Of a stretch of DNA of 64,000 nucleotides, positions 1-64,000 are shown piece by piece. The stretch lies in NCBI GenBank assembly GCA_965208905.1, contig OZ242365.1, positions 832,001 to 896,000 of the forward strand, in the 5' to 3' direction. Both the position numbers and the translations under genes were made by a program. The notes below the pieces were generated by a model. That model had not been told where the DNA came from and searched no databases. It saw nothing but the letters and a program-made list of their open reading frames with translations. The first letter of the stretch is position 1; the number at the start of each line of letters is the position of its first letter. Origin of the DNA: Nitrosopumilaceae archaeon. Lineage in GTDB: Archaea; Thermoproteota; Nitrososphaeria; Nitrososphaerales; Nitrosopumilaceae.

Positions 1-1731
1 AACACTGCTGGTCGTGTAATAAAGACAGGTCTTACGGCCGCAGCCATAGTATCCGCCTGGACTTGGGCGGCAACCCTACTACAATCATCTACAGTAGCGT
101 ATCAGTATGGTATCAGCGGACCGTTCTGGTATGCAGCGGGCGCATCCATACAAGTACTATTATTTGGTATACTGGCAATAGAGCTGAAGCGCAAAGCGCC
201 AAATGCTCACACATTCTTGGAGATAATTAGAGCCAGATACGGTGAAGCGGCGCACCGGGTCTTTTTGGTATTTGCATTAATGACAAACATGATAGTCACC
301 GCAATGCTTCTTTTGGGCGGTGCAGCAGTCGTAAACGGTCTGACTGGCATGGACATATCACTGGCGGCATTTTTGATACCCATAGGAGTCATGATATACA
401 CGTTAGTAGGTGGTCTTAAGGCGACGTTTGTGGCAGACTATATGCATACTATAATTATATTTGTGGTGATCTTAACATTTGTAGGTACAGTGTACTTTGT
501 GAGTCCAGTGACCGGGGGTGTTGAAGGCATGTTTGAAAAACTGACCGAAGCTGCTGCCATAAATCCCGTAGAAGGGAATGCTGCTGGAGCATATCTTACG
601 ATGGCCTCACTAGGCGGCCTCATATTTGGTATCATAAATATAGTTGGAAACTTTGGTACTGTCTTTGTGGACCAGGCCTATTGGCAACGTGCTATAGCGG
701 CGCGACCCCAGTCTACAGTAAAGGGCTTTTTATTGGGTGGTGCTTGCTGGTTTGCTATTCCATTTACACTAGCCACCACGATGGGCCTTACTGCAGTAGC
801 CTTGGGCGTTGATCTTACACCCGAGGAGGTACAACTAGGTCTGACTGTCCCCGCAGCCGCATCAGTCCTGATGGGTGAGGTTGGAGCCGTATTAGTACTG
901 ACCATGCTGTTTATGGCAGTTACCTCTGCAGGATCTGCCGAACTGATTGCGGTCTCGTCGTTGGTGACGTATGATGTGTATAGGACGTATAAGAATCCGA
1001 AGGCATCGGGGCAGAAACTGTTAAAGGTCTCTCGATATACCATAATCGGCTTTGGTATAGGCATGGGTGGCCTGGCAGTAATACTACTATCGATGGGACT
1101 TAGCTTGGGATTCGTCTATCTGGCCATGGGAGTTCTCATAGGCTCGGCGGTCATACCCATAGCATTGACGATAACATGGAAGAGGACCAACAAGTATGCG
1201 GCTACGGCAGGTGCAATAATTGGCTTGGTTGTGGCACTTATAACTTGGACCGGAGTTGCCGCGGCACAGTATGGCGAGGTAACCCTTGCTAGCCTGGGAG
1301 ATAACTACTCAATGCTATTTGGTAATATCGCGGGTATATTGACCGGTGGCGCCATTGCGGGCTTTGGCAGTCTGGCTACTAGAACCAAGTTCGATTGGGC
1401 CGAGATGAAAGAACGTATAAAGCTTGTAGATATATCAGAAGCTGAGATGGAACAGCTAGAAGTGGATGAGGCCACACTCAAGAAGGCATTCAAATTCAGT
1501 CTAAAGGGTGGCGGTCTTATGACTTTGATTCTAATAATAGCGTGGCCCATGCCCCTATTCTTTGCGGACTATGTCTTTGATATAGGGTTCTACTCACTAT
1601 GGGTAGGTATATCCATAGTGTGGGTGAGTGTTGCTACGTTCTTTATAGTGGGTCTGCCCATAATAGAGGCTAGACACGGTATCGCCAAGGTGGCCCGAGG
1701 CCGCAAAGCTACTCCTACAGGAGAAGAGTAA
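1..1731 (+). CDS. dur3: Urea active transporter, Dur3/SSS family (5'-partial; frame open from base 1)
   Basis: Frame 1 reads ...VSAWTWAATLLQSS...GPFWYAAGA...KAPNAHTF..., plus GGLKATF and NFGTVFVDQAYWQRAIAA motifs typical of Dur3; many TM helices. Confidence 0.88.
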   Translation, partial: NTAGRVIKTGLTAAAIVSAWTWAATLLQSSTVAYQYGISGPFWYAAGASIQVLLFGILAIELKRKAPNAHTFLEIIRARYGEAAHRVFLVFALMTNMIVTAMLLLGGAAVVNGLTGMDISLAAFLIPIGVMIYTLVGGLKATFVADYMHTIIIFVVILTFVGTVYFVSPVTGGVEGMFEKLTEAAAINPVEGNAAGAYLTMASLGGLIFGIINIVGNFGTVFVDQAYWQRAIAARPQSTVKGFLLGGACWFAIPFTLATTMGLTAVALGVDLTPEEVQLGLTVPAAASVLMGEVGAVLVLTMLFMAVTSAGSAELIAVSSLVTYDVYRTYKNPKASGQKLLKVSRYTIIGFGIGMGGLAVILLSMGLSLGFVYLAMGVLIGSAVIPIALTITWKRTNKYAATAGAIIGLVVALITWTGVAAAQYGEVTLASLGDNYSMLFGNIAGILTGGAIAGFGSLATRTKFDWAEMKERIKLVDISEAEMEQLEVDEATLKKAFKFSLKGGGLMTLILIIAWPMPLFFADYVFDIGFYSLWVGISIVWVSVATFFIVGLPIIEARHGIAKVARGRKATPTGEE

Positions 1732-2258
1732 TGGCTCACTGTAGTGGATGCGGCTGTACATTGGGCTGGAAGAAGTACAAGTTTCAACGTATGTGGCGCA
1801 TACCAGGGTACTACTGTAAATCTTGTATGATGGAGCTGGGCAAAGAGTTTGACAAGTATGGCCGTTTGACCAGCATTGCCTCACCCTGTCACATGTGTGG
1901 TGTCGAATACTACTTTTTAAAGTCTGGCAAGGGAGAAGGCAAGCACCACAAGTACTGTGTGATATGTAATGAGGCAATTAAGAATGGAGTTATACCAAAG
2001 AAAGCAAAGAAGTCGGGACCTCGCCCCCCTCCAAAACAGTTACCACTCACAATGATGATATTTGCAGGATTGGGGGGACTGATGATGGTCATGGGACTGA
2101 TATTCACAATGATGTCCACCGGCGAAGATGCAAACGTTCTAAACATTGTATTTGGTGCTGCCACCACCGCCATGGGATTTGTATTGGTCCGCCGGACACT
2201 CAAGTCCAGAAGTCTGCTGTTGGGTGCAAAGAGACCTTCCCCACCTGACATGTCGTAA
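1731..2258 (+). CDS. Zn-ribbon membrane protein, hypothetical
   Basis: Four CxxC pairs followed by two TM helices; start overlaps dur3 stop. Confidence 0.7.
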   Translation: MAHCSGCGCTLGWKKYKFQRMWRIPGYYCKSCMMELGKEFDKYGRLTSIASPCHMCGVEYYFLKSGKGEGKHHKYCVICNEAIKNGVIPKKAKKSGPRPPPKQLPLTMMIFAGLGGLMMVMGLIFTMMSTGEDANVLNIVFGAATTAMGFVLVRRTLKSRSLLLGAKRPSPPDMS

Positions 2259-2295
2259 AAAGACTGGAGTTACAACCATACAAGACGAAAAGTAG

Positions 2296-2347
2296 ACTGG
2301 GCTGACAGACTATCTTGGAAAGTGTAGATAGCTTTGCGGGAGGAACC
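2296..2347 (+). mobile_element. Solo right-end remnant of TIR-TnpB family A
   Basis: ACTGGGCTGACAGACTATC matches the tnpB 3' tail and CTTTGCGGGAGGAACC matches the family A right TIR. Confidence 0.8.
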
Positions 2348-2463
2348 TTAAGTTCAATCTAAGTATAACTGAAACAAAACCTTACATGATCCAGCGTAAA
2401 ACTGGGGTGGCACATTGCCAAAGGATACATGCCCAAATGGGTCTTCTCTAAACTAATAGAACT

Positions 2464-2838
2464 CTAAGCCTTGGTATAGTCGTGGTAGAGCACCTCGTTG
2501 AGCACCTTGTCGATTATCTGCTGCTGCCCACCATCATTACCAAAGGTGACCAGAAGGATATTTCCACTCTTAAGGGGTACTGTAATCCTGCGTACCTTTT
2601 CATAGACCGCAAGTGTATAGATGCCCGCACCTATCTTGTCATAATGGTCCATGCGGGATTTCCAAGCGGTTACCGAATGCTTTAACGTCTTTTTAGTATC
2701 TGCGAGTCCAAGGTGTATTGCTAGTCCTGGCCTTGCTTTGTGGGCGATAAGGTCGCCCTCCATGTCTGCGACTGCAACGAATCTAATATTGCTGTCCAAA
2801 CCTAGTACACGATCAAGCCTGTCATCATAACTGTTCAT
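2464..2838 (-). CDS. Thaumarchaeal roadblock/longin-like hypothetical protein
   Basis: IRFVAVADMEG...YEKVRRITVP pattern; similar to 27623-28009. Confidence 0.7.
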   Translation of the reverse strand: MNSYDDRLDRVLGLDSNIRFVAVADMEGDLIAHKARPGLAIHLGLADTKKTLKHSVTAWKSRMDHYDKIGAGIYTLAVYEKVRRITVPLKSGNILLVTFGNDGGQQQIIDKVLNEVLYHDYTKA

Positions 2839-3036
2839 GGTGATGTGTTATTTTGAGTCCTCAAAAAGGTTTCTATCATACATGCTGTGGTATATGATCA
2901 GTTACACTTCCATCTGTTGATAATGGCAAGTCCATCTTGAAGGATGCCGCGTCCAGACTTAAAATATCTACACACAGTATATAGACAACACCGCCTAATG
3001 GAATAATTTTTAGAGCAGTAGATTTGTAATTATTGT

Positions 3037-3663
3037 ATGAATACAGGCAAGGCCCGTAGCGTACTAAATGTAAAAGAGGGATCAACTCCAACGCAGATAA
3101 AAGCAGCATATCGAAAACTTGTCTTGGAATATCATCCCGACAAAAAAGGCGGGGACGAAAAACAGTTTCAACTCATCACTGAAGCATACCATACATTAAC
3201 AGACAGTGAACATGTAGATGAAGAACCAAAGACACAAAACGTGAATAGGGCTCAATGGGGTGCTGGACCCACAGATCATATACCAGAAGAGGATTGGAGT
3301 AAATACACCAAAGAGTTTGAGGAAGATGAGGCATGGTGGAAGGCATATGAGACCCGTTTCTGGGAGGAGTATGAGGGCAGAAACAATGGCGGTGGTAAGT
3401 CCGACAATGCCCGGGAACCTGATGCGCAACCCCGCCTGCGAGTTAATGTGGATCAGAGTTTGTGTATAGGATGTTGTAGTTGCGAGACGATAGCACCCAA
3501 TGTATTTGAGATAAATCGTAACGCTAGATCCAACCCAAAGTCTACTGTAAAGAATGAAGCCGGTGCAGGAGTGAATCGTATCATGAATGCTGCCGAGACA
3601 TGCCCCACTAAAGCCATATTGGTAGACAATATGGATACTGGCGAGAGATTGTATCCGTTTTAG
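3037..3663 (+). CDS. DnaJ-ferredoxin fusion protein
   Basis: J-domain with HPD motif, C-terminal CIGCCSC...CP ferredoxin motif. Confidence 0.9.
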   Translation: MNTGKARSVLNVKEGSTPTQIKAAYRKLVLEYHPDKKGGDEKQFQLITEAYHTLTDSEHVDEEPKTQNVNRAQWGAGPTDHIPEEDWSKYTKEFEEDEAWWKAYETRFWEEYEGRNNGGGKSDNAREPDAQPRLRVNVDQSLCIGCCSCETIAPNVFEINRNARSNPKSTVKNEAGAGVNRIMNAAETCPTKAILVDNMDTGERLYPF

Positions 3664-4064
3664 TCTCGCAGTCTCTCAAATATTCTGGCGGTATCTTTCT
3701 CAGATGATGTAGTCTTTTTAAACATACCATGAATTGGCCCGGCACCATCATTCCCATATCTGGGCACTAAATGTACGTGGACATGGGGTATCTCTTGACC
3801 TGCATATGGTCCGTTATGTATGGCCAACAACGTGGACCCTGATAGGGCATCAGTTCTGGATATCAACTTTGCTGCTAGCTCAAACACATCCGATACTTCT
3901 GCAGTGACCATATCTTGTAATCTTTTACGGTGCTTTTTTGGTATGATTATAAGATGGCCCCGAGTTAACGGGAAGGCATCCATGAAAGCTAGGGCGTTAT
4001 CATTCTCGGATATCTTCTTTGATGGTACCTCTCCAGATACAATACGACAAAATATACAACTCAT
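3660..4064 (-). CDS. HIT family hydrolase
   Basis: CIFC N-terminus and HVHVH triad. Confidence 0.92.
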   Translation of the reverse strand: MSCIFCRIVSGEVPSKKISENDNALAFMDAFPLTRGHLIIIPKKHRKRLQDMVTAEVSDVFELAAKLISRTDALSGSTLLAIHNGPYAGQEIPHVHVHLVPRYGNDGAGPIHGMFKKTTSSEKDTARIFERLRD

Positions 4065-4342
4065 GGCTCAACTATTACTGCCCATGCCAGGCCCTCGCCG
4101 TATTTTATGGTCACAGTGTCACCCGCATCATATGTGCAGTTCTCGATATGTTTTGGTATCTCATCAGAGGTGTCCGCAACACATACGCCATTATTGTTTG
4201 ATAGTATTGTAACATTCTCATATACGTCCTCACGAATGAGATTCCAGAAAGGAAATACTACCGTGGATATTATAATTCCGGCCAGAGCTAGAATCCCTAC
4301 AAAGATGAGTGTATACTTTCGGCCAAAGGTCATCTCGCCCAT
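4061..4342 (-). CDS. Small membrane-anchored hypothetical protein
   Basis: N-terminal TM helix; coupled to neighbouring ORFs. Confidence 0.65.
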   Translation of the reverse strand: MGEMTFGRKYTLIFVGILALAGIIISTVVFPFWNLIREDVYENVTILSNNNGVCVADTSDEIPKHIENCTYDAGDTVTIKYGEGLAWAVIVEP

Positions 4343-4503
4343 TACCAGACACTACCGCCTACATCACCAGGGTCCATCTTCTTTTCTGGCACATTACCGT
4401 GAGCTTTTTTAAGATGACGTTGTAGTCTTTCTGTAGTATGCAACTCTACACCACATTCAGGGCATTTAGTACCCTTATTCTTCTTCTTACCAAAGAGTCC
4501 CAT
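4342..4503 (-). CDS. Small C2H2 zinc-finger protein (53 aa; not in ORF track)
   Basis: MGLFGKKKNKGTKCPECGVELHTTERLQRHLKKAH...; stop overlaps next start. Confidence 0.75.
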   Translation of the reverse strand: MGLFGKKKNKGTKCPECGVELHTTERLQRHLKKAHGNVPEKKMDPGDVGGSVW

Positions 4504-4557
4504 GGGTATTATCAATATGCCTATGTATTATAAAGGGTTCTTATTGCATCCATGTAG

Positions 4558-5712
4558 TTGAAGAGTATCAAAAACGTTACAGTGCTAGGATCCGGAGTCA
4601 TGGGTCATGGAATAGCCCAGATATCTGCAACAGCAGGCTACAATGTCAAACTGCGAGACATAAAAGAAGAGTTTCTAGACAATGCCATGGCGAAGATACG
4701 CTGGAGTCTGAGTAAAATGGTAAAAAAGAACAAGATAACTGTGCAAGAAGAGTCCTCCATACTATCACGTATTGTACCGGTTGTGGAGATAAACCAAGCA
4801 CTTGATAACTCTGATTTGATTATAGAGGTCGTCCCTGAAAATATGGACCTAAAACGTAAGGTATATGCCGAGTTGGATGATATCGCTGCTCCAGACACAA
4901 TATTTGCCTCTAATACCAGCACATTACCGATAACAGAGATTGCCAAGACTACAAACCGCAAAGACATGGTTATAGGAGTACACTTCTTTAACCCGCCCCA
5001 ACTGATGAAACTAGTGGAAGTCATACCTGGCACTGATACATCATCTAGTATAACAGAGACAATGGAGAATTTTGTTAAAACTTTAGGGAAGACTCCTGTT
5101 ATATGTCGTAAAGACGTACCGGGCTTTATCATAAATCGGTTGTTCATACCAATGGTTCATGAGGCTTTATACACGATGGATAGGCAGAATATCTCCAAAG
5201 AGGCGATAGACTCATCTGTAAGGTTCGATATGGGCTTTCCCATGGGAATATTTGAGCTGGCGGACTTTACAGGGCTAGACGTAATCCATAAGGCCAGCAA
5301 TGAGATGTTTGCCCGAGATAAAAAAGTCCTACGACAACACCCTACAATACAACAACTATTCGAGGAGAATCGATTGGGCCAGAAGAGTGGGGAGGGGTTC
5401 TACAAGTATTCAGATACAAAGTATGAGAGGGTCGAGCTATCTGCAGAATTGGCCAAAGAGTGTAATCCCATAGATATGATATCTAACATAACAAATAATG
5501 CTGCATGGTTAATTACAAACAAAGTTAGCAATATTGCCGAGATAGACAAAGCTGCCGCTCTGGGACTGGGTCTTAAAAGGCCACTTTTTGATACTGCCGC
5601 AGAGGTGGGCATACAGAGAATAATAGATTCGTTGGATGATCTGGCAAAGCAACACGGCCCGTTCTATGAACCAGATCCATTCTTACGATCCCTTGTCGAG
5701 AATACCAAATAA
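4558..5712 (+). CDS. 3-hydroxyacyl-CoA (3-hydroxybutyryl-CoA) dehydrogenase
   Basis: GSGVMGHGIA Rossmann motif, ASNTSTLPI, HFFNPP, PGFIINR. Confidence 0.92.
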   Translation: MKSIKNVTVLGSGVMGHGIAQISATAGYNVKLRDIKEEFLDNAMAKIRWSLSKMVKKNKITVQEESSILSRIVPVVEINQALDNSDLIIEVVPENMDLKRKVYAELDDIAAPDTIFASNTSTLPITEIAKTTNRKDMVIGVHFFNPPQLMKLVEVIPGTDTSSSITETMENFVKTLGKTPVICRKDVPGFIINRLFIPMVHEALYTMDRQNISKEAIDSSVRFDMGFPMGIFELADFTGLDVIHKASNEMFARDKKVLRQHPTIQQLFEENRLGQKSGEGFYKYSDTKYERVELSAELAKECNPIDMISNITNNAAWLITNKVSNIAEIDKAAALGLGLKRPLFDTAAEVGIQRIIDSLDDLAKQHGPFYEPDPFLRSLVENTK

Positions 5713-6195
5713 AGTATCAATGGATTCTGATGGCGAGTCGGCACCAACAATTAAAACATGTTTACGGTGATCTAAATATTCATCAGCATACTTTTCTGCC
5801 ATGCCCCCACTACTTCGGATTGCCACCATGGGCTTGTTGTGCATGTAGGCAGCACACATCTCAGATAATGTTCCCACGCCCCCTCCAACTATGATTATGC
5901 CATCTGCTGCATATGCGTTTACAAAGTCACGCATCAACCCAAGACCTGTAGGTATTACGATATCACAAAACTCATTGGCAGCATCAGCATCTTTTGGCGG
6001 TATTATCCCCACTACGGTACCACCTGCGTCCTTTGCTCCCGATGATGCTGCCCTCATGACTCCGCCCATACCACCAGTTAAAAGTATAGCCCCCCTCTCT
6101 GCTACAAGATGCCCCACATCATAAGCTATCTTTCTGTGTAGCGGCAGGCAGCCGTTATCATTATGACCAATTACCAATATCTGAGTCTTTTTCAC
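5683..6195 (-). CDS. TIGR00725/LOG-family nucleotide-binding protein
   Basis: TGGMGGVM, GGGVGTLSEM motifs; likely GTG start at 6195 rather than 6336. Confidence 0.85.
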   Translation of the reverse strand: MKKTQILVIGHNDNGCLPLHRKIAYDVGHLVAERGAILLTGGMGGVMRAASSGAKDAGGTVVGIIPPKDADAANEFCDIVIPTGLGLMRDFVNAYAADGIIIVGGGVGTLSEMCAAYMHNKPMVAIRSSGGMAEKYADEYLDHRKHVLIVGADSPSESIDTLFGILDKGS

Positions 6196-6799
6196 ATATT
6201 TGTGGTGCAATTTAGCACTAATAGGGATTCCTATGGCTGGTCTCTCCCGTAAAGACAGGCTATACCACAAAATCAGTTCATACTTAACATGTAGTGTGCT
6301 GATGGTGACCGGCGTGGGCAACTCGCTGCGCAGCATTGTGGTCTTGGTATAGACCTTGACTGTTTTGTCACATTTTCATTAACTGCTAAAGAGCGTATCT
6401 TGTGACCCTATAGCAATAATGCCAGATTTCGTGCTATTATTTATGATCTAATTGAATTTTGCCCAAAAACCACATTCGCATGTAGAACCATCCAATCCAT
6501 TAATATCGCATAATTCTGAGGAATTTGGTCTATAATCCAGCTTTGGACGAGGAACCAGATTCTGGGCATTGTTGCAAATCCAACTGATGACATTATGCTT
6601 CATGGCATAGCTTCAGAACAACGATTTTTCATTTCGTCTTAAGCATGTGCATGGTTGTTTTGAGTATGCCAATAACTTGTATTTGTGCTAAATAGCGTCT
6701 CAAAAACGAAAATAACACTTTGTTATATCTTATCAGTCGAATTTGCAGCAATGCCCAGATTCTGTAACAGATATTAACTAGCAATCTTACATGTATGGT

Positions 6800-6925
6800 A
6801 TGGTCCATCGTTCCATGCCAGTCTGTTTTAGTATTGAGCAGTACAAAACAATAGAGGCATACGCTAAGAAGCATGGCATGCTTAATGCAAGCCAAGCTCT
6901 AGAAGAGTTACTAGAAAGGCGGTAG
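6800..6925 (+). CDS. Small 41-aa hypothetical protein (possibly RHH-like)
   Basis: MVHRSMPVCFSIEQYKTIEAYAKKHGMLNASQALEELLERR; strand-helix-helix pattern. Confidence 0.5.
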   Translation: MVHRSMPVCFSIEQYKTIEAYAKKHGMLNASQALEELLERR

Positions 6926-6958
6926 GCGCCTCTCTGCTTATTTTATTATATGTTTAAT

Positions 6959-8572
6959 GGTTCCTCCCGCAAGGACGGGTGGTGGTTGATGTGTGTTGGA
7001 TAGTGTTAAATACGTTATTGAACCGTACTATGTAGTGGCATCAGTAAAAAATAGCAGGGCAGTAACACGTCCATACACAAAAAATTTGGGCATGCGACAT
7101 GTGTTTGAACATGTCAGGAAGGTGGCAGAAGTGGCGTACATTATAGCAGATAACACGGGGAAGAATACCTATGGTGTTAATGCATTGATGTATAGTACAA
7201 TGCGCGGTCCTGACCCCAAAGTATATTCGTCCATAACGCAGACCGCCATACGGGACGGGGTTGCCGCCCATAAAACGTACAATACAAAGGCTGCGCAGGG
7301 CACGAAGGTGTCTGAGCCCGTGTTTCGCAATCCGGTTGTAAAGTTAACAAATCAAAGTTGGAGGCTGAATCCGATAGCGGGTGGATATATGGCTATTGCA
7401 AATGTTGGCTCATCAAAACACCCACATATGATAGCAATTCCCGTCTCTTCAGATGTGGTACGTAAAATAGGGCAAAATGAGTTGGGCGAGTTGTGGATCA
7501 CGCCAACCACATATACCATTACATATTACAACAAAGTGCCCAAGGTTGAAAAGTCCCACCCACACGGCAAGTCAGAGATTATCGAACTACTTACGGATGT
7601 GGGCTGTGTGGGCGGTACACCAAGGGATGTAATTGGCATAGACATCAATGAAAAGAACATCACCGTAGGTGATAAAAACACGATGGTACGATTTGATCTA
7701 TCATACACGATACAGGCCATTGAGGAGGCAAAGACTGAGGATACAAACAATACGTATACCCGTACACATGATAATATCGCATATGCGGCACGTACCGGAA
7801 GGCGCGTTGTACACAAGAAAGAGGAGGAGCGCAGAGAAAAGCAACAAGTCACACATGGTGGTCACAAGTTACACAGCAAACTCAAACGCAGATACAATAA
7901 ACTCAAGAGGGAGGGCAAACACAAGAGGGCCGCCGAGATAAAGAAGCAGATGAGCAGATGCATATTGAGCATACCACATAACCACACAAAATCAAGGAAG
8001 AATGCTAAAAAGCGCAGGATGGCCAAAGCCATGCGCCACCACGAACACGTGCTGAATGTAATAGCATTATGTATAGCACAGTGGGCCGCACAATCCGGGT
8101 GCTTGGTGATGTTGGAGGATTTAACCAATATATCGTATGGTTGGCAGAAGAATGGGAAGTTTGGCCATAATATGCGTCGCAGGTTACATTCTGCCATGAT
8201 GCGAAAAGCATCGAATTTAATTTATGAAAAGTCCCGGTTTTTGGGAGTGGAGGCATTACATATGCGCCCACACAACACATCCAAGTTGTGTGCTGCATGC
8301 AGAACCACATTAACTGGAACTTATCATAAAAAAGACTGCATCCGCTGCCATACGGTTGGCGTAGATCGCGACGTCAACGCAGTGGAGAACATACGGCGAA
8401 CAAGCGCCGTATCCCGATATGGTCGTAAGGTTTCGGCCAGTCTGGGCGAAGTCCGTCGTGGTGTGGATGTAATCCTCGATCCCACACCACTCATACAGGG
8501 TTGCTGGAGCAACTGGGCCGACAGACTATCCCGCGTGGCGATGTGACATCACCCGACTTTGCGGGAGGAACC
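6959..8572 (+). mobile_element. TIR-bounded TnpB-only element, family A copy 1
   Basis: 26-bp TIRs GGTTCCTCCCGCAAGGACGGGTGGTG / CATCACCCGACTTTGCGGGAGGAACC (3 mismatches); no TSD visible. Confidence 0.9.
6993..8546 (+). CDS. tnpB: TnpB-like RuvC endonuclease (517 aa)
   Basis: RuvC-I VIGIDIN, RuvC-II VMLEDL, Zn finger CAAC/CIRC, RuvC-III DRDVNA. Confidence 0.88.
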   Translation: MLDSVKYVIEPYYVVASVKNSRAVTRPYTKNLGMRHVFEHVRKVAEVAYIIADNTGKNTYGVNALMYSTMRGPDPKVYSSITQTAIRDGVAAHKTYNTKAAQGTKVSEPVFRNPVVKLTNQSWRLNPIAGGYMAIANVGSSKHPHMIAIPVSSDVVRKIGQNELGELWITPTTYTITYYNKVPKVEKSHPHGKSEIIELLTDVGCVGGTPRDVIGIDINEKNITVGDKNTMVRFDLSYTIQAIEEAKTEDTNNTYTRTHDNIAYAARTGRRVVHKKEEERREKQQVTHGGHKLHSKLKRRYNKLKREGKHKRAAEIKKQMSRCILSIPHNHTKSRKNAKKRRMAKAMRHHEHVLNVIALCIAQWAAQSGCLVMLEDLTNISYGWQKNGKFGHNMRRRLHSAMMRKASNLIYEKSRFLGVEALHMRPHNTSKLCAACRTTLTGTYHKKDCIRCHTVGVDRDVNAVENIRRTSAVSRYGRKVSASLGEVRRGVDVILDPTPLIQGCWSNWADRLSRVAM

Positions 8573-8649
8573 TGCGACATAGCGACTCCTTACCAAAGTA
8601 TGATTCTATGGCAAAGGGCTTAAAGATATGTTTACTTCATAATTGTATA

Positions 8650-9060
8650 ATGGGATTGCTTAGTAGAAAGCCCTCGTATTGTAAGATGTGTGGTGCCAAA
8701 CTAAAACACAAGAACAAACCAAAACGTGAGTGGGGTGTGAAGGGACCTTTATGCGGAGACTGTTACGTAACAAAGACCACAGAGTTCTATGAGGCAAAGA
8801 TAATTCAACCATGTGTAGTTTGCGGTGTACGTCGTCGTGTCGCGGACATGTGGGAGCCGCGCTGGCAATGGGACATGGATGGACTACTATGTAAGGACTG
8901 CTTTGAAAAGAAAGAGACCGGCCATAAAAATGAGAAATCAACGTGTTCACATTGTGGTACCAAGCTGGGGTTTATACGATACAACCCAAAGCCGAAATGG
9001 AATATGAACGGGCAGCTATGCAGAGAGTGCTGGGACAATACAAAGGCAGAACTTGGATGA
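8650..9060 (+). CDS. Multi-Zn-ribbon hypothetical protein
   Basis: Three repeats of CxxC...W...GxLCxxC. Confidence 0.75.
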   Translation: MGLLSRKPSYCKMCGAKLKHKNKPKREWGVKGPLCGDCYVTKTTEFYEAKIIQPCVVCGVRRRVADMWEPRWQWDMDGLLCKDCFEKKETGHKNEKSTCSHCGTKLGFIRYNPKPKWNMNGQLCRECWDNTKAELG

Positions 9061-9249
9061 TTTCAGAGTAATAGTCTGATATGTGCAGCAAGTCTACTCC
9101 TAAAAAATCAGGTAGCATACGACCTGTCAAGACAAATTCGTACGGGAAGCAGTATTTTTGTGATGATGTGACACGGGAATTGTAACAGACTGCATGCAAG
9201 CTGGCATAGCTATGACCTATGCTCTATCTGATGCGCAGGTAGGTGAACT

Positions 9250-9420
9250 TTAAACGGCGCGAATAGTTTTGACTATTCCGGGTCGACGCTTGACAAAGAC
9301 GCGAAATCCGCATATACACTTTATCTCTGGTAATCGCGAGAGCTCGTCATTGGATGTGACGGTGGCGCATTTTAGGCACGAATAGAGCACCTCAAATTTT
9401 TCATTTTCATTCTCTGACAT
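9250..9420 (-). CDS. rpoP: RNA polymerase subunit Rpo12
   Basis: YSCLKC...IKCICGFRVFVKRRP. Confidence 0.85.
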   Translation of the reverse strand: MSENENEKFEVLYSCLKCATVTSNDELSRLPEIKCICGFRVFVKRRPGIVKTIRAV

Positions 9421-9428
9421 TATATCAC

Positions 9429-9737
9429 TCATGTCAGCAACAGCTCGATATAAACGTCATCGGGTATGCGCAGACGCATTAACTGGCGAATCACCTTGTC
9501 ATCGGCACTAATGTCAATCACCCGGCGATGCAGACGCATCTCCCATTTTTCATAAGTTTCAGTCCCGTTCCCACAGGGCGATTTACGCGTAGCGACATGA
9601 AGTCTTTTTATGGGCAGAGGCGTGGGTCCTTTCATACGAACACCGGTATTTTTACCGATTCCCATAATTTCACCACATACACCGTCGAGTTTTGGTAGAC
9701 TGATACTGGTCAGTTTAACTCGGGCGGTCTGGGCCAT
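9429..9737 (-). CDS. rpsJ: 30S ribosomal protein uS10
   Basis: GPTPLP...RKSPCGNG...WEMRLHRR. Confidence 0.96.
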   Translation of the reverse strand: MAQTARVKLTSISLPKLDGVCGEIMGIGKNTGVRMKGPTPLPIKRLHVATRKSPCGNGTETYEKWEMRLHRRVIDISADDKVIRQLMRLRIPDDVYIELLLT

Positions 9738-9747
9738 CCAGATCTAC

Positions 9748-11046
9748 CTACGGGTTATACTCTTCGGAGATTTCCTTTACTACTCCGGCAGCGATAGTAG
9801 CGCCCATATCGCGCAGTGCAAATCTGCCCAATTCAGGAAATTCTTGGAATGTTTCAATTGGGGTTGGTCTCACTGGGCGAATCTTTACCATTGCCGAATC
9901 TCCAACCTTTAGGAATTTTGGATTCTCCTCTTCAACAGCGCCAGTTGCAGGATTCATCTTTTGCAAGAATTCAGTAATAGTGGCGGCTACCTGTGCCGTA
10001 TGACAGTGCATCACCGGGGTGTATCCTGGTGCTAGTGCTGTAGGGTGGTGTATGACTATAATTTGTGCCTTAAACTCCTTGGCAACCTGTGGCGGTTTGT
10101 CTGGAGTACCCAGAACATCGCCCCTTTTGATATCTTTCTTGTCTATTCCCCGAAGGTTAAAGCCTATGTTATCGCCGGCCTGAGCTGACGGCATTGCAGT
10201 GTGGTGAGTCTCTATTGACTTTATCTCGCCTACAGAGCCTGATGGCATCACTATGATCTTGTCACCTGGTGCCATCTTGCCTGTCTCGACTCGACCGACA
10301 GGAACGGTTCCGACTCCTGTGATTGTATATACGTCTTGTATTGGTACTCGTAATGGCTTGCCTATGGGCTTTTCATCGGCTTTAAAGTCGTCAAATGCCT
10401 CGAGCAACGTCTTTCCTTTATACCACGACATGTTATCAGATCTCTTAACTAGGTTATCACCCTTCCAACCTGAGACTGGAATAAATGGCACAGCATCTAC
10501 CTTGTATCCGACGGATCTTATCAGTGCAGTACCTTTTTTGACTGCCGCATTGTAGCCTTCCTCCTTGTAGTCTACAGCATCCATCTTGTTTATGGCAACA
10601 ACAAGTTGTTTTACGCCCAATGTCCGTAGCAGAAAGGCGTGTTCACGAGCCTGTCCACCAGGAGCTACTGCGGTATCAGTCTCTCCCTCCTTTGCAGACA
10701 AGACAAGCACTGCACAATCTGCTTCCGAAGCACCAGTAATCATATTTTTAATAAAGTCCCTATGGCCGGGAGCATCAATCAAAGTGAAGAAGAATTTTTT
10801 TGTCTCGAATTTTTGAAATGCCAAGTCAATTGTAATGCCCCTCTCACGTTCGTCCTTAATGTTATCCATAACCCAAGCATACTTGAAAGTATCACCCTTG
10901 CCGGTCTTTTCTGATTCGGCTGCGTGTGATGCAATTGTTCGTTCATCAACCACGCCCAAATCCATCAGAAAATGGCCCATTGTAGTGGATTTACCATTGT
11001 CTATGTGACCTGTTATTATCAGGTTTAGATGGTCTTTTTCTGCCAT
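9748..11046 (-). CDS. tuf: Elongation factor 1-alpha
   Basis: GHIDNGKST, RGITID, DAPGH, NKMD. Confidence 0.98.
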   Translation of the reverse strand: MAEKDHLNLIITGHIDNGKSTTMGHFLMDLGVVDERTIASHAAESEKTGKGDTFKYAWVMDNIKDERERGITIDLAFQKFETKKFFFTLIDAPGHRDFIKNMITGASEADCAVLVLSAKEGETDTAVAPGGQAREHAFLLRTLGVKQLVVAINKMDAVDYKEEGYNAAVKKGTALIRSVGYKVDAVPFIPVSGWKGDNLVKRSDNMSWYKGKTLLEAFDDFKADEKPIGKPLRVPIQDVYTITGVGTVPVGRVETGKMAPGDKIIVMPSGSVGEIKSIETHHTAMPSAQAGDNIGFNLRGIDKKDIKRGDVLGTPDKPPQVAKEFKAQIIVIHHPTALAPGYTPVMHCHTAQVAATITEFLQKMNPATGAVEEENPKFLKVGDSAMVKIRPVRPTPIETFQEFPELGRFALRDMGATIAAGVVKEISEEYNP

Positions 11047-11260
11047 ACAAATCTAGAATTCTGTCTGTATATATACCAATCCATCTTGATTTTTTTGTAA
11101 TTAATGGCTCCTCTCTTAAAGATGTGTGATGAATGAGAGACAGTATTCTGTATAGTCTTGCATTACTAACAATCATACGTGTATAAATAGCGAATATGAC
11201 CTTGATTATTACATATTCTTGCAGAAATAAACTAAAATAATAACGGCGTAGTACAGATAC

Positions 11261-12316
11261 TCTGTTGTACAAAAATTAGGTTCGACTAAGTTCTGGTTGC
11301 AAGCAAAGGAATACTTCACGCTTTATCGATCACGAAAAAAGATGAAAATGACAAAGTTGACGGATAAACAGATACGATACGCCATAAGGGAACGTGGTAA
11401 GGGTAAGACGCTTGTTGACATAGCAGACGATATAGGTGTAACACCACAACATGTAGGACGACTATGTGCAGAGTTTACAAGAACAGGACAGATACACGTG
11501 CAACAAAAGCCAGGCCGGCCAGTCCACCCACCACCGTCGGCAGAGGAGGTCCGAACCGTGTTGAACAAACATGCAGAGGAAGATGTAGGCATCATACGAA
11601 CAGCAAGGAGGGTCAGAAAAGACAATCCGAATATAAGCTATGCCACCATATATCGCATAATGAAAGAACATGGACTAGTCACATCATCTGTAGCAAAATC
11701 CAAAAAAAGAAAATACGTTAGGTATGAGCGCAAATATTCCAATGCCATGTGGCATGTTGACTGGCATATAATGAAGGATCAACGCTTTGCAGGGCTCAAC
11801 CTAGTCACATTTCTAGATGATTCATCAAGGTGTATAACGGGTGCTGCCCTATTCAAGGAAGCCACCTCAGAAAACGTAGTAGATGTGCTGCGACAAGCAA
11901 TAGCGAGATTTGGTACACCGGCCACTATCCTCTCAGATAATGGTAGGTGTTTTAACGGGGGAAGAAGGCATGACGATTCACCTAAGGGCAAATGGAAGCC
12001 TACTGCGTTTGAGGCCGAGTTGTTAGACCGTGGAATCGAGATGATAAACTCACGACCGTATCATCCGCAGACAAACGGCAAACTGGAACGCTTTCACGGT
12101 AGTATAGAGACAGAGATACATCATTATGATAGTCTATCTTCCTATATAGAGTACTATAATGAGCGCAGACTTCACTTTTCGTTGGATATTGACAACTACG
12201 AGACACCACTACAGGCATTTTCTGTCAGAAAGGCCACAAAAGCGATCAGAGAAAAGGACCCAAAATGGATGGAGAGAGATACCGATGATTAACGAACATA
12301 ATTTTCATATAAAACA
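11261..12316 (+). mobile_element. IS481-family insertion sequence, copy 1 (1056 bp)
   Basis: (TC)TGTTGTAC...ATAAAACA imperfect TIRs; 15-bp direct repeat GCGTAGTACAGATAC at 11246-11260 and 12317-12331. Confidence 0.92.
11342..12292 (+). CDS. IS481-family DDE transposase (rve integrase core)
   Basis: N-terminal HTH; WHVD, LDDSSR, SDNG, PQTNGKLERF. Confidence 0.93.
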   Translation: MKMTKLTDKQIRYAIRERGKGKTLVDIADDIGVTPQHVGRLCAEFTRTGQIHVQQKPGRPVHPPPSAEEVRTVLNKHAEEDVGIIRTARRVRKDNPNISYATIYRIMKEHGLVTSSVAKSKKRKYVRYERKYSNAMWHVDWHIMKDQRFAGLNLVTFLDDSSRCITGAALFKEATSENVVDVLRQAIARFGTPATILSDNGRCFNGGRRHDDSPKGKWKPTAFEAELLDRGIEMINSRPYHPQTNGKLERFHGSIETEIHHYDSLSSYIEYYNERRLHFSLDIDNYETPLQAFSVRKATKAIREKDPKWMERDTDD

Positions 12317-12368
12317 GCGTAGTACAGATACATTTAACAATAAATCATAGTAAATTGTTTTGTTTAGT

Positions 12369-13502
12369 ATGGATGTAACAATCTCCGCCATAAAAGCAGA
12401 TGTGGGTGGTATTGGGGGGCACACAAGACCCAGTGACGGACTACTTGATGCTGTACGGCGAGTAGTAAGAGGTTCTGAAGATCTCTTGCTGGATCACTAC
12501 ATTGGATACTGTGGTGATGATGTTCACATAATAATGAGCCATACTCATGGTGTGGATAACACAAAGATACATGCATTGGCATGGGAGGCATTTATGGCAG
12601 GTACACAGGTAGCAAAAGATGAAGGGCTGTATGGAGCAGGACAAGATCTACTGAGTGACTCGTTTTCAGGTAATGTAAAAGGAATGGGACCAGGTGTGGC
12701 AGAGATGCAGTTTGAAGAGAGACCAAATGAGGCATTTGTTGTCTTTGCTGCTGATAAGACAGAGCCTGGCGCTTTCAACTATCCCATGTATCGACTCTTT
12801 GTTGATTCACTGAGTAATACAGGGCTGATAGTCAACAAATCACTGGCACAAGGGGTTAGATTTAGAATTATGGATGTAGAAGAGGGCACCGTGGCAGATT
12901 TGGAGTTGTGGCAGGATAAACCAACACTAGAGGCAGCCTTGATGTATCCGGGTCGTTACGTTATAGATTCTATTGAGACTAAGGATGGTGAACCCATAAT
13001 GGCGGCATCAACTGACCGATTACACAATATAGCAGGAACATATGTGGGCAAAGATGATCCCATCTGTGTTGTAAGGACACAGAAAAAATTCCCTGCTACC
13101 GAAGAGGCTGGTAGCGTATTTAGCAATCCACATCTGGTGGCAGGCAACACCCGCGGAAGTCATAATATGCCCCTAATGCCGGTGACTCTCAACTCTGCGG
13201 CCACCATTAACTTTTGCATACCCATAGTTGAATCGGCTGTGTTTAGTATGAAGATGGGTAAATTTACAGGACCATTTGATGGGTTCTCGACGGCAGACTG
13301 GGATGCAGTGCGCAATATTGCTGTACAGAGGGCTCAGTCTATACGGAGTCAGGGCTTTATTCATCCGGCTACACTGGTACCCTCAGAGTTGGAGTATGCT
13401 GAAGGGTACCGAGCTAGAATATCTGATTTGGAGCAAAAGATGAAATCATTAGAAAAAGTAAAAAGCATACAACGCAAAGAAGCATATGAGGATCCGGACT
13501 AG
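12369..13502 (+). CDS. fbp: Bifunctional fructose-1,6-bisphosphate aldolase/phosphatase
   Basis: IKADVGG, YGAGQDLL, GNVKGMGPG, YVGKDDP. Confidence 0.95.
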   Translation: MDVTISAIKADVGGIGGHTRPSDGLLDAVRRVVRGSEDLLLDHYIGYCGDDVHIIMSHTHGVDNTKIHALAWEAFMAGTQVAKDEGLYGAGQDLLSDSFSGNVKGMGPGVAEMQFEERPNEAFVVFAADKTEPGAFNYPMYRLFVDSLSNTGLIVNKSLAQGVRFRIMDVEEGTVADLELWQDKPTLEAALMYPGRYVIDSIETKDGEPIMAASTDRLHNIAGTYVGKDDPICVVRTQKKFPATEEAGSVFSNPHLVAGNTRGSHNMPLMPVTLNSAATINFCIPIVESAVFSMKMGKFTGPFDGFSTADWDAVRNIAVQRAQSIRSQGFIHPATLVPSELEYAEGYRARISDLEQKMKSLEKVKSIQRKEAYEDPD

Positions 13503-13979
13503 ATGCACCCCATACAGCGTACCATGAAGACGATGTACAGTAATATCTCTCCCTTGCTTAACTGGAAGGGATATATGCTGATGGTTGTAGCATCAATAAC
13601 ATTTGTAAATATTGTACTTGTGATATTTGGAAATACAATACCCAATGTGTTTTTGGTGATATTTGGAAATACAATACCTGGCGTATTTCAGACTGTATTC
13701 AAAGTAGCTGCTGGCGGTGTGATATTGGGAGCGGTAGTTGTATTTGCCATGGCATGGTTGCTGAGGGCCAAACCACAAAACCGACCTCGGGCGTATCGTG
13801 TAATGATATTTGATGTCTTTGGAAGAGAGTCTGTAGTTGAGGGTTTGCGGCTTGACTTTCGAAACCATGATGTTGCATGGAGCCACATGAAGGATTACAA
13901 GAAGAGATACCCGTTGCACAACTTTGCCTTGGTGGGGGACGTAAAAGGAAACAAGCCTACCATATATCGATATATCTGA
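13503..13979 (+). CDS. Hypothetical membrane protein with internal 12-aa duplication
   Basis: TM helices; LVIFGNTIPxVF twice. Confidence 0.7.
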   Translation: MHPIQRTMKTMYSNISPLLNWKGYMLMVVASITFVNIVLVIFGNTIPNVFLVIFGNTIPGVFQTVFKVAAGGVILGAVVVFAMAWLLRAKPQNRPRAYRVMIFDVFGRESVVEGLRLDFRNHDVAWSHMKDYKKRYPLHNFALVGDVKGNKPTIYRYI

Positions 13980-14254
13980 CAAGAAGACGGCAAGAGATAG
14001 CAACCTAGAAAAAGTTGGACATTTTGCGATCTAGACTGCATATGTGGTATTTATAGTCGTGTGAAGATGTTGACTGCCCTTTACAGAATGAAGAGATGTT
14101 TACCAGGCTACGAGATTTACAACTTTGAGTCCCTATCTCCTTTGACAACCGCCCTTTGCTTATACTCGGCACATTTAGCTTCAAACATGTATTGCAAACT
14201 TTTAAAGTTTGATTTTGAAACCAAAACATCCGAATATATGATTCAACAACTAAT

Positions 14255-14707
14255 TTAGATTCTCCCAGTTATGGTATTTTTGTTGGTGTTGTACCATGTG
14301 GTGATGTATTCTCCTACGCCACAGGGTCGATTGTTTATTGCCAAATGAGAGAATGTCTTACCTGGGTTGATCGAACCGTGAGTATGCAATGTATTATGGG
14401 GTATATGTACAACATCACCAATATCCAGTGGTATCTCACCGGTCTTTGTAATTTTAAATGATCCATCAACACCCTCCTCGGTATCTGCTTGGTATATCTC
14501 AAGACTGCCCCTGCCCTCTGTTACTATGAGTGTCTGCGATCCATCATGCTTGTGAACCTTTGTTCTTGAACCTCCTTCAAAGTGGACATGATACATATCT
14601 GCTGCTGTACTGTTTAATGAAACATCCTTCATCCATACATGACCCGTAAACCAAGCAGGATTTACCTCCCGCCGTCCATCTGAGCCATGAATGTTGGCCT
14701 TTTCCAT
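14255..14707 (-). CDS. Cupin-domain protein
   Basis: HKHDGSQTLIVTEGRG ... GDVVHIPHNTLHTHG. Confidence 0.85.
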   Translation of the reverse strand: MEKANIHGSDGRREVNPAWFTGHVWMKDVSLNSTAADMYHVHFEGGSRTKVHKHDGSQTLIVTEGRGSLEIYQADTEEGVDGSFKITKTGEIPLDIGDVVHIPHNTLHTHGSINPGKTFSHLAINNRPCGVGEYITTWYNTNKNTITGRI

Positions 14708-14708
14708 T

Positions 14709-14993
14709 TTAAATTCTTCCTAAAAGCTTACTCTTTGCCACTTTATACTCCTCGTCGGTTAGTAGGCCTTCTTTCCACATACTTCCCAACTTCTCTAGAG
14801 CATCCACATCTGACTCTCTTAAGGCTATTTTTTTGGCCTCCTTTAAGCCACCTTTGACATTCTTGTCTCCGGCTTTATAGGCCTTGTCAGCCGTATCTAT
14901 GACTCCTTTTATACTGCCTTTTACTGCCTTGTCTCCGGTTTTATAGGCCTCGTCAGCCTTATCAATGGTCTTCTTCAAATAATCTTTAATCAT
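14709..14993 (-). CDS. SHOCT-domain protein
   Basis: C-terminal LEKLGSMWKEGLLTDEEYKVAKSKLL; internal repeat. Confidence 0.75.
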   Translation of the reverse strand: MIKDYLKKTIDKADEAYKTGDKAVKGSIKGVIDTADKAYKAGDKNVKGGLKEAKKIALRESDVDALEKLGSMWKEGLLTDEEYKVAKSKLLGRI

Positions 14994-15521
14994 AGATGTA
15001 GTTAGCAGATATCTACTATATATTTAAGGTGTTTTGGGAAGTTACATGGCCATGGATGATGGTGGAGAGTTAGACACATGATGACTCTTCGAAACTGCTA
15101 GGAGAGTATGTTACCTAACTGTGCATCTCCCAGCTTTGGCTATCTTGTCCGTGAGCGAGATCACATACAACCGTTCCTTGTCATAATCGACATGGTCGTT
15201 TATTGGTGATTCAGACTTTGTCACATTCGCAGTTATAGACGAGCTGGGGGATTGATACCAAAGTATCTAGATGTGTGTTTTATCAAACCCCTGCATACAC
15301 AACTTGAAATTTGACTAGTCTTTAACCTTTCACAGATGCCAATGTATAGTGTAACTGTGCAGCAAATTCAACTTATGCCCCAATCCTGTACTAGCCGACA
15401 GCGTTTCATAATTTACATGCCTTTTGACTACGGGCCGGCATGCGAATACGAAACGCTGTCAACTAACCAAAAACCATATAGCAACTGTGCATCATGTTGT
15501 CTATATGGGTGGGCATGATAC

Positions 15522-17156
15522 ATGTTAGGCAAGACACTGGGCATAGTGATAAATCGACTTACCGTAGGATTTGTCTTTGCCTTCATATATCAAGCACTCA
15601 CCGGAGCAGCCACCTCTCTACTCTCCATACCTCTTACGGGTACAATTCAAGACCTCCTATGGGGTCTGGAGAGGACTAACCAGACAGACAGTTCGTGGGC
15701 CATTGTATGGTGGGTGATATCTACCATACTGTTTACCACGATAGCCACACAATTGGTACGATTCCGTAGGTTCATATCCCCATACAAGGGCGAGAAGAGA
15801 ATCTATGAGCCACTCACCATAACTCTTCCTACTATAGTGATACTGGGAGCTGTAATGTCGTTCATATTCTTTGTCGTAGACTTGATTATAGGCACGACGA
15901 CCAATGTAACTGATATCAGTACAATATACATGGCGGCCACTACTGGAGACTATGGACCGCTGGGCATAAGCATACTCTTCTCTCTGGTGGCAGGATTTGT
16001 TGTTGTGGGTGTGATAAGTCGGGCCAGCAGAAAGGTCAAGGAACTGACTCGGGGTATGGGGGCAATAGACATGGAGCGCCTAAAGAAGAAGTTCGGCAAA
16101 GAGAAGGTAAAGACCACCGCGGATACTTTAGGTATGGCGCCCGGGGAGCTGGTCCATATAGGAAAAAAGAAGGTCGATCAGATATGGTTCTCGACCATGC
16201 AGTATGAGCGAGAACAGCTAAACGAGATAGAGCGAACCTACGATATAGATGAGTGTCTTGCCGCAGAGCCGATGAGGGTAAATTGGCTGAACATGACCGG
16301 TCTGCATGATGCCGAACCGGTTCAAGAGTTTGGAAGGAGGTTTGGTCTGCACGAGTTGCATCAGGCAGACATAATGAACACTGAGTTGCGTCCTTCTATT
16401 GATATCAGCGAGGACCACATATTCATGGTCCTAAAGATGCCGCGTTACGACGCAAATGATAACCTTGTCGTTGAACACCTGAGCATCATACTGGGAGATG
16501 AATACGTTATATCCTTTCAGGAGGATGATGGAGATGTCTTTGATCGTGTTCGCGAGAACATAAGAAAGTCTAGAGGAGAGTTCCGCAATATGCGTAGCGA
16601 TTATCTGGCATATGCCCTAATTGATGCTATAGTGGACAACTTTTTTGTGATACTAGAGAGAATCGGCAACCAGACCGAAGATTTGGAGAAAGAACTGATG
16701 GACAATCCGGATCCCCACACCCTACAAACAATATACACTCTCAAGCGTCAGATGGTGACACTGCGCCGGGTGATATGGCCCATGCGGGAAATCATAGATG
16801 GACTGGAACGAAACGACTCCCCCCTAATACACGATGGTACAAAACGCTATCTGCGAGATGCATATAACCATACAGTTCAGACCATGGATACAATAGAGTC
16901 TCTCCGAGATATGATAGGTGGAATGCTGGACACATACCTCTCTAGTGTGAGCAACAGGATGAACGAGGTTATGAAGACGCTCACCATAATCGCCAGCATA
17001 TTCATCCCAATTACATTTATCGCCGGTCTATATGGCACCAACTTTGCCCACGTTCCTGAACTGGAACTGGAGGGTGGCTACTTTATTATGCTTGGCGTAA
17101 TGGGAGTGATCTCCACCATAATGCTGATATGGTTCAAGAGAAAGGCATGGCTGTAG
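15522..17156 (+). CDS. corA: CorA Mg/Co transporter with extra N-terminal membrane domain
   Basis: DAIVDNFF, SNRMNEVMKTLT, PITFIAGLYGTNF. Confidence 0.9.
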   Translation: MLGKTLGIVINRLTVGFVFAFIYQALTGAATSLLSIPLTGTIQDLLWGLERTNQTDSSWAIVWWVISTILFTTIATQLVRFRRFISPYKGEKRIYEPLTITLPTIVILGAVMSFIFFVVDLIIGTTTNVTDISTIYMAATTGDYGPLGISILFSLVAGFVVVGVISRASRKVKELTRGMGAIDMERLKKKFGKEKVKTTADTLGMAPGELVHIGKKKVDQIWFSTMQYEREQLNEIERTYDIDECLAAEPMRVNWLNMTGLHDAEPVQEFGRRFGLHELHQADIMNTELRPSIDISEDHIFMVLKMPRYDANDNLVVEHLSIILGDEYVISFQEDDGDVFDRVRENIRKSRGEFRNMRSDYLAYALIDAIVDNFFVILERIGNQTEDLEKELMDNPDPHTLQTIYTLKRQMVTLRRVIWPMREIIDGLERNDSPLIHDGTKRYLRDAYNHTVQTMDTIESLRDMIGGMLDTYLSSVSNRMNEVMKTLTIIASIFIPITFIAGLYGTNFAHVPELELEGGYFIMLGVMGVISTIMLIWFKRKAWL

Positions 17157-17926
17157 CAGAACGAATCTACAGTATAATGGAGAATGGCGACGGACGGGCA
17201 GGTGTTGCATTTCAGATTAGCATAACTGTTTTGATAATTTTGAATATCTTATTTGTCATAATAGAGACTGAACCATCCATACATACACTATATGGGGCGC
17301 ACATGGAGGCATTTGCAACAGTATCGTTAATTATATTTGCTGGTGAGTATATACTGCGTCTGTCACTATACCGTCATAAAATGGGATCCCGCCGATTCGC
17401 TCTGATCCGTTTTGCCGTATCACCCATGATGATCGTAGACCTGATAGTCATACTTCCACTACTCTTGCCTTTCTTTGGAGTGGATACGCGCCTCATTCGT
17501 ATACTGCGTCTACTACGCCTCTTTAGTGTATTCAAGCTGGCTCGTATGTCCGATGCCATGTCAGAATTTGCCATCGTACTGAGGTCTAGAGCGTCGGACT
17601 TTGCATTGGCGTTTTGTATATTTTTCATAGTGTTGATACTTGCATCCAGCTTTATGTATTACATAGAAAGAGATGCGCAGCCAGATGTGTTCTACAGTAT
17701 ACCTGCATCCATGTGGTGGGGCATAGTGACATTGACCACCATTGGATATGGTGACACTGTACCTGTAACTCCCATAGGCAAGGCCATTGGGGCGGGTGTT
17801 GCGATACTGGGAATAGCCGTCTATGCCGTACCCACAGGAATAATCGCCACCTCCTTTAACGAGTACCGCCGGAACAAAAAAGGTGACAGATGCCCACACT
17901 GCGGCAAGAATATAGGCTTTAGATGA
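17147..17926 (+). CDS. Voltage-gated potassium channel
   Basis: S4 RLIRILRLLRLF and selectivity filter TTIGYGD. Confidence 0.92.
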   Translation: MAVAERIYSIMENGDGRAGVAFQISITVLIILNILFVIIETEPSIHTLYGAHMEAFATVSLIIFAGEYILRLSLYRHKMGSRRFALIRFAVSPMMIVDLIVILPLLLPFFGVDTRLIRILRLLRLFSVFKLARMSDAMSEFAIVLRSRASDFALAFCIFFIVLILASSFMYYIERDAQPDVFYSIPASMWWGIVTLTTIGYGDTVPVTPIGKAIGAGVAILGIAVYAVPTGIIATSFNEYRRNKKGDRCPHCGKNIGFR

Positions 17927-17971
17927 ATCTTATACGTGACTTGTAGAACTGTCTGATGCGCAGTATAATAT

Positions 17972-19333
17972 ATGCAACAGTCTTGTTCTGTAAACAAATA
18001 TTGGGCTTACAACAGATGGCAATCATTGAATAGATGGGAAGAGACATATCGTAAAAATACGCCTACATCCAGAGCGTTATTCGACAAGTCAAGACAGATG
18101 CACATCAATGGAGTCTCTCACAACATACGATACTACGAACCATATCCATTTGTAACTGCACATTCATCTGGGAGATACCTGATAGATGTGGATGCTAACA
18201 AGTATGCTGATTACTGGATGGGTCATTGGTCTCTGATATTGGGGCATGGTTCAGATTACATACTCACAAAGATCAAAGAACAGCTAAACCTTGGCTGGAT
18301 GTATGGTACAGTAAACAGACAGACTCTGGAACTATCTGAGCTAATCTCCAAAGCGATACCCGTCGCCGAGCGTATACGCTATGTAACATCCGGAACAGAA
18401 GCGGTCATGTATGCCACAAGACTTGCTCGAGCATTCACAGGTAGACGCATAATAGCCAAGATTGATGGGGGGTGGCACGGATATGCATCAGATCTCTTAA
18501 AGACGGTAAATTGGCCGTTTACAGAGCCTGAAAGTAGCGGCATTACATCAGACGAATACGTAATCTCAATTCCGTATAATGATATAGAGAAATCTCTAGA
18601 GATACTAACCAGCGTTAAAGAGCAACTGGCCGGAATTATGGTGGAGCCCATTCTTGGTGGAGCTGGGTGCATACCCGCCGAATATGACTACCTGGCAAGC
18701 TTGCAGGAATTTGCCTCAAAGTCTGGAGCACTATTCATGCTTGATGAGATAGTTACAGGGTTCAGATTAAAGTATGGGGGAATGTATGATGATATTGGAT
18801 TATCCCCAGATATCATAACCTTAGGTAAAGTAGTTGGTGGAGGGTTGTCCATTGGAGTCATCTGCGGCAGAAGTGAAGTAATGGATGTTGCCAACACCTC
18901 ACAAATGTCCCGAAAGAGACGTTGCTACATAGGCGGTGGAACATTTTCTGCAAATCCGGTATCCATGGTTGCAGGTGCTGCCACCCTAGAGACATTAAAA
19001 AATAATCCTGCAATATATCAAAAGATAAATCGTCTGGGAGCGCAGACTCGAGATAAAATTGGCAAAATATTAAAAGATAAATTACAGATGACCGGTGCTG
19101 GTTCCCTCTTTATGATGCATTTTCCCAAAGATATCACCAAGCCAATAAAAGATGCAGCCACTGTATTTGAGTGCGATACAAACATGCTGTATAATTATCA
19201 CATGTATCTGATGGCAAAAGAGAATATATTTTTTCTACCGGGCAAACTAGGGGCAGTATCAAATGCTCATGATGAGTCCGATGTTAAAGATATTATTCGG
19301 GCAACCGAAAGGTTTGTTGCCGATGAGCTATAA
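17972..19333 (+). CDS. hemL: Glutamate-1-semialdehyde 2,1-aminomutase (class III aminotransferase)
   Basis: SGTEA, DEIVTGFR, GKVVGGG, GTFSANP; true start may be a little downstream. Confidence 0.8.
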   Translation: MQQSCSVNKYWAYNRWQSLNRWEETYRKNTPTSRALFDKSRQMHINGVSHNIRYYEPYPFVTAHSSGRYLIDVDANKYADYWMGHWSLILGHGSDYILTKIKEQLNLGWMYGTVNRQTLELSELISKAIPVAERIRYVTSGTEAVMYATRLARAFTGRRIIAKIDGGWHGYASDLLKTVNWPFTEPESSGITSDEYVISIPYNDIEKSLEILTSVKEQLAGIMVEPILGGAGCIPAEYDYLASLQEFASKSGALFMLDEIVTGFRLKYGGMYDDIGLSPDIITLGKVVGGGLSIGVICGRSEVMDVANTSQMSRKRRCYIGGGTFSANPVSMVAGAATLETLKNNPAIYQKINRLGAQTRDKIGKILKDKLQMTGAGSLFMMHFPKDITKPIKDAATVFECDTNMLYNYHMYLMAKENIFFLPGKLGAVSNAHDESDVKDIIRATERFVADEL

Positions 19334-19371
19334 AGCGTTAGACTAAAATCGATGTATTATGTTGTAACTGT

Positions 19372-20193
19372 GTGGGCCTATTTGGTAGAGACGAGAATCC
19401 TGAATATTTAATGCGTCAAGCCATGCTATTTATGCAAAAAAATCAACACAAAAAAGCTGTTGGAGAATTTAAAAAAATATTAAAACAGGAACCAAGAAAT
19501 GAAAAAGTTCTATATCAAATTGGGATTGCTCTGAATGGTTTAAAAAAACACAACGACACAATAACATATGCAGATAGAATTCTTGAAATAAATCCTAAAA
19601 ATACTGGCGCCTACAACAATAAAGGAAAAGCCTTTGCAGAGATGGGCAATCTTGAATCGGCCATTAAATGTTATGATGAAGCTATTATTGCAAATTCTAA
19701 GGATTATGAGGCGTATTTTAACAAGGGTGTACTTTTAGCAAAGATTCAAGACTATGACACCGCCTTAGAACTGATTAAAAAAAGCATATCTTTGAATAAA
19801 AAAAACCCTGCTCTGCATCTGCACTCGGGAATAATTTTAGGAAAGATGAAGAAAAATAAAGAGGCATTAAAAGTTCTTGAAAACATTGAACGTAAATTTG
19901 GAGCCCATCCGGATGTTACCTTCCAGCAGGGAATACAGCTGGCAGAGATGGGCGAACACAAAAAAGCAATAAAAATATTTGAAAATATGGGAGAGTCTCA
20001 TGCAGATAATGTAAATATAATATATGCAATATCGCGTAGTCGGGCTGCCATAGGCGAGTACGATGATGCATTACGTCTGTTAAAGAAGGCCGTATCCAAG
20101 AGTCCCAAAGTAATACGGGCATGGGCCAAAGATGAAGACATCTTTAATCCACTACATGCGAATAAAGCCTTTAGACGTCTGGTAAAGATGTAG
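19372..20193 (+). CDS. TPR-repeat protein
   Basis: Repeated AYxNKG-type 34-aa units. Confidence 0.85.
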   Translation: MGLFGRDENPEYLMRQAMLFMQKNQHKKAVGEFKKILKQEPRNEKVLYQIGIALNGLKKHNDTITYADRILEINPKNTGAYNNKGKAFAEMGNLESAIKCYDEAIIANSKDYEAYFNKGVLLAKIQDYDTALELIKKSISLNKKNPALHLHSGIILGKMKKNKEALKVLENIERKFGAHPDVTFQQGIQLAEMGEHKKAIKIFENMGESHADNVNIIYAISRSRAAIGEYDDALRLLKKAVSKSPKVIRAWAKDEDIFNPLHANKAFRRLVKM

Positions 20194-20464
20194 ACTGTCT
20201 CTTTAGTGTGTCCGATAATAGTGCCGATATAAAACCATCAAATTCATCATCAGAAAAATCCACATAATCAATGAACTCCTCCTTTGATGCACACTTCAAG
20301 TGATAGCATTGTACATTGGGGTTGTAATAGTATGCAGGACAAGAACAGTAATTAAAAGATGGGGCCATCCAATGCTCGGCCTCCTTGCCAATCATGGTCC
20401 ATATGCATCTGCCACTGGGCATAAATCGATGCACCTTGACCCTTCCGTTAGATGTACTCTTCAT
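20171..20464 (-). CDS. SWIM zinc-finger protein
   Basis: CSC...CYH motif. Confidence 0.75.
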   Translation of the reverse strand: MKSTSNGRVKVHRFMPSGRCIWTMIGKEAEHWMAPSFNYCSCPAYYYNPNVQCYHLKCASKEEFIDYVDFSDDEFDGFISALLSDTLKRQSTSLPDV

Positions 20465-23400
20465 GTTTTATTATCTGTAGGTGGTATAAGATATGGTTGT
20501 ATGGGATAGCGGGTTGTCTTGTTTGTCTTCATCCATTCGAGTGTATTTACAAAGGCGTCTGCCAGCTCTATGGTGGTCAGGACAGGTATCCCCAGCTCCA
20601 ATGCCTTGCGCCGTATCTGATACTCGTCCTCAAGCATACCGATGTACTTTTCTAGTGTGGATGTACTGGGAATATTGATTATAAAGTCTATCTTCCGGTT
20701 GTATAACATGTCGGCGATATTTGGCTTTCTATTTGGCTCAGATATTTTATGGACTACTTTGATGGCGCCTAGTCTCTCCTCAAAGAACTCTGCAGTATGT
20801 TCGGTGGCCAATATATTAAAGCCCAATTCATGTAGTTTGGCCACACTAGGTAGTAGTTTCTCTTTGTTTCGTATGCCGCCTACAGTTACCAGCGCCGTGC
20901 CATGAGACGGCAAGTTGTAGCCTACCGCCGTCAGCCCCTTGGATAATGCATCATAAAAACTCTGTCCAAAACATGCCGCCTCACCAGTAGAGTGCATCTC
21001 CACACCCAATGTCAAATCGGCACCCTCCAACTGCATAAAAGAGAACTGCGGCACCTTTATGCCAAAGTTGGGTATACCTCTCCAATGATCAATGGGTACT
21101 TTGGGTAGTTTCATACCTAGTATGGACATGGAGGCCAGTGATATCATGTTTATGCCCACCAGTTTTGATACAAACGGCATGGACCGTGATGCGCGTATAT
21201 TCAGCTCTATAACATACACCTCATTATCATGTATTAAGAACTGTAGATTGAACGGCCCCCTTATACGAAATGTACGGGCTATCTTGATGGTGTACTCAGT
21301 TATGGTCTCTATGGTCTTGTTGTTCAATCGCCATGGTGGTATGGACATCATGGCATCGCCAGAGTGAACCCCGGCGCTGTCTATATGTTCTACTATGGCA
21401 CCAATTATAACATCGGTACCATCAGATACGCCATCCACATCCACCTCCAGTGAGTCTAACATGAACTTTGATATCACCACCGGATGGTTTGGCGAGAGGT
21501 TTGTGGCTTTGCGTGTGTAGGTGCGCAGCTCATCATCGGACCAGACCACCTTCATGGCGGCGCCTGAGAGTACATAAGATGGTCTTACCAGTACAGGGAA
21601 TCCCACCTCCCGGGCAAAGGAGCGAGCTTCGGGTAACTGGGAGAATGCTCGCCATTGAGGCTGACGAATGTGTAATTTATCTAAAGCTGCGCTGAACTTT
21701 GAGCGGTCTTCTGCGCGGTCCACATCTGACGCAAGCGTCCCTAGTATGGGAACCCCGCCCAGAGCCAAGGCCGGTGTAAGATTGTTGGCGGTCTGACCTC
21801 CTACACATGTAACTACCCCCCGGGGCTGCTCAAACTCAATTATATCCATTATGCGCTCAAATGTAAGCTCCTCAAAGTATAACCTCTCGCATATATCATA
21901 GTCGGTGGAGACAGTCTCAGGATTGCAGTTTACCACCGAGACGGGCATCTTGCCGTGTTCCCGAATGCCCCAGACCATATTGACCGTTCCCCAGTCAAAC
22001 TCCACACTACTTCCTATTCTGTATGGCCCGGCCCCAATGACCATTATGCCTCTACCATCATCGTTGGGTGTGGCTATATCGTGAGTCTCTCCTCCATATG
22101 TCATGTATAGGTAGTTTGTGGCAGCAGGCCATTCGGCCGCCAACGAGTCTATCTGTTTGAGACTGGGCAGTATGCCCATCTCTTTGCGCATACTGCGTAC
22201 TTGCGCATCTGTCTTCTGCCACGCTCTGCCAATCTGTACATCCGAAAAACCAGCAGCTTTGGCCTCCCGCAATATACTGGTATCTTTTGATGATGCCATG
22301 GATGTCTGAACCTGCACAATATGTCGTATCTTTTCTATAAACCACGGGTCTATGGCTGAAAGTTTTGTTATTCTCCTTGTACTGAATCCTGCCATGATGG
22401 CTGTCACAACATGATACAGTATGCTATCATCAAGATGGACAAGTCTGTCTTCAAGCTCTTCCTCTGTATACTCTTTAGTTGCAAACCTGTTCAGCACCAG
22501 ACCATCCATGCCTATATCCAACATGCGTATGGCCTTTTGAAGGGACTCTTCAAATGTACGCCCAATTCCCATGACCTCCCCGACAGACTTCATGGTGGGG
22601 CCTAATCTACGCTCTACCATGTCAAATTTGGCAAAGTCCCATCTGGGATGTTTACATACTATATAATCCAATGACGGCTCAAAACATGCAGTAGTCTTTT
22701 TGGTTATTGTGTTTGTCAACTCGTGCAGTCCATATCCCAAGCCTATCTTGGCAGACATGTACGCCAACGGGTACCCGGTAGCTTTGCTGGCAAGGGCTGA
22801 TGAGCGAGAAAGTCTGGGATTTACCTCTATGGCCACATACTTTTCAGAGTCTGGACTCAGAGCAAACTGTATGTTACACTCGCCCACTATGCCTATGTGC
22901 TTGGTGGCCCGGAGTCCTGCAGATCTTAGTATGTGATACTCTCGGTTTGTCAATGTCTGTGAGGGTGCAACAACTATGTTGTCGCCTGTATGTACCTTCA
23001 TGGATAGCACATTCTCCATATTGCATACAATGACACCATTGTCTTCTGCATCCCGCATTATCTCATATTCGATCTGCTTCCATGCTCCAATGTACTCCTC
23101 TATCAGAACCTGCCCAACCATACTGGCCTTGAGGCCTCTCTCTACAATCTCGTGCAGGTCCAGTTCGTTATATGCAACACCGCCACCCTTGCCCCCTAGA
23201 GTATATGCTACTCGGACTATTACCGGAAAGCCTAACCTTTGGGCTGTCTTTTTGGCATCCTCAAAGTTGGTTACTGTATCACTTGGCAGTACCGGTACGT
23301 CGCAGTCCACCATGGCATCCTTGAAGAGTTGTCTATCTTCGGTCATCTGTATACCTTCTATCTTGGTACCCAACACTTCAACACCATACTTTTTTAGCGT

Positions 23401-23740
23401 GTCACTTTGAGCCAGACTTACGCCACAGTTTAGCGCAGTCTGTCCACCGTATGAGAGCATTATTGCATCAGGACGCTCTTCTTCAATAACAGATTTGACA
23501 TAGTCTGGCGTAACTGGTAAGAGGTACACCTTATCGGCAAAGCGTGTGTCGGTTTGGATGGTGGCAACGTTGGGGTTTATGAGTATGCTATGAAGCCCAT
23601 CTTCCCTTATGGCTTTGAGGCATTGGCTGCCGGAGTAGTCGAACTGGCGGTCGATTTTGGCGACTTTCGCCGGCTTCTCCGATCTTTATTGCCCCACTAC
23701 CAAGTACCAGTATATTCCTTAATGTCTCACGTCTAGGCAG
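20461..23740 (-). CDS. carB: Carbamoyl-phosphate synthase large subunit, interrupted by a 22-nt putative intron (23644-23665)
   Basis: Exon 1 (23740-23666) PRRETLRNILVLGSGAIKIGEAGE joins FDYSGSQCLKAI in the frame of the 1022-aa ORF; start appears to be CTG overlapping the carA stop. Confidence 0.9.
23644..23665 (-). other. Putative bulge-helix-bulge/loop pre-mRNA intron in carB
   Basis: GGCG-AA^A-GUCG-CCAAAAU-CGAC-CGCC-AG^U; removal restores frame and motif. Confidence 0.75.
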
Positions 23741-24851
23741 GCCGGGGGTCCTCCATCATACTCTGCAACTCCTTGAAGATAAATTCACAATCGTACGGCC
23801 CTGGCGATGCTTCAGGGTGAAACTGCACAGCAATGCATGGCCGAGTCTTGTGTCTTATACCTTCAACGGTACCATCATCGGTATTGGTAAACCATAAATC
23901 AAACTCCGAATCCGCCAAGGATTCGGGACTAATAGCATAGCCATGGTTCTGACTGGTTACGTGAACCTGGCCTGTGGATACATCAAGACATGACTTGTTC
24001 TGACCTCGGTGCCCATACTTTAGTTTGTAGGTCTTTGCATTGCCAGCTAGGCTTATGATTTGTGCCCCCAAACATATTCCCAACATCGGTATGTCCTCAT
24101 CTAGTATTTTACGTGCAGCATGTATGGTGTCTGGACAATGAATTGGGTCTCCGGGCCCATTACTGATAATTACGCCTGCAGGATCGTACGAGAGTATGTC
24201 TGATACTTTTGTATTATATGGAACCTTTACTGCACGATAGCCTAGATTTACAACGTGGCGCAGAATTGCATTCTTCGCACCCGTATCTACAACTACCACG
24301 TTGCGACCTGAACCAAACGTCAAATGTTTCTTGGTAGATACATCATCCACTAGATGTTCTGAGTTATACTGGGGAGCATCTGGCAGTTGCTCTTTTAGTA
24401 TGTCTGTATCTATGGGATGCTCTGAGACCTTTAGGGCGGCCATGCGCACGCCATCTTCGCGTAGGGATTTTGTGAGGTGTCTTGTATCTATTCCAGATAT
24501 GCCTGGTATGTTGTTTTTGTAGAGCCATTCATCTAAAGTCATAGATAGATTCCAATGACTGGCAACTTTGGTTAACTCGTGTATGACAAGACCACGTACC
24601 TGTATACTGTCAGATTCAAAGTTCAATGGTATTCCTGAATCATCAGTCACTGCGGGGTCGGGGACGCCATAATTTCCCACCAAAGGATATGTTATGGATA
24701 AGATTTGGCCTTTGTATGAGGGATCTGTCAGTGTCTCGATATACCCCACCATTCCTGTGTTGAATACGGCCTCACCGAACACCGTCTTTGGGTACCCAAA
24801 ACCCTCTCCCTCAAGAACAACCCCATCATCTAGAACTAATGCTGCAAACAT
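23733..24851 (-). CDS. carA: Carbamoyl-phosphate synthase small subunit
   Basis: FNTGMVGY, SNGPGDP, GICLG, QNHG, QFHPE. Confidence 0.96.
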   Translation of the reverse strand: MFAALVLDDGVVLEGEGFGYPKTVFGEAVFNTGMVGYIETLTDPSYKGQILSITYPLVGNYGVPDPAVTDDSGIPLNFESDSIQVRGLVIHELTKVASHWNLSMTLDEWLYKNNIPGISGIDTRHLTKSLREDGVRMAALKVSEHPIDTDILKEQLPDAPQYNSEHLVDDVSTKKHLTFGSGRNVVVVDTGAKNAILRHVVNLGYRAVKVPYNTKVSDILSYDPAGVIISNGPGDPIHCPDTIHAARKILDEDIPMLGICLGAQIISLAGNAKTYKLKYGHRGQNKSCLDVSTGQVHVTSQNHGYAISPESLADSEFDLWFTNTDDGTVEGIRHKTRPCIAVQFHPEASPGPYDCEFIFKELQSMMEDPRPA

Positions 24852-25416
24852 TCCGGTATGTTTTGACTCTTTGGTTACTATTTTAAACCCTTCATGAAGG
24901 TATTTCAGTCATGATTTAAGTGTAACAGATTATATGATACAACAAAAATTATGCCAGCACTGACTATACACTGTCTAGCATCAGATATTCCAAAATCTCC
25001 CCAGTCTTGAGATGGACAACACTGCCAAGTTGTGCCATTACAGTTAAACTCTGTGTTTTTTGTTGTGCATTGCGATCATTTCACACTACTATACATTATA
25101 CGAACTCAGTATTATCTCTGATACAACTTTACATGGAAATTATATACATTGTTTACAGAACTCTGTATACCTGTTGGCGTGTTCGCCATTCAGTATATGA
25201 GGTTGCTGAGGGTGCCCGTGCCAGCAGCCCGGCCACCAGAGAAGTCGTACGGTTATCAAGATGCATTCTATCTTTCAAGGCCAGCCCGGCCTTGTCGTAC
25301 GACTTGTCGTAAGACTTGTTGTATAGTTTGGCGGCGCCCGTGTATTATATGGGCCCTTGCGCAGGTGCGTATAACTTTCATTTTTTGTTGTTTACCATGC
25401 CATTGCGTGATTAAAT

Positions 25417-25509
25417 TGGTGCTCCAGTCGGGAGTTTCATCTGTGATTTTGAACCCGAGATCTTCGCCTTGAAAGGGCGAAATGCTTGACCGGTCTACAC
25501 CACTGGAGC
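25417..25509 (-). tRNA. tRNA-Glu(TTC) with a 14-nt non-canonical intron in the T-loop and encoded CCA
   Basis: Acceptor GCTCCAG/CTGGAGC; anticodon arm TCGCC-CTTTCAA-GGCGA; T-arm TCGGG-TTCAA[14 nt]..-CCCGA, intron at about 25435-25448. Confidence 0.92.
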
Positions 25510-25688
25510 TTAACATGTGTTTTGTAATGCGAAATTAAACCCTTTGCAGGGACCGCGCCCCCAAAGATATTACTGTAGTCGTTTTTAGTCTGAACCCTGT
25601 ATCTTGTGTGGTACAACGCGATGCGTAGAGCCTGATCAACCAAACAAATTATCTAATCTATATATCTAAAGTCTCTCATCATACATCA

Positions 25689-26261
25689 TTGGCAGATTTT
25701 AATAGTCTAGATGAGGTCGCAGATGCAGTCTCCACATGTACAAAATGCGACTTGTGTCAGAGTCGTACCAACGCAGTACCTGGCATAGGTAACAAAGAAT
25801 CAAAAGTTCTATTTGTGGGAGAGGCTCCTGGCCGAAGCGAGGATCTTAGGGGGCGGCCGTTTGTAGGCAGGGCAGGCCAGATACTTACAGAGGCATTAGA
25901 GAAGGCAGGTGTATCTAGACGTGATGTGTACATCACCAACACTGTAAAATGCAGGCCCCCAAAGAACCGCAACCCTAACAAAACAGAACGAGAGTCTTGT
26001 AAAGACTATCTGGATGCCGAGTTGCGCATACTAAAACCTCATGTAATATGCATACTGGGAAATGTTGCATTAAAGTCACTATTGGGCGATGATAAAATCA
26101 CATCAAAGCGCGGCAATATTATTCAAAAAGATGACATGTTGTACTTTCCCACAATACATCCTGCTGCAGTACTGTATAACCCACAATTGGCCCATACACT
26201 TGAGCAGGATATTAAAAAACTATTTGATATAATACAATTGAATGACGGTGCAGTAAATTGA
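25689..26261 (+). CDS. Uracil-DNA glycosylase, family 4
   Basis: CxxC Fe-S motif, GEAPG, PFVG, KCRPP, HPAA. Confidence 0.93.
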   Translation: MADFNSLDEVADAVSTCTKCDLCQSRTNAVPGIGNKESKVLFVGEAPGRSEDLRGRPFVGRAGQILTEALEKAGVSRRDVYITNTVKCRPPKNRNPNKTERESCKDYLDAELRILKPHVICILGNVALKSLLGDDKITSKRGNIIQKDDMLYFPTIHPAAVLYNPQLAHTLEQDIKKLFDIIQLNDGAVN

Positions 26262-26809
26262 TTCTGCCTCGAAAGTTCTATTGCAATAAAACCAATCTAG
26301 TTGCAACATCACTCTTGGGAAAACGACTAGTTAGAACCATAAACAATGTGAAACTCTCGGGAATAATACAGGAGACCGAAGCGTATGGCCACCACGATGA
26401 TCCCGACAGTCATGCATATAATGGTCGCACCAATAGAAATTCTCCCATGTTTGGAGAGGTAGGTAGAGTCTATGTCTACTTCATATATGGTATGCATTAC
26501 TGCTTTAATGTAGTGTGTAGGGCTCCAGATGTAATGGCAGGTGCCGTGCTTATACGATCCATAAAACCCGAAGATGGAGTATCTCACATGATGGCAAATC
26601 GTAAAAGAGAGACACTCACAAATCTGACTGATGGGCCAGCCAAACTGACACAATCTCTACGTATAACCACAGAACAGAACAATGAAGATTTGACCACATA
26701 TGGTACAATACACATTGAGGATGCCAATATGGCCCCACAAAACATAGTACGTAAATCACGTGTGGGCGTGAAATCCACCATAGATTGGAATTTTAGCTGT
26801 TCGTTTTAG
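26258..26809 (+). CDS. 3-methyladenine DNA glycosylase (MPG family)
   Basis: ETEAY, YVYFIYGMH, AVLIR, GPAKL. Confidence 0.92.
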   Translation: MILPRKFYCNKTNLVATSLLGKRLVRTINNVKLSGIIQETEAYGHHDDPDSHAYNGRTNRNSPMFGEVGRVYVYFIYGMHYCFNVVCRAPDVMAGAVLIRSIKPEDGVSHMMANRKRETLTNLTDGPAKLTQSLRITTEQNNEDLTTYGTIHIEDANMAPQNIVRKSRVGVKSTIDWNFSCSF

Positions 26810-27443
26810 TGTCATCATTATCATCCGAGTCCAGTGTCCATGGCGCAACCCTACCTAAAACCCGTGCCCAATCCATTCGTAGCAGCAATACGACTGCCAG
26901 CGTAGTTCCAACACCAAATATTATGATACCAATGTAGATGTCGGTGACTTTTATGACGTCCCCCAGATATGTCTCCACTATGGATAGTCCTAGGTAGTGT
27001 GAGAGTACGACTATGACATAATGTAAAACCAATTTGCCACAAAGTGTGGATATAAAGAACCGTCTGGGATTATACTTTGCCAAACCCAACGGCACATAGA
27101 CCATATCATCAGGTATGGGAGTGGCTGCGGCAACAAAGACAGCTGCTGCACCATACCGCTTGACCAATCGTTGGAATGGAACTATCCGCTTGCGGGTTTT
27201 TTTGTTCATCATGCGGCGGCCACTATAACTGACATAGAATATTATCTGTTTGGCTGCAGTTGCGGCCAGCGCCGATGTTATGGCTAAAATATGCAGATTG
27301 AACGTCTCCCCCACTGACATCGTAACTAGTAGTATGAAAGAAGGTACGGGGATGAATGGCGCCAGTGACCCAAAAAAACTCAACAGTACCAAACCCAGAT
27401 AACCTAATTCTGAATCAAATGGAAGCAATGCTGCAATATCCAC
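26793..27443 (-). CDS. DedA/VTT (SNARE-associated) membrane protein
   Basis: PFIPVP, AATPIPDD, multiple TM helices. Confidence 0.82.
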   Translation of the reverse strand: MDIAALLPFDSELGYLGLVLLSFFGSLAPFIPVPSFILLVTMSVGETFNLHILAITSALAATAAKQIIFYVSYSGRRMMNKKTRKRIVPFQRLVKRYGAAAVFVAAATPIPDDMVYVPLGLAKYNPRRFFISTLCGKLVLHYVIVVLSHYLGLSIVETYLGDVIKVTDIYIGIIIFGVGTTLAVVLLLRMDWARVLGRVAPWTLDSDDNDDTKTNS

Positions 27444-27503
27444 ATCGAATTTATTGTGGCGTGATATTTAACACACACTAAGTCGAAATCCCCCCACACA
27501 GTC

Positions 27504-27572
27504 GGGCGTGTCACACCAGTCATAAATCCAGCGGAGTCTCCCCCGGTAGCCCTACACCAGTGGAATACGCCA
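27504..27572 (-). mobile_element. 69-bp MITE of TIR-TnpB family C
   Basis: 27504-27560 aligns to the terminus 45423-45478; flanked by CACACAGTC / CACACAATC. Confidence 0.75.
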
Positions 27573-27622
27573 CACACAATCTAAATGGATAAATATAAAA
27601 CAGATAAAATTAAAGGATACTC

Positions 27623-28009
27623 ATGCTAAGTTCCGAGGACTGCGGAAAGATCTGTAGCACCATACGGACATTTAGCCCTGCAGTTCGATTCGTCGGGGTG
27701 CTAGGGGAGCGTGGTGAGCTGTTGGCATATAGTAGACGTAAAGACCTTGAACCTTTACTGGACTCTAAAAGTACACATTATCAGTTCTCCCATATTGCCA
27801 TTAGGACTGGCCTTGATGCTTTCTTTGATAAGAGTCTGGGCAAAGTGCAATTTGTATGGGAGGAGCGAGATGGGGTGCAGATAATCTACTTTACCATAGG
27901 TAGCCTACATATCTGGATGTCGATAGACAAGATGGTGGTTAGATCCGAAGTACTCCGAATAATAGATTCATGTCTACCACTAGTAAAAGAATACTCACTG
28001 AAACTCTAA
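27623..28009 (+). CDS. Thaumarchaeal roadblock/longin-like hypothetical protein
   Basis: VRFVGVLGERGEL...LEPLL...FDKSLG pattern. Confidence 0.7.
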   Translation: MLSSEDCGKICSTIRTFSPAVRFVGVLGERGELLAYSRRKDLEPLLDSKSTHYQFSHIAIRTGLDAFFDKSLGKVQFVWEERDGVQIIYFTIGSLHIWMSIDKMVVRSEVLRIIDSCLPLVKEYSLKL

Positions 28010-28010
28010 A

Positions 28011-28952
28011 CTACTCATACAACCAACATTTTACCATGCCGTTTGCTGTGACCAAGTCTGGTGGATCTCTTTGACACTTATCCATCGCCTCAGAACACCT
28101 ATCAACGAATCTACATGTAGTGGGGGGAGTTAGGAGATTTGGTGGCGTTCCAGATATGTATGATGGCTGCGAGCCGTGCAGACGAGGTACGGACTCTAAC
28201 AGCTTTTTGGTGTACGGATGTTGTGGGTTGTTGTATATATTCTCAGAAGTACCAAACTCTACCAACTGACCACCATACATTATGCCTACCTTGTCGGCTA
28301 TCTCAGATAGTAAAGCCAGATCATGAGTTATGAATAGAAACGACATACCTGTGGACTTTAAGTCCTTTAACATGTTTATGATTCGAGCTTGTATGAGAAC
28401 GTCCAGCGCCGTGGTGGGCTCATCTGCAATGACAAGGCGAGGATTTAGCAGTAACGCCATGGCAACTATTACTCTCTGCTTCATTCCTCCACTCAGTTCG
28501 TGTGGATATCTACCAAGTACTGACTCTTCCAGATTTACTGCTGCAATGGCACCAGAGATGGCATCGTTAGTATTGCCGTCAAACTTGTGATGTTGTAGTA
28601 TCTCGGTGAACTGTTCTTGTATAGTGTATACGGGGTCTAGTGAGCTCATGGCCCCTTGAAACATCATGGATATCTGTTTCCATCTATATTTTTGATCAAA
28701 CTCCGTATCGGATATGTCATTTATATTATGTCCATCAAAGATGACTGAGCCGCCTGTTATACTCCCTCCAGATAGACTGCGTATTATGCCCAAACCCAGT
28801 GTACTCTTGCCACATGCACTCTCGCCCACTATGCCTACGGTCTCACCAGACTCCATCTCAAAGCTGGCATGCTCCACAGCATAGACTGGACCTGCCATCG
28901 AATTATATTGTATAGACAAATCTTGAACGGATAGTAACGCCATGTTACACAC
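28011..28952 (-). CDS. Oligopeptide/dipeptide ABC transporter ATP-binding protein
   Basis: GESACGKST, LSGGMKQR, ADEPTTALD, HPYT. Confidence 0.93.
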   Translation of the reverse strand: MCNMALLSVQDLSIQYNSMAGPVYAVEHASFEMESGETVGIVGESACGKSTLGLGIIRSLSGGSITGGSVIFDGHNINDISDTEFDQKYRWKQISMMFQGAMSSLDPVYTIQEQFTEILQHHKFDGNTNDAISGAIAAVNLEESVLGRYPHELSGGMKQRVIVAMALLLNPRLVIADEPTTALDVLIQARIINMLKDLKSTGMSFLFITHDLALLSEIADKVGIMYGGQLVEFGTSENIYNNPQHPYTKKLLESVPRLHGSQPSYISGTPPNLLTPPTTCRFVDRCSEAMDKCQRDPPDLVTANGMVKCWLYE

Positions 28953-29207
28953 TACACATTATGTTAATTTTTATATTTATTTATTCCATAGCACCCGCGG
29001 CTTGACTCAATAACTTGGATTGCAGGCACGGCTAAACAAGGATCAATTTATGTAATATGTGTATGGTGTCGCGCTTTTTTGCCTCAACTTTGTCAGTTGG
29101 TGGATTTGCCATGACTTACTTTTTGACAAGCTAACTGTGGTGGAGATTTTTAACGGGGTGTTGACATGCGTTTAGGTGCTATATGTCTGTCCCACAAGGA
29201 TCCAGGA

Positions 29208-30263
29208 TCTGTTGTACAAAAATTAGGTTCGACTAAGTTCTGGTTGCAAGCAAAGGAATACTTCACGCTTTATCGATCACGAAAAAAGATGAAAATGACA
29301 AAGTTGACGGATAAACAGATACGATACGCCATAAGGGAACGTGGTAAGGGTAAGACGCTTGTTGACATAGCAGACGATATAGGTGTAACACCACAACATG
29401 TAGGACGACTATGTGCAGAGTTTACAAGAACAGGACAGATACACGTGCAACAAAAGCCAGGCCGGCCAGTCCACCCACCACCGTCGGCAGAGGAGGTCCG
29501 AACCGTGTTGAACAAACATGCAGAGGAAGATGTAGGCATCATACGAACAGCAAGGAGGGTCAGAAAAGACAATCCGAATATAAGCTATGCCACCATATAT
29601 CGCATAATGAAAGAACATGGACTAGTCACATCATCTGTAGCAAAATCCAAAAAAAGAAAATACGTTAGGTATGAGCGCAAATATTCCAATGCCATGTGGC
29701 ATGTTGACTGGCATATAATGAAGGATCAACGCTTTGCAGGGCTCAACCTAGTCACATTTCTAGATGATTCATCAAGGTGTATAACGGGTGCTGCCCTATT
29801 CAAGGAAGCCACCTCAGAAAACGTAGTAGATGTGCTGCGACAAGCAATAGCGAGATTTGGTACACCGGCCACTATCCTCTCAGATAATGGTAGGTGTTTT
29901 AACGGGGGAAGAAGGCATGACGATTCACCTAAGGGCAAATGGAAGCCTACTGCGTTTGAGGCCGAGTTGTTAGACCGTGGAATCGAGATGATAAACTCAC
30001 GACCGTATCATCCGCAGACAAACGGCAAACTGGAACGCTTTCACGGTAGTATAGAGACAGAGATACATCATTATGATAGTCTATCTTCCTATATAGAGTA
30101 CTATAATGAGCGCAGACTTCACTTTTCGTTGGATATTGACAACTACGAGACACCACTACAGGCATTTTCTGTCAGAAAGGCCACAAAAGCGATCAGAGAA
30201 AAGGACCCAAAATGGATGGAGAGAGATACCGATGATTAACGAACATAATTTTCATATAAAACA
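29208..30263 (+). mobile_element. IS481-family insertion sequence, copy 2 (apparently identical to copy 1)
   Basis: Same ends; 15-bp direct repeat CACAAGGATCCAGGA at 29193-29207 and 30264-30278. Confidence 0.92.
29289..30239 (+). CDS. IS481-family DDE transposase
   Basis: Protein identical to 11342-12292. Confidence 0.93.
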   Translation: MKMTKLTDKQIRYAIRERGKGKTLVDIADDIGVTPQHVGRLCAEFTRTGQIHVQQKPGRPVHPPPSAEEVRTVLNKHAEEDVGIIRTARRVRKDNPNISYATIYRIMKEHGLVTSSVAKSKKRKYVRYERKYSNAMWHVDWHIMKDQRFAGLNLVTFLDDSSRCITGAALFKEATSENVVDVLRQAIARFGTPATILSDNGRCFNGGRRHDDSPKGKWKPTAFEAELLDRGIEMINSRPYHPQTNGKLERFHGSIETEIHHYDSLSSYIEYYNERRLHFSLDIDNYETPLQAFSVRKATKAIREKDPKWMERDTDD

Positions 30264-30274
30264 CACAAGGATCC

Positions 30275-31710
30275 AGGACTTATCCCTGTAACTGTAACCT
30301 AAAAACAGCCAGACTTGTAAACCCATCTCATGAGTTAGGTTTTTAAAGTACTATAGTGTATAGAACGGTATATATAGATCACATAGTGTCCGCATAGACC
30401 TGACACGCCCTCAGGCGCGTCACATATCCAAAATACGGAACTCACAGCGGTTCGTGTATAATTGGGCCGTAGAAAAGTTGCTGGTCGACCCCACACTCAC
30501 CGCATACGATCTCCAAAGTGAGTTTACCAAACTTCGCAGATGTACACCGCACCTACAGGAAGTGGAGCGCATATACCAAAATACGGCCATCAAGCAGGCC
30601 CGCACTGCTGCGGATGTCTCAAACAAATACGGCAACGGCAAACTAGGTTTCCGCTCCAGAAAGCGCGACAATACAAAGGCAGTATCATGTGGTGTACAGC
30701 CGCGATTTGTGGACAACAAGCATGCGTCATTGCCGGGCCTTGGTGTTGTTGAGTTGCCTGAGGAGCAGCCATACCAATTTCCACACAACTGGCTGTATGG
30801 CTCAAGGTCTTCCCGTTTGGTATGTGTAACACCAAAGTCGTGGATACATTATACGCCAAGTGACCACATATACAGGCTGCACATAACATATGACGTACCT
30901 ACACCCGAACGGCGCGCCAAAACCGGTGTTGTTGCCGGCATAGATGGGGATAACAAATCCAACGGTTGTCTGTAAGACAGACCACAACACTTCGTGTATA
31001 ATATCGTACGACACGGCAACCGCATTCCGCACGAACCGTACATGGAATGATGATGCGCGTCGCACCATATCACACCGCAACAAGCATTCCCGTACAACAT
31101 ACAAGATGAAACGTAAGCGAGAAAAGTACAATCGTGGTAATGCGAATGACCGCGAGTATGCGGAGTGGCTTCTAGCCAAGAAGATATGCGAGGGCGTGGA
31201 TGTGATATATGTCGAGCAGCTCCACCTTGAGGCCATGAGCAGGCGCGGTGGTAGGCACAAAAAGGGCATGAATCGTGGTATGCGGTTCATTCGGCATTAT
31301 GCAATACTGCGAAAGATACGCATTATCGCAGAGCGGTTGGGCATCCGTGTAGTAGAAGTGAATCCAAAACACACAAGCCAGGAGTGCAGTGTGTGCGGCT
31401 ACACAAACAAGGAGAATCGAAATGGGGAGATGTTCAAGTGTCTCAAATGTGACCACATGGCAAACGCCGACGGCAATGCGTCGGTGAATATAATTCAACG
31501 GGGGACCGGTATGAAGGTTCCCGCGGGGGAAGGAATAGTCCTCGAAAGGCGTGAAATGGGCCGGACCCGGAAGCCACCTGTTTGTGCAGTTCCGGACGCC
31601 AGACGGCGGCGTGAGAATCAAGCGTGCAATCGACCCAAAACATCAAGCGTCATGAAGCACCTGGGAATGTACGCGTATGTTACGTATGTTCAGTAAGGTG
31701 GATAATTCCC
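30275..31710 (+). mobile_element. TIR-bounded TnpB-only element, family B (degraded copy)
   Basis: Ends AGGACTTATCC / GGATAATTCCC; TSD AAGGATCC at 30267-30274 and 31711-31718. Confidence 0.75.
30454..31696 (+). pseudogene. tnpB: Frameshifted TnpB
   Basis: Frameshift near 30945-30950 right at RuvC-I (VAGID); second ORF has YVEQL, CSVC/CLKC, NADGNAS. Confidence 0.85.
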
Positions 31711-31995
31711 AAGGATCCTAATGTTGCACCAATACTTATCCAGAACACAGTGGCAGAGACGGCAGTCATTGCGCGATATCATTCAATGTTGGGCAAGTAG
31801 GCCGGTGCATCCGGCTACTCTTCTGCATTATGCGGGTCTCCTCATGGAAGCCTAAATGTGTATGCCTGAAAAGTTGATGTTATATCTTTTAATTACTATC
31901 AATCATACGAGTTGTTTTTTTGTGTTTGTTAAAAAGTAGATTGTGCTTCTATGATGATCATGGGGACTATGTGGGTCAGTCGATATCTATACATT

Positions 31996-32565
31996 CTATG
32001 GTGCATCTATAGATGAGGTTATGTTTAGAACCTGACTTTCTTGAGCGGAACCCACTGCAGTATATGTGGCAGTAAATTCATCACCACCTGTGTGGAATAA
32101 CAGTCCTGCTCCAGAGTACTCAAAGTATCCTACCTTCGAGTCAATATCCATAAATGTCCAACCGTATACTCTATCATCATCTATTCTCCAAATTGCTTGA
32201 CCACGTGAATCCTCATTGTTCATCTCATGAAGTATAACAATATCTATAGGCTCACTGGCGACATATGACACAGTACCAGCGTATATGATGCCATCACTTG
32301 GCTCTAGTACTCTGACTATCTGGTGTGTCTCATGTCCTAGTCCGGGTGAGAGGGCTGAGTCTGCTGTCTGGGTAAAGCGGTACTCGTGACTTGTTGGCTC
32401 CATATGCTCCATACTATCCATATGCTCTCCATCATCTGAGGCCGCGATTGCTGCTTGCTCTGACATAGACCAAGATAGGAAGATTGCGCCTAACATTGCA
32501 GCTGTAGCTACTCCCATTAGTATCATTTTCATTGCCCTTAAGGATTGATCACTATATAAAAACAT
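31996..32565 (-). CDS. Secreted/membrane-anchored hypothetical protein
   Basis: N-terminal hydrophobic helix; His/Met-rich linker; PGLGHETHQ. Confidence 0.7.
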   Translation of the reverse strand: MFLYSDQSLRAMKMILMGVATAAMLGAIFLSWSMSEQAAIAASDDGEHMDSMEHMEPTSHEYRFTQTADSALSPGLGHETHQIVRVLEPSDGIIYAGTVSYVASEPIDIVILHEMNNEDSRGQAIWRIDDDRVYGWTFMDIDSKVGYFEYSGAGLLFHTGGDEFTATYTAVGSAQESQVLNITSSIDAP

Positions 32566-32609
32566 TAACTCTGTAGGTTATCTGGAAAATACGGCTGATG
32601 GTAGTTTTA

Positions 32610-34035
32610 GGGAATTACATACAAAAGTACAGATCCTACGCATCCTTAAATATCAGTATACCGTATTACACATTATGATACGGATAGTCAAGGTACCGCT
32701 ACGAAAGGATGTGTTGTTTGCAGAGTGGGCGCACCGCACGAATCATGCGTCAAGATATGTGTACAATCAGGCTGTATCGGAGTACCTGTTTGGCGGGGAA
32801 TACATGGAGAGGGTGGTAGTGGACATCCTACAGCCCTTCAAACTGCCAAACACGCTGGACGATTTTACATCAGGTACGCTGGAAGATGACTACCAGGCAT
32901 ATGATTTTGGACCGTCTAAATATGCGCTAAAGTACGGCATGTACAAACAGCTTACAGAGTGGCGCGCCAAACATACATGGTTGCGCGAATGCCCCATGGT
33001 ATTTGGCCGCGGCGCCATACAGGATGCCTCGGTTGCATGTAGAAGAGTTATACATGACAACTCCGGCCACGCGCCGTACCGCCGTAAAGACGGCCGCATC
33101 ATACTATATAGTGTAAACCCGCCTGTACGGAAGGATGATCATACAGTACGAATACCCGGATATGGTATGGTAAAGACCGCAAAACCCATAGACGAAACAT
33201 GGGACATGCGGTCATTCAAGATAGTTGATGTTACCAAGAAGGTGACCAAATACACCAAACCATCCGACCATATGTTTGAGCTGCACATTGCTGTATACAC
33301 ACCAGTGGAACAGCACCGTACTACGGGCGTAATACGGGGTGTCGATGTGGGTGGCAAACACCTGGCAGTCACGGTAGACACAAACGGCAACGTTACAATA
33401 CACAACACGCGCCATAGAATAATCCTGCGGGAGATTGACGCGCTAAAGAGCCTGCGCGACCGCAAGGTACGGCATGGCCGGAAGTGGCATATATTGAACG
33501 ACCAAATAAAGCGGCTATACAGGAAGGCTGATGGCATCGCCGTGAATACGATAAACCAGACCGTATCGCGTGTAGTACAGGGAGTGGATGCAGTCATAGC
33601 CGAGATATTATCCATACAAGACATGACTGCACATGGCGGGAATTACAAAAGACACATGAACCGCTCCATGCGGGAGAACCGACTTGGTGAATTTCTACGG
33701 AAGTTGGCGCAGCGATGCGAGAGGGAAGACATTCCGCTATACGGGGTGATGGCCGCATATACGAGCCAGACGTGTCATGTGTGCGGTCACACAGACTCGG
33801 AATCGCGTGTATCACGCGACAAATTCATTTGCACTAATTGTACCAGAGTGTTTCACGCGGATGTCAATGCCGCCTGGAATATTTTACATCGGGCGGCGGG
33901 GAACGTCGTCCTAAGACGGCCGGGGCACAAGGAGGGCTACAAGCCAACACCCGCCATGCTCCGTTCCATACAACGAGGTCGTCAGAAAAGACATGAGTGT
34001 ACAGCTACGGCTGTGTACTTTTGTATATAATTCCC
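32610..34035 (+). mobile_element. TIR-bounded TnpB-only element, family B (intact)
   Basis: 22-bp TIRs GGGAATTACATACAAAAGTACA / TGTACTTTTGTATATAATTCCC (1 mismatch); perfect 8-bp TSD TAGTTTTA at 32602-32609 and 34036-34043. Confidence 0.93.
32675..34030 (+). CDS. tnpB: TnpB RuvC endonuclease (451 aa)
   Basis: RYVYNQA, RGVDVGG, VIAEIL, YTSQTCHVC/CTNC, HADVNAAWNI. Confidence 0.92.
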   Translation: MIRIVKVPLRKDVLFAEWAHRTNHASRYVYNQAVSEYLFGGEYMERVVVDILQPFKLPNTLDDFTSGTLEDDYQAYDFGPSKYALKYGMYKQLTEWRAKHTWLRECPMVFGRGAIQDASVACRRVIHDNSGHAPYRRKDGRIILYSVNPPVRKDDHTVRIPGYGMVKTAKPIDETWDMRSFKIVDVTKKVTKYTKPSDHMFELHIAVYTPVEQHRTTGVIRGVDVGGKHLAVTVDTNGNVTIHNTRHRIILREIDALKSLRDRKVRHGRKWHILNDQIKRLYRKADGIAVNTINQTVSRVVQGVDAVIAEILSIQDMTAHGGNYKRHMNRSMRENRLGEFLRKLAQRCEREDIPLYGVMAAYTSQTCHVCGHTDSESRVSRDKFICTNCTRVFHADVNAAWNILHRAAGNVVLRRPGHKEGYKPTPAMLRSIQRGRQKRHECTATAVYFCI

Positions 34036-34255
34036 TAGTTTTACGTATACCCGGACTCACAAATTTGTCTATGACGTTATACAAGAGAGATGCTCAAAGT
34101 AATACTGTGTTTACGACCGAACGTTGTCAAAAATATATCCTAACCTGAATACGTCCTGACCATCTATATGTGGCTCAATTTAGGTCCGCACCAAACTTTG
34201 GGGACGAAACTATATTCCATAAGATAATTAAGAGCCACATTACAGTATTTACAGT

Positions 34256-34423
34256 ATGACCAAATGTAGTGAATGTGACGCGGATATATCCACTCCCACA
34301 GATGCCTTAGAAGGAGAGATTGTGACGTGCGCTGATTGTGGAGCAAGTTTCGAGTTGATTGGTAGTTCGGATCCGTTTAGTCTCAAACCCGCCCAGACGG
34401 TAGGCGAGGATTGGGGGCAGTGA
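34256..34423 (+). CDS. lysW: Amino-group carrier protein LysW-like, ending EDWGQ (not in ORF track)
   Basis: MTKCSEC...GEIVTCADCG...VGEDWGQ; stop overlaps lysX start. Confidence 0.88.
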   Translation: MTKCSECDADISTPTDALEGEIVTCADCGASFELIGSSDPFSLKPAQTVGEDWGQ

Positions 34424-35268
34424 ATCCTGACATAGCCATACTTTACGATACTATCAGGTGGGAAGAGAAGGCCTTGCTGGCGTCAGCAAAAGATATGGGT
34501 GTGACTACCAGTATGGTAAACTGTAAGGGCCTGCATCTGGATTTGGAGGGCAAGACAGACAAGTTTGGTGTGGTACTTCAAAGATGTGTCAGCTATTACA
34601 GAAATGTTCACTCCACAGCGGCACTAGAAGGCATGGGCGTGGATGTAATTAACTGTCATATGACTGGCATACTCGCTGGCAATAAACTATACTCTCACAT
34701 GTTACTCAAAAATGCCGGCGTACCCACACCCAAGGCAACTGTCTCATTTTCACAAGAGGCTGCCTTAAAAGCACTGGATGAGATTGGATATCCTGCAGTC
34801 ATAAAGCCAACCGTGGGAAGCTGGGGCCGACTAATATCAAAGATAAATGATCCAGAGATAGCAGGCAGTATACTGGAGAGCAGGGAGAGTATGTATCCCA
34901 TATACCAGATACACTACATCGAAGAGTTCGTAAAGCGACCTCCTAGAGATATCCGTGCTATAATGGTGGGTGATGAAATAGTGGCAGCCATATATCGTAC
35001 CTCCCATGATAACATGTGGAAGACCAATACGGCCTTGGGTGGAACCGCGGATCCGTGTCCTGTAACACCTGAGATGGAAGAGATGTGCATAAAAGCATCA
35101 AATGCCGTAAGTGGTAAAATCGTGGGTGTGGATTTGATGGAGAGTGATGATGGGTTGTTAGTACATGAAGTAAACAACACAACTGAATTCAAGAACACTG
35201 TACGGGTTACAGGTATTGACATAGCCGGCGCCATGATAAAGTACGCAATACAGAGGGCCAGACGATGA
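34420..35268 (+). CDS. lysX: LysW-aminoadipate ligase LysX/ArgX (ATP-grasp)
   Basis: IRWEEK, KPTVGSWGR, RDIR, EVNNTTEFKN. Confidence 0.9.
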   Translation: MNPDIAILYDTIRWEEKALLASAKDMGVTTSMVNCKGLHLDLEGKTDKFGVVLQRCVSYYRNVHSTAALEGMGVDVINCHMTGILAGNKLYSHMLLKNAGVPTPKATVSFSQEAALKALDEIGYPAVIKPTVGSWGRLISKINDPEIAGSILESRESMYPIYQIHYIEEFVKRPPRDIRAIMVGDEIVAAIYRTSHDNMWKTNTALGGTADPCPVTPEMEEMCIKASNAVSGKIVGVDLMESDDGLLVHEVNNTTEFKNTVRVTGIDIAGAMIKYAIQRARR

Positions 35269-36395
35269 TGTATGGGGCCAATGTAAGTTCAAAATATGCA
35301 GTCAAGATGCTCGAAAAAGCTCTCCGACTCTATACGCCATCACTAAGCGAGCGACCCATGACAGAATTTTTGGCAGACAAGTGCGATGAGCTGGGATTTA
35401 ATGATATACGAATAGATGGTGTGGGTAATGTCATCGCCACAAAGGGCTCTGGTTCACCTACAACAATACTGTGTGGTCATATGGATACGGTGCCCGGCAA
35501 GATACGGGTTCGCCGAGATGGTGACACACTGTATGGCCGTGGAGCCTCAGATGCCAAGGCTCCTTTGATGGCAATGTTGTTTGCCGCAGCATCAGTCGGT
35601 GATGGTAATGGAACTGTGATCTTTGTAGGCGCCGTAGATGAGGAGGGTAACGCTACAGGGATAAAAAATCTGGTCAAAAAGAGAATGAATGTAGATTATG
35701 CTGTATTTGGCGAACCTAGTAGATTAGATCAGGTAACAATAGCCTATAAAGGTAGACTGGCTATCAGCTTGCGTGTAGATGTAAAAGACAGCTCCCATGC
35801 CAGCGCGCCTTGGCTATCAAAGAATGCTATAGAAGAGACTGCATACTTTACATCCAAATTAAAGAGTGCCTTGGAGGCTAGACATGCCGATAGTCGTAGT
35901 ATGCAGATGACTGCTGCTATAACCGAGATTCGCGGCGGCTCCAGTCACAATGTTACTCCGCAAGAGTGCACCACCACTATGGATATACGCATACCTGTCA
36001 CCACCAACTGTAAAATGATTGAGGAGAAGATATCCGACCTTGTTAGAAGCATTAGCGAGGAGAGGGACGTGGAGGTATTCTATTCTATATTGGATGAGAC
36101 CGAACCCTTTGAGGCTCCTCACAACTCGCCTCTGGTACGAGCGTTTACACTGGGAATAATTGAGTGTGAGGGGAACAGACCCACATTGATAAGAAAGACA
36201 GGTACCGGAGACATGAATGTTATGGGAAGTCGATGGGGAATTCCAGTAATCACATATGGACCTGGCGATCCACATGCTTCCCACACAATAAATGAGAGTG
36301 TGTCAGTATCTGAGTATCTGCGAGGAATCGATGTACTCAAAAAATCACTGGCTCACTTGAAGAGACTTCATGATAAAAGACGGGCCACTGTATAA
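35265..36395 (+). CDS. lysK: LysW-lysine/ornithine hydrolase (M20 peptidase)
   Basis: GHMDTV, GRGASDAK, DEE, TGTGDMN, YGPGD. Confidence 0.88.
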   Translation: MMYGANVSSKYAVKMLEKALRLYTPSLSERPMTEFLADKCDELGFNDIRIDGVGNVIATKGSGSPTTILCGHMDTVPGKIRVRRDGDTLYGRGASDAKAPLMAMLFAAASVGDGNGTVIFVGAVDEEGNATGIKNLVKKRMNVDYAVFGEPSRLDQVTIAYKGRLAISLRVDVKDSSHASAPWLSKNAIEETAYFTSKLKSALEARHADSRSMQMTAAITEIRGGSSHNVTPQECTTTMDIRIPVTTNCKMIEEKISDLVRSISEERDVEVFYSILDETEPFEAPHNSPLVRAFTLGIIECEGNRPTLIRKTGTGDMNVMGSRWGIPVITYGPGDPHASHTINESVSVSEYLRGIDVLKKSLAHLKRLHDKRRATV

Positions 36396-37408
36396 TGTTG
36401 CATATAGTGGGATTGGGCGTATCGGATGACTCCATACCATATAACATTGAAGATATAATACAAAAAGCAGACATAGTATATCTGGAGGTATTCACCAGCC
36501 CAGACATCAATACCTCCCAGATAAGGCGCATATGCCCCACACTACAGATGGCCCCTAGGTGGCTGGTGGAGGATGGTCGCCGCATACTAGAAGAATCAGA
36601 ATACAAAGATGTGGTTTTAGCATCATATGGAGACCCCTTGGTGGCCACTACCCACACTGAACTTCGAGTACGTGCAGCACAAAGGGGCATACCCGTAAAT
36701 GTGGTGCATGGCCCCTCTGCCATCACAACCTTAGTGGGTGAGTGCGGCCTACATCATTACATGATGGGCCGCATGGCTACCATAATGAGCGAAGATACAC
36801 TGTTGGAGACACCATACATGGTCTCGTATAGAAATGCCGTATTGGGGAATCACACACTGTTATTATTGGAGTATAATCAGGATGCAGACTTTTTTCTAAA
36901 AGCAGATGTGGCACTACAGGGGCTATCTGATGCTGAAAAGAGTTATCGGCGAGGCGTATTTACACCTGACAGACACTGTATAGTGGCATGTCGTATAGGG
37001 ACAAAGAGACAACTTGTAGTATCTGGAAGTCTCTCAAGCCTTGAGGGATACGACTTTGGCGAACCCCCACACTCCATAATACTGACTGGAAGGCTCCACT
37101 TTACTGAATGTGACGCTATACGGGTATTAACCAGATGTATGGATGACCCCCCAGAAAATCAAACCATAAAGAGCATACCACAACAGATGATTGAAAAATA
37201 TACTCCAATGATACACAAATCCATTCAAGATCTTCCAGACTGCTCTAATAATGAAAAATTGATAGTACAAAATGCCATCTCATACATACAAGACGCTCAG
37301 AGGGCTTTGGAGAGTGGCCAAGACGAGGTGGCCATACTGTCTATAGGTTATGCAGATGGTCTAGTAGATGCGTTACGTATTTCACATGGCATGGATCCGA
37401 AAATATAA
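36395..37408 (+). CDS. dph5: Diphthine synthase with C-terminal DUF357-like domain
   Basis: VGLG, GDPLVATTH, HTLLLL, YADGLVDALR. Confidence 0.88.
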   Translation: MLHIVGLGVSDDSIPYNIEDIIQKADIVYLEVFTSPDINTSQIRRICPTLQMAPRWLVEDGRRILEESEYKDVVLASYGDPLVATTHTELRVRAAQRGIPVNVVHGPSAITTLVGECGLHHYMMGRMATIMSEDTLLETPYMVSYRNAVLGNHTLLLLEYNQDADFFLKADVALQGLSDAEKSYRRGVFTPDRHCIVACRIGTKRQLVVSGSLSSLEGYDFGEPPHSIILTGRLHFTECDAIRVLTRCMDDPPENQTIKSIPQQMIEKYTPMIHKSIQDLPDCSNNEKLIVQNAISYIQDAQRALESGQDEVAILSIGYADGLVDALRISHGMDPKI

Positions 37409-37432
37409 TATTCCAAAAAACAACCTACTATT

Positions 37433-38044
37433 TTGCAGATGGATTCAATACAAGGCAGTGTGATATTTGCTGCATATGTTGCGCAGATCACCGACAAACC
37501 ACTACAAGATGTGTGTGCGCAGCGAGGAGTGCCTGATTATGTTATGCGCAAAGGTATCGCTAGACTGAACCGTAATGGTCTGATGGATGAACATACACTG
37601 ACGGCACTGGGCCGAGAGTCTATTCGGGTAGTTTTAACTGGAGGTGTCTTTGATATAATACATCCTGGTCACATACACACACTCAATGCCGCCAAGGGTC
37701 TAGGGGATATATTGGTGGTGGTTGTTGCCAGTAATAGTACGGCTACTAAAAAGAGTGATAACATAATACACTCCCAGACACAGCGGCAGACTTTAGTGGA
37801 GTCACTACAGATTGTAGATGTCTGTGTGATAGGACACCAGAATAATATATTCAAGACTGTTCAGGATATAATGCCTGATATTGTAGCGCTGGGATATGAT
37901 CAAGGACATCATGAAAAATATATCGCTGATGGGTGCAAAAAAATCAATCCGCGAATTCAGGTGGCACGACTGCAGTCACCTGTACCAGACATATCCAGCT
38001 CAGAGATAAAACGTGTATATGGTGACAATATACATAATCTCTAA
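37433..38044 (+). CDS. ribL: Cytidylyltransferase-family FAD synthetase
   Basis: GVFDIIHPGH, PDIVALGYDQ; adjacent to ribK. Confidence 0.8.
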   Translation: MQMDSIQGSVIFAAYVAQITDKPLQDVCAQRGVPDYVMRKGIARLNRNGLMDEHTLTALGRESIRVVLTGGVFDIIHPGHIHTLNAAKGLGDILVVVVASNSTATKKSDNIIHSQTQRQTLVESLQIVDVCVIGHQNNIFKTVQDIMPDIVALGYDQGHHEKYIADGCKKINPRIQVARLQSPVPDISSSEIKRVYGDNIHNL

Positions 38045-38721
38045 CTCTCCGCCAGTATGGATACTGTAATCTGTGATCCGTCAGATATATTTGCCCGGGT
38101 TCTTAGATGCACATCAGATATTATCTCCATTATGCACGGGTCATGATGAGTTCTCTCCAAACGAATCATATAGCAGTTGATGTCTGGCAGTATCCGTATG
38201 GGATAGCAGCGTACCCAACCATATGTTCTTTGACCATCCGAGAAACCTTCAATCAATATGCTGGGAAAATCCTCAACACCTGATATGGTACGGGCAGACT
38301 CTGTATCCAATTGTACATTTAGTGTGCCCGGAAAAGGAGTCAAGTCAATCTTTGCGCAAAATTGTGTTATATATCCGGGTAACGACATGTAATATGCGCC
38401 CTCACCAACACCAGACACTATCCTCCCCCGGAGAGTTGCACTGCGAGGCTTGTGTTGTACAGCATTGTTCAATATGGATGAGACTCTCATCACCTCGGCA
38501 TACCCTTTCTTTGTGACCCGTATGTGTCTACCACGTCCTTTGGCTTCACGCTGAATCAGACCACTACTCTCCAACTCTGCTAGATGACTAGATGCTGCCT
38601 GCTGAGATACGCCCACCGCCCGACCCAACGTCAATGTGGTTACAGGTACAAATCCATTCTGACACCCCAAAGTCATCAAATGGGCCAAAGTCATCAAATG
38701 ATGGATCTTTAATGTTGCCAA
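38041..38721 (-). CDS. ribK: CTP-dependent riboflavin kinase with N-terminal HTH
   Basis: SQQAAS HTH; SGVGEGAYY, PFPGTLN. Confidence 0.9.
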   Translation of the reverse strand: MATLKIHHLMTLAHLMTLGCQNGFVPVTTLTLGRAVGVSQQAASSHLAELESSGLIQREAKGRGRHIRVTKKGYAEVMRVSSILNNAVQHKPRSATLRGRIVSGVGEGAYYMSLPGYITQFCAKIDLTPFPGTLNVQLDTESARTISGVEDFPSILIEGFSDGQRTYGWVRCYPIRILPDINCYMIRLERTHHDPCIMEIISDVHLRTRANISDGSQITVSILAES

Positions 38722-39864
38722 CTAACGAATATCCAAGTCCGCAAATGATGTGAGCACCACTCCGCCTGTGTTAGTCACCTTTGCCACCCGGTGTCCCACT
38801 ATATACTGCACGCCTGCACTTCGGGCACCATCCAGCAATCTCTGTGTTATTATTCCGTCCAGAAACAAGAAATGAACATTTGACTGTGTAGATATGGTGC
38901 GTACTAATTCATTGATTGGCACTCGAAACATCTCCTCTTGGCTCTCATCCAGCGCAACTGCCTCTAATGTCTCTTTTAGTTTTGGATATATGACCGCAGC
39001 AAGTGACTGAACTGCCTTTTCAGAACTACTCAACTCCGGTGCAGGTTCATCCCCCGACTCAATCTGCTTTACTATGGGTCTTAGTATTTCGTCAATACGT
39101 AGAGGAGTCAACTCTTCGACCTCCATTCCCGGGTCGGCACGTAACTCATAATCGACAGTAACCACAGATTTTAGACCTTTCAGTATAAAACCTCCTGCTC
39201 TATCCCCATCGGTAAATGCTACTATCTTCTCCTTTGCAGAACACAGATCTTTTATGGAGTCGTCTATCTTTGCGCCCTCAATTGCTATGGCATTATCGTA
39301 GCCGGCCCTCAGTAGATTGATGACATCAGCCCTCCCCTCTACTAGAATTATCCAGTTACTCTCGTATACGCCAGAACCACAGGTAAGTTTTGATGGTCCA
39401 TAAGATGCCAGTGTTCTTGAAGCGCCCTGATGTATGTCACGAATCATGGACTCGCCCTCGCTTATGGTCTTTGTGGCCCAACGTTGTTTTATCTCCTTGG
39501 CGCGCCGTACTATGTCATCTTTCTTGACGGCTCGTATATCTTCTAATGAGATGAGCTTGTAATTACAGTCAAAGGGACCTACCTTTTCAATACTTTCTAT
39601 GGCTGCAGCTATCAGAGCGCAGGGATCGATATCGGTACTCATAGGAATATTTACCTCACCACTGGTGGCATTTCCAGAGACACGTATGTCAACTTCGATA
39701 CGTCCTACCTTTGATGCTCGCTGCAGTTCGTTGAGGTTCATTTCGGGACCTAGCAGACCTTCGGTCTGCCCAAAGATGGCACCGATTATATCTGTCCGCT
39801 CAACGATCCCATCCACTTTGAAGGAAAGCTTAACATTATATTTGTCAGCGCCCGTGCTGGGCAT
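38722..39864 (-). CDS. dnaG: Archaeal DnaG (TOPRIM)
   Basis: GAIFGQTEGLLG, VEGRADV, DGDRAG, DGIITQRL. Confidence 0.94.
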   Translation of the reverse strand: MPSTGADKYNVKLSFKVDGIVERTDIIGAIFGQTEGLLGPEMNLNELQRASKVGRIEVDIRVSGNATSGEVNIPMSTDIDPCALIAAAIESIEKVGPFDCNYKLISLEDIRAVKKDDIVRRAKEIKQRWATKTISEGESMIRDIHQGASRTLASYGPSKLTCGSGVYESNWIILVEGRADVINLLRAGYDNAIAIEGAKIDDSIKDLCSAKEKIVAFTDGDRAGGFILKGLKSVVTVDYELRADPGMEVEELTPLRIDEILRPIVKQIESGDEPAPELSSSEKAVQSLAAVIYPKLKETLEAVALDESQEEMFRVPINELVRTISTQSNVHFLFLDGIITQRLLDGARSAGVQYIVGHRVAKVTNTGGVVLTSFADLDIR

Positions 39865-39955
39865 AAACCAATCAACTCCTGAATTATCATGTATGAATAA
39901 TCTGGATTGCATTATAATAGTCTAACGAAATTGAAAAATGGGAAAAATTTGAAAA

Positions 39956-40306
39956 CTACTCGGTATTAAAGGAGTGTCCGCAAGAGCAGGACTTTACTAC
40001 ATTGGGATTGTTAATCTTAAATCCAGAGCCCATGAGACTCTCAATGTAGTCCACATTAGCGCCTTTGAGGTGGTCTAAACTCATGCTATCCACTAGTAAC
40101 TTTACACCAGCCTCTTCTATGACTAGGTCGTCCTCCTCTGGCTTGGCCTCAAAGCCCATGCCGTATGAGAGGCCAGAACATCCTCCTCCCTGTACGTATA
40201 CACGCAGATATTCGGGCTTGGCTTCCTCTTCGGCCATAAACTCTTTAATCTTTGTAGCCGCAGTCGCGGTAACGGTTATCAACTTTTGTGTCTGTTTAGT
40301 CTCCAT
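39956..40306 (-). CDS. A-type Fe-S carrier (IscA/ErpA/HesB)
   Basis: GGGCSG, NPN...CSCGHSF. Confidence 0.93.
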   Translation of the reverse strand: METKQTQKLITVTATAATKIKEFMAEEEAKPEYLRVYVQGGGCSGLSYGMGFEAKPEEDDLVIEEAGVKLLVDSMSLDHLKGANVDYIESLMGSGFKINNPNVVKSCSCGHSFNTE

Positions 40307-40347
40307 TGTATGGTACTTTGTTAATTTTTGTTATAATAACTTTGTGG

Positions 40348-40512
40348 AGTTAGGTTCTTGCAAGGACAGGTGATTTGGCCATGCCCAAACGTAGGGCATT
40401 CTGCGGCGTACCATCCCATCAATATCCCTCCTACGATACATGTTGGATGTGGCGGGTGTCTGGCGGTATCACACTTCGTCTCGGGCCGTCACCCCGTCTT
40501 GCGGGAGTAACC
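40348..40512. mobile_element. Degenerate ~165-bp MITE of TIR-TnpB family A
   Basis: TTGCAAGGACAGGTGAT left and GTCACCCCGTCTTGCGGGAGTAACC right; flanks ACTTTGTGG / CATTTGTGG. Confidence 0.6.
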
Positions 40513-40691
40513 CATTTGTGGGGGCTAAATGGTTACCATGCCCCCTGCTAATTTTAGGCGCTCGATATAGGTTGTTGCTACATATTGCTAATTAACACCG
40601 TTTTGCGCCGTTAGTAAGGCTGCAATGCCCGTATCACATCAAAATCGGACCTAGAACGGGGGCGGGGTTGAGCATGTACGCCCTTCAGATG

Positions 40692-42309
40692 GGTTCCTCC
40701 TGCAAAGTCGGGTGATGTTACACCACCGCCATGCGGGATAGTCTGTCAGCCCAGTTGCTCCAGCAACCCTGTATGAGTGGTGTGGGATCGAGGATTACAT
40801 CCACGCCACGACGGACTTCGCCCAGACTGGCCGAAACCTGACGACCATATCGGGATACGGCACTTGTTCGCCGTATATTCTCCACTGCGTTGACGTCACG
40901 ATCTACGCCAACTATATGGCAGCGGGTGCAGTCTTTTCTATGATAAGTTCCAGTTAGTATGGTTCTGCACGCAGCACATAGCTTGGATGTGTTGTGTGGA
41001 CGCATATGTAATGCCTCCACTCCCAAAAACCGGGACTTTTCATAAATTAAATCCGATGCCTTTCGCATCATGGCAGAGTATAGCCTGCGACGCATACTGC
41101 GTCCAAACTTCCCATTCTTCTGCCAATTGTACGATATGTGGGTTAACTCCTCTAACATCACCAAGCATCCGGACTGTGCGGCCCACTGTGCAATGCATAG
41201 TGCTATCACGTTCAGCACATGTTCGTGGTGGCGCACGGCTTTGGCCACCCTGCGTTTTTTATCATTCTTTTTTGACTTTGTGTGGTTATGCTGTATGCTC
41301 AATATGCATCTGCTCATCTGCCTCTTTATCTCGGCGGCCCTCTTGTGTTTGCCCTCCCTTTTGAGTTTCCTGTATCTGCGTTTGAGTTTGCTGTGTAACT
41401 TATGACCACCATGTGTGACTTGTTGCTTTTCTCTGCGCTCCTCCTCTTTTTTGTGTACAACACGCCTTCCGGTACGTGCCGTATATGCGATATTATCATG
41501 TGTACGAGTATACGTATTGTTTGCATCCTCCGTCTTTGCCTCCTCAATGGCTTGTATGGTATCTGATAGATCAAACCGTACCATCGTGTTTTTATCACCT
41601 ACGGTGATGTTCTTTTCATTAATATCAACACCAATCACATCCTTTGGCGTGCCGCCCACATATCCCACATCCGTAAGCAACTCGATAATCTCCGATTTGC
41701 CGTGTGGGTGTGGCTTTTCAACCTCGGGCACTTTATTATGATATGTTATGGTGTATGTGGTCGGCGTAATCCACAACTCGCCCAACTCATTTTGCCCTAT
41801 TTTACGTACCGCATCTGGAGAGACGGGAATTGCTATCATGTGTCGGTGTTTTGACGAGCCAACATTTGCAACAGCCATATATCCACCCGCTATCGGATTC
41901 AGCCTCCAATTTTGGTTTTTCAGCTTTACCACTGGATTGCGAAACACGGGCTCAGATACCTTCATGCCCTGTGCAGCCTTTGTATTGCACGTTTTATGGG
42001 CGGCAACCCCGTCCCGTATGGCGGTCTGTGTTATAGATGAATGTACTTTGGGATCAGAACCGCGCATTGTACGATACATCAATGCGTTAACATCATAGGT
42101 ATTCCTCCCTGTATTATTCGCTATAATGTACGCCACTTCTGCTACCTTCCTGACATGTTCAAACACATGTCGCATGCCCAAATTTTTTGTGTATGGGCGT
42201 GTTATCGCCCTGCTATTTTTCACAAAAGCCATCATATAGTACGGTTTAATGACGTATTTAACGCTATCTAACAACACATCAACCATCTCCCGACTTTACA
42301 GGAGGAACC
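40692..42309 (-). mobile_element. TIR-bounded TnpB-only element, family A copy 2
   Basis: GGTTCCTCCTGCAAAGTCGGG...CCCGACTTTACAGGAGGAACC; perfect TSD TTCAGATG at 40684-40691 and 42310-42317. Confidence 0.93.
40718..42286 (-). CDS. tnpB: TnpB-like RuvC endonuclease (522 aa)
   Basis: Close paralog of 6993-8546; D/E/D residues intact. Confidence 0.88.
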   Translation of the reverse strand: MVDVLLDSVKYVIKPYYMMAFVKNSRAITRPYTKNLGMRHVFEHVRKVAEVAYIIANNTGRNTYDVNALMYRTMRGSDPKVHSSITQTAIRDGVAAHKTCNTKAAQGMKVSEPVFRNPVVKLKNQNWRLNPIAGGYMAVANVGSSKHRHMIAIPVSPDAVRKIGQNELGELWITPTTYTITYHNKVPEVEKPHPHGKSEIIELLTDVGYVGGTPKDVIGVDINEKNITVGDKNTMVRFDLSDTIQAIEEAKTEDANNTYTRTHDNIAYTARTGRRVVHKKEEERREKQQVTHGGHKLHSKLKRRYRKLKREGKHKRAAEIKRQMSRCILSIQHNHTKSKKNDKKRRVAKAVRHHEHVLNVIALCIAQWAAQSGCLVMLEELTHISYNWQKNGKFGRSMRRRLYSAMMRKASDLIYEKSRFLGVEALHMRPHNTSKLCAACRTILTGTYHRKDCTRCHIVGVDRDVNAVENIRRTSAVSRYGRQVSASLGEVRRGVDVILDPTPLIQGCWSNWADRLSRMAVV

Positions 42310-42351
42310 TTCAGATGTAAGCTATTTAGTAGTGTGCATATTGTCTGAATC

Positions 42352-44184
42352 ATGGAAAGGGCAAAACGAGTGGTTGTCGATACCAGCGTTATAGTAAACA
42401 GTCGGCTATTGAACCGTGTTGAATCAGGTGATATGCGTAACTATGAGATAATAATACCGCAGGTGGTACTTGATGAACTATATGCGCAGGCCAACAACCA
42501 TCGCCAGCAGGGGTGGGCAGGCCTTGGGACACTTCAACAACTATTTGAATTGTCCTCAGATGCTGGTATTACCGTCACCATACATGGTAATCACGCAACA
42601 GCCGAAGATCTGGAGCTGTCCAGTAGCGGCAGACTGGACAATCTCATAAACGATACTGCAAAACGACTTCGGGCAACACTATACACATCAGATAACCTTC
42701 AGCACCTCGCGGCGCGCGCGACAGGCATGGATGCAATCCTCCTTCCACCTGACACCGAATCTGTGGACATGGAGTTTCCCAAATACTTTGATTCAGATAC
42801 GATGAGTGTGCACCTAAAAGAGAATATGGCTCCTGTGGCCAAAAGAGGAGGCCCCGGCTCATTTATAATGGTCTCACTAGACAGCGCCCCCCTGACACAC
42901 GTGGATTTGGAGCGAATAGCCTCTAAAATAGTAGATGCCACTCGAAGTTCCAATGGAATAATTGAGATAGAAAAGCCCGGAGCCACCGTCGTACAATACG
43001 AAGATTACAGAATCGCAATAACCCGACCACCATTCTCAGAAGCAATAGAGATAACAATTGTACATCCACTAGTCAATCTATCTTTGAATGACTATGATGT
43101 ATCTGATGAACTGATGGAGCGGTTTGCTGATACTGCAGAGGGTGTGGTGGTGGCCGGCCCGCCGGGCTCTGGTAAGTCCACATTGGCATCAAGTTTGGCC
43201 GACTTTTACAGTGCGAAGGGTCGTATAGTCAAGACATTTGAATCTCCTAGAGACCTACAAGTGAGCTCCAATATCACACAATATGCTAAATTAGATGGCA
43301 GTTTTGAAAACTCTGCAGACATACTTCTCTTGGTAAGGCCTGACTGTACCATATTTGATGAGGTGCGCCGGCGTGAGGACTTTGAAACGTTCACTGATCT
43401 TCGACTTGCTGGTGTAGGGATGGTGGGAGTAGTACATGCTAACTCGCCCATGGATGGCATTCAAAGATTCATTGGGAAGGTGGATTTGGGAATAATCCCA
43501 AGCGTATTGGATACTGTAGTGTTTGTTCAGGATGGTGGTATTGAAAAAGTCTATGAGCTGGACCTGAAGGTAAAAGTACCTTCTGGCATGATAGAGGCAG
43601 ATTTGGCACGACCAGTCATCGAGGTTCGCGACTTTACAACCAAGGCACTGGAACACGAAATTTACACGTTTGGTCAGGAGAATGTTATAGTGCCGGTGTT
43701 AGATGGCCATACAAAGGGTATAGGTGGACTTGCCGAAGACAAGATACGCTCAATGTTTGAGCGATACGACCCCAATGTGGCCGTAGAGATACTCTCTGAT
43801 AGTCGTGTCGTGGTTCGCGTGGCAAAGGATCGTATACCCAGCGTTATAGGACGCCGAGGCTCTAACATCAGTGATTTGGAACGAAAGTTGGGAATATCCA
43901 TAGATGTGGAGGCGCGAGATAACGAATCAATTGTTGATGGTCTTGAAGTGCCTACCAGCTTTTCAGAGTCCAAGACCGCCTTGTTGCTGGATGTGGGCTC
44001 ACAATATGCTTCCATGTCCGCTACAGTCTTTGTCGATAATACGCCTCTGACATCCAGGCGGGTGGGGCGCAAGGGTCAAATAAAACTACCAAAGAGATCC
44101 GAAGCTGCGCGGCGTTTTATAGATATGGTCTCTGAAGATGGAGATATTCGCGTGATTGTTAAAGACGCCCAAACTCCTCAATAA
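42352..44184 (+). CDS. PIN-domain ATPase with KH domain (PINA family)
   Basis: VVDTS PIN, GPPGSGKST, FDEVR, VIGRRG KH motif. Confidence 0.9.
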   Translation: MERAKRVVVDTSVIVNSRLLNRVESGDMRNYEIIIPQVVLDELYAQANNHRQQGWAGLGTLQQLFELSSDAGITVTIHGNHATAEDLELSSSGRLDNLINDTAKRLRATLYTSDNLQHLAARATGMDAILLPPDTESVDMEFPKYFDSDTMSVHLKENMAPVAKRGGPGSFIMVSLDSAPLTHVDLERIASKIVDATRSSNGIIEIEKPGATVVQYEDYRIAITRPPFSEAIEITIVHPLVNLSLNDYDVSDELMERFADTAEGVVVAGPPGSGKSTLASSLADFYSAKGRIVKTFESPRDLQVSSNITQYAKLDGSFENSADILLLVRPDCTIFDEVRRREDFETFTDLRLAGVGMVGVVHANSPMDGIQRFIGKVDLGIIPSVLDTVVFVQDGGIEKVYELDLKVKVPSGMIEADLARPVIEVRDFTTKALEHEIYTFGQENVIVPVLDGHTKGIGGLAEDKIRSMFERYDPNVAVEILSDSRVVVRVAKDRIPSVIGRRGSNISDLERKLGISIDVEARDNESIVDGLEVPTSFSESKTALLLDVGSQYASMSATVFVDNTPLTSRRVGRKGQIKLPKRSEAARRFIDMVSEDGDIRVIVKDAQTPQ

Positions 44185-44620
44185 TTTTTGGGTTTGCCTT
44201 TAAATACGTGATGAACTTTCGTAACTGAAATACAGTCTCCGGGTTCAAATGGTGTTCTATACCCTCGGCATCCTGATTTGCGGCATCACCAGTTATGCCC
44301 AACATATCAAAGAACTCCAACAGAGTACCATGCCTCTGTCGTATGGAGTCGGCCAACTTGCGTCCTTTGTTAGTCAAGTTTATGCCATGGTACTTTTCAT
44401 ACTTTAGAAAGCCGCCCTCATCCAATCGATGTAGCATCTTGGTGACACTAGGCGCACTTACATTCATGTATCTGGATATGTCCAAAGTGGTGGCATATCC
44501 TTTTAGTTCTACAAGCTCTGCCATCACCTCTAGATAGTCTTCCATACGGGGACTTGAATCTCGACGGCCCACGCCATGTGCAGCACGAATGGAATCTAAT
44601 CTGCTAACATCCGGCGGCAT
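44159..44620 (-). CDS. DtxR/MntR-family metal-dependent repressor
   Basis: MEDYLE, VSAPSVTKML, AEGIEHH. Confidence 0.9.
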   Translation of the reverse strand: MPPDVSRLDSIRAAHGVGRRDSSPRMEDYLEVMAELVELKGYATTLDISRYMNVSAPSVTKMLHRLDEGGFLKYEKYHGINLTNKGRKLADSIRQRHGTLLEFFDMLGITGDAANQDAEGIEHHLNPETVFQLRKFITYLKANPKIIEEFGRL

Positions 44621-44710
44621 AATACTAATACGTCTACACCATATTAAAGAGCTCCATTTGTTATACCTGCACAGGATACGATTTTTAATGGCATTGCACA
44701 ACGTGTAGTA

Positions 44711-45202
44711 ATGGCCACCCGAATGCAAGTACTAATACCCGTGGCTGCCGCCGCCGTAATAGTTGGTGTGGTTGGCATAATATCCATACCAGCAGATACC
44801 AAGATGGACTTTGCTGAATTTCCACAAGGTACCATACGGGTAGATGATGTTGTAGTTCAGGTGCAGATAGCTGATACAGAGCCACGCCGCGTACTAGGCC
44901 TAATGCATCAAAACGAACTCCCATATGATCAGGGAATGATATTCATATTTGACTCTGTAGGGCAATACAGTCTGTGGATGCGTAACGTACAGTTTCCCTT
45001 GGATATGATATGGTTTGATGAAGATGGTGTTGTGGTCCACATCGAAGAACGTGTACCTCCATGTCTTACCGCCTTGGAAGCCATGACCTGCCCGTCCATT
45101 GCCCCGGAAGTTGATGCGCTATACATACTTGAGGCCACCGGTGGTTTTGTCGAGCTGCACAATATACAGTTGGGCTCGCAGCTATACCTGATATCAGTAT
45201 AA
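44711..45202 (+). CDS. DUF192 protein
   Basis: GLM, GMIFIF, WMRNVQFPLDMIW, YILE. Confidence 0.87.
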   Translation: MATRMQVLIPVAAAAVIVGVVGIISIPADTKMDFAEFPQGTIRVDDVVVQVQIADTEPRRVLGLMHQNELPYDQGMIFIFDSVGQYSLWMRNVQFPLDMIWFDEDGVVVHIEERVPPCLTALEAMTCPSIAPEVDALYILEATGGFVELHNIQLGSQLYLISV

Positions 45203-45422
45203 CTAATGGAAATTACATCTCTAAGTAAACATGACCACTCTTTCGAGTGATGTTGGCGCCGGGTGCTGTCCGTGAGGGACAATTCCCACGCCATCCAAGG
45301 GGGCTCTGATGAGACGTTCTTTGTTGGTCAGGTTTTGACGCCCGACCTTTGGACAACTTGTGCCGGCCATCACATCACCAACGGCACTGGATATAGTGAG
45401 TGTCACGAGATGTCTGCAACAC

Positions 45423-47145
45423 GGGTATGTCCCACTAGTATAAAGCCACTGGAGTCTCCTCCGGCAGCGCTACACCAGCAGCACAATTGGATACATCCAG
45501 GTGGTCGTCCAGGGACGGTAAATCATCACCCACGCGTAGTGAGTTCATCACCTCCCCTTTAGGCCGCCGCCCTTCACCGTCCTGCGGAAACCACAAGACG
45601 GTAGCATCCAACAACCGTTGGACGCACTGCTCCCAATCCCCGGCCACCCACCGATTAGAATCGGCTGCCGGTTCACAGTATTTGAGGATGCCGCGCCATA
45701 CAATATTGATGGCTGCGACATCATCCCTGTCGATATGGTATAAACAAATCTCACACCCTTTAATACGCCTCCATTCCTCCCATATTTTCGTGTCGTACTT
45801 TGGTTCCCACAACGCTTTCTTACAGGTAGGGCAAGTAGAACTAGTACCCTTAGCAACGACACCAATCACGGGAAGACCATGCTTTCCGTATACGCTTTTA
45901 GCCACCGCCCATATCGTACCCTGACTCCGCCCCATCTTCAACAAGTCGCGCGTCTCGTTTGACATCTGTTTGTTACTCTTTTTCATCATCCTGTCGATGG
46001 TTGGCTCCTCCAACACCAACACAAAGCCCAACGCGGCCAACCTGTACATCAGCTTGAACAGCCAGTCCTTCTTTTGGTTGTTGTATCTGGTGTTTATGCG
46101 GGCGCGTTCGCGACGACTAACTCTCTCATCTCGCCGCTTGTTCTTTGGCTTGCGGCCTGCATGTTTGATGTGCTTTGGCAGAGTACGCCTCCCTTTCTTT
46201 GGTTTTTGGGCTTGTTTACTCTTCGGTTTGCCACCAGTCATGCCTAGGTTGGCGTGTTTCTGCCGTCGTGTCTAAGCGGCTTCAAGCGCCCATTTGGAAT
46301 GCGTTTTACATTACCGTCGGTGTCAACCGTTACATGCTGTACTTTGTTGACATCCATACCCATCATACCTTTGGCCTGCACTGGTGTGGTTGGTTGTGGT
46401 TCATACGCGATGGATACCGTTTTGTCATTTATGGTAACCGCCCCCACACTTACGGCAGTAGCCAACTTTTCTACCATGTACGGCGTGAGTTGTATCTCCA
46501 CGGTGTGTTTATGTGGTGTGATGGGAAACCGCAACACCACGTATGGTGATACCTGTAGGGGTTGATTCGGTGCGTCAGATAACCTACATCGGAAACCTTG
46601 ACCATATATCCGACAAGACCCAGCATTCTGCCGCAGTACTGGACTTGTACACTTTGGCCGCCGCGCGTTGGGGTCTTGCGCACGCCTCTTGTAGTATGCA
46701 CGCATCTTAGCCTCACACTCATCTTTCATGGTTAACGCGAACTGCGCCATGTATTTGTTGTCGCGGTGCTTGAGCAGTCTGTATATGTTCTTGGCTCTGA
46801 CATCATACTCTTCTAACTCATCTTCACTATACGCTTCCCGTACTTTTGGAAAATCCCTGATCAATTCGGACCAAAGACGGTATCCCAGCCCAGTCTTATG
46901 TCCTGCATATTGTAAGGCGGATTCCAGTATATCATCTGGGTCGTATTTGGGCGGTCTACGAGATCCTGTCAGTTCACAAAACTTTGCAGGATGGTATATC
47001 TTACCGTGTGGCATTGCTACTGCTACGGTGTCACCACATCGTCTTTTCATAGAGTACTATACTATGTTTTACTATTTAATATTTGATTACCGTTATTGGC
47101 ATACACCATTCACTGTTTTTGGATATTTACCTGCGGGACACACCC
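45423..47145 (-). mobile_element. TIR-bounded TnpB-only element, family C
   Basis: 13-bp TIRs GGGTATGTCCCAC / GCGGGACACACCC; perfect 9-bp TSD CTGCAACAC at 45414-45422 and 47146-47154. Confidence 0.88.
45435..47050 (-). pseudogene. tnpB: Frameshifted TnpB-like RuvC gene (two ORFs)
   Basis: MGMDVN (RuvC-I) in 46244-47050; LVLEE, CPTC/CEIC, DRDDVAAINI in 45435-46241; frameshift near 46270-46290. Confidence 0.8.
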
Positions 47146-47188
47146 CTGCAACACCAAAGAATTTATTTTGATTTCATAATTAGAAAAC

Positions 47189-47836
47189 ATGAGACGCAGT
47201 ATACTGATTACAATAATTATTTTGATTGGTGTGAGCATGTCTGCTCTTGTTTTGATATATAATTTGGGCCAACAACCTGAAATTGAAATACAAGCATCAG
47301 AGTCGTATATCTGCGCGGATGATTTGACTGAGAGTGAACTATCTGTAACACCCTTATCGTATGATGATAACAACTTGATTCGGTCTGCGCTCGAAAGACA
47401 CGATATACAGATGTCCTCATCACTAGAGTTTTCTGGCGAAAAGGCTGCAGAATTTTGCTCGTTCTTTGCAGATGGCACTGTACCCGTATACTGCACATCT
47501 ACCGAACTCGTACAGAGTGGTGAATTTTTGGGCAACGTCCACATGGTGGGTACGACTGATGAGCCCTCTGCTGTGTTGGGGGTTGTACGATCTGACACCA
47601 TACCTTCTGGTGTACATACCGTGACTGCTGTAGCTGATTCGATTATTGGAAGTGTATTTGAGTGCACAGGTGGCACATCCGCCCTCTGGATAGAGCAGTT
47701 ATCGGATAGACATACAAGAGAGAGTACTATGGCCACAAAGTCCACTATCGATGGTCTACCAACACCGGTCTTGTTGGAGCTGACCGGCTCATCTGGCAAC
47801 TATTTATGGACAATTTTGATTGGTAACACTCCATGA
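47189..47836 (+). CDS. Membrane-anchored hypothetical protein
   Basis: N-terminal TM helix; YCTSTEL...FLGNVHMVG. Confidence 0.7.
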   Translation: MRRSILITIIILIGVSMSALVLIYNLGQQPEIEIQASESYICADDLTESELSVTPLSYDDNNLIRSALERHDIQMSSSLEFSGEKAAEFCSFFADGTVPVYCTSTELVQSGEFLGNVHMVGTTDEPSAVLGVVRSDTIPSGVHTVTAVADSIIGSVFECTGGTSALWIEQLSDRHTRESTMATKSTIDGLPTPVLLELTGSSGNYLWTILIGNTP

Positions 47837-48678
47837 TACAGTGGATTATCATATTACTCGTTATTGGATTGCTGATTTTAGCCGCACTCTTTGGTGGTTC
47901 AGCACTGGTACCCGACGTGCAGACTGCCGTATTCTTTGTGTTCCTGGCAACTGCAGCTAGTACATTGGCATCTATAGCGGGTCTGGGAGGCGGCCTTGTC
48001 ATAATACCCATACTGATATTTCTGGGACTATCGCCTCCGGTTGCCGCCTTTGGCAGTCTTGCCGCCACAATGTCCAACGCAACCGCCTCAAGTCTGATAT
48101 ATGGACGACAAAGACGCATAGAGTACAAGGAAGCTCTGAAACTGGGCATGATAGCCATACCTGGCAGTATATTGGGCGCCATACTATCAAAGGATGCCGA
48201 GGTTGGCTCTTACAGCATACTTTTAGCTACTATTCTAATATCTGCAGGTGTCTATGTGTATATCCGTCCCCGTCTGCGCAACCGTCCACATCCGGGAACC
48301 CCCATCTTTTTGACACTCTCTGCAGGTACCAGCTTCCTTGCAGGTTTGGTCTCTTCGTACTTTGGAATAGGTGGAGGTGTGGTCTTTATTCCATTATTGG
48401 TGATGCTATACGGCATGAGCGTAATGCGTGCAGCCCCCACATCCATAATGGCACTTTTGTTGACCTCCATAGCTGGGATAACTACTCATGGTGTATTGGG
48501 TAATACCGATGCTATACTGGCGTTACTGTTATCTGCAGGAGGATTGTTGGGCGGCATGACCGGAGCCAAACTCTCACTGGAGGTAGGTGAAAAGTACGCC
48601 CGAGTGTTGGTGATGGCGACCATGACTGTCACGGCCATCATGATGATATGGAATAGTGCTGCCCCTGATACTGCCTAA
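47833..48678 (+). CDS. TauE/SafE sulfite-exporter family protein
   Basis: GLGGG and GIGGG repeats; many TM helices. Confidence 0.87.
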   Translation: MIQWIIILLVIGLLILAALFGGSALVPDVQTAVFFVFLATAASTLASIAGLGGGLVIIPILIFLGLSPPVAAFGSLAATMSNATASSLIYGRQRRIEYKEALKLGMIAIPGSILGAILSKDAEVGSYSILLATILISAGVYVYIRPRLRNRPHPGTPIFLTLSAGTSFLAGLVSSYFGIGGGVVFIPLLVMLYGMSVMRAAPTSIMALLLTSIAGITTHGVLGNTDAILALLLSAGGLLGGMTGAKLSLEVGEKYARVLVMATMTVTAIMMIWNSAAPDTA

Positions 48679-48944
48679 GAGAATTATGTGCCAAAGTTTG
48701 ATGTTTTCATTATACTTGATGTTGCGGGTCGATTTTGCGCCATATTTATCACATAACTATATGATATCTGGCACTACTTTGTCCCCATCAAAGCTCTAAG
48801 TTTGCATCTTTCAAGCAAACACCCGCCGCTGTGGGAACCATGTCGAATGGTTTTCTATTAGTGTAGCCATTATAACAGCACATATACTATGTTAGCCGTA
48901 ATAACCAAACCATTCGTCTGACAGCTAACTTTGTATCTAGATTC

Positions 48945-50690
48945 CTATCTAGATTCATCCACGTTAAATATAACCTCGCCAGAGTGACGTGCGTCATCTG
49001 ACAGCGAATAGTCTAAAACTTTGGCTATCTCATGGTGGTTTGGCTCAGATCCAGATGTGGTTCCTGGTAATACTGTAAATACCCGCGCATTTGACTTTAA
49101 CACATCGCTGAGCTCCTGATTTATGGTTGTTGTAAACGGCCTCAGACTTCCCCGAAATATCTCAACTTTGGCTCGCTCTGCGCCGGATATCTTTCTGCCT
49201 TGGGGAAGACTGGGACCCACTATCAGTATGCTGCCGTCTGCCCCTGCAAATTTGCGAGGATCTCCACCTCCACCCGGCACAAAGTACTCTAAAGCCTCCT
49301 GTACGGTCTTAGCCGGTCGATTGATGAATTTATCCACTAACCCATCCCACTCTGCTCGACTCATCTGTGTAATCTTATCGATATCTGGCAAGTCTCCGGT
49401 TATGTGTACTATGGAGCGTATATCTCCCATCTTTATGGCCGCAGTACCAAACCATCTACGTAACTGCGCAGTATCATCCATGTCTATGTAATGTGAGTGG
49501 AACTCACTTAGTGTGTCTGATATGGATTTGGGCGTGGACTCTGGCATGAGCAGTACCACCTTGCCTCCAAACTTTATGATGTGTTGTGCTAATGTAACTA
49601 CTCTCTGCACATCTGCATCTTTGGTGGGGTCTAGGACAATGACAACACAACTGCCACTGTAGTCAGCCGTCGCCGGAGGAGTGCGATTACATACATGCGG
49701 CCTTACTGGATAAAATACACGGTCTCCGGGTATGACTTTGCCATTTACAATCTCCCCTATACTGTCATCACAGAGATTAAGTACAGTCTCTGCCACCTGC
49801 CTCTGAGATAGAAACTGTCTGTCTGCGATCATATGTGATGTGTTCTTCTGTATCTTTTCGGCTATACTCTGTATCTTTTGGAGCATTCTACGTAGTACAT
49901 CTGCATCGACGTTTAGAGTCTCTGCAGCATTGTCTATGCCACTCTTTATTATGGACTCATCCTCTCCTAGCAGTGGCAGTATCTGCTTACTTGCCTCTTC
50001 TACCTGCTGAGGCACTAAACCCTCAAATCCGCTCACTCTCATAAATTCAGCCGCTGCCTTGGGATACACTGTCTTGTATATGCGATCCGAATGTACCGGG
50101 CCTGGGTTTGTAGCTATTGATATGATTCCATCGCCCACCAACTCCCATGACATTGCCTCGGCCAATCGATTTTTGGCCCCCTGTGATGCAGTATATGGTC
50201 CCCGGAATCGATAAGGACGCTGCTCCAGCGGCCTCTCTTCAGTAAAGAATGTAGATATGGTGATTATCTTGCCTCCCCTCTTCATGCATTGTAGGCCACA
50301 TACGGAACCCCAAAATGTACCTGTTAGGTGTATTGCCACAGTCCCCGTAAAGTCATCCATACTCGCATTGGGAAAACATGTTACGGGACCTGAGACACCT
50401 GCATTATTCACAATATAGTCTACTGTGACACCATCAGCCTTTAGTGTACTATACATATCAGATATGTCTTCCTCATTACTGACATCAACACCTGGGAATA
50501 TTCTGACACCGGCCCCACTCTTACTTTTATCAATTATCTGTTGCAGCTCGGAGGCCGCCTCGACTAATGGCTCCTTACGTCTGCCCAGAATTATTACGCT
50601 GGCGCCCTGCTCTACAAACGCCGTGGCTATGGCCTTGCCGATCCCAGTTCCACTTCCAGTAATGAGGGCAGTCTTTTGCAGAAACTTCAC
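48945..50690 (-). CDS. Two-domain SDR oxidoreductase
   Basis: TGSGTGIG, NNAG, PGP; second degenerate SDR domain. Confidence 0.85.
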   Translation of the reverse strand: MKFLQKTALITGSGTGIGKAIATAFVEQGASVIILGRRKEPLVEAASELQQIIDKSKSGAGVRIFPGVDVSNEEDISDMYSTLKADGVTVDYIVNNAGVSGPVTCFPNASMDDFTGTVAIHLTGTFWGSVCGLQCMKRGGKIITISTFFTEERPLEQRPYRFRGPYTASQGAKNRLAEAMSWELVGDGIISIATNPGPVHSDRIYKTVYPKAAAEFMRVSGFEGLVPQQVEEASKQILPLLGEDESIIKSGIDNAAETLNVDADVLRRMLQKIQSIAEKIQKNTSHMIADRQFLSQRQVAETVLNLCDDSIGEIVNGKVIPGDRVFYPVRPHVCNRTPPATADYSGSCVVIVLDPTKDADVQRVVTLAQHIIKFGGKVVLLMPESTPKSISDTLSEFHSHYIDMDDTAQLRRWFGTAAIKMGDIRSIVHITGDLPDIDKITQMSRAEWDGLVDKFINRPAKTVQEALEYFVPGGGGDPRKFAGADGSILIVGPSLPQGRKISGAERAKVEIFRGSLRPFTTTINQELSDVLKSNARVFTVLPGTTSGSEPNHHEIAKVLDYSLSDDARHSGEVIFNVDESR

Positions 50691-50737
50691 GATTTACCAC
50701 ATTTTATTACATTATTTAATTTTGCGATGTTCAACTC

Positions 50738-50782
50738 GGGAATCATATACATGAGTAATGTTTACTCATGCATATAATTCCC
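50738..50782. mobile_element. 45-bp palindromic micro-MITE of family B TIRs
   Basis: GGGAATCATATACATGAGTAA-TGT-TTACTCATGCATATAATTCCC; flanks TTCAACTC / TTCCACTC. Confidence 0.82.
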
Positions 50783-50940
50783 TTCCACTCCAGCAAAGAT
50801 AGATTATAACCAAGACCAGAGTTGTGACCAGCTAAATGTCATTACTTATGATGCCCAGCACAATACATCTGAAATATAGTCATATCTCTCTGCAAGAATC
50901 CATCAGATACTTTATTTATGGTGGTTTGAGTATTGTCTAT

Positions 50941-51177
50941 ATGCGCGACTCTGAACCTGACACATTTCTCTATCAGACATGGCCAGAAAAGTTCTCTGAT
51001 ATATTGCGTGAGATCAATGTGGATTCACAGGCTAACGATGTGGGCTCGGAAGCTTTGGAGAGTGGAGACTATTACTCTAGACACTACTCTCAAACACCTA
51101 GAATGGTCACCAATAGAGGAACATTAAACATAAAGGACTCTAACATAGATATGGTGCAGATAATCCAAAAGGGGTGA
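50941..51177 (+). CDS. Hypothetical protein
   Basis: Likely ATG at 50941; coupled to next ORF. Confidence 0.6.
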   Translation: MRDSEPDTFLYQTWPEKFSDILREINVDSQANDVGSEALESGDYYSRHYSQTPRMVTNRGTLNIKDSNIDMVQIIQKG

Positions 51178-51178
51178 T

Positions 51179-51592
51179 ATGGTGCCGCAAGATCCTAATC
51201 CAATACCATGGGGAGCAATGGACCGCTTTCAAGCTCATTACATTGTAAAGACATCATCTGATGATCCCCACATGTATCTTGCTAGGACCCGCCTAAAAAC
51301 AAAGGGCCATTTTGCATCAAAAAAACTAGAGTCTGTATCGTGGGAGGGAGTTGGTGATCTGGCAGTATCTTTGAACAATGATGAGGAACTAAAGAATATG
51401 ATACTGAAACAAGATGTACGCGATGCCAACATACTTGTAGAGCCCACCGATGGTGCAGTACGCATACATGGGAAATGGAAAAATCATCTGGAGTTTGGAG
51501 TTACTAAAGAACAGTTTGATATCTACGACAGGATTGCCGGTCATGTGAAATCATTGAATACGTTTAAGCCTTCCACCAATCCAGAGCCATAA
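51179..51592 (+). CDS. Hypothetical protein
   Basis: Clean 137-aa ORF, globular composition. Confidence 0.65.
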   Translation: MVPQDPNPIPWGAMDRFQAHYIVKTSSDDPHMYLARTRLKTKGHFASKKLESVSWEGVGDLAVSLNNDEELKNMILKQDVRDANILVEPTDGAVRIHGKWKNHLEFGVTKEQFDIYDRIAGHVKSLNTFKPSTNPEP

Positions 51593-52097
51593 AATCTACA
51601 TTTTTGCCCCGGGGTATAGCCAAGATGAACTGTTTTCTGACGGTGGTGGCTAGTCTGCCCGCCAAAACAAGACTGGTTGTTGTGATGGCGTCTCGCGTAC
51701 CATATACGTGAACCAGATACGGCGCATGGTCTATGCCTGGCCCTGATTTGTATACGGCAAAATCACATCCAAACTTTATACCTGGAGTCACTACATATCC
51801 CAAGTCACGAAACGTCTTGTATACTAGATACTTTCTATCAAAGTTACTATACTTGGACTTGCATATCTCTTTCATTGTCGGTATGCTTACTACTTTATGA
51901 GCTAGGCGAACATCTATGCGACCTGTCTCCAAAAGATATAGCCCCTCTATAAGGTCCAGCACCAGAGGCACGTCTATCTGCTCGGGCTTGGGCTTTGGTA
52001 TACCTATGGGTTTTCCGTAGTAACCACTACAAAATAGTCTTTTAGAGTCCTGTATGTCCCATATGATTATACGATTTTCCACAAGGTTACCCTTCAT
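51564..52097 (-). CDS. endA: tRNA splicing endonuclease, catalytic subunit
   Basis: GYYGKPIG specificity loop, GIKFGCDFAVY, GPGIDHAPY, RLATTVRK. Confidence 0.92.
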   Translation of the reverse strand: MKGNLVENRIIIWDIQDSKRLFCSGYYGKPIGIPKPKPEQIDVPLVLDLIEGLYLLETGRIDVRLAHKVVSIPTMKEICKSKYSNFDRKYLVYKTFRDLGYVVTPGIKFGCDFAVYKSGPGIDHAPYLVHVYGTRDAITTTSLVLAGRLATTVRKQFILAIPRGKNVDFMALDWWKA

Positions 52098-52120
52098 TAA
52101 ACAATGTAAGATGATGTCTT

Positions 52121-52774
52121 TTATAGACTAAATGCTAACATTATGAAAGAATCCGAGACCTCTTGACATTTATCGGCCATCTCTTCTATGCCATCAATAA
52201 CGTCTTTCATTAGTATTAGTTCTGCAGGATCCTTTAGACTCTTCATCGCCTTTATTGTCGCTTGACGATATTTGGTGTCTATCTCTCTTTCTATCTCTTG
52301 TGTCTCTTGAGCTAACTCTATGGCCTTACTACTGTTGGTGTTGAGGTTTCTTGTAATCTCGTTTAGTTTGAGAACCTCATCTACTACTAACTCTATCAGA
52401 TCTGTCAAATCTTTGTCCATCTTGGAATTTTTGAGCGTAGTTGCCTTGATGTTGGACAGCTTAAATGAGATGCCCGTAATGTGTCCTGCTATCTCATCAA
52501 TAGTAAATGCCGTATTCAACAAATTCTCTCGGTTCATTATGAGGCCTCCAACATCACCCACCTCTTTTGTTATTTTTCGTCTATGGGTTTCAACCTCATC
52601 TTCAATATCCGCTATCTGGTTTAACAGGTCCTTTATGCCCTCTTTATCCCTCCTTGTCATGAGATCTGGCAGTCGGGCCAGCTCCCTTGTAGCATTTAGT
52701 ATACGATTTATTTCATCTTGTAGTATAGAAGTTGCCTTCCTTTTAGCCTGCTCTTCTAACGCTCCACTATACAT
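52121..52774 (-). CDS. DUF47 / PhoU-like protein
   Basis: Helical repeats, EREID, EEMAD. Confidence 0.8.
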   Translation of the reverse strand: MYSGALEEQAKRKATSILQDEINRILNATRELARLPDLMTRRDKEGIKDLLNQIADIEDEVETHRRKITKEVGDVGGLIMNRENLLNTAFTIDEIAGHITGISFKLSNIKATTLKNSKMDKDLTDLIELVVDEVLKLNEITRNLNTNSSKAIELAQETQEIEREIDTKYRQATIKAMKSLKDPAELILMKDVIDGIEEMADKCQEVSDSFIMLAFSL

Positions 52775-53058
52775 AACTTTACTATATAAGTTAGAAGGCG
52801 CATAATTTAAACTCTCTTTAATACAAATATCCGACTTTGTTATGGCGACTAAAATATTACGATATGTAGTCAGATAAAATCACCCTGGACACTACGCCAC
52901 AGTAACACACCGCCCCTGTGGACCAGATGGAGGTGCAACCAGTCCAAATGTATCGGGAGTGCAAGTCAGAGTACATCGCCGGACTGTCGATGTCCATGGT
53001 GTATAAAAGTTGCGAGGCCATCAGAGCCACGATGCTCTCTTGACTATATATGCCCCTT

Positions 53059-54801
53059 TCAGTATGACTTTGCCTGGCCGTTGTATAATGTGAGTATCTC
53101 TTCTGCAGTGGACGCCTGCTCGGCTGATTTATCTACCCTTATGCGACCAGTAAAACGAGGGAATCGTAATGCAAACCCTGAATCGCCATCTGCTTTACCT
53201 GTAGTGTGTATCGGACTGCGAGTTATCTCTGCTGCCACAACCTCAATTACAAGTTCTGGGGCAAACCATACGTCTGCCTCCATTATGCTGTCCACACGCA
53301 GGTCCACCTTTGTTAAGATCTTTTCATTAAGTATCTGGTATAATGTGTCTAGGTCCTCATCTTTGAAACCACTACCCACCTTACATATACTCAAAAACAT
53401 ATCTTGCGCATCATCATATGTTGCCAAAAGAAGCGTTCCATAGGTGCCGGCCCGGCGCCCCTTTCCGTAGAATGCGCCTATGACAACTAAATCCAACGTG
53501 TCCCCAACTCCCTTCTGATAGTCCTGCTTTAATTTCAGCCACTGGCTGCCCCGGGATCCGGCGCGATATATGCTGTCCGTGGCCTTTAACATCAACCCCT
53601 CACACCCTGCATTTACACTACTCTCCATGAATTCAACAATATCTGCCTCGGTCTTTATGATCATCATTGGTACTAAACGCGCGATACCGCCTTCCTTTAT
53701 AACATATTGAAGCATCTGTCGCCTTTTTTCGTATACTTCATCCAAAAAACTTTGATCATCTACGTATAATATGTCAAAAAAGTTCACCACGACCGGATAA
53801 TCGGATATTGCCTTTTCCAGACCATGCTTTCGTCGGCGGTGCATTATATTTTGAAACGGCAGAAACTCCCCGGTCTCTGTATTTATGGGAACAGCTTCCG
53901 CCTCCAATATTATATTACTTGATTTGGATATGTCTGGCATGGCCTCAATAACATCCAGATAGTACTCGGTTATCCTCTCCAATTTCCGCGAAAAGATCTC
54001 AACATGACCATCTGCCATATGTATTTGGACCCGTTCGCCATCTAGCTTGTATTCGGCAGCAAAACCAACACCCATCTTACTTAGGGCATCGCTTTCAGTA
54101 CGAATGCGCTCTGCAAGCATGGGTCGTATGGGACTAAACGGTGTAACCTTGAATGACTTTAAACCCCCAAGTCCATATTTGGCTGTGGTGTGTGCGACGC
54201 GACCCAGATCGCTGGACACATTGTATGCCTCCTCTAATAAAGTGCGGTTTGCGCGCTCGCCAGTATATGCCTCGGCCAAGGCATCCATGATGGTGTTCTC
54301 TGCTACCCCTAACCTCATTGAACCTAGCAGTATTTTGAGTATGAATCTGGCTTCGGTGGGGCTTGCATCATTCAGTAGACTTGATATGTACTTTATCTTC
54401 ATGTCTTGTGAACGTGATCCTTCAATCTGGGCCACTTTGAGTATGGTGTTGTATACACGATCCACAGTTACCTCCTGCGCAAAGAGTGTGGTCTGCGACT
54501 TCTTCTCTAGTATATGGGATGCTGCCTCTCCTAAGTCACCGGTCTCTACATACTTTGCCTGTATGGCTGCTTGTGATATGCCTGAGGATTTGGCGATGGC
54601 GCGTATTGCCATCTTCTCTGCAACGCCCACCTCCACTCCCTCGTAGTCGGGCCGCACCTTGCCCTGCAACAGATACACAATCTCTGCTATATGATCTGGA
54701 TTCACCTGCTTGAATATATCCACCATGATTGATGTCAACTCCAGCCTTTTGGTAGTCTCTTCCATCTTTGCCAAACTTTCGGCCAATATAGAGAACAGCA
54801 T
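53059..54801 (-). CDS. lig: ATP-dependent DNA ligase
   Basis: PMLA, EYKLDGER, EGLMLK, WLKLK, LRFPR. Confidence 0.96.
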   Translation of the reverse strand: MLFSILAESLAKMEETTKRLELTSIMVDIFKQVNPDHIAEIVYLLQGKVRPDYEGVEVGVAEKMAIRAIAKSSGISQAAIQAKYVETGDLGEAASHILEKKSQTTLFAQEVTVDRVYNTILKVAQIEGSRSQDMKIKYISSLLNDASPTEARFILKILLGSMRLGVAENTIMDALAEAYTGERANRTLLEEAYNVSSDLGRVAHTTAKYGLGGLKSFKVTPFSPIRPMLAERIRTESDALSKMGVGFAAEYKLDGERVQIHMADGHVEIFSRKLERITEYYLDVIEAMPDISKSSNIILEAEAVPINTETGEFLPFQNIMHRRRKHGLEKAISDYPVVVNFFDILYVDDQSFLDEVYEKRRQMLQYVIKEGGIARLVPMMIIKTEADIVEFMESSVNAGCEGLMLKATDSIYRAGSRGSQWLKLKQDYQKGVGDTLDLVVIGAFYGKGRRAGTYGTLLLATYDDAQDMFLSICKVGSGFKDEDLDTLYQILNEKILTKVDLRVDSIMEADVWFAPELVIEVVAAEITRSPIHTTGKADGDSGFALRFPRFTGRIRVDKSAEQASTAEEILTLYNGQAKSY

Positions 54802-54995
54802 GTATAATGATGATAAAATCAACATAAAAGATTGATTTTCTAAATTAGGTTGTATGCTGATTACATAATATTGTATCATACATGACAGTCAAAACTAACA
54901 CCTGTCTTGTTTGATAATGGCAAAGTATCTGATATCTTTGCTGTGCAAACACCAGAGTGTCGCTTGGACATATATTATACACGGCATGCTAATGT

Positions 54996-56003
54996 GTGGT
55001 TATGACGGTAACAATCGTAGTGGGCGGTTTCTTTGGTGATGAGGGTAAAGGAAAAGTAATATCCCACTTAGCCAGAGCGGATGATCCGGATATAGTCGTT
55101 CGGGGTGGAGCTGGGCCTAATGCAGGTCATACCATTCGCAGCGGCAATGACACTTACAAAGTCAGAATGCTACCCTGTGGTTTTTTAAACAAGAGTGCCC
55201 GTCTGCTGGTTGGACCTGGTGTAGTGATAAACCCTAAAGTGTTGTATAGTGAGATAGCTGAGTTTGGTGTCGGTGGCCGGGCGTTTATAGACAAAAATTG
55301 TGGCATTATAGAGCAGTCCCATATAGATATGGATTCTAAGGGAGACTTGAAAGAGAAGATTGGTAGTACGGGTTCGGGTACGGGACCGGCCAATGCAGAT
55401 AGAGCCATGAGGGTACTAAAACTTGCCTGTCACATCAATGAGCTGGAGGATGTCACCATCGATGTTCCCGCTGAGATTGACAGGACAGTGCGAGCAGGCG
55501 GAGATGTACTGGTGGAGGGCACTCAGGGGACATTTTTGTCTTTGTGGCATGGAACATATCCGTATGTAACCTCCAAGGATGTAACTGCCTCGGGAATATG
55601 CGCCGATGTGGGCATTGGTCCTACAATAGTAGATGATGTCATAATGGTGGTAAAGGCATTTGTAACTCGTGTAGGCACGGGTCCGTTGAACAACGAACTA
55701 TCTCATGAGGATACTGTACGACGAGGATGGAACGAGAAGGGTACCGTCACTGGTCGGGACCGCAGGGCTGCTGCGTTTGACTACGAGTTGGGCAGGCGGG
55801 CAGTGATGTTGAATGGTGCCAATCAACTGGCACTGACCAAACTTGACATGCTATTTCCTGAATGCTCAAAGATGACATCCTATGATAATCTGAGCCTTGA
55901 GGCAAAATCATTTGTAAAAAAGATGGAGGATGAGTTAGGCATACCTGTGACAATAGTTGGTACTGGCCCAGAGGATACATCAGTTATTGATCGGAGAAGT
56001 TAA
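54996..56003 (+). CDS. purA: Adenylosuccinate synthetase
   Basis: GDEGKGK, NAGHT, EGTQG, GTVTGR. Confidence 0.96.
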   Translation: MVMTVTIVVGGFFGDEGKGKVISHLARADDPDIVVRGGAGPNAGHTIRSGNDTYKVRMLPCGFLNKSARLLVGPGVVINPKVLYSEIAEFGVGGRAFIDKNCGIIEQSHIDMDSKGDLKEKIGSTGSGTGPANADRAMRVLKLACHINELEDVTIDVPAEIDRTVRAGGDVLVEGTQGTFLSLWHGTYPYVTSKDVTASGICADVGIGPTIVDDVIMVVKAFVTRVGTGPLNNELSHEDTVRRGWNEKGTVTGRDRRAAAFDYELGRRAVMLNGANQLALTKLDMLFPECSKMTSYDNLSLEAKSFVKKMEDELGIPVTIVGTGPEDTSVIDRRS

Positions 56004-56006
56004 AGT

Positions 56007-56711
56007 ATGACTTTTCGTGATCGTTTGGCAAAGTCCGCAGAACGTCATGGCCCCATAATATTGGCTGCAGATACTACACACAGAACCGTACAAAACATCA
56101 CGTATAATATGAACAATTTAAATGATCATATATGCGCAATTAAAATGAATTTTCAGGTGTTATTGACATTAGGTATCGCCGAAATAAAAGAGATTACAGA
56201 TGCAGCTCATGCAAGAGACTTGCAGTGCATTGCGGATATCAAACTAAACGACATTAATAATACAAACCTGGACACCTCTGATATACTCTGGAGAGCAGGC
56301 TTTGATGCCATCATAGCAAACCCAATAATGGGCCCAGAAGCGCTATCTGCATTAGTACAAAAGGCACACAGCGTAGATAATGGAATAATATCTCTATGTC
56401 ATATGAGTTCGTCCGAAGGTGCGGTCTCATATGAGCTTCAGGTGGGGGGCGGGCCACTATACAAAAAGTTTCTAGAGTGGGGACTGGCTGCCAAAGTAGA
56501 TGGAGTCATAGTGGGTGCCACATTTCCAGAGATAATCTCCGCATGCAAACGTGAGACTAAAGATCGTCTTGATATACTCTCACCAGGCATAGGTGTGCAG
56601 GGCGGCAGCGCAAAGACATCCTTTGCCAACGGTACAGACTATATCATAGTGGGACGAACTCTTCTAAACGCCAAGAACCCCTCTGAAATGGCAGTATCTA
56701 TTTTGTCATGA
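56007..56711 (+). CDS. pyrF: Orotidine 5'-phosphate decarboxylase
   Basis: DIKLNDI, VGAT, SPGIGVQGG, IVGR. Confidence 0.93.
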   Translation: MTFRDRLAKSAERHGPIILAADTTHRTVQNITYNMNNLNDHICAIKMNFQVLLTLGIAEIKEITDAAHARDLQCIADIKLNDINNTNLDTSDILWRAGFDAIIANPIMGPEALSALVQKAHSVDNGIISLCHMSSSEGAVSYELQVGGGPLYKKFLEWGLAAKVDGVIVGATFPEIISACKRETKDRLDILSPGIGVQGGSAKTSFANGTDYIIVGRTLLNAKNPSEMAVSILS

Positions 56712-57135
56712 CGTGAAGAAACCTATATGCGCTGGTCAATATTCTTCTAGCATTATCAAAGGTTACTCGCTGTAGTGAATCTTCATAGTTTAGCCACACA
56801 TAATCAAGATGCTCATTGGATAGATGGACATCTTCTTCTAATGTACGGCCCAAAAAGAAGATAACCTGTTTTCTCATTGTGCGACCAGCATAATTATAAG
56901 AGTAGAGGATACGTTTCTTAAAACCACTCACAAATACTACGTCTTTTATGCCTGTCTCCTCTTCCACCTCGCGAACAGCAGCTTGTTTGTTGGTCTCGCC
57001 CACCTCCCTGTGCCCCTTGGCAAAGTCCCAATGTCCAGCTGGGTACTTTAGTAGCAAGAAGAGTTTATCTAAACTGTCGTATCTATACAACACTACTCCC
57101 GCGGATGTCTGCATGTTGTATATCATATAATACAT
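56698..57135 (-). CDS. Nudix hydrolase (Ap4A hydrolase-like)
   Basis: HWDFAKGH...AVREVEEETG. Confidence 0.9.
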   Translation of the reverse strand: MYYMIYNMQTSAGVVLYRYDSLDKLFLLLKYPAGHWDFAKGHREVGETNKQAAVREVEEETGIKDVVFVSGFKKRILYSYNYAGRTMRKQVIFFLGRTLEEDVHLSNEHLDYVWLNYEDSLQRVTFDNARRILTSAYRFLHVMTK

Positions 57136-57145
57136 TGTTTAATAA

Positions 57146-57376
57146 TTAATCCCATTCATCTAATGTACCCGAAGACTGACCCTCCGTACTACCTGCATAG
57201 TCTCCTAGTATGTCTGAGTATGTAGCATCATTATGCGCCACGAATCTGACGTACTCCCCATAGGATATGTCCAGGCCACAGTGTGAACATATAACACATG
57301 AAAAGTCTGGATAGAGCTCTGCACTATCTTTGCATTTGGGACACTTTATCTTCACAAGTATACTTGGGATAATCAA
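57146..57376 (-). CDS. Small Zn-ribbon protein
   Basis: CPKC...CSHC. Confidence 0.65.
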   Translation of the reverse strand: MIIPSILVKIKCPKCKDSAELYPDFSCVICSHCGLDISYGEYVRFVAHNDATYSDILGDYAGSTEGQSSGTLDEWD

Positions 57377-57476
57377 GATATTATACTTTGTACAACAAGT
57401 CAGGCGGCGAATATGACTTATCTACTGTATGTTATGACTTCAACGCTGTGCATGCCACTGTACAAGGCGCCAAGGT

Positions 57477-57508
57477 ATGAGTAATGTTTACTCATGTATA
57501 TGATTCCC
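57477..57508. repeat. Truncated second copy of the family B micro-MITE
   Basis: ATGAGTAATGTTTACTCATGTATATGATTCCC, 30/32 identical to 50751-50782. Confidence 0.78.
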
Positions 57509-57551
57509 TATAACTTTGTCCAAAGGGATAAATTTATCATGCCGCCTAAAC

Positions 57552-57827
57552 ATGGTGATGGCTATGACCTGCACAAAATGCAAGAGTGCTATTCCCGAGG
57601 ATGATGTCTTGGATCCGTTTGCAGCCAAGTATCCTTGCTGTAATACATGTTGGACTGCATGGAAAGAGTATAGAATAATGGTAATGAACGAAATGCGATT
57701 GGACATGTCAATGTTAGACCACCGCAAAGTACTCAAAAAACACGAAAAGATCTTTGTGGGCGTTCTGACACCTGAAGGCGGTATTGTAAATTATGCAGAC
57801 GAAGAAAACCGCAACCCTGACGCTTAG
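57552..57827 (+). CDS. YggX-like Fe(II)-trafficking protein
   Basis: CWTAWKEYRIMVMNEMRLDM...HRKVL. Confidence 0.75.
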   Translation: MVMAMTCTKCKSAIPEDDVLDPFAAKYPCCNTCWTAWKEYRIMVMNEMRLDMSMLDHRKVLKKHEKIFVGVLTPEGGIVNYADEENRNPDA

Positions 57828-58285
57828 ATATCTAGTATCTGTTTGATTGACTCGGGCGTTAAGGCTATCAATTTACTTTTATCGTTATCGTCCATATCGC
57901 TCAAGATCATGCGCAATGTAGTGATGATTGTGTTCTGTCTATTTGGTTCAAGTCCCAAAAACACATCCACAATGCCATCCATGTGTAATTGAACTAATTT
58001 ATCGGGGTTTGATAGTATTTCACTGGCATATGACTCCAACAATACACGTCTGTCTTCAGCTTCCTGCTCTGATACCACCTCCAACCAAGTCTGTAACAAC
58101 GTACTAAACTTGTCAAACGGGATTGTGGGACTGGCATCTAATGCATGGTGGATAACGTCTACCTGCTCATTCTTTGGGAGGCGAGGAAACTCGGATACTC
58201 GAGCGCTTAACATTGGCTTGCGCAGAAATTCAGGTAGCGAGGCCAACGTCACGATTATGTTTGCAGCATAGTTTGGTTCACTCAA
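57824..58285 (-). CDS. Hypothetical helical protein
   Basis: Clean 153-aa ORF. Confidence 0.65.
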   Translation of the reverse strand: MSEPNYAANIIVTLASLPEFLRKPMLSARVSEFPRLPKNEQVDVIHHALDASPTIPFDKFSTLLQTWLEVVSEQEAEDRRVLLESYASEILSNPDKLVQLHMDGIVDVFLGLEPNRQNTIITTLRMILSDMDDNDKSKLIALTPESIKQILDI

Positions 58286-58371
58286 CTATTTGATTAGACA
58301 TTGTGGTTTTATATACTTTCGAGATTTCACGTGCCTGACAATAAAAAGAAGAATTATAAAACCCTCACGAT

Positions 58372-58836
58372 GTGTTTATATACTTGTCAGAATTTGAGAC
58401 AGCCGATGATTTGGATAATATGGGGGATCAGGTGTTGGAGAAAGCAGTAATAGCGTTCAGAAAGAGAATGGAACGTGATGATCTCACAGACGAACAGAGG
58501 GAAGAGATAGAGATAAGAGCAAAGGCCATGGAGACCAGGGATGTAATCGAGTACAACGAGGAACATACTGCCACCGAGATTGTATCTGAGGGTGATGAAC
58601 GCAGAGTTCTCATAGGCCCGCCCACATTAACCAGATTTGAGAAGGCCAGAATTATGGGGGCCCGGGCATTACAACTATCCATGGGAGCACCACCATTCGT
58701 AGACTTGACTTCGGATATTAAAACTTCATTGGCAATAGCCCAAGAGGAGTTGAATTTAAGAGTGATCCCTATTGTAATACGACGCGCACTACCCAATGGA
58801 GACTTTCAAAATATACCCATAGGATACTTTAATTGA
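58372..58836 (+). CDS. rpoK: RNA polymerase subunit Rpo6
   Basis: [21 protein letters not shown]. Confidence 0.93.
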
Positions 58837-58876
58837 AAATTCAACAAAATTTAATAAATGATGCAGGTGTGAACGG

Positions 58877-59173
58877 TTGATGTCAGAACAAAAGAAAACT
58901 AAAGCCGGCATACCTCGGGATCAGATATTAATAATCAGCGGTGCTCCGATAATGAGTATTGTTATCGAAGCGATGTCAAAATTAGGAGAGAAGGGACTAT
59001 TGTCCATACGGGCTCGAGAGAACAACATACCCCGTGCTGTAGTGGTGGCCAACATATTGACCGAAAAGATGATGCAAGAAAACTCACAGATATATCGTAT
59101 ACTTTTAGATGGTGCGATGCGTCCCGACGGGAGTATGGCATCTACAATTGAGATAATTATCACTAAAATTTAG
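58877..59173 (+). CDS. Alba-family nucleic-acid-binding protein (divergent)
   Basis: IRAR...IPRAVVVA...STIEIII. Confidence 0.75.
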   Translation: MMSEQKKTKAGIPRDQILIISGAPIMSIVIEAMSKLGEKGLLSIRARENNIPRAVVVANILTEKMMQENSQIYRILLDGAMRPDGSMASTIEIIITKI

Positions 59174-59610
59174 TATACTGTGCCAGGACCTTTTAGCAAC
59201 ATACTCTCGCATTCCTTACAAATCTGCTCATCTATACCTGACTCCATCTGATGGTGTATATCACATATGAGTAAGCTTGATTTGATATAGTTACACAGAC
59301 CAATGAACTTTGCGAGGCTAGATGGAGTATATGCTCTATCGGATGCCAAGTTATTACTGAGATCCTCAATCAATTCAGACACTTTCTTGTTTTGAAGGAG
59401 TTTCTCTATAAGTGCAGGATCTCCCCGGGTGCCGCGAACATAGTTACTGATGGCCGCTTGCGTCACACCCAACATCTTTGATATTGTGTCTTCAGGTATC
59501 CCATAGTTGGCTGTTAATTTCTTTGCCAAGATTGCTCTTATTGCCGGGATAAGCGTCTTTGATTCTATCTCTGCTGGTAGTAGCATATACTCATTATTTT
59601 TTGTCAACAA
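59170..59610 (-). CDS. HTH transcriptional regulator
   Basis: LIPAIRA, LGVTQAAISNY, C-terminal CxxH/CxxC. Confidence 0.83.
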   Translation of the reverse strand: MLTKNNEYMLLPAEIESKTLIPAIRAILAKKLTANYGIPEDTISKMLGVTQAAISNYVRGTRGDPALIEKLLQNKKVSELIEDLSNNLASDRAYTPSSLAKFIGLCNYIKSSLLICDIHHQMESGIDEQICKECESMLLKGPGTVY

Positions 59611-59630
59611 TTTATTCTTTACCTCATGTT

Positions 59631-61246
59631 GGTTCCTCCCGCAAAGTCAGGTGACGGTTGATGTGTGTTGGATAGTGTTAAATACGTTATTGAACCGTAC
59701 TATATGATGGCTCTAGTCAAAAATAGCAGGGCAGTAACACGTCCATACACAAAAAATTTGGGCATGCGACATGTGTTTGAACATGTCAGGAAGGTGGCAG
59801 AAGTGGCGTACATTATAGCAGATAACACGGGGAAGAATACCTATGGTGTTAACGCATTAATATATCATATAATGCGCGGCCCTGACCCCAAAGTATATTC
59901 GTCCATAACGCAGACCGCCATACGGGACGGGGTTGCCGCCCATAAAACGTACAATACAAAGGCTGCGCAGGGCACGAAGGTGTCTGAACCTATATTTCGT
60001 AATCCGGTTGTAAAGTTGAAAAACCAAGATTGGAGGCTGAATCCGATAGCGGGTGGATATATGGCTATTGCAAATGTTGGCTCATCAAAACACCCACATA
60101 TGATAGCAATTCCCGTCTCTTCAGATGTGGTACGTAAAATAGGGCAAAATGAGTTGGGAGAGTTGTGGATCACGCCAACCACATATACCATTACATATTA
60201 CAACAAAGTGCCCAAGGTTGAAAAATCCCACCCACACGGCAAGTCAGAGATTATCGAACTACTTACGGATGTGGGCTGTGTGGGCGGTACACCAAAGGAT
60301 GTAATTGGCGTGGATATTAATGAAAAGAACATCACCGTAGGTGATAAAGATACAATGGTACAGTTTGATCTATCATACACGATACAGGCCATTGAGGGGG
60401 CAAAGACTGAGGATGTAAACAATACGTATACCCGTACACATGATAATATCGCATATGCGGCACGTACCGGAAGGTGTGTTGTACACAAGAAAGAGGAGGA
60501 GCGCAGAGAAAAGCAACAAGTCACACATGGTGGTCACAAGTTACACAGCAAACTCAAACGCAGATACAATAAACTCAAGAGGGAGGGCAAACACAAGAGG
60601 GCCGCCGAGATAAAGAAGCAGATGAGCAGATGCATATTGAGCATACCACATAACCACACAAAATCAAGGAAGAATGCTAAAAAGCGCAGGGTGGCCAAAG
60701 CCATGCGCCACCACGAACATGTGCTGAATGTGATAGCGTTATGTATAGCACAGTGGGCCGCACAATCCGGGTGCTTGGTGATGTTGGAGGATTTAACCCA
60801 TATATCGTATGGTTGGCAGAAGAATGGGAAGTTTGGCCATAATATGCGTCGCAGGTTACATTCTGCCATGATGCGAAAAGCATCGAATTTAATTTATGAA
60901 AAGTCCCAATTTTTGGGAGTAGAGGCATTACATATGCGTCCACACAACACATCCAAGCTATGTGCTGCATGTAGAACCCCACTAACTGGAGCTTATCATA
61001 AAAAAGACTGCACCCGCTGCCATACGGTTGGCGTAGATCGCGACGTCAACGCAGTGGAGAACATACGGCGAACAAGCGCCGTATCCCGATATGGTCGTAA
61101 GGTTTCGGCCAGTCTGGGCGAAGTCCGTCGTGGTGTGGATGTAATCCTCGATCCCACACCACTCATACAGGGTTGCTGGAGCAACTGGGCTGACAGGCTA
61201 TCCCGCATGGCGGGGGGTGTAATCACCCGACTTTGCGGGAGGAACC
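59631..61246 (+). mobile_element. TIR-bounded TnpB-only element, family A copy 3
   Basis: GGTTCCTCCCGCAAAGTCAGGTGA...TCACCCGACTTTGCGGGAGGAACC; TSD CCTCATGTT (59622-59630) / CCTCGTGTT (61247-61255). Confidence 0.92.
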
Positions 61247-61356
61247 CCTCGTGTTTTGGGAAATTAAAAATGATCCAGGTCTGGTATGGTGATCGTTTTG
61301 AGTGCGTGGCACGCTTGTGTGGTTTGGCTGCAAAAAATCCCACACCCTATGATTAA
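59665..61356 (+). CDS. tnpB: TnpB-like RuvC endonuclease; stop lost, reads through right TIR
   Basis: Close paralog of copies 1 and 2; catalytic motifs intact. Confidence 0.86.
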   Translation: MLDSVKYVIEPYYMMALVKNSRAVTRPYTKNLGMRHVFEHVRKVAEVAYIIADNTGKNTYGVNALIYHIMRGPDPKVYSSITQTAIRDGVAAHKTYNTKAAQGTKVSEPIFRNPVVKLKNQDWRLNPIAGGYMAIANVGSSKHPHMIAIPVSSDVVRKIGQNELGELWITPTTYTITYYNKVPKVEKSHPHGKSEIIELLTDVGCVGGTPKDVIGVDINEKNITVGDKDTMVQFDLSYTIQAIEGAKTEDVNNTYTRTHDNIAYAARTGRCVVHKKEEERREKQQVTHGGHKLHSKLKRRYNKLKREGKHKRAAEIKKQMSRCILSIPHNHTKSRKNAKKRRVAKAMRHHEHVLNVIALCIAQWAAQSGCLVMLEDLTHISYGWQKNGKFGHNMRRRLHSAMMRKASNLIYEKSQFLGVEALHMRPHNTSKLCAACRTPLTGAYHKKDCTRCHTVGVDRDVNAVENIRRTSAVSRYGRKVSASLGEVRRGVDVILDPTPLIQGCWSNWADRLSRMAGGVITRLCGRNPSCFGKLKMIQVWYGDRFECVARLCGLAAKNPTPYD

Positions 61357-61384
61357 TAAAAGAGGCCAATTCCATACGATACAA

Positions 61385-61498
61385 GCCGGCCATAGCGTCA
61401 GGGCGCGACCCAACCCCATTCCGAACTTGGAAGTCAAACCTGATGTCGCTGTTGTGCTACTAAGGTGCGAGAGCTCTTGGGAAGCAACAGTGCTGGCA
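61385..61498 (+). rRNA. rrf: 5S rRNA (stand-alone)
   Basis: GCCGGCCATAGC...CCCATTCCGAAC...GAAGTCAAAC...GCGAGAGC...GCTGGC. Confidence 0.93.
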
Positions 61499-61530
61499 TT
61501 ATTTATTAATAGTTACTGTGCATGATTATT

Positions 61531-61665
61531 GTGCCTGTAGATCCAGTATGTGGTATTGAATTGGACGAAGAGTTGGCCCTAAAGTACGTGCGCAAAGGAA
61601 AGACGTACTACTTTTGTTGTAATGGCTGCCGTCTAATATTCATGAAGCCCCGACTATGGCGGTAA
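61531..61665 (+). CDS. YHS/TRASH-domain small protein (not in ORF track)
   Basis: VDPVCG...GKTYYFCCNGC. Confidence 0.82.
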   Translation: MPVDPVCGIELDEELALKYVRKGKTYYFCCNGCRLIFMKPRLWR

Positions 61666-61666
61666 T

Positions 61667-62611
61667 TTAAACCGGGAAAGCTCCGCACATTCTGCAGAAC
61701 CTTGACTCTGTAACCGTGCATTTACAATATGGACAGTTATGGGAGCCATGTTCACCAGCTGGAGGGACTCCAAATTTTTGTTTGTACTGCTCGTAATAGA
61801 ACAAAGACTCTTTGGTGCGAATTTTGATGCCATCCTCCTTTAATATGTCGGATGTTTTTGTGTCAAACTGTACGTCTGAGATGAGCGATTCTAGTAGATT
61901 TGTCAACCCTGCAGTTCCGGCCCCATCCTGCATAGGAGTCTTTTCTCGCCACAATATGCCTGGAGGCAACAAATTCCGGAACGTCTGACGCAGTACCATC
62001 TTGCCCATGACACGTCCCTGATGATTCCCTATCATATCTTTGGGCGCAATACGTGATGCAGCATCCATTACGGCGTGGTCTAAAAAGGGCGATTCAACCT
62101 GTACACCCATGAATTTACCAATTTTGTGTGATGTAAAGTGCATTATGTTTCGAAGCCGACGAAGCTCATCACCAAGATTCTCTGTCCTTATCAAAAAATT
62201 ATACCCGGCAAAGATCTCATCTGCTCCATCACCAGTAATTATACTATCAATATTGCACTGTTTGGCCTCTCTAATGGCAAAGTACATGACTAAACTGTTG
62301 CGAATCTCTATATCGTTAAAGTTACCCAATATATTGATGGTTTGCCCAGCCCCTTCTAACATCTCTGCTAGAGTGGGTGTTATCATCTTCAATGACATAT
62401 TCAAATTCTTTGATACCATTTGAACATACGTCAAATCTGTCGATACAAACTCTTCGGCAATTACCGATATGGCCTGCATCTGCCTCTCTTGTGTTAGATA
62501 TGCAATTATGGTACTGTCTAATCCGCCCGACAAAGATATTGTGTTGGCCTTTGTGTCTATGCAGGCCTGCCGTATGATGTTATACAAATCTTCCATACAA
62601 TTTAGATTCAC
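61667..62611 (-). CDS. Asparagine-synthase-related protein
   Basis: LSGGLDS, TGDGADEIFAGY, C-terminal Zn ribbon. Confidence 0.85.
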   Translation of the reverse strand: MNLNCMEDLYNIIRQACIDTKANTISLSGGLDSTIIAYLTQERQMQAISVIAEEFVSTDLTYVQMVSKNLNMSLKMITPTLAEMLEGAGQTINILGNFNDIEIRNSLVMYFAIREAKQCNIDSIITGDGADEIFAGYNFLIRTENLGDELRRLRNIMHFTSHKIGKFMGVQVESPFLDHAVMDAASRIAPKDMIGNHQGRVMGKMVLRQTFRNLLPPGILWREKTPMQDGAGTAGLTNLLESLISDVQFDTKTSDILKEDGIKIRTKESLFYYEQYKQKFGVPPAGEHGSHNCPYCKCTVTESRFCRMCGAFPV

Positions 62612-62635
62612 AAAATCTTAACAAATATGTATTTA

Positions 62636-64000
62636 GGCTCCTCCCGCAAAGTCGGGCGATGGTTGATGTATTGTTGGATAGTGTTAAATACATTATTAAA
62701 CCGTACTATGTGATGGCTCTTGTAAAAAATAGCAGGGCAATAACACGTACATACACAAAAAATTTGGGTATGCGGTATGTGTTTGAGCATGTCAGGAAGG
62801 TGGCAGAAGTGGCGTACATTATAGCGAATAATACGGGGAAGAATACCTATGGTGTTAACGCATTAATGTATCGTACAATGCGCGGTCTTGACCCCAAAGT
62901 ACGTTCATCCATAACGCAGACCGCCATACGGGACGGGGTTGCCGCCCATAAAACGTACAATACAAAGACTGCGCAGGGCATGAAGGTATCTGAACCTGTA
63001 TTCTGTAATCCGGTTGTAAAGTTAACAAATCAAAGTTGGAGGCTGAATCCGATAGCGGGTGGATATATGGCTGTTGCAAATGTTGGCTCATCAAAACACC
63101 GACACATGATAGCAATTCCCATCTCTTTAGATGTGGTACGCAGAATAGGACAAAATGAGTTGGGCGAGTTGTGGATCACGCCAACCACCTATACAATTAC
63201 ATATTACAACAAAGTACCAACGGTTGAAAAACCCCACCCACACGGCAAGTCGGAGATTATTGAACTACTTACGGATGTGGGGCAGGTGGGCGGCACGCCA
63301 AAGGATGTGATTGGTGTTGATATTAATGAAAAGAACATCACCGTAGGTGATAAAAACACGATGGTACGGTTTGATCTATCATGTACAATACAGGCCATTG
63401 AGGAGGCAAAGACCGCGGATGTAAACAATACGTATACACGCACACATGATGATGCCGCATATGCAGCACGTACCGGAAGGCGTGTTGTACACAAGAAGGA
63501 GGAGGAGCGCAGGGGAAAACAACAAGTCACACATGGTGGTCCCAAACTATACAACAAACTCAGACGCAGATACAAGAAACTCAAGAGGGAGGGCAAACAC
63601 AAGAGGGCCGCGGAGATAAAGAAGCAGACGAACAGATGTATACTGAGCATACCACATAACCACACAAAGTCAAAAAAGAATGATAAAAAACGCAGGGTGG
63701 CCAAAGCCGTGCGCCGCCACGAACACGTGCTGAATGTAATAGCATTATGTATAGCACAGTGGGCCGCACAATCCGGGTGCTTGGTGATGTTGGAGGATTT
63801 AACCAATATATCGTACAGTTGGCAGAAGAATGGGAAGTTTGGCCATAATATGCGTCGCAGATTATATTCTGCCATGATGCGGAAAGCATCGAATTTAATT
63901 TATGAAAAGTCCCGGTTTTTGGGAGTGGAGGCATTACATATGCGTCCACACAATACATCCAAGTTGTGTGCTGCATGTAGAAACATACTAACTGGGACTT
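62636..64000 (+). mobile_element. TIR-bounded TnpB-only element, family A copy 4 (runs off window)
   Basis: Left TIR GGCTCCTCCCGCAAAGTCGGGCGATG. Confidence 0.88.
62659..64000 (+). CDS. tnpB: TnpB-like RuvC endonuclease (3'-partial)
   Basis: MVDVLLDSVKY... open to window end; VIGVDIN, VMLEDL, CAAC present. Confidence 0.86.
   Translation, partial: MVDVLLDSVKYIIKPYYVMALVKNSRAITRTYTKNLGMRYVFEHVRKVAEVAYIIANNTGKNTYGVNALMYRTMRGLDPKVRSSITQTAIRDGVAAHKTYNTKTAQGMKVSEPVFCNPVVKLTNQSWRLNPIAGGYMAVANVGSSKHRHMIAIPISLDVVRRIGQNELGELWITPTTYTITYYNKVPTVEKPHPHGKSEIIELLTDVGQVGGTPKDVIGVDINEKNITVGDKNTMVRFDLSCTIQAIEEAKTADVNNTYTRTHDDAAYAARTGRRVVHKKEEERRGKQQVTHGGPKLYNKLRRRYKKLKREGKHKRAAEIKKQTNRCILSIPHNHTKSKKNDKKRRVAKAVRRHEHVLNVIALCIAQWAAQSGCLVMLEDLTNISYSWQKNGKFGHNMRRRLYSAMMRKASNLIYEKSRFLGVEALHMRPHNTSKLCAACRNILTGT

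Follow-up and report, generated by a model that had tools for sequence, protein, structure and literature searches.

The window analysed here is a 64,000-nt stretch of contig OZ242365.1 (positions 832,001 to 896,000) from a sponge-associated archaeon of the family Nitrosopumilaceae. It contains seven elements bounded by terminal inverted repeats (TIRs), all found at the coordinates given in the original prediction and each with a tnpB-like gene as the sole gene between the TIRs (Table 1). The 21-nt TIR of family A occurs seven times in the window compared to zero occurrences expected from 100 shuffles, and all seven genes match the TnpB TNB domain or TnpB models. Target site duplications (TSDs) of 8-9 bp, which had been claimed for these elements, are present in five of the six complete ones, but element A1 lacks a TSD. 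The tnpB ORFs span the elements, starting ~35-60 bp past the left TIR and ending, stop codon included, 5-26 bp before the right end. The proteins of B1 and B2, previously regarded as a single type, belong to two different TnpB subfamilies. Where one IS481 transposase had been noted, the window carries two IS481-like copies, with rve transposases of L007/L001 type; as had been observed, their ends are unrelated to those of the tnpB elements, and these copies were rejected as candidate mobilizers.

Table 1. Coordinates of the tnpB elements and insertion sequences in the window, and IS6-like elements with A-type TIRs in sister genomes
Feature	Coordinates	Strand	Details
Element A1	6959-8572	+	1614 bp; TIRs 6959-6979 and 8552-8572; tnpB ORF 6993-8546, 517 aa; no TSD
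IS481-like DDE insertion sequence, copy 1	~11255-12319	+	Ends unrelated to tnpB-element TIRs
IS481-like DDE insertion sequence, copy 2	~29207-30272	+	Abuts B1
Element B1 with TSD	30267-31718	+	Element proper 30275-31710; 8-bp TSD AAGGATCC on each side; left TIR degenerate, AGGACTTATCC (9/11 match); tnpB frameshifted, ORFs 30454-30975 and 30944-31696; L005-type subfamily
Element B2 with TSD	32602-34043	+	Element proper 32610-34035; TSD TAGTTTTA; TIR GGGAATTA(C/T)ATACAAAAGTACA; tnpB 32675-34030, 451 aa, stop codon 5 bp short of the element end
Element A2 with TSD	40684-42317	-	Element proper 40692-42309, 1618 bp; perfect TSD TTCAGATG; tnpB 40718-42286, minus strand
Element C with TSD	45414-47154	-	Element proper 45423-47145, 1723 bp; 9-bp TSD CTGCAACAC; TIRs GGGTATGTCCCAC and GGGTGTGTCCCGC; tnpB 45435-47050, minus strand, one in-frame stop at ~46242-46244
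Element A3 with duplication	59622-61255	+	Element proper 59631-61246; 9-bp duplication CCTCATGTT/CCTCGTGTT; tnpB ORF 59665-61356, running past the right end of the element
Element A4	62628-64000 (runs off the window)	+	Left TIR 62636; right end in the genome at window-equivalent 64248; TSD TGTATTTA
IS6-like elements with A-type TIRs, G009 and G004			L030-33, L287, L291, L294, L297, L303

Judging from their sequences, the TnpB proteins look catalytically intact. Residues D229, E387 and D472 do not vary among 13 sequences sharing 32-91% identity, a range across which the RuvC D-E-D triad and the zinc finger are both conserved, and the alignment of family B to the TnpB of ISFba1 likewise retains the three acidic positions (D, E, D). 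The predicted model of the family A protein matches structures of Cas12f, TnpB and Fanzor2 over ~500 columns (E 1e-15 to 1e-8), with Cas12f and TnpB as the best matches and Fanzor2 at rank 13, suggesting a TnpB/Cas12f-like fold; the structure comparison revealed the TnpB/Cas12f architecture only, with no extra transposase domain. Many tnpB copies are pseudogenes with stops or frameshifts. In the second genome copy of family C, tnpB is intact (537 aa).

The genome searched, a single contig of 2.2 Mb that is 99.6% complete, contains ~75 tnpB loci (75 TNB-domain matches), compared to no matches to Y1_Tnp or Resolvase (serine recombinase) in the genome-wide domain search. Perfect 8-bp TSDs flank 10 of the 16 family A TIR pairs and 15 of the 23 family B-type pairs, and 9-bp TSDs are found for two of the three family C pairs, the third of which (3589 bp) looks like a chance pairing. 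The proposed one-to-one pairing of TIR families and protein types does not hold across the genome: the A-type TIR encloses two TnpB clades, TnpB-A (~528 aa) and TnpB-A2 (409 aa), as well as a DDE transposase gene, and IS1595 transposases share the GGGAATTAT-type TIR with four or more subfamilies of TnpB. There are also MITE-like derivatives with TSDs (496 and 585 bp in family A, 372 and 115 bp in family B), which are internal deletions keeping tnpB fragments. The full-length tnpB/TIR architecture recurs in dozens of copies, sister genomes included. Some other TnpB families of this genome (L004, L010 and L016) have hairpin-like ends. A precise empty site for window element A2 was found in DNA run X14 from a related strain, where a 9875-nt contig joins window position 40681 directly to 42308. 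The 1626 bp skipped are the sum of the element (1618 bp) and a single TSD copy (8 bp), so that the whole TIR-tnpB unit and one TSD copy are missing in X14.

The search of the genome and its relatives for copies of the TIRs enclosing DDE transposases identified IS1595 elements in the host genome, IS6-like elements in sister genomes and an IS5-like remnant in G009, rather than members of IS256/Mutator, ISL3 or ISH6, the families guessed originally. Family B has its first 13 bases (GGGAATTATATAC) and the 8-bp TSD in common with four intact IS1595-family transposase elements of the same genome, which have GGGAATTATA... TIRs (13/13 leading bases in G000:C1:1770047-1772736). The intact IS1595 elements also hold passengers, namely, a methylase-HNH gene. 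Family A-type TIRs enclose intact IS6-like DDE elements of 1.45-1.48 kb in the sister genomes G009 and G004, with GGTTCCTCC(C/T)GCAA... TIRs and 8-bp TSDs. The host genome carries a decayed, frameshifted IS6-like copy (926302-927837), the two TIRs of which match (21/21) both TIR variants of the tnpB elements. Given that the family A cognate transposase in the host genome is a pseudogene, with ORFs of at most 154 aa, and that no TIRs were found for ~12 paralogues (30-34% identity) of the IS6-like transposase in this genome, family A may be immobile at present. A composite made up of a family A2 tnpB element, 8 bp and the decayed IS6-like DDE copy has the 8-bp repeat TTAAACTC on both outer sides. 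The link of family C to IS5-like elements is a single degraded, TSD-less element, L041 in G009, in which C-type TIRs surround collinear DDE_Tnp_1/IS5 remnants. The TIRs of A and A2 are thus assigned to IS6-like elements, those of B and its relatives to the IS1595 family and those of C, probably, to IS5-like elements. The identical TIRs and the same TSD length on DDE elements argue for mobilization of the tnpB elements in trans by DDE transposases, one of the two mechanisms originally put forward, and not for the other, self-mobilization, which the original prediction itself regarded as refuted by a cognate DDE transposase.

With the elements oriented by tnpB, we scored the bases immediately preceding the left TSD copy. 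WTA is found at this position in 14 of 14 family A elements scored in the host genome (11/11 with a TSD and 3/3 without; MITEs were oriented by their tnpB fragments), including A1, where ATA precedes the 8 nt adjoining the left end. TTR is present in six of the seven family A2 elements, and TTA in 5/5 A-like and 3/3 A2-like elements of G005; the WTA and TTR motifs are not clearly different. Altogether, 28 of 29 A/A2-type elements have the motif on the side upstream of tnpB, and the left flanks of both families are AT-rich and TATA-like. In family B, G occupies position -1 in 11/11 elements (ATGG|T in B2) but in only one of three copies without a TSD; the same base is found in 2/2 elements of the L017 subfamily and 3/4 B-like elements of G006. 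TTT(A/G) precedes four of six family C elements, and the three elements of the L005 subfamily have no common flank motif. The DDE-only relatives do not show the fixed motif orientation of the tnpB elements: on the side nearer the transposase, position -1 is G in one of nine IS1595 relatives without tnpB, and T-K-K occurs on either side of IS6-like elements without tnpB (two left ends, four right ends). However, (A/T)TATAAnnnT(G/T)(G/T) adjoins the TSD on one side in four of five IS6-like DDE-only elements of G009, and hence part of the putative TAM may reflect a target preference of the transposase itself or a promoter context. A search for an omega-RNA with Rfam returned 5S rRNA only, and the consensus fold of the right ends is weak (-6 kcal/mol, covariation term 0). 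The RNA-library contigs (assembled, not reads) over B-type 3' regions have 18-20 mismatches, indicating that they come from other copies.

We consider it likely, with a probability of about 0.7, that the elements are non-autonomous DDE-type transposons (mobile insertion cassettes) carrying as their only cargo a tnpB that serves as a homing-type nuclease. The cognate transposases would act in trans, cutting and joining the TIR ends and generating duplications of 8 bp (A, B) or 9 bp (C). The TnpBs would function as in IS200/IS605 elements, with an omega-RNA that ends at the right TIR, a guide corresponding to the right flank (TSD and downstream bases) and, as the TAM, the short oriented motif that abuts the left TSD copy on its 5' side; for a guide beginning at the right flank, this is the place where a TAM is expected. 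Such a nuclease would cut only empty or precisely excised sites, in which TAM, TSD and right flank are combined, and the cuts would force recombination that copies the element (homing or retention). Transposition of the IS6 family is replicative, which lessens the need for post-excision homing.

A different reading, possible but in our view rather doubtful, is that TnpB is carried as a passenger only, or else has a regulatory or domesticated role, with the motif representing either the DDE target preference or a captured host TATA-box promoter driving tnpB, and that there is no guide-RNA homing. The one-sided TATAA-type motif of the G009 elements, the TATA-like left flanks of A and A2, the outcome of the Rfam search and right-end folding, and the many disrupted tnpB copies are all compatible with it. 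However, the motif occurs at either end of DDE-only elements as opposed to the nearly invariable tnpB-upstream side in A/A2-type elements, and tnpB elements with IS1595-type or IS5-like-type ends repeat this one-sided arrangement, which IS1595 DDE elements generally do not display. Moreover, conservation of the D-E-D triad and zinc finger, and ORFs terminating close to the right end, as in omega-RNA-bearing elements, speak against a mere passenger.

Far less probable is self-mobilization, in which the RNase H-fold TnpB would recognize the TIRs, cut the target with an 8-9 bp stagger and carry out cut-and-paste or copy-in transposition, even though tnpB is the sole gene in every element, neither TnpA nor serine recombinase was detected in the genome and the host copy of the cognate DDE gene of family A has decayed. 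Cognate, bona fide DDE transposase elements with identical TIRs do exist; one TIR type serves two TnpB clades of unrelated length, whereas related TnpBs in G005 (33-36% and ~80% identity) use different TIR variants; TSD length (8 versus 9 bp) tracks the TIR/DDE family, not the TnpB clade; tnpB-less MITE derivatives also have TSDs; and the family A model shows no added transposase domain. We give the least credence to coincidental nesting of canonical IS200/IS605-type tnpB units, with hairpin ends of their own, inside independent MITEs. Although both short, MITE-like derivatives sharing these TIRs and some TnpB families with hairpin-like ends occur in this genome, the former are internal deletions, the tnpB ORFs fill the elements, leaving no room for separate IS605 ends, the architecture is too recurrent within and between genomes, and the X14 empty site is devoid of the whole unit.

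The Fanzor1 and Fanzor2* elements of eukaryotes and giant viruses were reportedly described by Bao and Jurka in 2013. As treated by Yoon et al. (2023; PMC10711439), they too are non-autonomous TIR/TSD transposons that are mobilized by an unrelated transposase and encode nothing but a TnpB-family nuclease, and their guide RNA is expected to extend outwards through the TIR. In contrast to Fanzors, the present elements reside in an archaeal host and their proteins are TnpB-like in sequence; furthermore, their TSDs vary in sequence and so cannot belong to a fixed RNA scaffold, unlike the proposal for Fanzor1 (PMC10711439). By analogy, the archaeal elements may be viewed as a prokaryotic parallel to the eukaryotic ones, albeit one known before in outline, and the original portrayal of TIR/TSD carriage as essentially a eukaryotic trait overstated the novelty. 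The available text of Altae-Tran et al. (2023, PNAS; PMC10691335) describes six DDE-associated TnpB branches (DDE-1 to DDE-6) with inverted terminal repeats, as well as solo TnpBs whose ends are those of transposase-bearing copies, a pattern interpreted there as mobilization in trans; our elements are, therefore, a variation on a known theme rather than wholly new. Shared features are a prokaryotic tnpB within symmetrical inverted terminal repeats and a tnpB 3' end near a transposon end. The differences are the IS1595-family, IS6-like and possibly IS5-like ends, partners unnamed in the available part of that text (the DDE partners named in the available part of a review, PMC13565253, are ISL2, IS630 and IS1031), the non-autonomy of all tnpB copies, with no element having both genes, the high copy number and the TAM-like motif abutting the TSD. 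The IS1341 group (tnpB-only IS200/IS605 elements) similarly has a lone tnpB in multiple copies with the transposase encoded elsewhere, but IS200/IS605 elements have subterminal hairpins and Y1 TnpA, and neither TIRs nor TSDs (PMC13565253), unlike the elements and the genome studied here.

Apparently, then, the tnpB elements borrow the ends, and hence the transposases, of ordinary DDE insertion sequences. In the mobile insertion cassettes, or transporter IS, of the IS1595 family, familiar from the ISfinder reviews of Siguier and Chandler, passenger genes lie between IS1595-type ends flanked by an 8-bp duplication; the end consensus of the ISNwi1 group of this family is ggnnatTAT. The same type of ends and duplication surrounds a passenger here, but this passenger replaces the transposase altogether and is a presumed RNA-guided nuclease. 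As such, the tnpB passenger may promote the persistence of its own element.

All seven elements in the window are bounded by terminal inverted repeats (TIRs) and contain a single tnpB-like gene, identified with Pfam PF07282 and the NCBIfam TnpB models. The original prediction of TnpB-only elements with TIRs plus duplications of the target site (TSDs) is thus confirmed from their ends and gene content, with the exception of A1, which has no TSD. The 21-nt family A TIR occurs seven times in the window, against zero occurrences expected from shuffled sequences. Element A2 of the window belongs to family A and should be distinguished from family A2, a second TnpB clade of the same genome.

TnpB-carrying elements of the window
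Element	Position in the window	Family	TSD	Remarks
A1	6959-8572	A	absent	
A2	40692-42309	A	TTCAGATG	
A3	59631-61246	A	duplication CCTCATGTT/CCTCGTGTT	
A4	62636 onward; right end at window-equivalent 64248	A	TGTATTTA	
B1	30275-31710	B	AAGGATCC	left TIR degenerate; gene frameshifted
B2	32610-34035	B	TAGTTTTA	
C	45423-47145	C	9-bp, CTGCAACAC	one in-frame stop

The same pattern extends across the genome, a single contig of 2,214,775 bp in which the window is G000:C1:832001-896000. Genome-wide pairing of TIRs yielded 16 family A pairs, 10 of them with perfect 8-bp TSDs, 23 pairs of the GGGAATTAT type (15 with perfect TSDs) and three C-type pairs, two of which have perfect 9-bp TSDs and the third of which is chance-like; TSDs also flank short derivatives of 115-585 bp. 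The TIR type of family A is shared by family A2, which comprises nine copies of a 1516-bp element encoding a 409-aa TnpB; the 8-bp TSD is perfect in four of the eight complete copies, and two further copies show it with a single mismatch. Similarly, the GGGAATTATATA terminus is shared by at least four subfamilies of TnpB elements (L018, L005, L017 and L014). Altogether, the TnpB TNB domain has 75 matches in this genome, and there are further TnpB families with about 20 copies of 436-447 aa (e.g., L004, L010 and L016 at G000:C1 376991-378323, 402424-403865 and 250662-252078, respectively). L010 has a TIR of roughly 40 bp, (A/G)GGAACTGTCC(C/T)ATCTACAGCGCGTGTCCC, with hairpin-like ends (CTGCCGTACGGCAG). 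Neither the Y1 TnpA (PF01797) nor the serine recombinase (PF00239) has a single match in the 99.6% complete genome; the control searches were positive in 6 of 14 reference genomes for the former and in reference genomes for the latter. The presence of TIRs and TSDs, together with the absence of a Y1 HUH TnpA and of a serine-recombinase TnpA from the genome, places the elements outside IS200/IS605 (including the IS1341 group) and IS607, respectively.

The encoded proteins carry the split RuvC-like D-E-D nuclease and the zinc-ribbon TNB domain of TnpB. PF07282 scores above the cut-off in six of the seven window genes, the seventh being truncated by the window end; the full-length NCBIfam TnpB model is above cut-off for B2 only (134 vs 100), and families A and C score far below it. 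The family A proteins (~528 aa) contain the GVDIN, LEDL and DRDVN motifs and a C4 zinc finger, with D229, E387 and D472 invariant across 13 sequences that share 32-91% identity. The alignment of family B with ISFba1 TnpB (8iaz; E 2e-11) keeps the catalytic D, E and D positions. In family C, the GMDVN, LEE and DRD motifs are collinear. The WED/REC/RuvC/TNB fold of TnpB was recovered for family A, the sole family modelled: in Foldseek, the AlphaFold model (mean pLDDT 68, pTM 0.50) matches AsCas12f, ISDra2 TnpB, ISFba1 TnpB and Fanzor2 over 480-510 columns with E-values of 1e-15 to 1e-8, at TM-scores of only 0.25-0.37, and no extra transposase-like domain is present in it. Family A is rare, with 17 representatives at E <=1e-30 and 129 at E <=0.001 among 1.84 billion searched, and most of the 129 are ordinary TnpBs of 370-430 aa matching in the RuvC half only. 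The only named relative is encoded on a Cenarchaeum MAG contig, and a related-locus search across genome contigs returned a single fragment. Membership in Fanzor, the TnpB homologues of eukaryotes and their viruses, is not applicable to this host, which encodes TBP, TFIIB and MCM; the architecture is analogous.

In all three families, the tnpB stop codon lies 5-26 bp before the right end, an arrangement known from elements in which the guide RNA terminates at the boundary of the transposon. The Rfam search detected no omega-RNA, its only match being a 5S rRNA gene (74.8 bits; window 61382-61501) located between A3 and A4, 136 bp downstream of A3. The consensus fold of the right ends is weak, with no convincing structure, and the RNA-library contigs (public runs X1 and X2) over the 3' parts of B-type tnpB genes derive from other copies and are uninformative on the ends, strand and level of the RNA. 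In A3, the stop of the tnpB ORF has been lost, and the frame continues across the right TIR to 61356.

The ends of family B are those of IS1595. The 2690-bp element L012 (G000:C1:1770047-1772736; TSD CAATTTTA) has GGGAATTATATACTTAAAATCA at both termini, the first 13 bases being identical to the family B TIR, and codes for a DDE transposase of the IS1595 family (PF12762, E 3e-40; NCBIfam NF033547, about 176-177 bits against a cut-off of 75). Three other intact IS1595 elements of the same genome have GGGAATTATA TIRs and 8-bp TSDs, so that the ends and TSD length of family B are common to four elements with an IS1595 transposase (PF12762/NF033547). For IS1595/ISNwi1, the typical TSD is 8 bp and the end consensus is ggnnatTAT. 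Given that tnpB is the sole ORF of family B elements, which have no IS1595 transposase of their own, the family represents a non-autonomous derivative rather than a strict member of IS1595. Some IS1595 elements carry passengers, namely, a fusion of an N6/N4 DNA methylase with an HNH nuclease in L012 and a 467-aa ORF in the intact element G000:C1:1043578-1046414.

For families A and A2, matching ends were found on IS6-like elements. Two sister genomes, G009 and G004, contain elements of 1.45-1.48 kb bounded by GGTTCCTCC(C/T)GCAA(A/G)G(A/T)CGGG, with perfect 8-bp TSDs, which encode a transposase of ~395 aa whose N-terminus is of SWIM-like and zinc-ribbon type. This transposase is above the cut-off for PF13610 (32-56 bits vs 27), and its best NCBIfam model is IS6, yet below cut-off (58-101 vs 125). 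Nine IS6-like elements have 8-bp TSDs, the length typical of IS6. In the genome under study, there is a decayed IS6-like copy (926302-927837; tblastn match in three frames, ORFs of <=154 aa), the left and right TIRs of which are identical, at 21 of 21 positions, to the two TIR variants of the tnpB elements. This copy is part of a composite (G000:C1:924780-927837; L037 and L098) consisting of an A2-type tnpB element, 8 bp (AGCGTTGA) and the frameshifted IS6-like DDE element. The 8-bp direct repeat TTAAACTC on either side of the complete composite suggests a single transposition event that made use of one end of the tnpB element and one end of the DDE element, as if the composite had moved as a unit from its outer TIRs. 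The composite is at window-equivalent about 92780-95837, outside the window.

Several other candidates for the family A cognate were rejected: a 409-aa ORF (L024) beside a solo TIR at 1052986 is unrelated to the IS6-like transposase; a solo TIR at 1578195 near an IS5-like remnant has no detectable partner; and no TIR and TSD were detected for about 12 IS6-like paralogues of the L008 type in the same genome. These paralogues (e.g., L008 at 18759-20038, 1369492-1370747 and 2095843-2097111) are 30-34% identical to the A-type cognate, contain a SWIM-like CxC...CKH motif and are ~70-76% alike in DNA. Of 20 solo A-type TIRs retrieved from G009, 10 were examined, and a partner was found for one (a 169-bp MITE, L086) and none for the other nine. 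In metagenome scans, the 33-nt left-end pattern had no matches, and the 14-nt core matched 120 loci, which were set aside as chance matches because none contains the 21-nt TIR. The A-like (L053, L058, L064, L068 and L072) and A2-like (L261, L264 and L267) TnpBs of sister genome G005 are associated with other GGTTC... TIR variants, GGTTCTCTCGAAAATACGG and GGTTCTCGGACAAACTC, indicating that ends and cargo are reshuffled within the genus.

C-type TIRs are found in seven of nine sister genomes, mostly on tnpB-only elements with 9-bp TSDs or on ones that also hold a nested IS3-like or IS630 insertion. Pairs of 3.0-3.3 kb and 1.48 kb, considered as possible autonomous forms, proved to be of the latter kind. 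The sole candidate is a 1315-bp element of G009 (L041) with C-type TIRs and no TSD, in which two same-frame ORFs match successive parts of DDE_Tnp_1 (PF01609 positions 5-111, E 7e-4, and 153-196, E 3e-3; NCBIfam IS5_2, 1e-5), all below cut-offs; tblastx of L041 against the genome under study and all loci gave no match. A TSD of 9 bp is typical of IS5/IS903.

The search for a DDE transposase enclosed by the same TIRs in the genome and its relatives thus recovered IS1595 for family B, IS6-like elements for family A and a degraded IS5-like candidate for family C. Of the two explanations initially put forward, the pairing of TnpB clades with DDE-type ends mobilised in trans is supported, as the same ends are present on DDE elements, whereas mobilisation by TnpB itself is not, given that the cognate DDE elements share these ends.

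Comparison of public sequencing runs with window positions 30000-48000 provided an empty site. DNA run X14 represents a related strain that differs by ~1% in the flanks; one contig of 9875 nt covers 33961-40681 and resumes at 42308-45457, and the joint omits 1626 bp, that is, the 1618-bp element and one 8-bp copy of the TSD. Accordingly, the duplication of A2 either arose with the insertion or was lost again through precise excision, and did not pre-exist. At window position 32398, within the host gene that separates B1 from B2, one X14 contig also has an 18-nt insertion, a difference between strains that has no relation to the elements.

When elements were oriented by the tnpB strand, a short motif was found immediately 5' of the left-hand TSD, in the position where the motif that TnpB needs beside its target (TAM) would be expected for a guide starting at the right flank.

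Motifs immediately 5' of the left-hand TSD, by element group
Group	Motif	Occurrence	Remarks
Family A, same genome, with TSD	(T/A)TA	11/11	orientation of two MITEs set separately
Family A, same genome, without TSD	(T/A)TA	3/3	
Family A2, same genome	TT(G/A)	6/7	
G005 A-like	TTA	5/5	33-36% identity; TIR interior different
G005 A2-like	TTA	3/3	another TIR variant
Family B (L018)	G at -1	11/11	T at TSD position 1 in 10/11
L017 subfamily	G at -1	2/2	
G006 (sister genome) B-like	G at -1	3/4	56% identity
Family C	TTT(A/G)	4/6	

In the same orientation, the bases following the right TSD copy show no conservation. The three elements of the L005 subfamily have no motif in common, and only one of the three family B copies without TSD has G at -1. 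An apparent tracking of the TnpB clade by the difference between the A and A2 motifs was dropped, because the A2-like elements of G005 show TTA, as does family A. Elements without tnpB served as controls. G at -1 was found on the transposase-proximal side in one of nine IS1595 elements of sister genomes, and on varying sides in the four IS1595 elements of the genome under study. Among the IS6-like copies of G009, four of five have a one-sided (A/T)TATAAnnnT(G/T)(G/T) adjoining the TSD, twice at the left end and twice at the right (two versus four when L032 and L033 are included). Given that these DDE-only elements share a one-sided motif, the A/A2 motif may in part represent a target preference of the transposase itself or a promoter context; the feature peculiar to the tnpB elements is the motif's fixed orientation. 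Four IS6-like elements of G009 (L287, L291, L294 and L297) have a TATAA-like box on one side and lie 4-6 bp downstream of it, in either orientation, which may reflect a target preference for promoter-like DNA.

We infer the guide-RNA, cleavage and transposition steps of the following mechanism. A DDE transposase supplied in trans would insert the cassette, producing the 8- or 9-bp duplication. An omega-RNA ending at the right TIR would have the TSD and right flank as its guide. At an empty or precisely excised site, the sequence matching this guide would directly follow the motif 5' of the left-hand TSD, which corresponds to the TAM position. At an occupied site, the match would be limited to the 8-9 bases of the TSD, as the left TIR comes next. 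Cutting by TnpB would therefore be confined to empty alleles, into which the cassette would then be copied, and the orientation bias would result from retention or drive of those insertions that chance to place the TAM correctly. A homing role of this kind has been shown for IS200/IS605 TnpB (PMC10705468). It appears unlikely that TnpB takes a more active part in where DDE-made insertions land or survive, either as TAM-bound TnpB, with or without RNA, recruiting or orienting the DDE transpososome, or through homing as a gene drive needed for fixation of the cassette. With recruitment, insertion would take place precisely at TAM+0, and tnpB would face away from the TAM; if true, this would constitute a primitive precursor of CRISPR-associated transposition that needs no guide. 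In either version, these elements would serve as a living model of TnpB leaving IS200/IS605 to become a Fanzor-type partner of DDE transposons.

The principle of DDE-associated TnpB is already in print. Altae-Tran et al. (2023; PMC10691335) describe six TnpB branches with DDE transposases, all with inverted terminal repeats and IS630 among those named, as well as solo TnpBs whose ends match those of copies bearing a transposase; a 2026 review (PMC13565253) names ISL2, IS630 and IS1031 as partners and discusses the rarity of the DDE and OMEGA pairing in prokaryotes; and Fanzor elements with TIRs and TSDs are described by Yoon et al. (2023; PMC10711439). Neither IS1595- or IS6-type tnpB cassettes nor a TAM abutting the TSD were found described in the literature searched, which leaves aside the supplements of PMC10691335, where such partners may be listed. 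What is added to the published cases is the combination of an oriented TAM-like motif, autonomous and non-autonomous partners and an empty site.

The same review raises the question of why the pairing of TnpB with DDE transposons is rare in prokaryotes yet common in eukaryotes in the form of Fanzor (PMC13565253). The elements described here offer a compact natural system for addressing it, with three DDE end types in one lineage, several TnpB clades and many copies, along with matching autonomous elements and an empty site in a related strain. The proteins are candidate compact nucleases of 409-530 aa, for which the flanking sequences point to putative simple T-rich or NG TAMs. The geometry of TAM, TSD, element and TSD-derived guide predicts a nuclease that would cut only precisely empty sites, and the cooperation of an RNA-guided nuclease with a TSD-making transposase thereby becomes directly testable.

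Follow-up and report, generated by a model that had tools for sequence, protein, structure and literature searches.

The carB gene of a Nitrosopumilaceae archaeon, which encodes the large subunit of carbamoyl-phosphate synthetase, is interrupted by 22 nucleotides that are very probably an archaeal tRNA-type intron, which would be released by EndA cleavage at two bulges followed by RtcB ligation, and whose removal would be required for the production of full-length CarB. The gene lies on the minus strand of the window, by which we mean the whole analyzed stretch of 64,000 nucleotides, and it is broken directly after the residues IKIGEAGE, from window position 23665 down to 23644. As the initial annotation had described, the reading frame cannot continue across this insertion. 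The upstream frame (LPRRETLRNILVLGSGAIKIGEAGE) runs to 23666 and, read through the 22 nucleotides, meets a TAG 24 codons further on; the frame one base over, which begins with FDYSGSQCLKAIREDG at 23643, stays open for 1060 codons, to 20461. Deletion of the 22 nucleotides in silico restores a continuous GEAGE|FDYSG frame. The product of exon 2 (20461..23643, minus strand; 1060 codons and a stop, beginning FDYSGSQ) matches the CarB profile TIGR01369 with 1362.5 bits, and is aligned only from position 25 of the 1052 profile positions, to position 1051. The roughly 24 N-terminal positions that are absent from it are supplied by the 25 codons upstream of the insert, which form exon 1 (23666..23740, minus strand) and extend from a probable CTG start at 23740-23738 to the Glu codon GAA at 23668-23666.

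The assignment of the start codon follows from the sequence context. There is no ATG, GTG or TTG between an in-frame TGA (23758-23756) and the conserved residues LPRRETL in exon 1, and the CTG at 23740-23738 aligns with the ATG or TTG start of relatives, which makes CTG the probable start of carB. A CTG start is found for 26 of 39 intron-bearing carB genes vs. none of 18 intron-less ones. Immediately upstream, the small-subunit gene carA (23733..24851, minus strand; TIGR01368, 430.8 bits) was found to be intact, as had been proposed, and its 3' end and the carB start overlap by 8 nt; one RNA contig (record 1) is continuous from carB into carA. No pyrF, which had been listed together with these genes, was detected by a Pfam scan of ten long ORFs that lie at 15.5-29 kb in the window; the matches obtained were to CorA, an ion channel, an aminotransferase, TPR, UDG, MPG, VTT and ABC proteins, with one ORF lacking a match, and no homing endonuclease was among them. 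The source genome (G000) is represented by one closed contig of 2,214,775 bp, which is 99.57% complete and carries a single carB; the only other match to carB is an ATP-grasp protein of 25% identity. A second, uninterrupted carB, which would have spoken against the splicing of this one, is thus not present in the closed genome.

To examine the RNA of the region, we used Logan contigs of metatranscriptomes, which report presence only and carry no strand, origin or ratio of spliced to unspliced molecules. At least a small part of the stretch is contained in 10 metatranscriptome runs and at least a third of its sampled words in 9, and four runs from three studies were examined over window positions 22900-24500, namely X1 and X2 (study P1), X3 (P2) and X5 (P3). 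In all four, the sole contig that crosses the site has exactly 22 letters omitted at 23644, with ratios of gap depth to total depth of 11.2/11.2, 10.3/10.3, 19.9/19.9 and 12.9/12.9, and no contig bearing the insert was found in these runs over the same interval. The contig from X1 (record 1) is aligned to the source genome over 838 nt and that from X2 (record 7) over 273 nt, both with 0 other letters, and the contig from X3 (record 12) over 750 nt with 4 other letters; each of these three has at least 42 letters on both sides of the junction. The crossing contig from X5 (record 16) has merely 21 letters on one side, and another contig of this run (record 15) ends at 23643 with a loose end of nine letters that equals the end of exon 1. 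Since the bases at the two edges of the 22-nt gap differ, its placement is unique. The archaeal splicing endonuclease EndA is known from tRNA introns to cut past the second base of each bulge, and the observed junction, GAA|UUC (Glu|Phe), is that produced by a cut past the second base of each proposed bulge. The absence of the 22 nucleotides from RNA, which had been suggested as a check, and the predicted cleavage positions are therefore both borne out in 4 of 4 runs, and the same Glu|Phe boundary is kept in all 40 introns that we identified among relatives (see below).

The pairings proposed for the pre-mRNA were all located at their expected positions on the minus strand. The central helix H is formed by an exon strand, GGCG (23668..23671), which comprises the Gly codon and the first base of the Glu codon, and an intron strand, CGCC (23646..23649). 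On one side of H is the 5' bulge AA|A (23665..23667), whose cut position coincides with the junction in the RNA contigs, followed by the inner hairpin h' (23650..23664), in which GUCG (23664-23661) pairs with CGAC (23653-23650) around the loop CCAAAAU. On the other side is the 3' bulge or loop AG|U (23643..23645), with no helix directly closing its far side. The exon-exon helix P2 is formed further out by UCGGAG (23677..23682) and CUCCGG (23630..23635), and a possible distal helix P1 by GGGGCA (23690..23695) and UGCCUC (23617..23622). A canonical hBHBh' motif has a 4-bp central helix, which is present here, and two helix-closed bulges of 3 nt on opposite strands, one at either end of H; in carB, the 3' one lacks an adjacent outer helix. 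In the relaxed HBh' or BHL forms, a single bulge is intact, together with H and a helix that flanks it, and its counterpart is disrupted or opened into a loop; this is the arrangement found in carB. Because the 3' bulge has no adjacent closing helix, we classify the intron (23644..23665, minus strand, 22 nt) as a BHB-type intron of the relaxed HBh' form rather than the canonical hBHBh' form.

Folding of the window sequence by itself does not single out this structure, and hence no support is drawn from single-sequence thermodynamics. A 66-nt segment gave z = -1.28, with 18 of 200 shuffles folding as well, and the BHB fold has a free energy of -22.8 to -24.8 kcal/mol vs. -31.1 kcal/mol for the minimum free energy (MFE) structure, with single-sequence pair probabilities of about 0.2. 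A hairpin, GGCGA/UCGCC, competes with the BHB fold in the window sequence, and P2 is present in the MFE structure. That the BHB fold exceeds chance is concluded instead from the comparative and RNA evidence.

For the comparison, the N-terminal region of carB was read in 58 genomes, comprising the source genome and 57 of 60 relatives; two of the remaining relatives gave weak ATP-grasp matches only and one gave no match. An insert is located at the same Glu|Phe codon boundary in 40 of the 58 genomes, and the remaining 18 have an uninterrupted GEAGE-FDYSG. It occurs in 31 of 35 genomes of the source family and in 9 of 23 from other families of the order, and in the source genus it is present in all 10 genomes read (G000 and nine others). 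Most inserts are 21 nt (20 genomes) or 22 nt (14 genomes) long, the other lengths being 17 (1), 20 (2), 23 (1), 26 (1) and 30 nt (1). All three frame classes are represented among these lengths, and each of the 21 inserts whose length is divisible by 3 contains an in-frame stop. No frameshift or read-through could therefore serve all of these genes, and the insert must be removed. Exon 1 itself retains its amino acids at codons -21 to -12, where third codon positions are variable, which suggests that it is translated. The conclusion that simple decay of the gene is unlikely, drawn initially from the intact surroundings, is upheld by this constraint at the protein level and by the conserved helices of the insert.

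The structure of the 40 inserts was parsed by anchoring each on the splice sites given by the protein alignment, rather than on an RNA alignment. All 40 fit the succession of a 4-bp helix, a 3-nt bulge, an inner hairpin and a second 3-nt bulge. H is formed by an exon strand GGYG and an intron strand CRYN, with all four pairs present in 34 introns and three of four (an outer G.A) in 6, and in two families GGCG/CGCC is replaced by GGUG/CACC or GGUG/CACU. As 5' bulge, 31 introns have AAA, 8 have AGA and 1 has AGU, and this bulge is closed by H and h' in all 40. The 3' bulge is AAU in 24, AGU in 14 and AUU in 2. The inner helix h' has 3-6 bp in every intron, with 19 distinct sets of pairs and a loop of 3-13 nt.

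Covariation was assessed on a MAFFT alignment (A1) of the 36 distinct rows among the 40. In this alignment 94.4% of cells are paired, vs. 28.5-45.2% after a shift of the 3' partners by 1-3 columns, and 38 cells show a change on both sides of a pair, vs. 11.1 ± 2.9 expected, a count reached by none of 500 shuffles. Both-side changes are observed in four of the five inner-helix pairs and in one pair of H, where C-G is replaced by U-A in two rows, the Gly codon having changed synonymously from GGC to GGU and the intron carrying the matching base. Insertions shared at this site whose helices covary, which had been proposed as a check across the class, are thus borne out. RNAalifold, when run unaided, recovered three of the four H pairs (columns 35-37 with 64-66), four h' pairs and all six pairs of P2, and its consensus places the 3' bulge in a 1x5 internal loop that is followed by a 3-pair helix and then by P2.

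The exon-exon helices lie in coding sequence and show no both-side changes, their support coming from frozen synonymous sites. All six P2 pairs can form in 38 of 39 intron-bearing carB genes vs. 2 of 18 intron-less ones, a contrast that is a pattern and not a test, because the related genomes are not independent. P1 has 92.6% of cells paired with no pair changed on both sides, and is weaker than P2. A set of 25 intron-bearing genes from the family, from which one identical row had been removed, shows almost no variation at third codon positions between codons -11 and +9 and free variation beyond them, and the synonymous sites of P2 are frozen in intron-bearing genes only. The frozen third positions near the splice site indicate an additional constraint on the flanks at the RNA level.

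We extended the survey across the class with a site pattern in which the Gly-Glu codons and the Phe-Asp-Tyr codons enclose 17-32 nt that bear the conserved edge bases; this pattern is blind to carB genes without Gly-Glu, for example those with Ala-Glu before the intron. It matches 225 of 401 genomes of the class, nearly always once per genome, or 220 of 396 when five unpublished genomes (G259, G173, G348, G307 and G384) are set aside. A reversed control pattern gave 1 match in the class scan, and the site pattern itself gave none in 257 genomes from other classes of the phylum. By family, the matches are distributed as 150/223 (f1), 64/78 (f15), 3/11 (f10), 4/4 (f4), 1/1 (f13) and 1/1 (f2), and a single genome of another order is matched (f21, 1/9). 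The pattern is found in 8 of 8 genomes of the source genus and in just 23 of 84 from the large genus g14, which shows that intron presence varies within genera.

The history of the intron was assessed on a CarB tree of 47 fragments and 480 residues, computed with a quick IQ-TREE run. The four intron-less rows of the source family are nested within intron-bearing rows, and the outgroup families also bear the intron, from which it follows that the intron was present in the ancestor of the family, and probably earlier, and that absence represents loss. Three changes on this tree are needed for the four intron-less family rows, and the well-supported branches force just one. The sole match outside the order groups with the f10 sequences (support 99). 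The intron is old, being common to at least nine families of the order, with precise loss in several lineages.

The genome encodes the enzymes expected for this type of splicing. The gene endA was located at 51564..52097 on the minus strand, as originally noted, and encodes a catalytic-type EndA subunit (PF01974 and PF02778) whose closest solved relatives are the crenarchaeal chains 3p1z_B, 3ajv_B and 2cv8_A. A second EndA paralog, outside the window (G000:C1:1178799-1179335), scores above the Pfam cut-off and most resembles the EndA-like half of 5x89, a fused enzyme of Methanopyrus. RtcB is encoded in the same genome (581.6 bits), and ARAGORN predicts introns in 6 of its 48 tRNA genes. The two paralogs are consistent with the suggestion of a heteromeric endonuclease that accepts relaxed motifs; a host enzyme of the (alpha-beta)2 or epsilon2 type together with an RNA ligase is thus encoded, with subunit roles assigned by likeness. 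Passages of PMC5829648 describe the (alpha-beta)2 EndA as conserved in Thaumarchaeota and the removal of relaxed motifs as confined to (alpha-beta)2 and epsilon2 enzymes.

Taken with the comparative data, these observations suggest the following mechanism. Within the transcript of carAB, the 4-bp central helix would arise by pairing of GGCG, the final bases of exon 1, with CGCC in the 3' portion of the intron; the AA|A bulge and the short intron hairpin would lie at one side of H and the AG|U bulge, opened into a loop, at the other. Some 10 nt beyond, the exons would be kept together by the exon-exon helix UCGGAG/CUCCGG. The two-subunit EndA would then cleave past the second base of each bulge, and RtcB would join the exons to create the GEAGE|FDYSG frame, so that full-length CarB would be translated from spliced mRNA alone.

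The RNA contigs and the conserved structure also bear on other explanations of the interruption. It is conceivable, though very improbable, that the carB RNA is spliced by an endonuclease and ligase other than EndA and RtcB and that its likeness to a BHB motif is incidental. The 3' site is indeed a relaxed loop rather than a canonical bulge, and the BHB fold is not the MFE structure of the window sequence; however, the junction seen is exactly that predicted by the BHB rule, and all 40 introns, which come from many families, retain H, h' and the two 3-nt bulges, with compensatory changes. In addition, the genome encodes the two-subunit EndA type that is described in part of PMC5829648 as accepting relaxed motifs. 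Inserts of 17-30 nt are far below the size of self-splicing introns, and a search of positions 23400-23900 gave no Rfam match at E ≤ 1. On the same grounds we rejected a self-splicing group I or II intron, which would span hundreds of nucleotides, and any curated RNA family.

We regard as extremely unlikely the possibility that an intron-less DNA allele or strain, through DNA carry-over or its transcripts, is the source of the contigs lacking the 22 nt, and that the insert-bearing gene is unspliced and perhaps decaying. RNA libraries can contain DNA, only RNA runs were compared and Logan contigs bear neither strand nor origin, and intron-less alleles do exist in related genera (18 of the 58 genomes read, and g14, where 23 of 84 genomes match the pattern). 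Yet the contigs agree with the source genome without another letter over 838 and 273 nt, whereas the intron-less alleles of relatives differ from it at many synonymous sites in the flanks; the insert is present in every genome of the genus that was read (10/10) or that was scanned with the pattern (8/8); and DNA carry-over would be expected to give an insert-bearing contig, of which the four RNA runs yielded none. Decay of the gene is contradicted by the conserved protein sequence of exon 1 and by the conserved helices within the insert. Translational recoding, in which the ribosome would bypass or shift frame over the 22 nt on unspliced mRNA as in T4 gene 60, would fit the stop or frame break directly past a take-off codon and the hairpin in the gap. 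It has a negligible probability, because the 22 nt are missing from the RNA contigs, because inserts of 17-30 nt fall into all three frame classes and leave no single frameshift that works, and because the codon preceding the landing site (CAG, CAA, AAA, AAG, AAT, TAA, TAG or CAT) is never the take-off codon GAA or GAG. We give just as little credence to an assembly or sequencing artefact, or to a dead gene with an internal CarB start such as the GTG at 23529, even though the resulting 1022-aa frame is the one that ORF callers would choose. The same insert recurs in independent assemblies (40 of 58 genomes, and 225 of 401 by the site pattern), which contradicts an assembly error; a protein begun at 23529 would be without some 63 conserved residues of the N-terminus, among them the glycine-rich GSG...GEAGEFDYSG region; and exon 1 is under constraint at the protein level.

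Repeated loss in relatives indicates that the intron is dispensable, and it is most likely a tolerated relic rather than a switch. As an unlikely alternative, it might act as a functional checkpoint at which the capacity of EndA and RtcB gates CarB synthesis and, with it, entry into pyrimidine and arginine synthesis, which is close to the regulatory role first imagined for it. Such a gate could act jointly with the weak CUG start coupled to carA, the competing hairpin of the MFE structure could represent its off state, and the confinement of CTG starts to intron-bearing genes could reflect co-adaptation. It would then be an archaeal counterpart of HAC1/XBP1-type splicing, kept for hundreds of millions of years in ammonia-oxidizing archaea.

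HAC1 and XBP1 mRNAs undergo unconventional splicing by Ire1 together with tRNA ligase or RtcB. They resemble the carB case in that a short mRNA intron is removed without a spliceosome, that the change of frame decides the protein and that a tRNA ligase joins the exons (as it presumably does in carB). In contrast, they are cut by Ire1 instead of the tRNA splicing endonuclease, and they form a proven stress-regulated switch, whereas any regulation through the carB intron is hypothetical. This type of splicing is mentioned in section 8 of a review (PMC13149111).

Among archaea, a close parallel to the spliced carB gene is cbf5. A pre-mRNA intron in this gene of Desulfurococcales and Sulfolobales was reportedly described by Watanabe in 2002 and by Yoshinari in 2006. 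The two cases share a BHB-type intron within a protein-coding gene and, in the cbf5 accounts available in part, a relaxed motif tied to a hetero-oligomeric EndA, an old presence in the clade with precise lineage-specific losses, and a tendency to confuse gene prediction. They differ in that carB encodes a core metabolic enzyme and cbf5 an RNA-modification enzyme, in that the carB intron belongs to the ammonia-oxidizer lineage and the cbf5 intron to hyperthermophilic Crenarchaeota, and in that the support for carB consists of metatranscriptome contigs and covariation, whereas that for cbf5 consists of RT-PCR and enzyme assays. A homologue of the cbf5 intron was rejected as an identification, the host gene here being carB; we consider it an independent case of the same kind.

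Passages of the literature on archaeal mRNA introns place the carB intron in a very small group. Only cbf5 is named besides the authors' own 5'-UTR case in a portion of PMC7714728 (Schwarz 2020), and in a portion of PMC2738675 (Yokobori 2009) splicing is stated to be confirmed for no gene but cbf5, with Table 1 giving 0 cbf5 introns for Cenarchaeum and Nitrosopumilus. The reference list of PMC12397907 (2025), in the portion available, covers pre-mRNA splicing by three cbf5 papers only. The 5'-UTR case, HVO_1309 of Haloferax volcanii, is, as carB would be, an mRNA rather than a tRNA or rRNA that the archaeal splicing endonuclease processes (PMC7714728, in part). According to the same passages, however, its intron lies in the untranslated 5' leader and not in the reading frame, and involves a homodimeric-type enzyme and a canonical motif in one species, with no deep conservation reported there. 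In structure, the carB intron is similar to the non-canonical tRNA introns of TACK archaea (HBh', hBH and BHL), which as described in part of PMC5829648 share the 4-bp helix, the 3-nt bulges with one disrupted, the second-base cut, a similar size range, and processing by (alpha-beta)2 EndA and then RtcB. It differs from them in that its host is an mRNA and the exon strand of H consists of Gly-Glu codons, so that structure and protein are constrained together. Our search of the full-text literature, with supplementary tables outside its scope, found no report of a carB intron, and within that literature carB would be the second archaeal protein-gene intron in a coding region, beside cbf5, to be confirmed at the RNA level.

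The carB intron represents a rare archaeal instance of splicing in a protein gene; it interrupts a gene of central metabolism in a different class from the cbf5 case, and its hosts would, by their lineage, be among the most abundant archaea on Earth. With its RNA support and rich covariation, the intron is well suited as a natural substrate for work on the recognition of relaxed mRNA motifs by heteromeric EndA. With a first exon of 25 codons, a non-canonical start (CTG) and a frame broken by 22 nt, the gene will be reported by gene callers as a truncated or frameshifted CarB, and carB may be mis-annotated at the scale of the 225 of 401 class genomes that match the site pattern, so that pathway reconstructions could wrongly flag auxotrophy for arginine or pyrimidines. 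The short first exon also kept carB from being admitted to a genome-wide scan of G000 for frame-merging BHB-like motifs, which was abandoned as unspecific, with at least about 500 matches on the plus strand. The presence and absence of the intron within single genera provides a system for the study of precise intron loss in archaea.

In the window, the carB gene on the minus strand seems to start at a CTG codon (23738-23740). From a TGA in the same frame (23758-23756) down to the conserved CarB N-terminus, this strand holds no ATG, GTG or TTG codon, and the ATG or TTG start codon of the relatives aligns with this CTG, which is preceded by a GGAGG-like run. The start region predicted in this way overlaps by 8 nt with the end of the upstream carA gene, the stop codon of which lies at 23735-23733 (minus strand).

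To compare start codons, we read the codon aligned with this CTG in the carB genes of relatives with and without the 22-nt intron. CTG stands at this position in 26 of the 39 genes with the intron; the other 13 have ATG (5), TTG (3), ATA (2), CTA, CTT or GAT (1 each). A CTG start is absent from all 18 genes without the intron that were compared. The same difference is seen within f1, the family of the window, among the loci read within L003-L037: CTG is found in 26 of 30 intron-bearing genes, whereas all four intron-less genes (L015, L020, L021, and L023) start with ATG or TTG. This association between CTG and the intron could reflect the common descent of one intron-less allele, or a functional link between the start codon and the intron; the CarB-fragment tree is compatible with either.

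In the folding of the window carB RNA, the 4-bp central helix of the bulge-helix-bulge motif has a competitor, an alternative hairpin (23661-23671, minus strand) in which the exon strand GGCGA pairs with UCGCC of the intron 5' end, and which belongs to the minimum-free-energy fold. Alternative pairing of this type is impossible in several relatives, for example in those with GUCA inner helices.

Outside the order of the window, the pattern of the intron site was matched by a single locus, L064 (genome G102), from family f21 in another order of the class, with a carB intron of 23 nt. In the CarB-fragment tree, the L064 fragment clusters with sequences of another family, f10, with a support of 99, which suggests either that carB was transferred or that the genome is misplaced.

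Directly downstream of carB, a 97-aa ORF (20171-20464, minus strand) overlaps the carB stop codon; a Pfam scan of this ORF gave no match. A genome-wide scan for motifs resembling the bulge-helix-bulge structure, itself rejected as unspecific, brought up a tandem 12-nt unit, in at least five copies within a long open frame outside the window (G000:C1:485136-485197). Across the whole genome, both inside and outside the window, ARAGORN predicted 48 tRNA genes, six of them with introns. Its odd calls include a 60-nt intron placed at position 34 of a tRNA-Gln, and a 3-nt "intron" in a tRNA-Pro.

Follow-up and report, generated by a model that had tools for sequence, protein, structure and literature searches.

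Anatomy of the element and of its tnpB gene

The window, which is the whole stretch of 64,000 nucleotides that was analysed, comes from a sponge-associated, Cenarchaeum-like archaeon. It contains a 1426-bp element (positions 32610 to 34035) in which ORF and Pfam searches detected tnpB as the sole gene and no transposase gene. As the initial annotation had described, the element is bounded by 22-nt terminal inverted repeats (TIRs) with one mismatch (C/T at position 9) and flanked by a perfect 8-bp target-site duplication (TSD), TAGTTTTA. The TIR pattern is found at just these two sites in the window, and two or more matches were obtained in 0 of 100 shuffles. The inverted repeat extends beyond the 22 nt to form 29-nt arms of 90% identity. 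The coordinates of the features are listed in Table 1.

Table 1. Positions of the observed and predicted features of the element and its flanks.
Feature	Position	Strand	Remarks
Candidate TAM, ATGG	32598..32601	+	Family pattern A-T-N-G, G at -1; directly 5' of the left TSD
Left TSD copy	32602..32609	.	TAGTTTTA; single copy in the X5 empty-site contig
Left TIR	32610..32631	+	First 12 nt GGGAATTACATA, equal to GGGAATTATATA with one mismatch
TTAAATA, archaeal TATA-box-like, candidate tnpB promoter	32646..32652	+	22 nt upstream of the ATG
tnpB ORF	32675..34030	+	451 aa; D224 33344-33346, E310 33602-33604, D396 33860-33862; zinc finger C367/C370/C386/C389
Candidate omegaRNA scaffold	33845..34035	+	SL1 33845-33885, SL2 33891-33911, SL3 33915-33983, SL4 33991-34024, single-stranded tail 34025-34035
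Hairpin TACAGC-TACG-GCTGTG	34000..34015	+	Top of SL4
Right TIR	34014..34035	-	Inner part provides the 3' arm of SL4
tnpB TAA stop	34028..34030	+	Lies among the 12 conserved terminal nucleotides of the TIR; 5 nt of the element follow it
Right TSD copy	34036..34043	.	First 8 nt of the predicted guide
Predicted guide template, TSD and flank	34036..34053	+	Begins TAGTTTTACGTATACC; 18-nt length assumed

The genome harbors 15 full-length copies of this family, designated family A. The 8-bp TSD is perfect in 11 of these copies, matches at 7 of 8 positions in one, and is absent from three. A natural empty site was found in a 6859-nt DNA contig from a related metagenome (run X5), in which position 32601 is joined to position 34036. 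This contig skips 1434 nt (1426 + 8) and keeps a single TSD copy, the 8 letters of which fit either side, and both filled junctions are crossed by X6 contigs. Because 11 of the 15 copies have a perfect TSD and the X5 contig provides the empty site, the TSD of the window element is not due to chance. Alignment of the 15 copies revealed that the window copy lacks approximately 45 to 50 nt of left subterminal sequence present in the other 14, and its mobility may therefore be impaired. The TTAAATA motif, present in 15/15 copies of the alignment, is a candidate promoter for tnpB, from which a leaderless or near-leaderless mRNA would be produced.

The reading of the ORF as an intact TnpB whose stop codon is embedded in the right TIR was borne out. 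The TAA occupies an identical position in 15/15 family-A copies and in many other families. In an alignment of 43 sequences including distant TnpBs, neither the RuvC residues D224 and D396 nor the four cysteines of the CxxC...CxxC zinc finger vary, and the third RuvC residue, E310, is at least 90% conserved. A relocated catalytic glutamate (RuvC-II rearrangement) had been considered, an HMM alignment to 8iaz having placed Q/K at the canonical position, and was rejected as the 43-sequence alignment keeps E310 in a conserved column. The protein matches PF07282 (C-terminal TNB or zinc-ribbon domain; 64.2 bits for a cut-off of 26.3, E = 1.2e-17). The RuvC-like domain PF01385 (OrfB_IS605) scored below the curated cut-off in the window protein (21 versus 30.5 bits), which reflects divergence rather than absence since PF01385 appears in the precomputed domain lists of close relatives and the fold matches TnpB. 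Indeed, the best Foldseek matches of the AF2 model (pLDDT 77.5) were ISDra2 TnpB (8h1j, E = 1.9e-17) and ISFba1 TnpB (8iaz, E = 1.7e-16), and 8iaz also came first in a profile search of PDB sequences (8.3e-19). The tnpB gene is under purifying selection: 14 of the 15 ORFs are intact, the copies are 77-98% identical, and the median dN/dS is 0.21 (90 pairs).

IS1595-type ends and candidate partner transposases

Other TnpB families, as well as four elements of the genome that encode IS1595 DDE transposases, also have the terminal GGGAATTATATA and 8-bp TSDs, the left TIR of the window element departing from GGGAATTATATA by a C in place of T at position 9. Two of the transposase-bearing elements are copies of 2131 bp, and the other two measure 2690 and 2837 bp; all have 8-bp TSDs, a length typical of IS1595 in ISfinder. 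The family-A ends share their terminal 12 nt with the 2690-bp and 2837-bp elements and 10 nt with the two 2131-bp copies. Four open frames of 320-323 aa, located elsewhere in the genome, match the DDE_Tnp_IS1595 family (2.9e-40 for the protein of the 2690-bp element). Mini elements of 45-450 bp consisting of TIRs only, with TSDs, are also present. Since the window element carries tnpB only and the four transposase ORFs lie elsewhere, it is a non-autonomous relative with IS1595-type ends, and not IS1595 proper. The initial annotation had overlooked this transposon type. No match to the Y1 transposase TnpA (PF01797) was obtained in the single-contig genome, which is 99.57% complete; the same search was positive in 6 of 14 control genomes. 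The shared ends suggest that the genome's IS1595-family DDE transposases mobilise the element in trans. IS1595 is a prokaryotic relative of the eukaryotic Merlin transposons. The window element is thus similar to members of the IS1595 family by its termini and TSD, and differs from them by the lack of a transposase gene and by its cargo, a predicted RNA-guided nuclease gene with its 3' end against one TIR.

The DDE-associated TnpBs (branches DDE-1 to DDE-6) have been described as having inverted terminal repeats, with no more than 250 bp between the 3' end of TnpB and the end of the transposon (Altae-Tran et al., 2023; PMC10691335). Some are solo TnpBs whose ends are also those of elements with a transposase, and mobilisation in trans has been inferred for them. 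The window element resembles them in these three respects, and differs from those presented in the main text of that source by its IS1595-type ends, its Cenarchaeum-like host, the stop codon within the TIR, and a TAM-like asymmetry at the level of sites. The DDE families linked to TnpB are IS630 in the main text of that study, and ISL2, IS630, and IS1031 according to a review from 2026 (PMC13565253). The term IS1595 is absent from the main text of PMC10691335, the supplementary tables of which may include an IS1595-linked branch. Literature searches by title or abstract returned no elements associating TnpB with IS1595, nothing for Cenarchaeum and TnpB, and nothing relevant for IS1595 and IS1341. 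A metagenome scan for relatives gave 82 pattern matches, of which 0 were confirmed, and a scan of genome contigs gave 3 loci only, all from one Cenarchaeum MAG that was already covered.

Conserved right-end structure and flanks of the insertions

The last 190 nt or so of the element form four stem-loops with compensatory changes, the final stem using the inner TIR and 11 nt of the element remaining beyond the structure. The hairpin previously noticed at the right end proved to be the core of a longer stem. Among 30 sequences, 97.8% of the paired cells were complementary versus 40-52% if partners were slid by 1-3 columns. Compensatory changes were detected at 10 pairs (1-4 if slid), and the observed score was reached by 0 of 500 shuffles, the structure being derived from the same alignment as the counts and much of the covariation separating two or three lineages, so that few independent events are involved. 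In the sister family of genome G006, the inner TIR is different, and the 5' arm of SL4 has changed in step with it. Three remnants (164-200 nt) consist of the right end alone and start at the equivalent of positions 33836 to 33872, approximately. Over the scaffold, identity at third codon positions shows only a modest rise (0.82-0.89 in the four final windows, 0.84-0.86 in three windows elsewhere), and the single-sequence fold has a z score of -2.07. Rfam returned no family match, two chance-level hits (E = 0.34 and 0.38) being both under the gathering score.

An RNA-library contig covers positions 33850 to 34009 with 0 differences and stops short of the TIR end and flank, contigs being unable to show RNA ends. 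The X17 RNA contigs include nothing over the rest of tnpB, a gap that is no evidence of absence; X16 and X17 are contigs from one study, and RNA libraries can hold DNA. The earlier proposal that an omegaRNA scaffold would run through the right TIR and that the guide would start at the TSD fits the four-stem structure and the one-sided motif reported below, with the RNA contigs reaching position 34009. The TTTT within the TSD might terminate archaeal transcription early.

A G is present at position -1, directly upstream of the left TSD, in 17 of 18 insertions (13/13 family-A copies with a TSD of at least 7/8, and 4/5 in the sister family of G006), whereas the mirror C at +9 on the right side is present in 3/18 (Fisher, 4e-6). 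ATNG precedes the left TSD in 9/18 insertions versus a background of 1.8%. This one-sided G looks like a TAM and would fit a guide starting with the TSD. Families with other TnpBs on the same termini lack this G (1/5 in family E, 1/7 in family F, and 0/3 in family B; family B2 has an A in 3/3), which is in favour of a TAM. The TAM-shaped pattern is not general since families E and F display no motif 5' of the TSD. In addition, TIR elements devoid of tnpB have a G at -1 on 9/20 sides versus a background of about 22%, and part of the G may consequently reflect a target preference of the transposase. The insertions are intergenic and near gene starts. Promoter architecture was considered as the origin of the G and discarded because the flanking ORFs run in either direction with respect to tnpB (6 in the same and 7 in the opposite orientation upstream, 7 and 6, respectively, downstream). 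Twenty further loci (18 degraded G003 copies and one each of G007 and G009) had a TIR/TSD pair in 0/20 cases and did not enlarge the sample of insertions.

The predicted guide of the window element has a perfect match in the genome only at its own place, where it is preceded by TTCCC, and one match with 3 mismatches at an unrelated place. Among the matches listed, 18 of the predicted guides have their perfect match at their own junction only, the matches listed for two more guides not reaching a perfect one, and none of these 18-nt sequences has a second genomic target, in a search that included the three solo right ends.

Proposed homing cycle and alternative readings

We consider it probable that the element is a non-autonomous IS1595-type transposon with a working tnpB, moved in trans, whose TIR-spanning omegaRNA and TSD-first guide direct homing to the empty site. 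According to this model, the DDE transposases of the four or more IS1595-family elements located elsewhere in the genome would move the element. Transcription of tnpB would start at the TATA-like promoter just within the left end. The 3' portion of the transcript, approximately 190 nt with the four stem-loops and the 11-nt tail, would be the omegaRNA scaffold, and read-through into the flank would supply the guide, hence the TSD as guide start. The RNP would cut only the allele in which the left-flank TAM (G at -1, approximately ATNG) directly precedes the TSD and the right flank, that is, the empty site, and the cut would favour recombination copying the element back. The filled right junction would be spared because TTCCC precedes the target, and the filled left junction because the match is limited to 8 nt. 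The claim that this self/non-self logic differs from that of IS605 was overstated: the TAM and the right flank would meet only in the empty allele, as in IS605, and all that is added is that 8 nt would match at the filled left junction.

More tentatively, and with rather more doubt than confidence on our part, TnpB-omegaRNA homing might have been grafted onto an IS1595-type cut-and-paste transposon in such a way as to decide which insertions persist. The transposase would pick AT-rich 8-mers regardless of the TAM, and only insertions located directly 3' of a TAM would be restored or driven into empty alleles. This would explain why 17 of the 18 surviving insertions have the G on the tnpB-upstream side only. 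It is further possible that the TAM and the 8-nt TSD match at the filled left junction, approximately 40 nt upstream of the tnpB promoter, allow the RNP to bind there with no cut and to tune the expression of tnpB itself.

An alternative keeps the transposon anatomy and explains both the right-end structure and the flanking G by functions of the DNA itself: the hairpin and subterminal repeats would serve in transposase binding or end recognition, and the G would reflect an orientation-dependent target preference of the transpososome. This leaves room for an omegaRNA and implies no TAM. The enrichment in G next to elements devoid of tnpB and the lack of a motif in families E and F are in keeping with this explanation, and a DNA-binding protein could also impose the joint changes that subfamilies show in the 5' arm of SL4, in the inner TIR, and in the left partner of the latter. 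However, the preference would have to be one-sided, as is the G, and such a bias is uncommon in DDE transpososomes, which have two-fold symmetry. Furthermore, the compensatory pairs reach as far as 190 nt into the element, within the coding sequence (SL1 to SL3) and far past the usual end-binding sites, and the left end lacks a matching hairpin. On balance, we regard an origin at the DNA level as unlikely.

TnpB could also be a repurposed RNA-guided binder that does not cut, for instance one that regulates its own promoter or the neighbouring gene. The filled left junction combines the candidate TAM with an 8-nt guide match approximately 40 nt upstream of the TATA-like motif of tnpB, the insertions lie close to gene starts, and exapted TnpB regulators appear in the literature (PMC10691335). 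Conservation of the D/E/D residues across the family, as in active nucleases, location of the gene on a mobile multi-copy element with no fixed host locus, and the lack of a second target for the predicted guides among the matches listed make this highly improbable as the function of the protein. We give least credence to the view that TnpB is cargo of no use to the element and that the stop codon in the TIR is mere compaction. One trans-acting transposase would suffice for mobility, and there are TIR-only mini elements with TSDs, but the purifying selection acting on nearly uniformly intact copies and the position of the tnpB 3' end against the right end, with a stop 5 nt from the terminus in many independent families, speak against it.

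The homing model shares with the IS200/IS605 solo tnpB elements (IS1341 group; ISDra2) the protein family and fold and, as proposed here, an omegaRNA from the gene 3' end, a right-flank guide, a left-flank TAM, and the empty site as sole full target. In contrast to IS605, which is devoid of TIRs and TSDs and is moved by Y1 TnpA, the element has both, in a genome lacking Y1 TnpA matches. The same genome also contains 11 copies of a canonical IS605-like tnpB family, which have hairpin ends. Overlap of a guide RNA with the right TIR has already been described (PMC10530073) for Fanzors, TnpB homologues that belong to TIR/TSD transposons, and a TnpB 3' end near the transposon end for DDE-linked TnpBs (PMC10691335). 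The overlap predicted here is of the same kind, although Fanzors are found in eukaryotes and giant viruses, with an fRNA that reaches far past the ORF, whereas the scaffold lies here almost wholly within the ORF of a compact archaeal TnpB, for which Foldseek ranked the ISDra2 and ISFba1 TnpBs above Fanzor2.

According to the 2026 review, TnpB homing is expected to be of small benefit to DDE cut-and-paste transposons (PMC13565253). The genus offers a natural test bed for this benefit, with several TnpB families on one type of ends per genome, filled and empty alleles in related populations, and a family-specific one-sided flank motif that is directly checkable as a TAM. It is also a source of compact archaeal TnpBs (about 450 aa) with a predicted scaffold and guide start, and adds IS1595-type ends to the list of TnpB-carrying DDE families.

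Anatomy and mobility of the element

The TIRs of the element match the pattern GGGAATTAYATACAAAAGTACA, which occurs exactly twice in the window, once on each strand. Two matches were found in 0 of 100 shuffles, and a repeat search extended the inverted repeat to 29-nt arms displaying 90% identity. The octamer TAGTTTTA is present on both sides of the element as the TSD. The sole long ORF, tnpB, is intact and its stop codon lies within the right TIR. Every item listed in the initial annotation, including the hairpin TACAGC-TACG-GCTGTG, was recovered at the same position, confirming the observation itself.

Table. Features of the element, of related elements in the window, and of elements elsewhere on contig C1 of the same genome (G000). 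Positions are those of the window unless preceded by C1.
Feature	Position	Remark
Left TIR	32610-32631	plus strand
Right TIR	34014-34035	minus strand
TSD	32602-32609; 34036-34043	8 bp
Left-flank motif	32598-32601	ATGG
TTAAATA	32646-32652	conserved
tnpB ORF	32675-34030	451 aa
Stop codon	34028-34030	TAA
Hairpin	34000-34015	
SL1	33845-33885	RNAalifold
SL2	33891-33911	RNAalifold
SL3	33915-33983	RNAalifold
SL4	33991-34024	RNAalifold; 3' arm is the inner right TIR
Unpaired tail	SL4 to element end	RNAalifold; 11 nt, ATATAATTCCC
Codons of TnpB residues 410-451	33902-34027	
Minus-strand gene	31996-32565	upstream of element
Truncated tnpB, B2-like	30944-31710	
45-bp element	50738-50782	TSD 7-of-8
Solo TIR	57508	type as in 45-bp element
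Split family-A copy	C1:1972621-1975198	perfect TSD
Family-A subfamily	C1:728475-729950; C1:1344785-1346263	
2837-bp element	C1:1043578-1046414	
2690-bp element	C1:1770047-1772736	
Family-C copies	C1:1455264-1456902; C1:2049469-2051107	1639 bp each
IS605-like tnpB family	C1, 11 loci, e.g. 250699, 402508, 769431	palindromic ends

The family of the element, designated A, is a real, mobile family. BLAST detected 15 full-length copies in the window genome, a single contig of 2.21 Mb, with pairwise identities of 77-98% (82-86% between the window copy and the other 14). The window copy is the shortest, approximately 45-50 nt that follow the left TIR in the other 14 being absent. Perfect 8-bp TSDs border 11 of the 15 copies; one has a 7-of-8 match and three have none. 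The genome also contains a 641-bp internal-deletion derivative, three solo right-end remnants (164-200 nt, starting at element positions 1227-1263), and a copy split by a nested insertion of ca. 1.1 kb between two tnpB halves.

Comparison of the region 31700-35200 with public contigs revealed a related strain in which the insertion site is naturally empty. In a 6859-nt DNA contig of this strain (run X5), position 32601 is joined directly to 34036, skipping 1434 nt (1426 + 8), and the eight letters at the junction fit either side. The contig displays 19 differences and an 18-nt insertion relative to the window over the 1685 nt compared. Contigs of run X6 span both junctions, indicating that the site is filled in X6. 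The 18-nt insertion, a tandem-repeat-like unit at 32398, is common to X5 and X6 and falls in the minus-strand gene upstream of the element.

IS1595-type termini and putative partner transposase

The terminal sequence GGGAATTATATA is found repeatedly across the window genome. Two more tnpB-carrying families, B (1420 bp) and C (1554-1639 bp), have family-A termini and 8-bp TSDs, as do four elements devoid of tnpB (2131 bp in two copies, 2690 bp, and 2837 bp). The 2690-bp element encodes a 319-aa protein matching DDE_Tnp_IS1595 (2.9e-40), with an IS1595 zinc ribbon slightly below the cut-off (24.8 versus 25.4 bits), and a whole-genome family search detected four IS1595 transposase open frames of 320-323 aa. 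Y1 TnpA (PF01797) had no match in this genome, which is 99.57% complete. Shared termini and 8-bp TSDs with elements bearing an IS1595 transposase, together with the lack of Y1 TnpA, thus identify the studied element as non-autonomous, of IS1595 type, with tnpB as cargo. Judging from the common ends and TSD length, an IS1595 transposase would act in trans, cutting the element and pasting it into AT-rich intergenic 8-mers.

Elements built in this way also occur in further genomes of the genus and in a second genus of the family. Numerous element families in those genomes share these termini and 8-bp TSDs, with a stop codon ending 5 nt from the element end in most. In the window genome, 50 open frames of 250 aa or more are TnpB-like. 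A canonical IS605-like family (11 copies, ca. 440 aa, no TIR) coexists there, in a genome without the Y1 TnpA to move it.

Several related elements were also observed. The 2837-bp element carries an intact 454-aa partner ORF encoding an N6/N4 DNA methyltransferase fused to an HNH nuclease domain; the homologous ORF of the 2690-bp element is apparently split. The truncated tnpB of the window (250-aa ORF, PF07282 at 5.4e-18), which resembles another TnpB family with same-type termini, B2, has its right end, GGGAATTATCCACC... on the minus strand, at 31710; its left end was not found. It represents what is left of a second tnpB element with IS1595-type ends, located ca. 900 bp upstream of the element under study. 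The 45-bp element consists of two facing TIRs only. Two family-C copies have identical ORF sets and TnpB proteins, and the right TSD of one, GGAAATTA, recurs as the left TSD of the other, a swap that suggests recombination between copies ca. 594 kb apart. In another genome, G006, comparison of loci L063-L072 with L043-L048 revealed AT-rich 8-mer targets for family-A-like elements and GC-rich 8-mers for two further TnpB families, E and F. These unlike preferences despite common terminal bases may stem from differing transposases or from differing selection.

TnpB and the candidate omegaRNA

The window protein matched Cas12f1-like TNB (Pfam, 1.2e-17) and scored under the cut-off for OrfB_IS605 (21 versus 30.5 bits). 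In an alignment of 43 sequences, reaching generic TnpBs at 21-26% identity, D224, D396, and four zinc-finger cysteines were invariant and E310 was at least 90% conserved, in agreement with the intact RuvC residues initially annotated. An HMM alignment to ISFba1 TnpB (8iaz) had suggested a relocated catalytic glutamate, which the larger alignment did not support. The AlphaFold2 model (pLDDT 77.5; low confidence at residues 42-84 and 410-451) best matched ISDra2 TnpB (8h1j, E 1.9e-17) and ISFba1 TnpB. The full ORF is kept in 14 of the 15 copies and the same TAA stop in all 15; dN/dS has a median of 0.21 (range 0.10-0.32, 90 pairs). By these values, selection acts on TnpB in every lineage of copies. 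Its clade is narrow: approximately 43 protein clusters, all unnamed or from Cenarchaeum MAGs, share at least 38% identity with the window protein, and identity then falls to at most 31%.

Folding of 19 right ends from the window genome predicted four stem-loops (SL1-SL4) and a tail. The alignment was enlarged to 30 sequences (mean column identity 78%) with sister-family ends of three other genomes. In the resulting consensus structure, 97.8% of cells were paired versus 40-52% with partners slid by 1-3 columns, and two-sided changes affected 10 pairs versus 1-4, the structure being derived from the sequences used for scoring and much of the covariation separating only two or three lineages. The observed score was reached in 0 of 500 shuffles. 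The G006 sister family has a wholly different inner TIR, and the coding 5' arm of SL4 is altered to match. These alignments argue that the right-end structure is conserved. In a family-A subfamily, the inner parts of both TIRs and the SL4 5' arm have changed jointly (CAAAAGTAC to GATTAGAAC and partners). The single-sequence fold z-score was -2.07, third-position identity was modestly raised over the candidate scaffold (0.82-0.89; 0.84-0.86 in three windows elsewhere), and no Rfam family matched. The 42 C-terminal residues of TnpB, modeled with pLDDT below 50, are encoded by the stretch forming SL2-SL4, so the demands of the RNA may outweigh those of the protein there.

The ends of the candidate omegaRNA are putative, as placed from the sequence. 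Only two contigs of an RNA library (X17) lie on the element, at 33850-34009 (0 differences) and 33854-34005 (another copy); a library of the same study (X16) yielded pieces of other copies across tnpB. Contigs from one study, which stop before the TIR end and from which strand and RNA ends are not readable, provide a weak hint of the candidate RNA.

A one-sided flank motif and its possible role

Flanks were oriented by tnpB, and counts were restricted to copies whose TSDs match at 7 or more of the 8 positions. The base directly 5' of the left TSD was G in all 13 such copies of family A (16 examined; A, G, and A in the three without TSD) and in 4 of 5 from the G006 sister family (seven examined; G and C in the two without). 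Pooled, G was found in 17/18 insertions versus 3/18 for the mirror C at +9 (Fisher 4e-6). Position -3 was T or A in 16/18, the first TSD base was T in 15/18, and ATNG preceded 9/18 versus a background of 1.8%. Family C had G in 4/4 copies. This motif is a candidate TAM. The G pattern did not extend to families with the same termini and other TnpBs (B, 0/3; E, 1/5; F, 1/7), and B2 had A in 3/3, as read from flank sequences. Neighboring ORFs were oriented both ways, so the pattern is not due to promoter architecture. The transposase may contribute, since G was found on 9/20 sides of TIR elements without tnpB. The latter observation and the lack of any motif 5' of the TSD in families E and F weaken a pure TAM reading.

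In the most likely mode of action, tnpB would be transcribed from TTAAATA, the 3' part of the transcript would form the folded scaffold, and read-through would provide a guide starting with the TSD. Among the matches listed, predicted 18-nt guides had a perfect match only at their own right junction (own match listed for all but two copies), preceded by TTCCC, or TTCCA in one copy. The left-flank motif would directly precede the TSD and right flank only in the empty allele, which alone would be cut and could then be repaired from the filled copy. Such cutting and repair is the role proposed for TnpB in general (PMC10691335; PMC13565253).

The initial annotation had regarded this arrangement as a self/non-self logic different from that of IS605. 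Its interpretation is supported in part. The logic is that of IS605, to which the element adds an 8-nt duplicate, as already implied for Fanzors, whose guide RNAs overlap the TIR (PMC10530073), and for DDE-linked TnpBs. The main text of Altae-Tran et al. 2023 (PMC10691335) describes six DDE-associated TnpB branches that have inverted terminal repeats and in which at most 250 bp lie between the TnpB 3' end and the end of the transposon. Among the solo TnpBs, some are bounded by the ends of transposase-bearing elements. That text names IS630 and does not mention IS1595; its supplements may hold an IS1595-linked branch. The list of a 2026 review comprises ISL2, IS630, and IS1031 (PMC13565253). 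Literature searches on TnpB with IS1595, Cenarchaeum with TnpB, and IS1595 with IS1341 returned nothing relevant. The element is distinguished by its IS1595-type ends, an archaeal sponge symbiont as host, a stop codon whose place inside the TIR is constant in many families, and the one-sided flank motif, which makes the question of TAM and homing directly testable.
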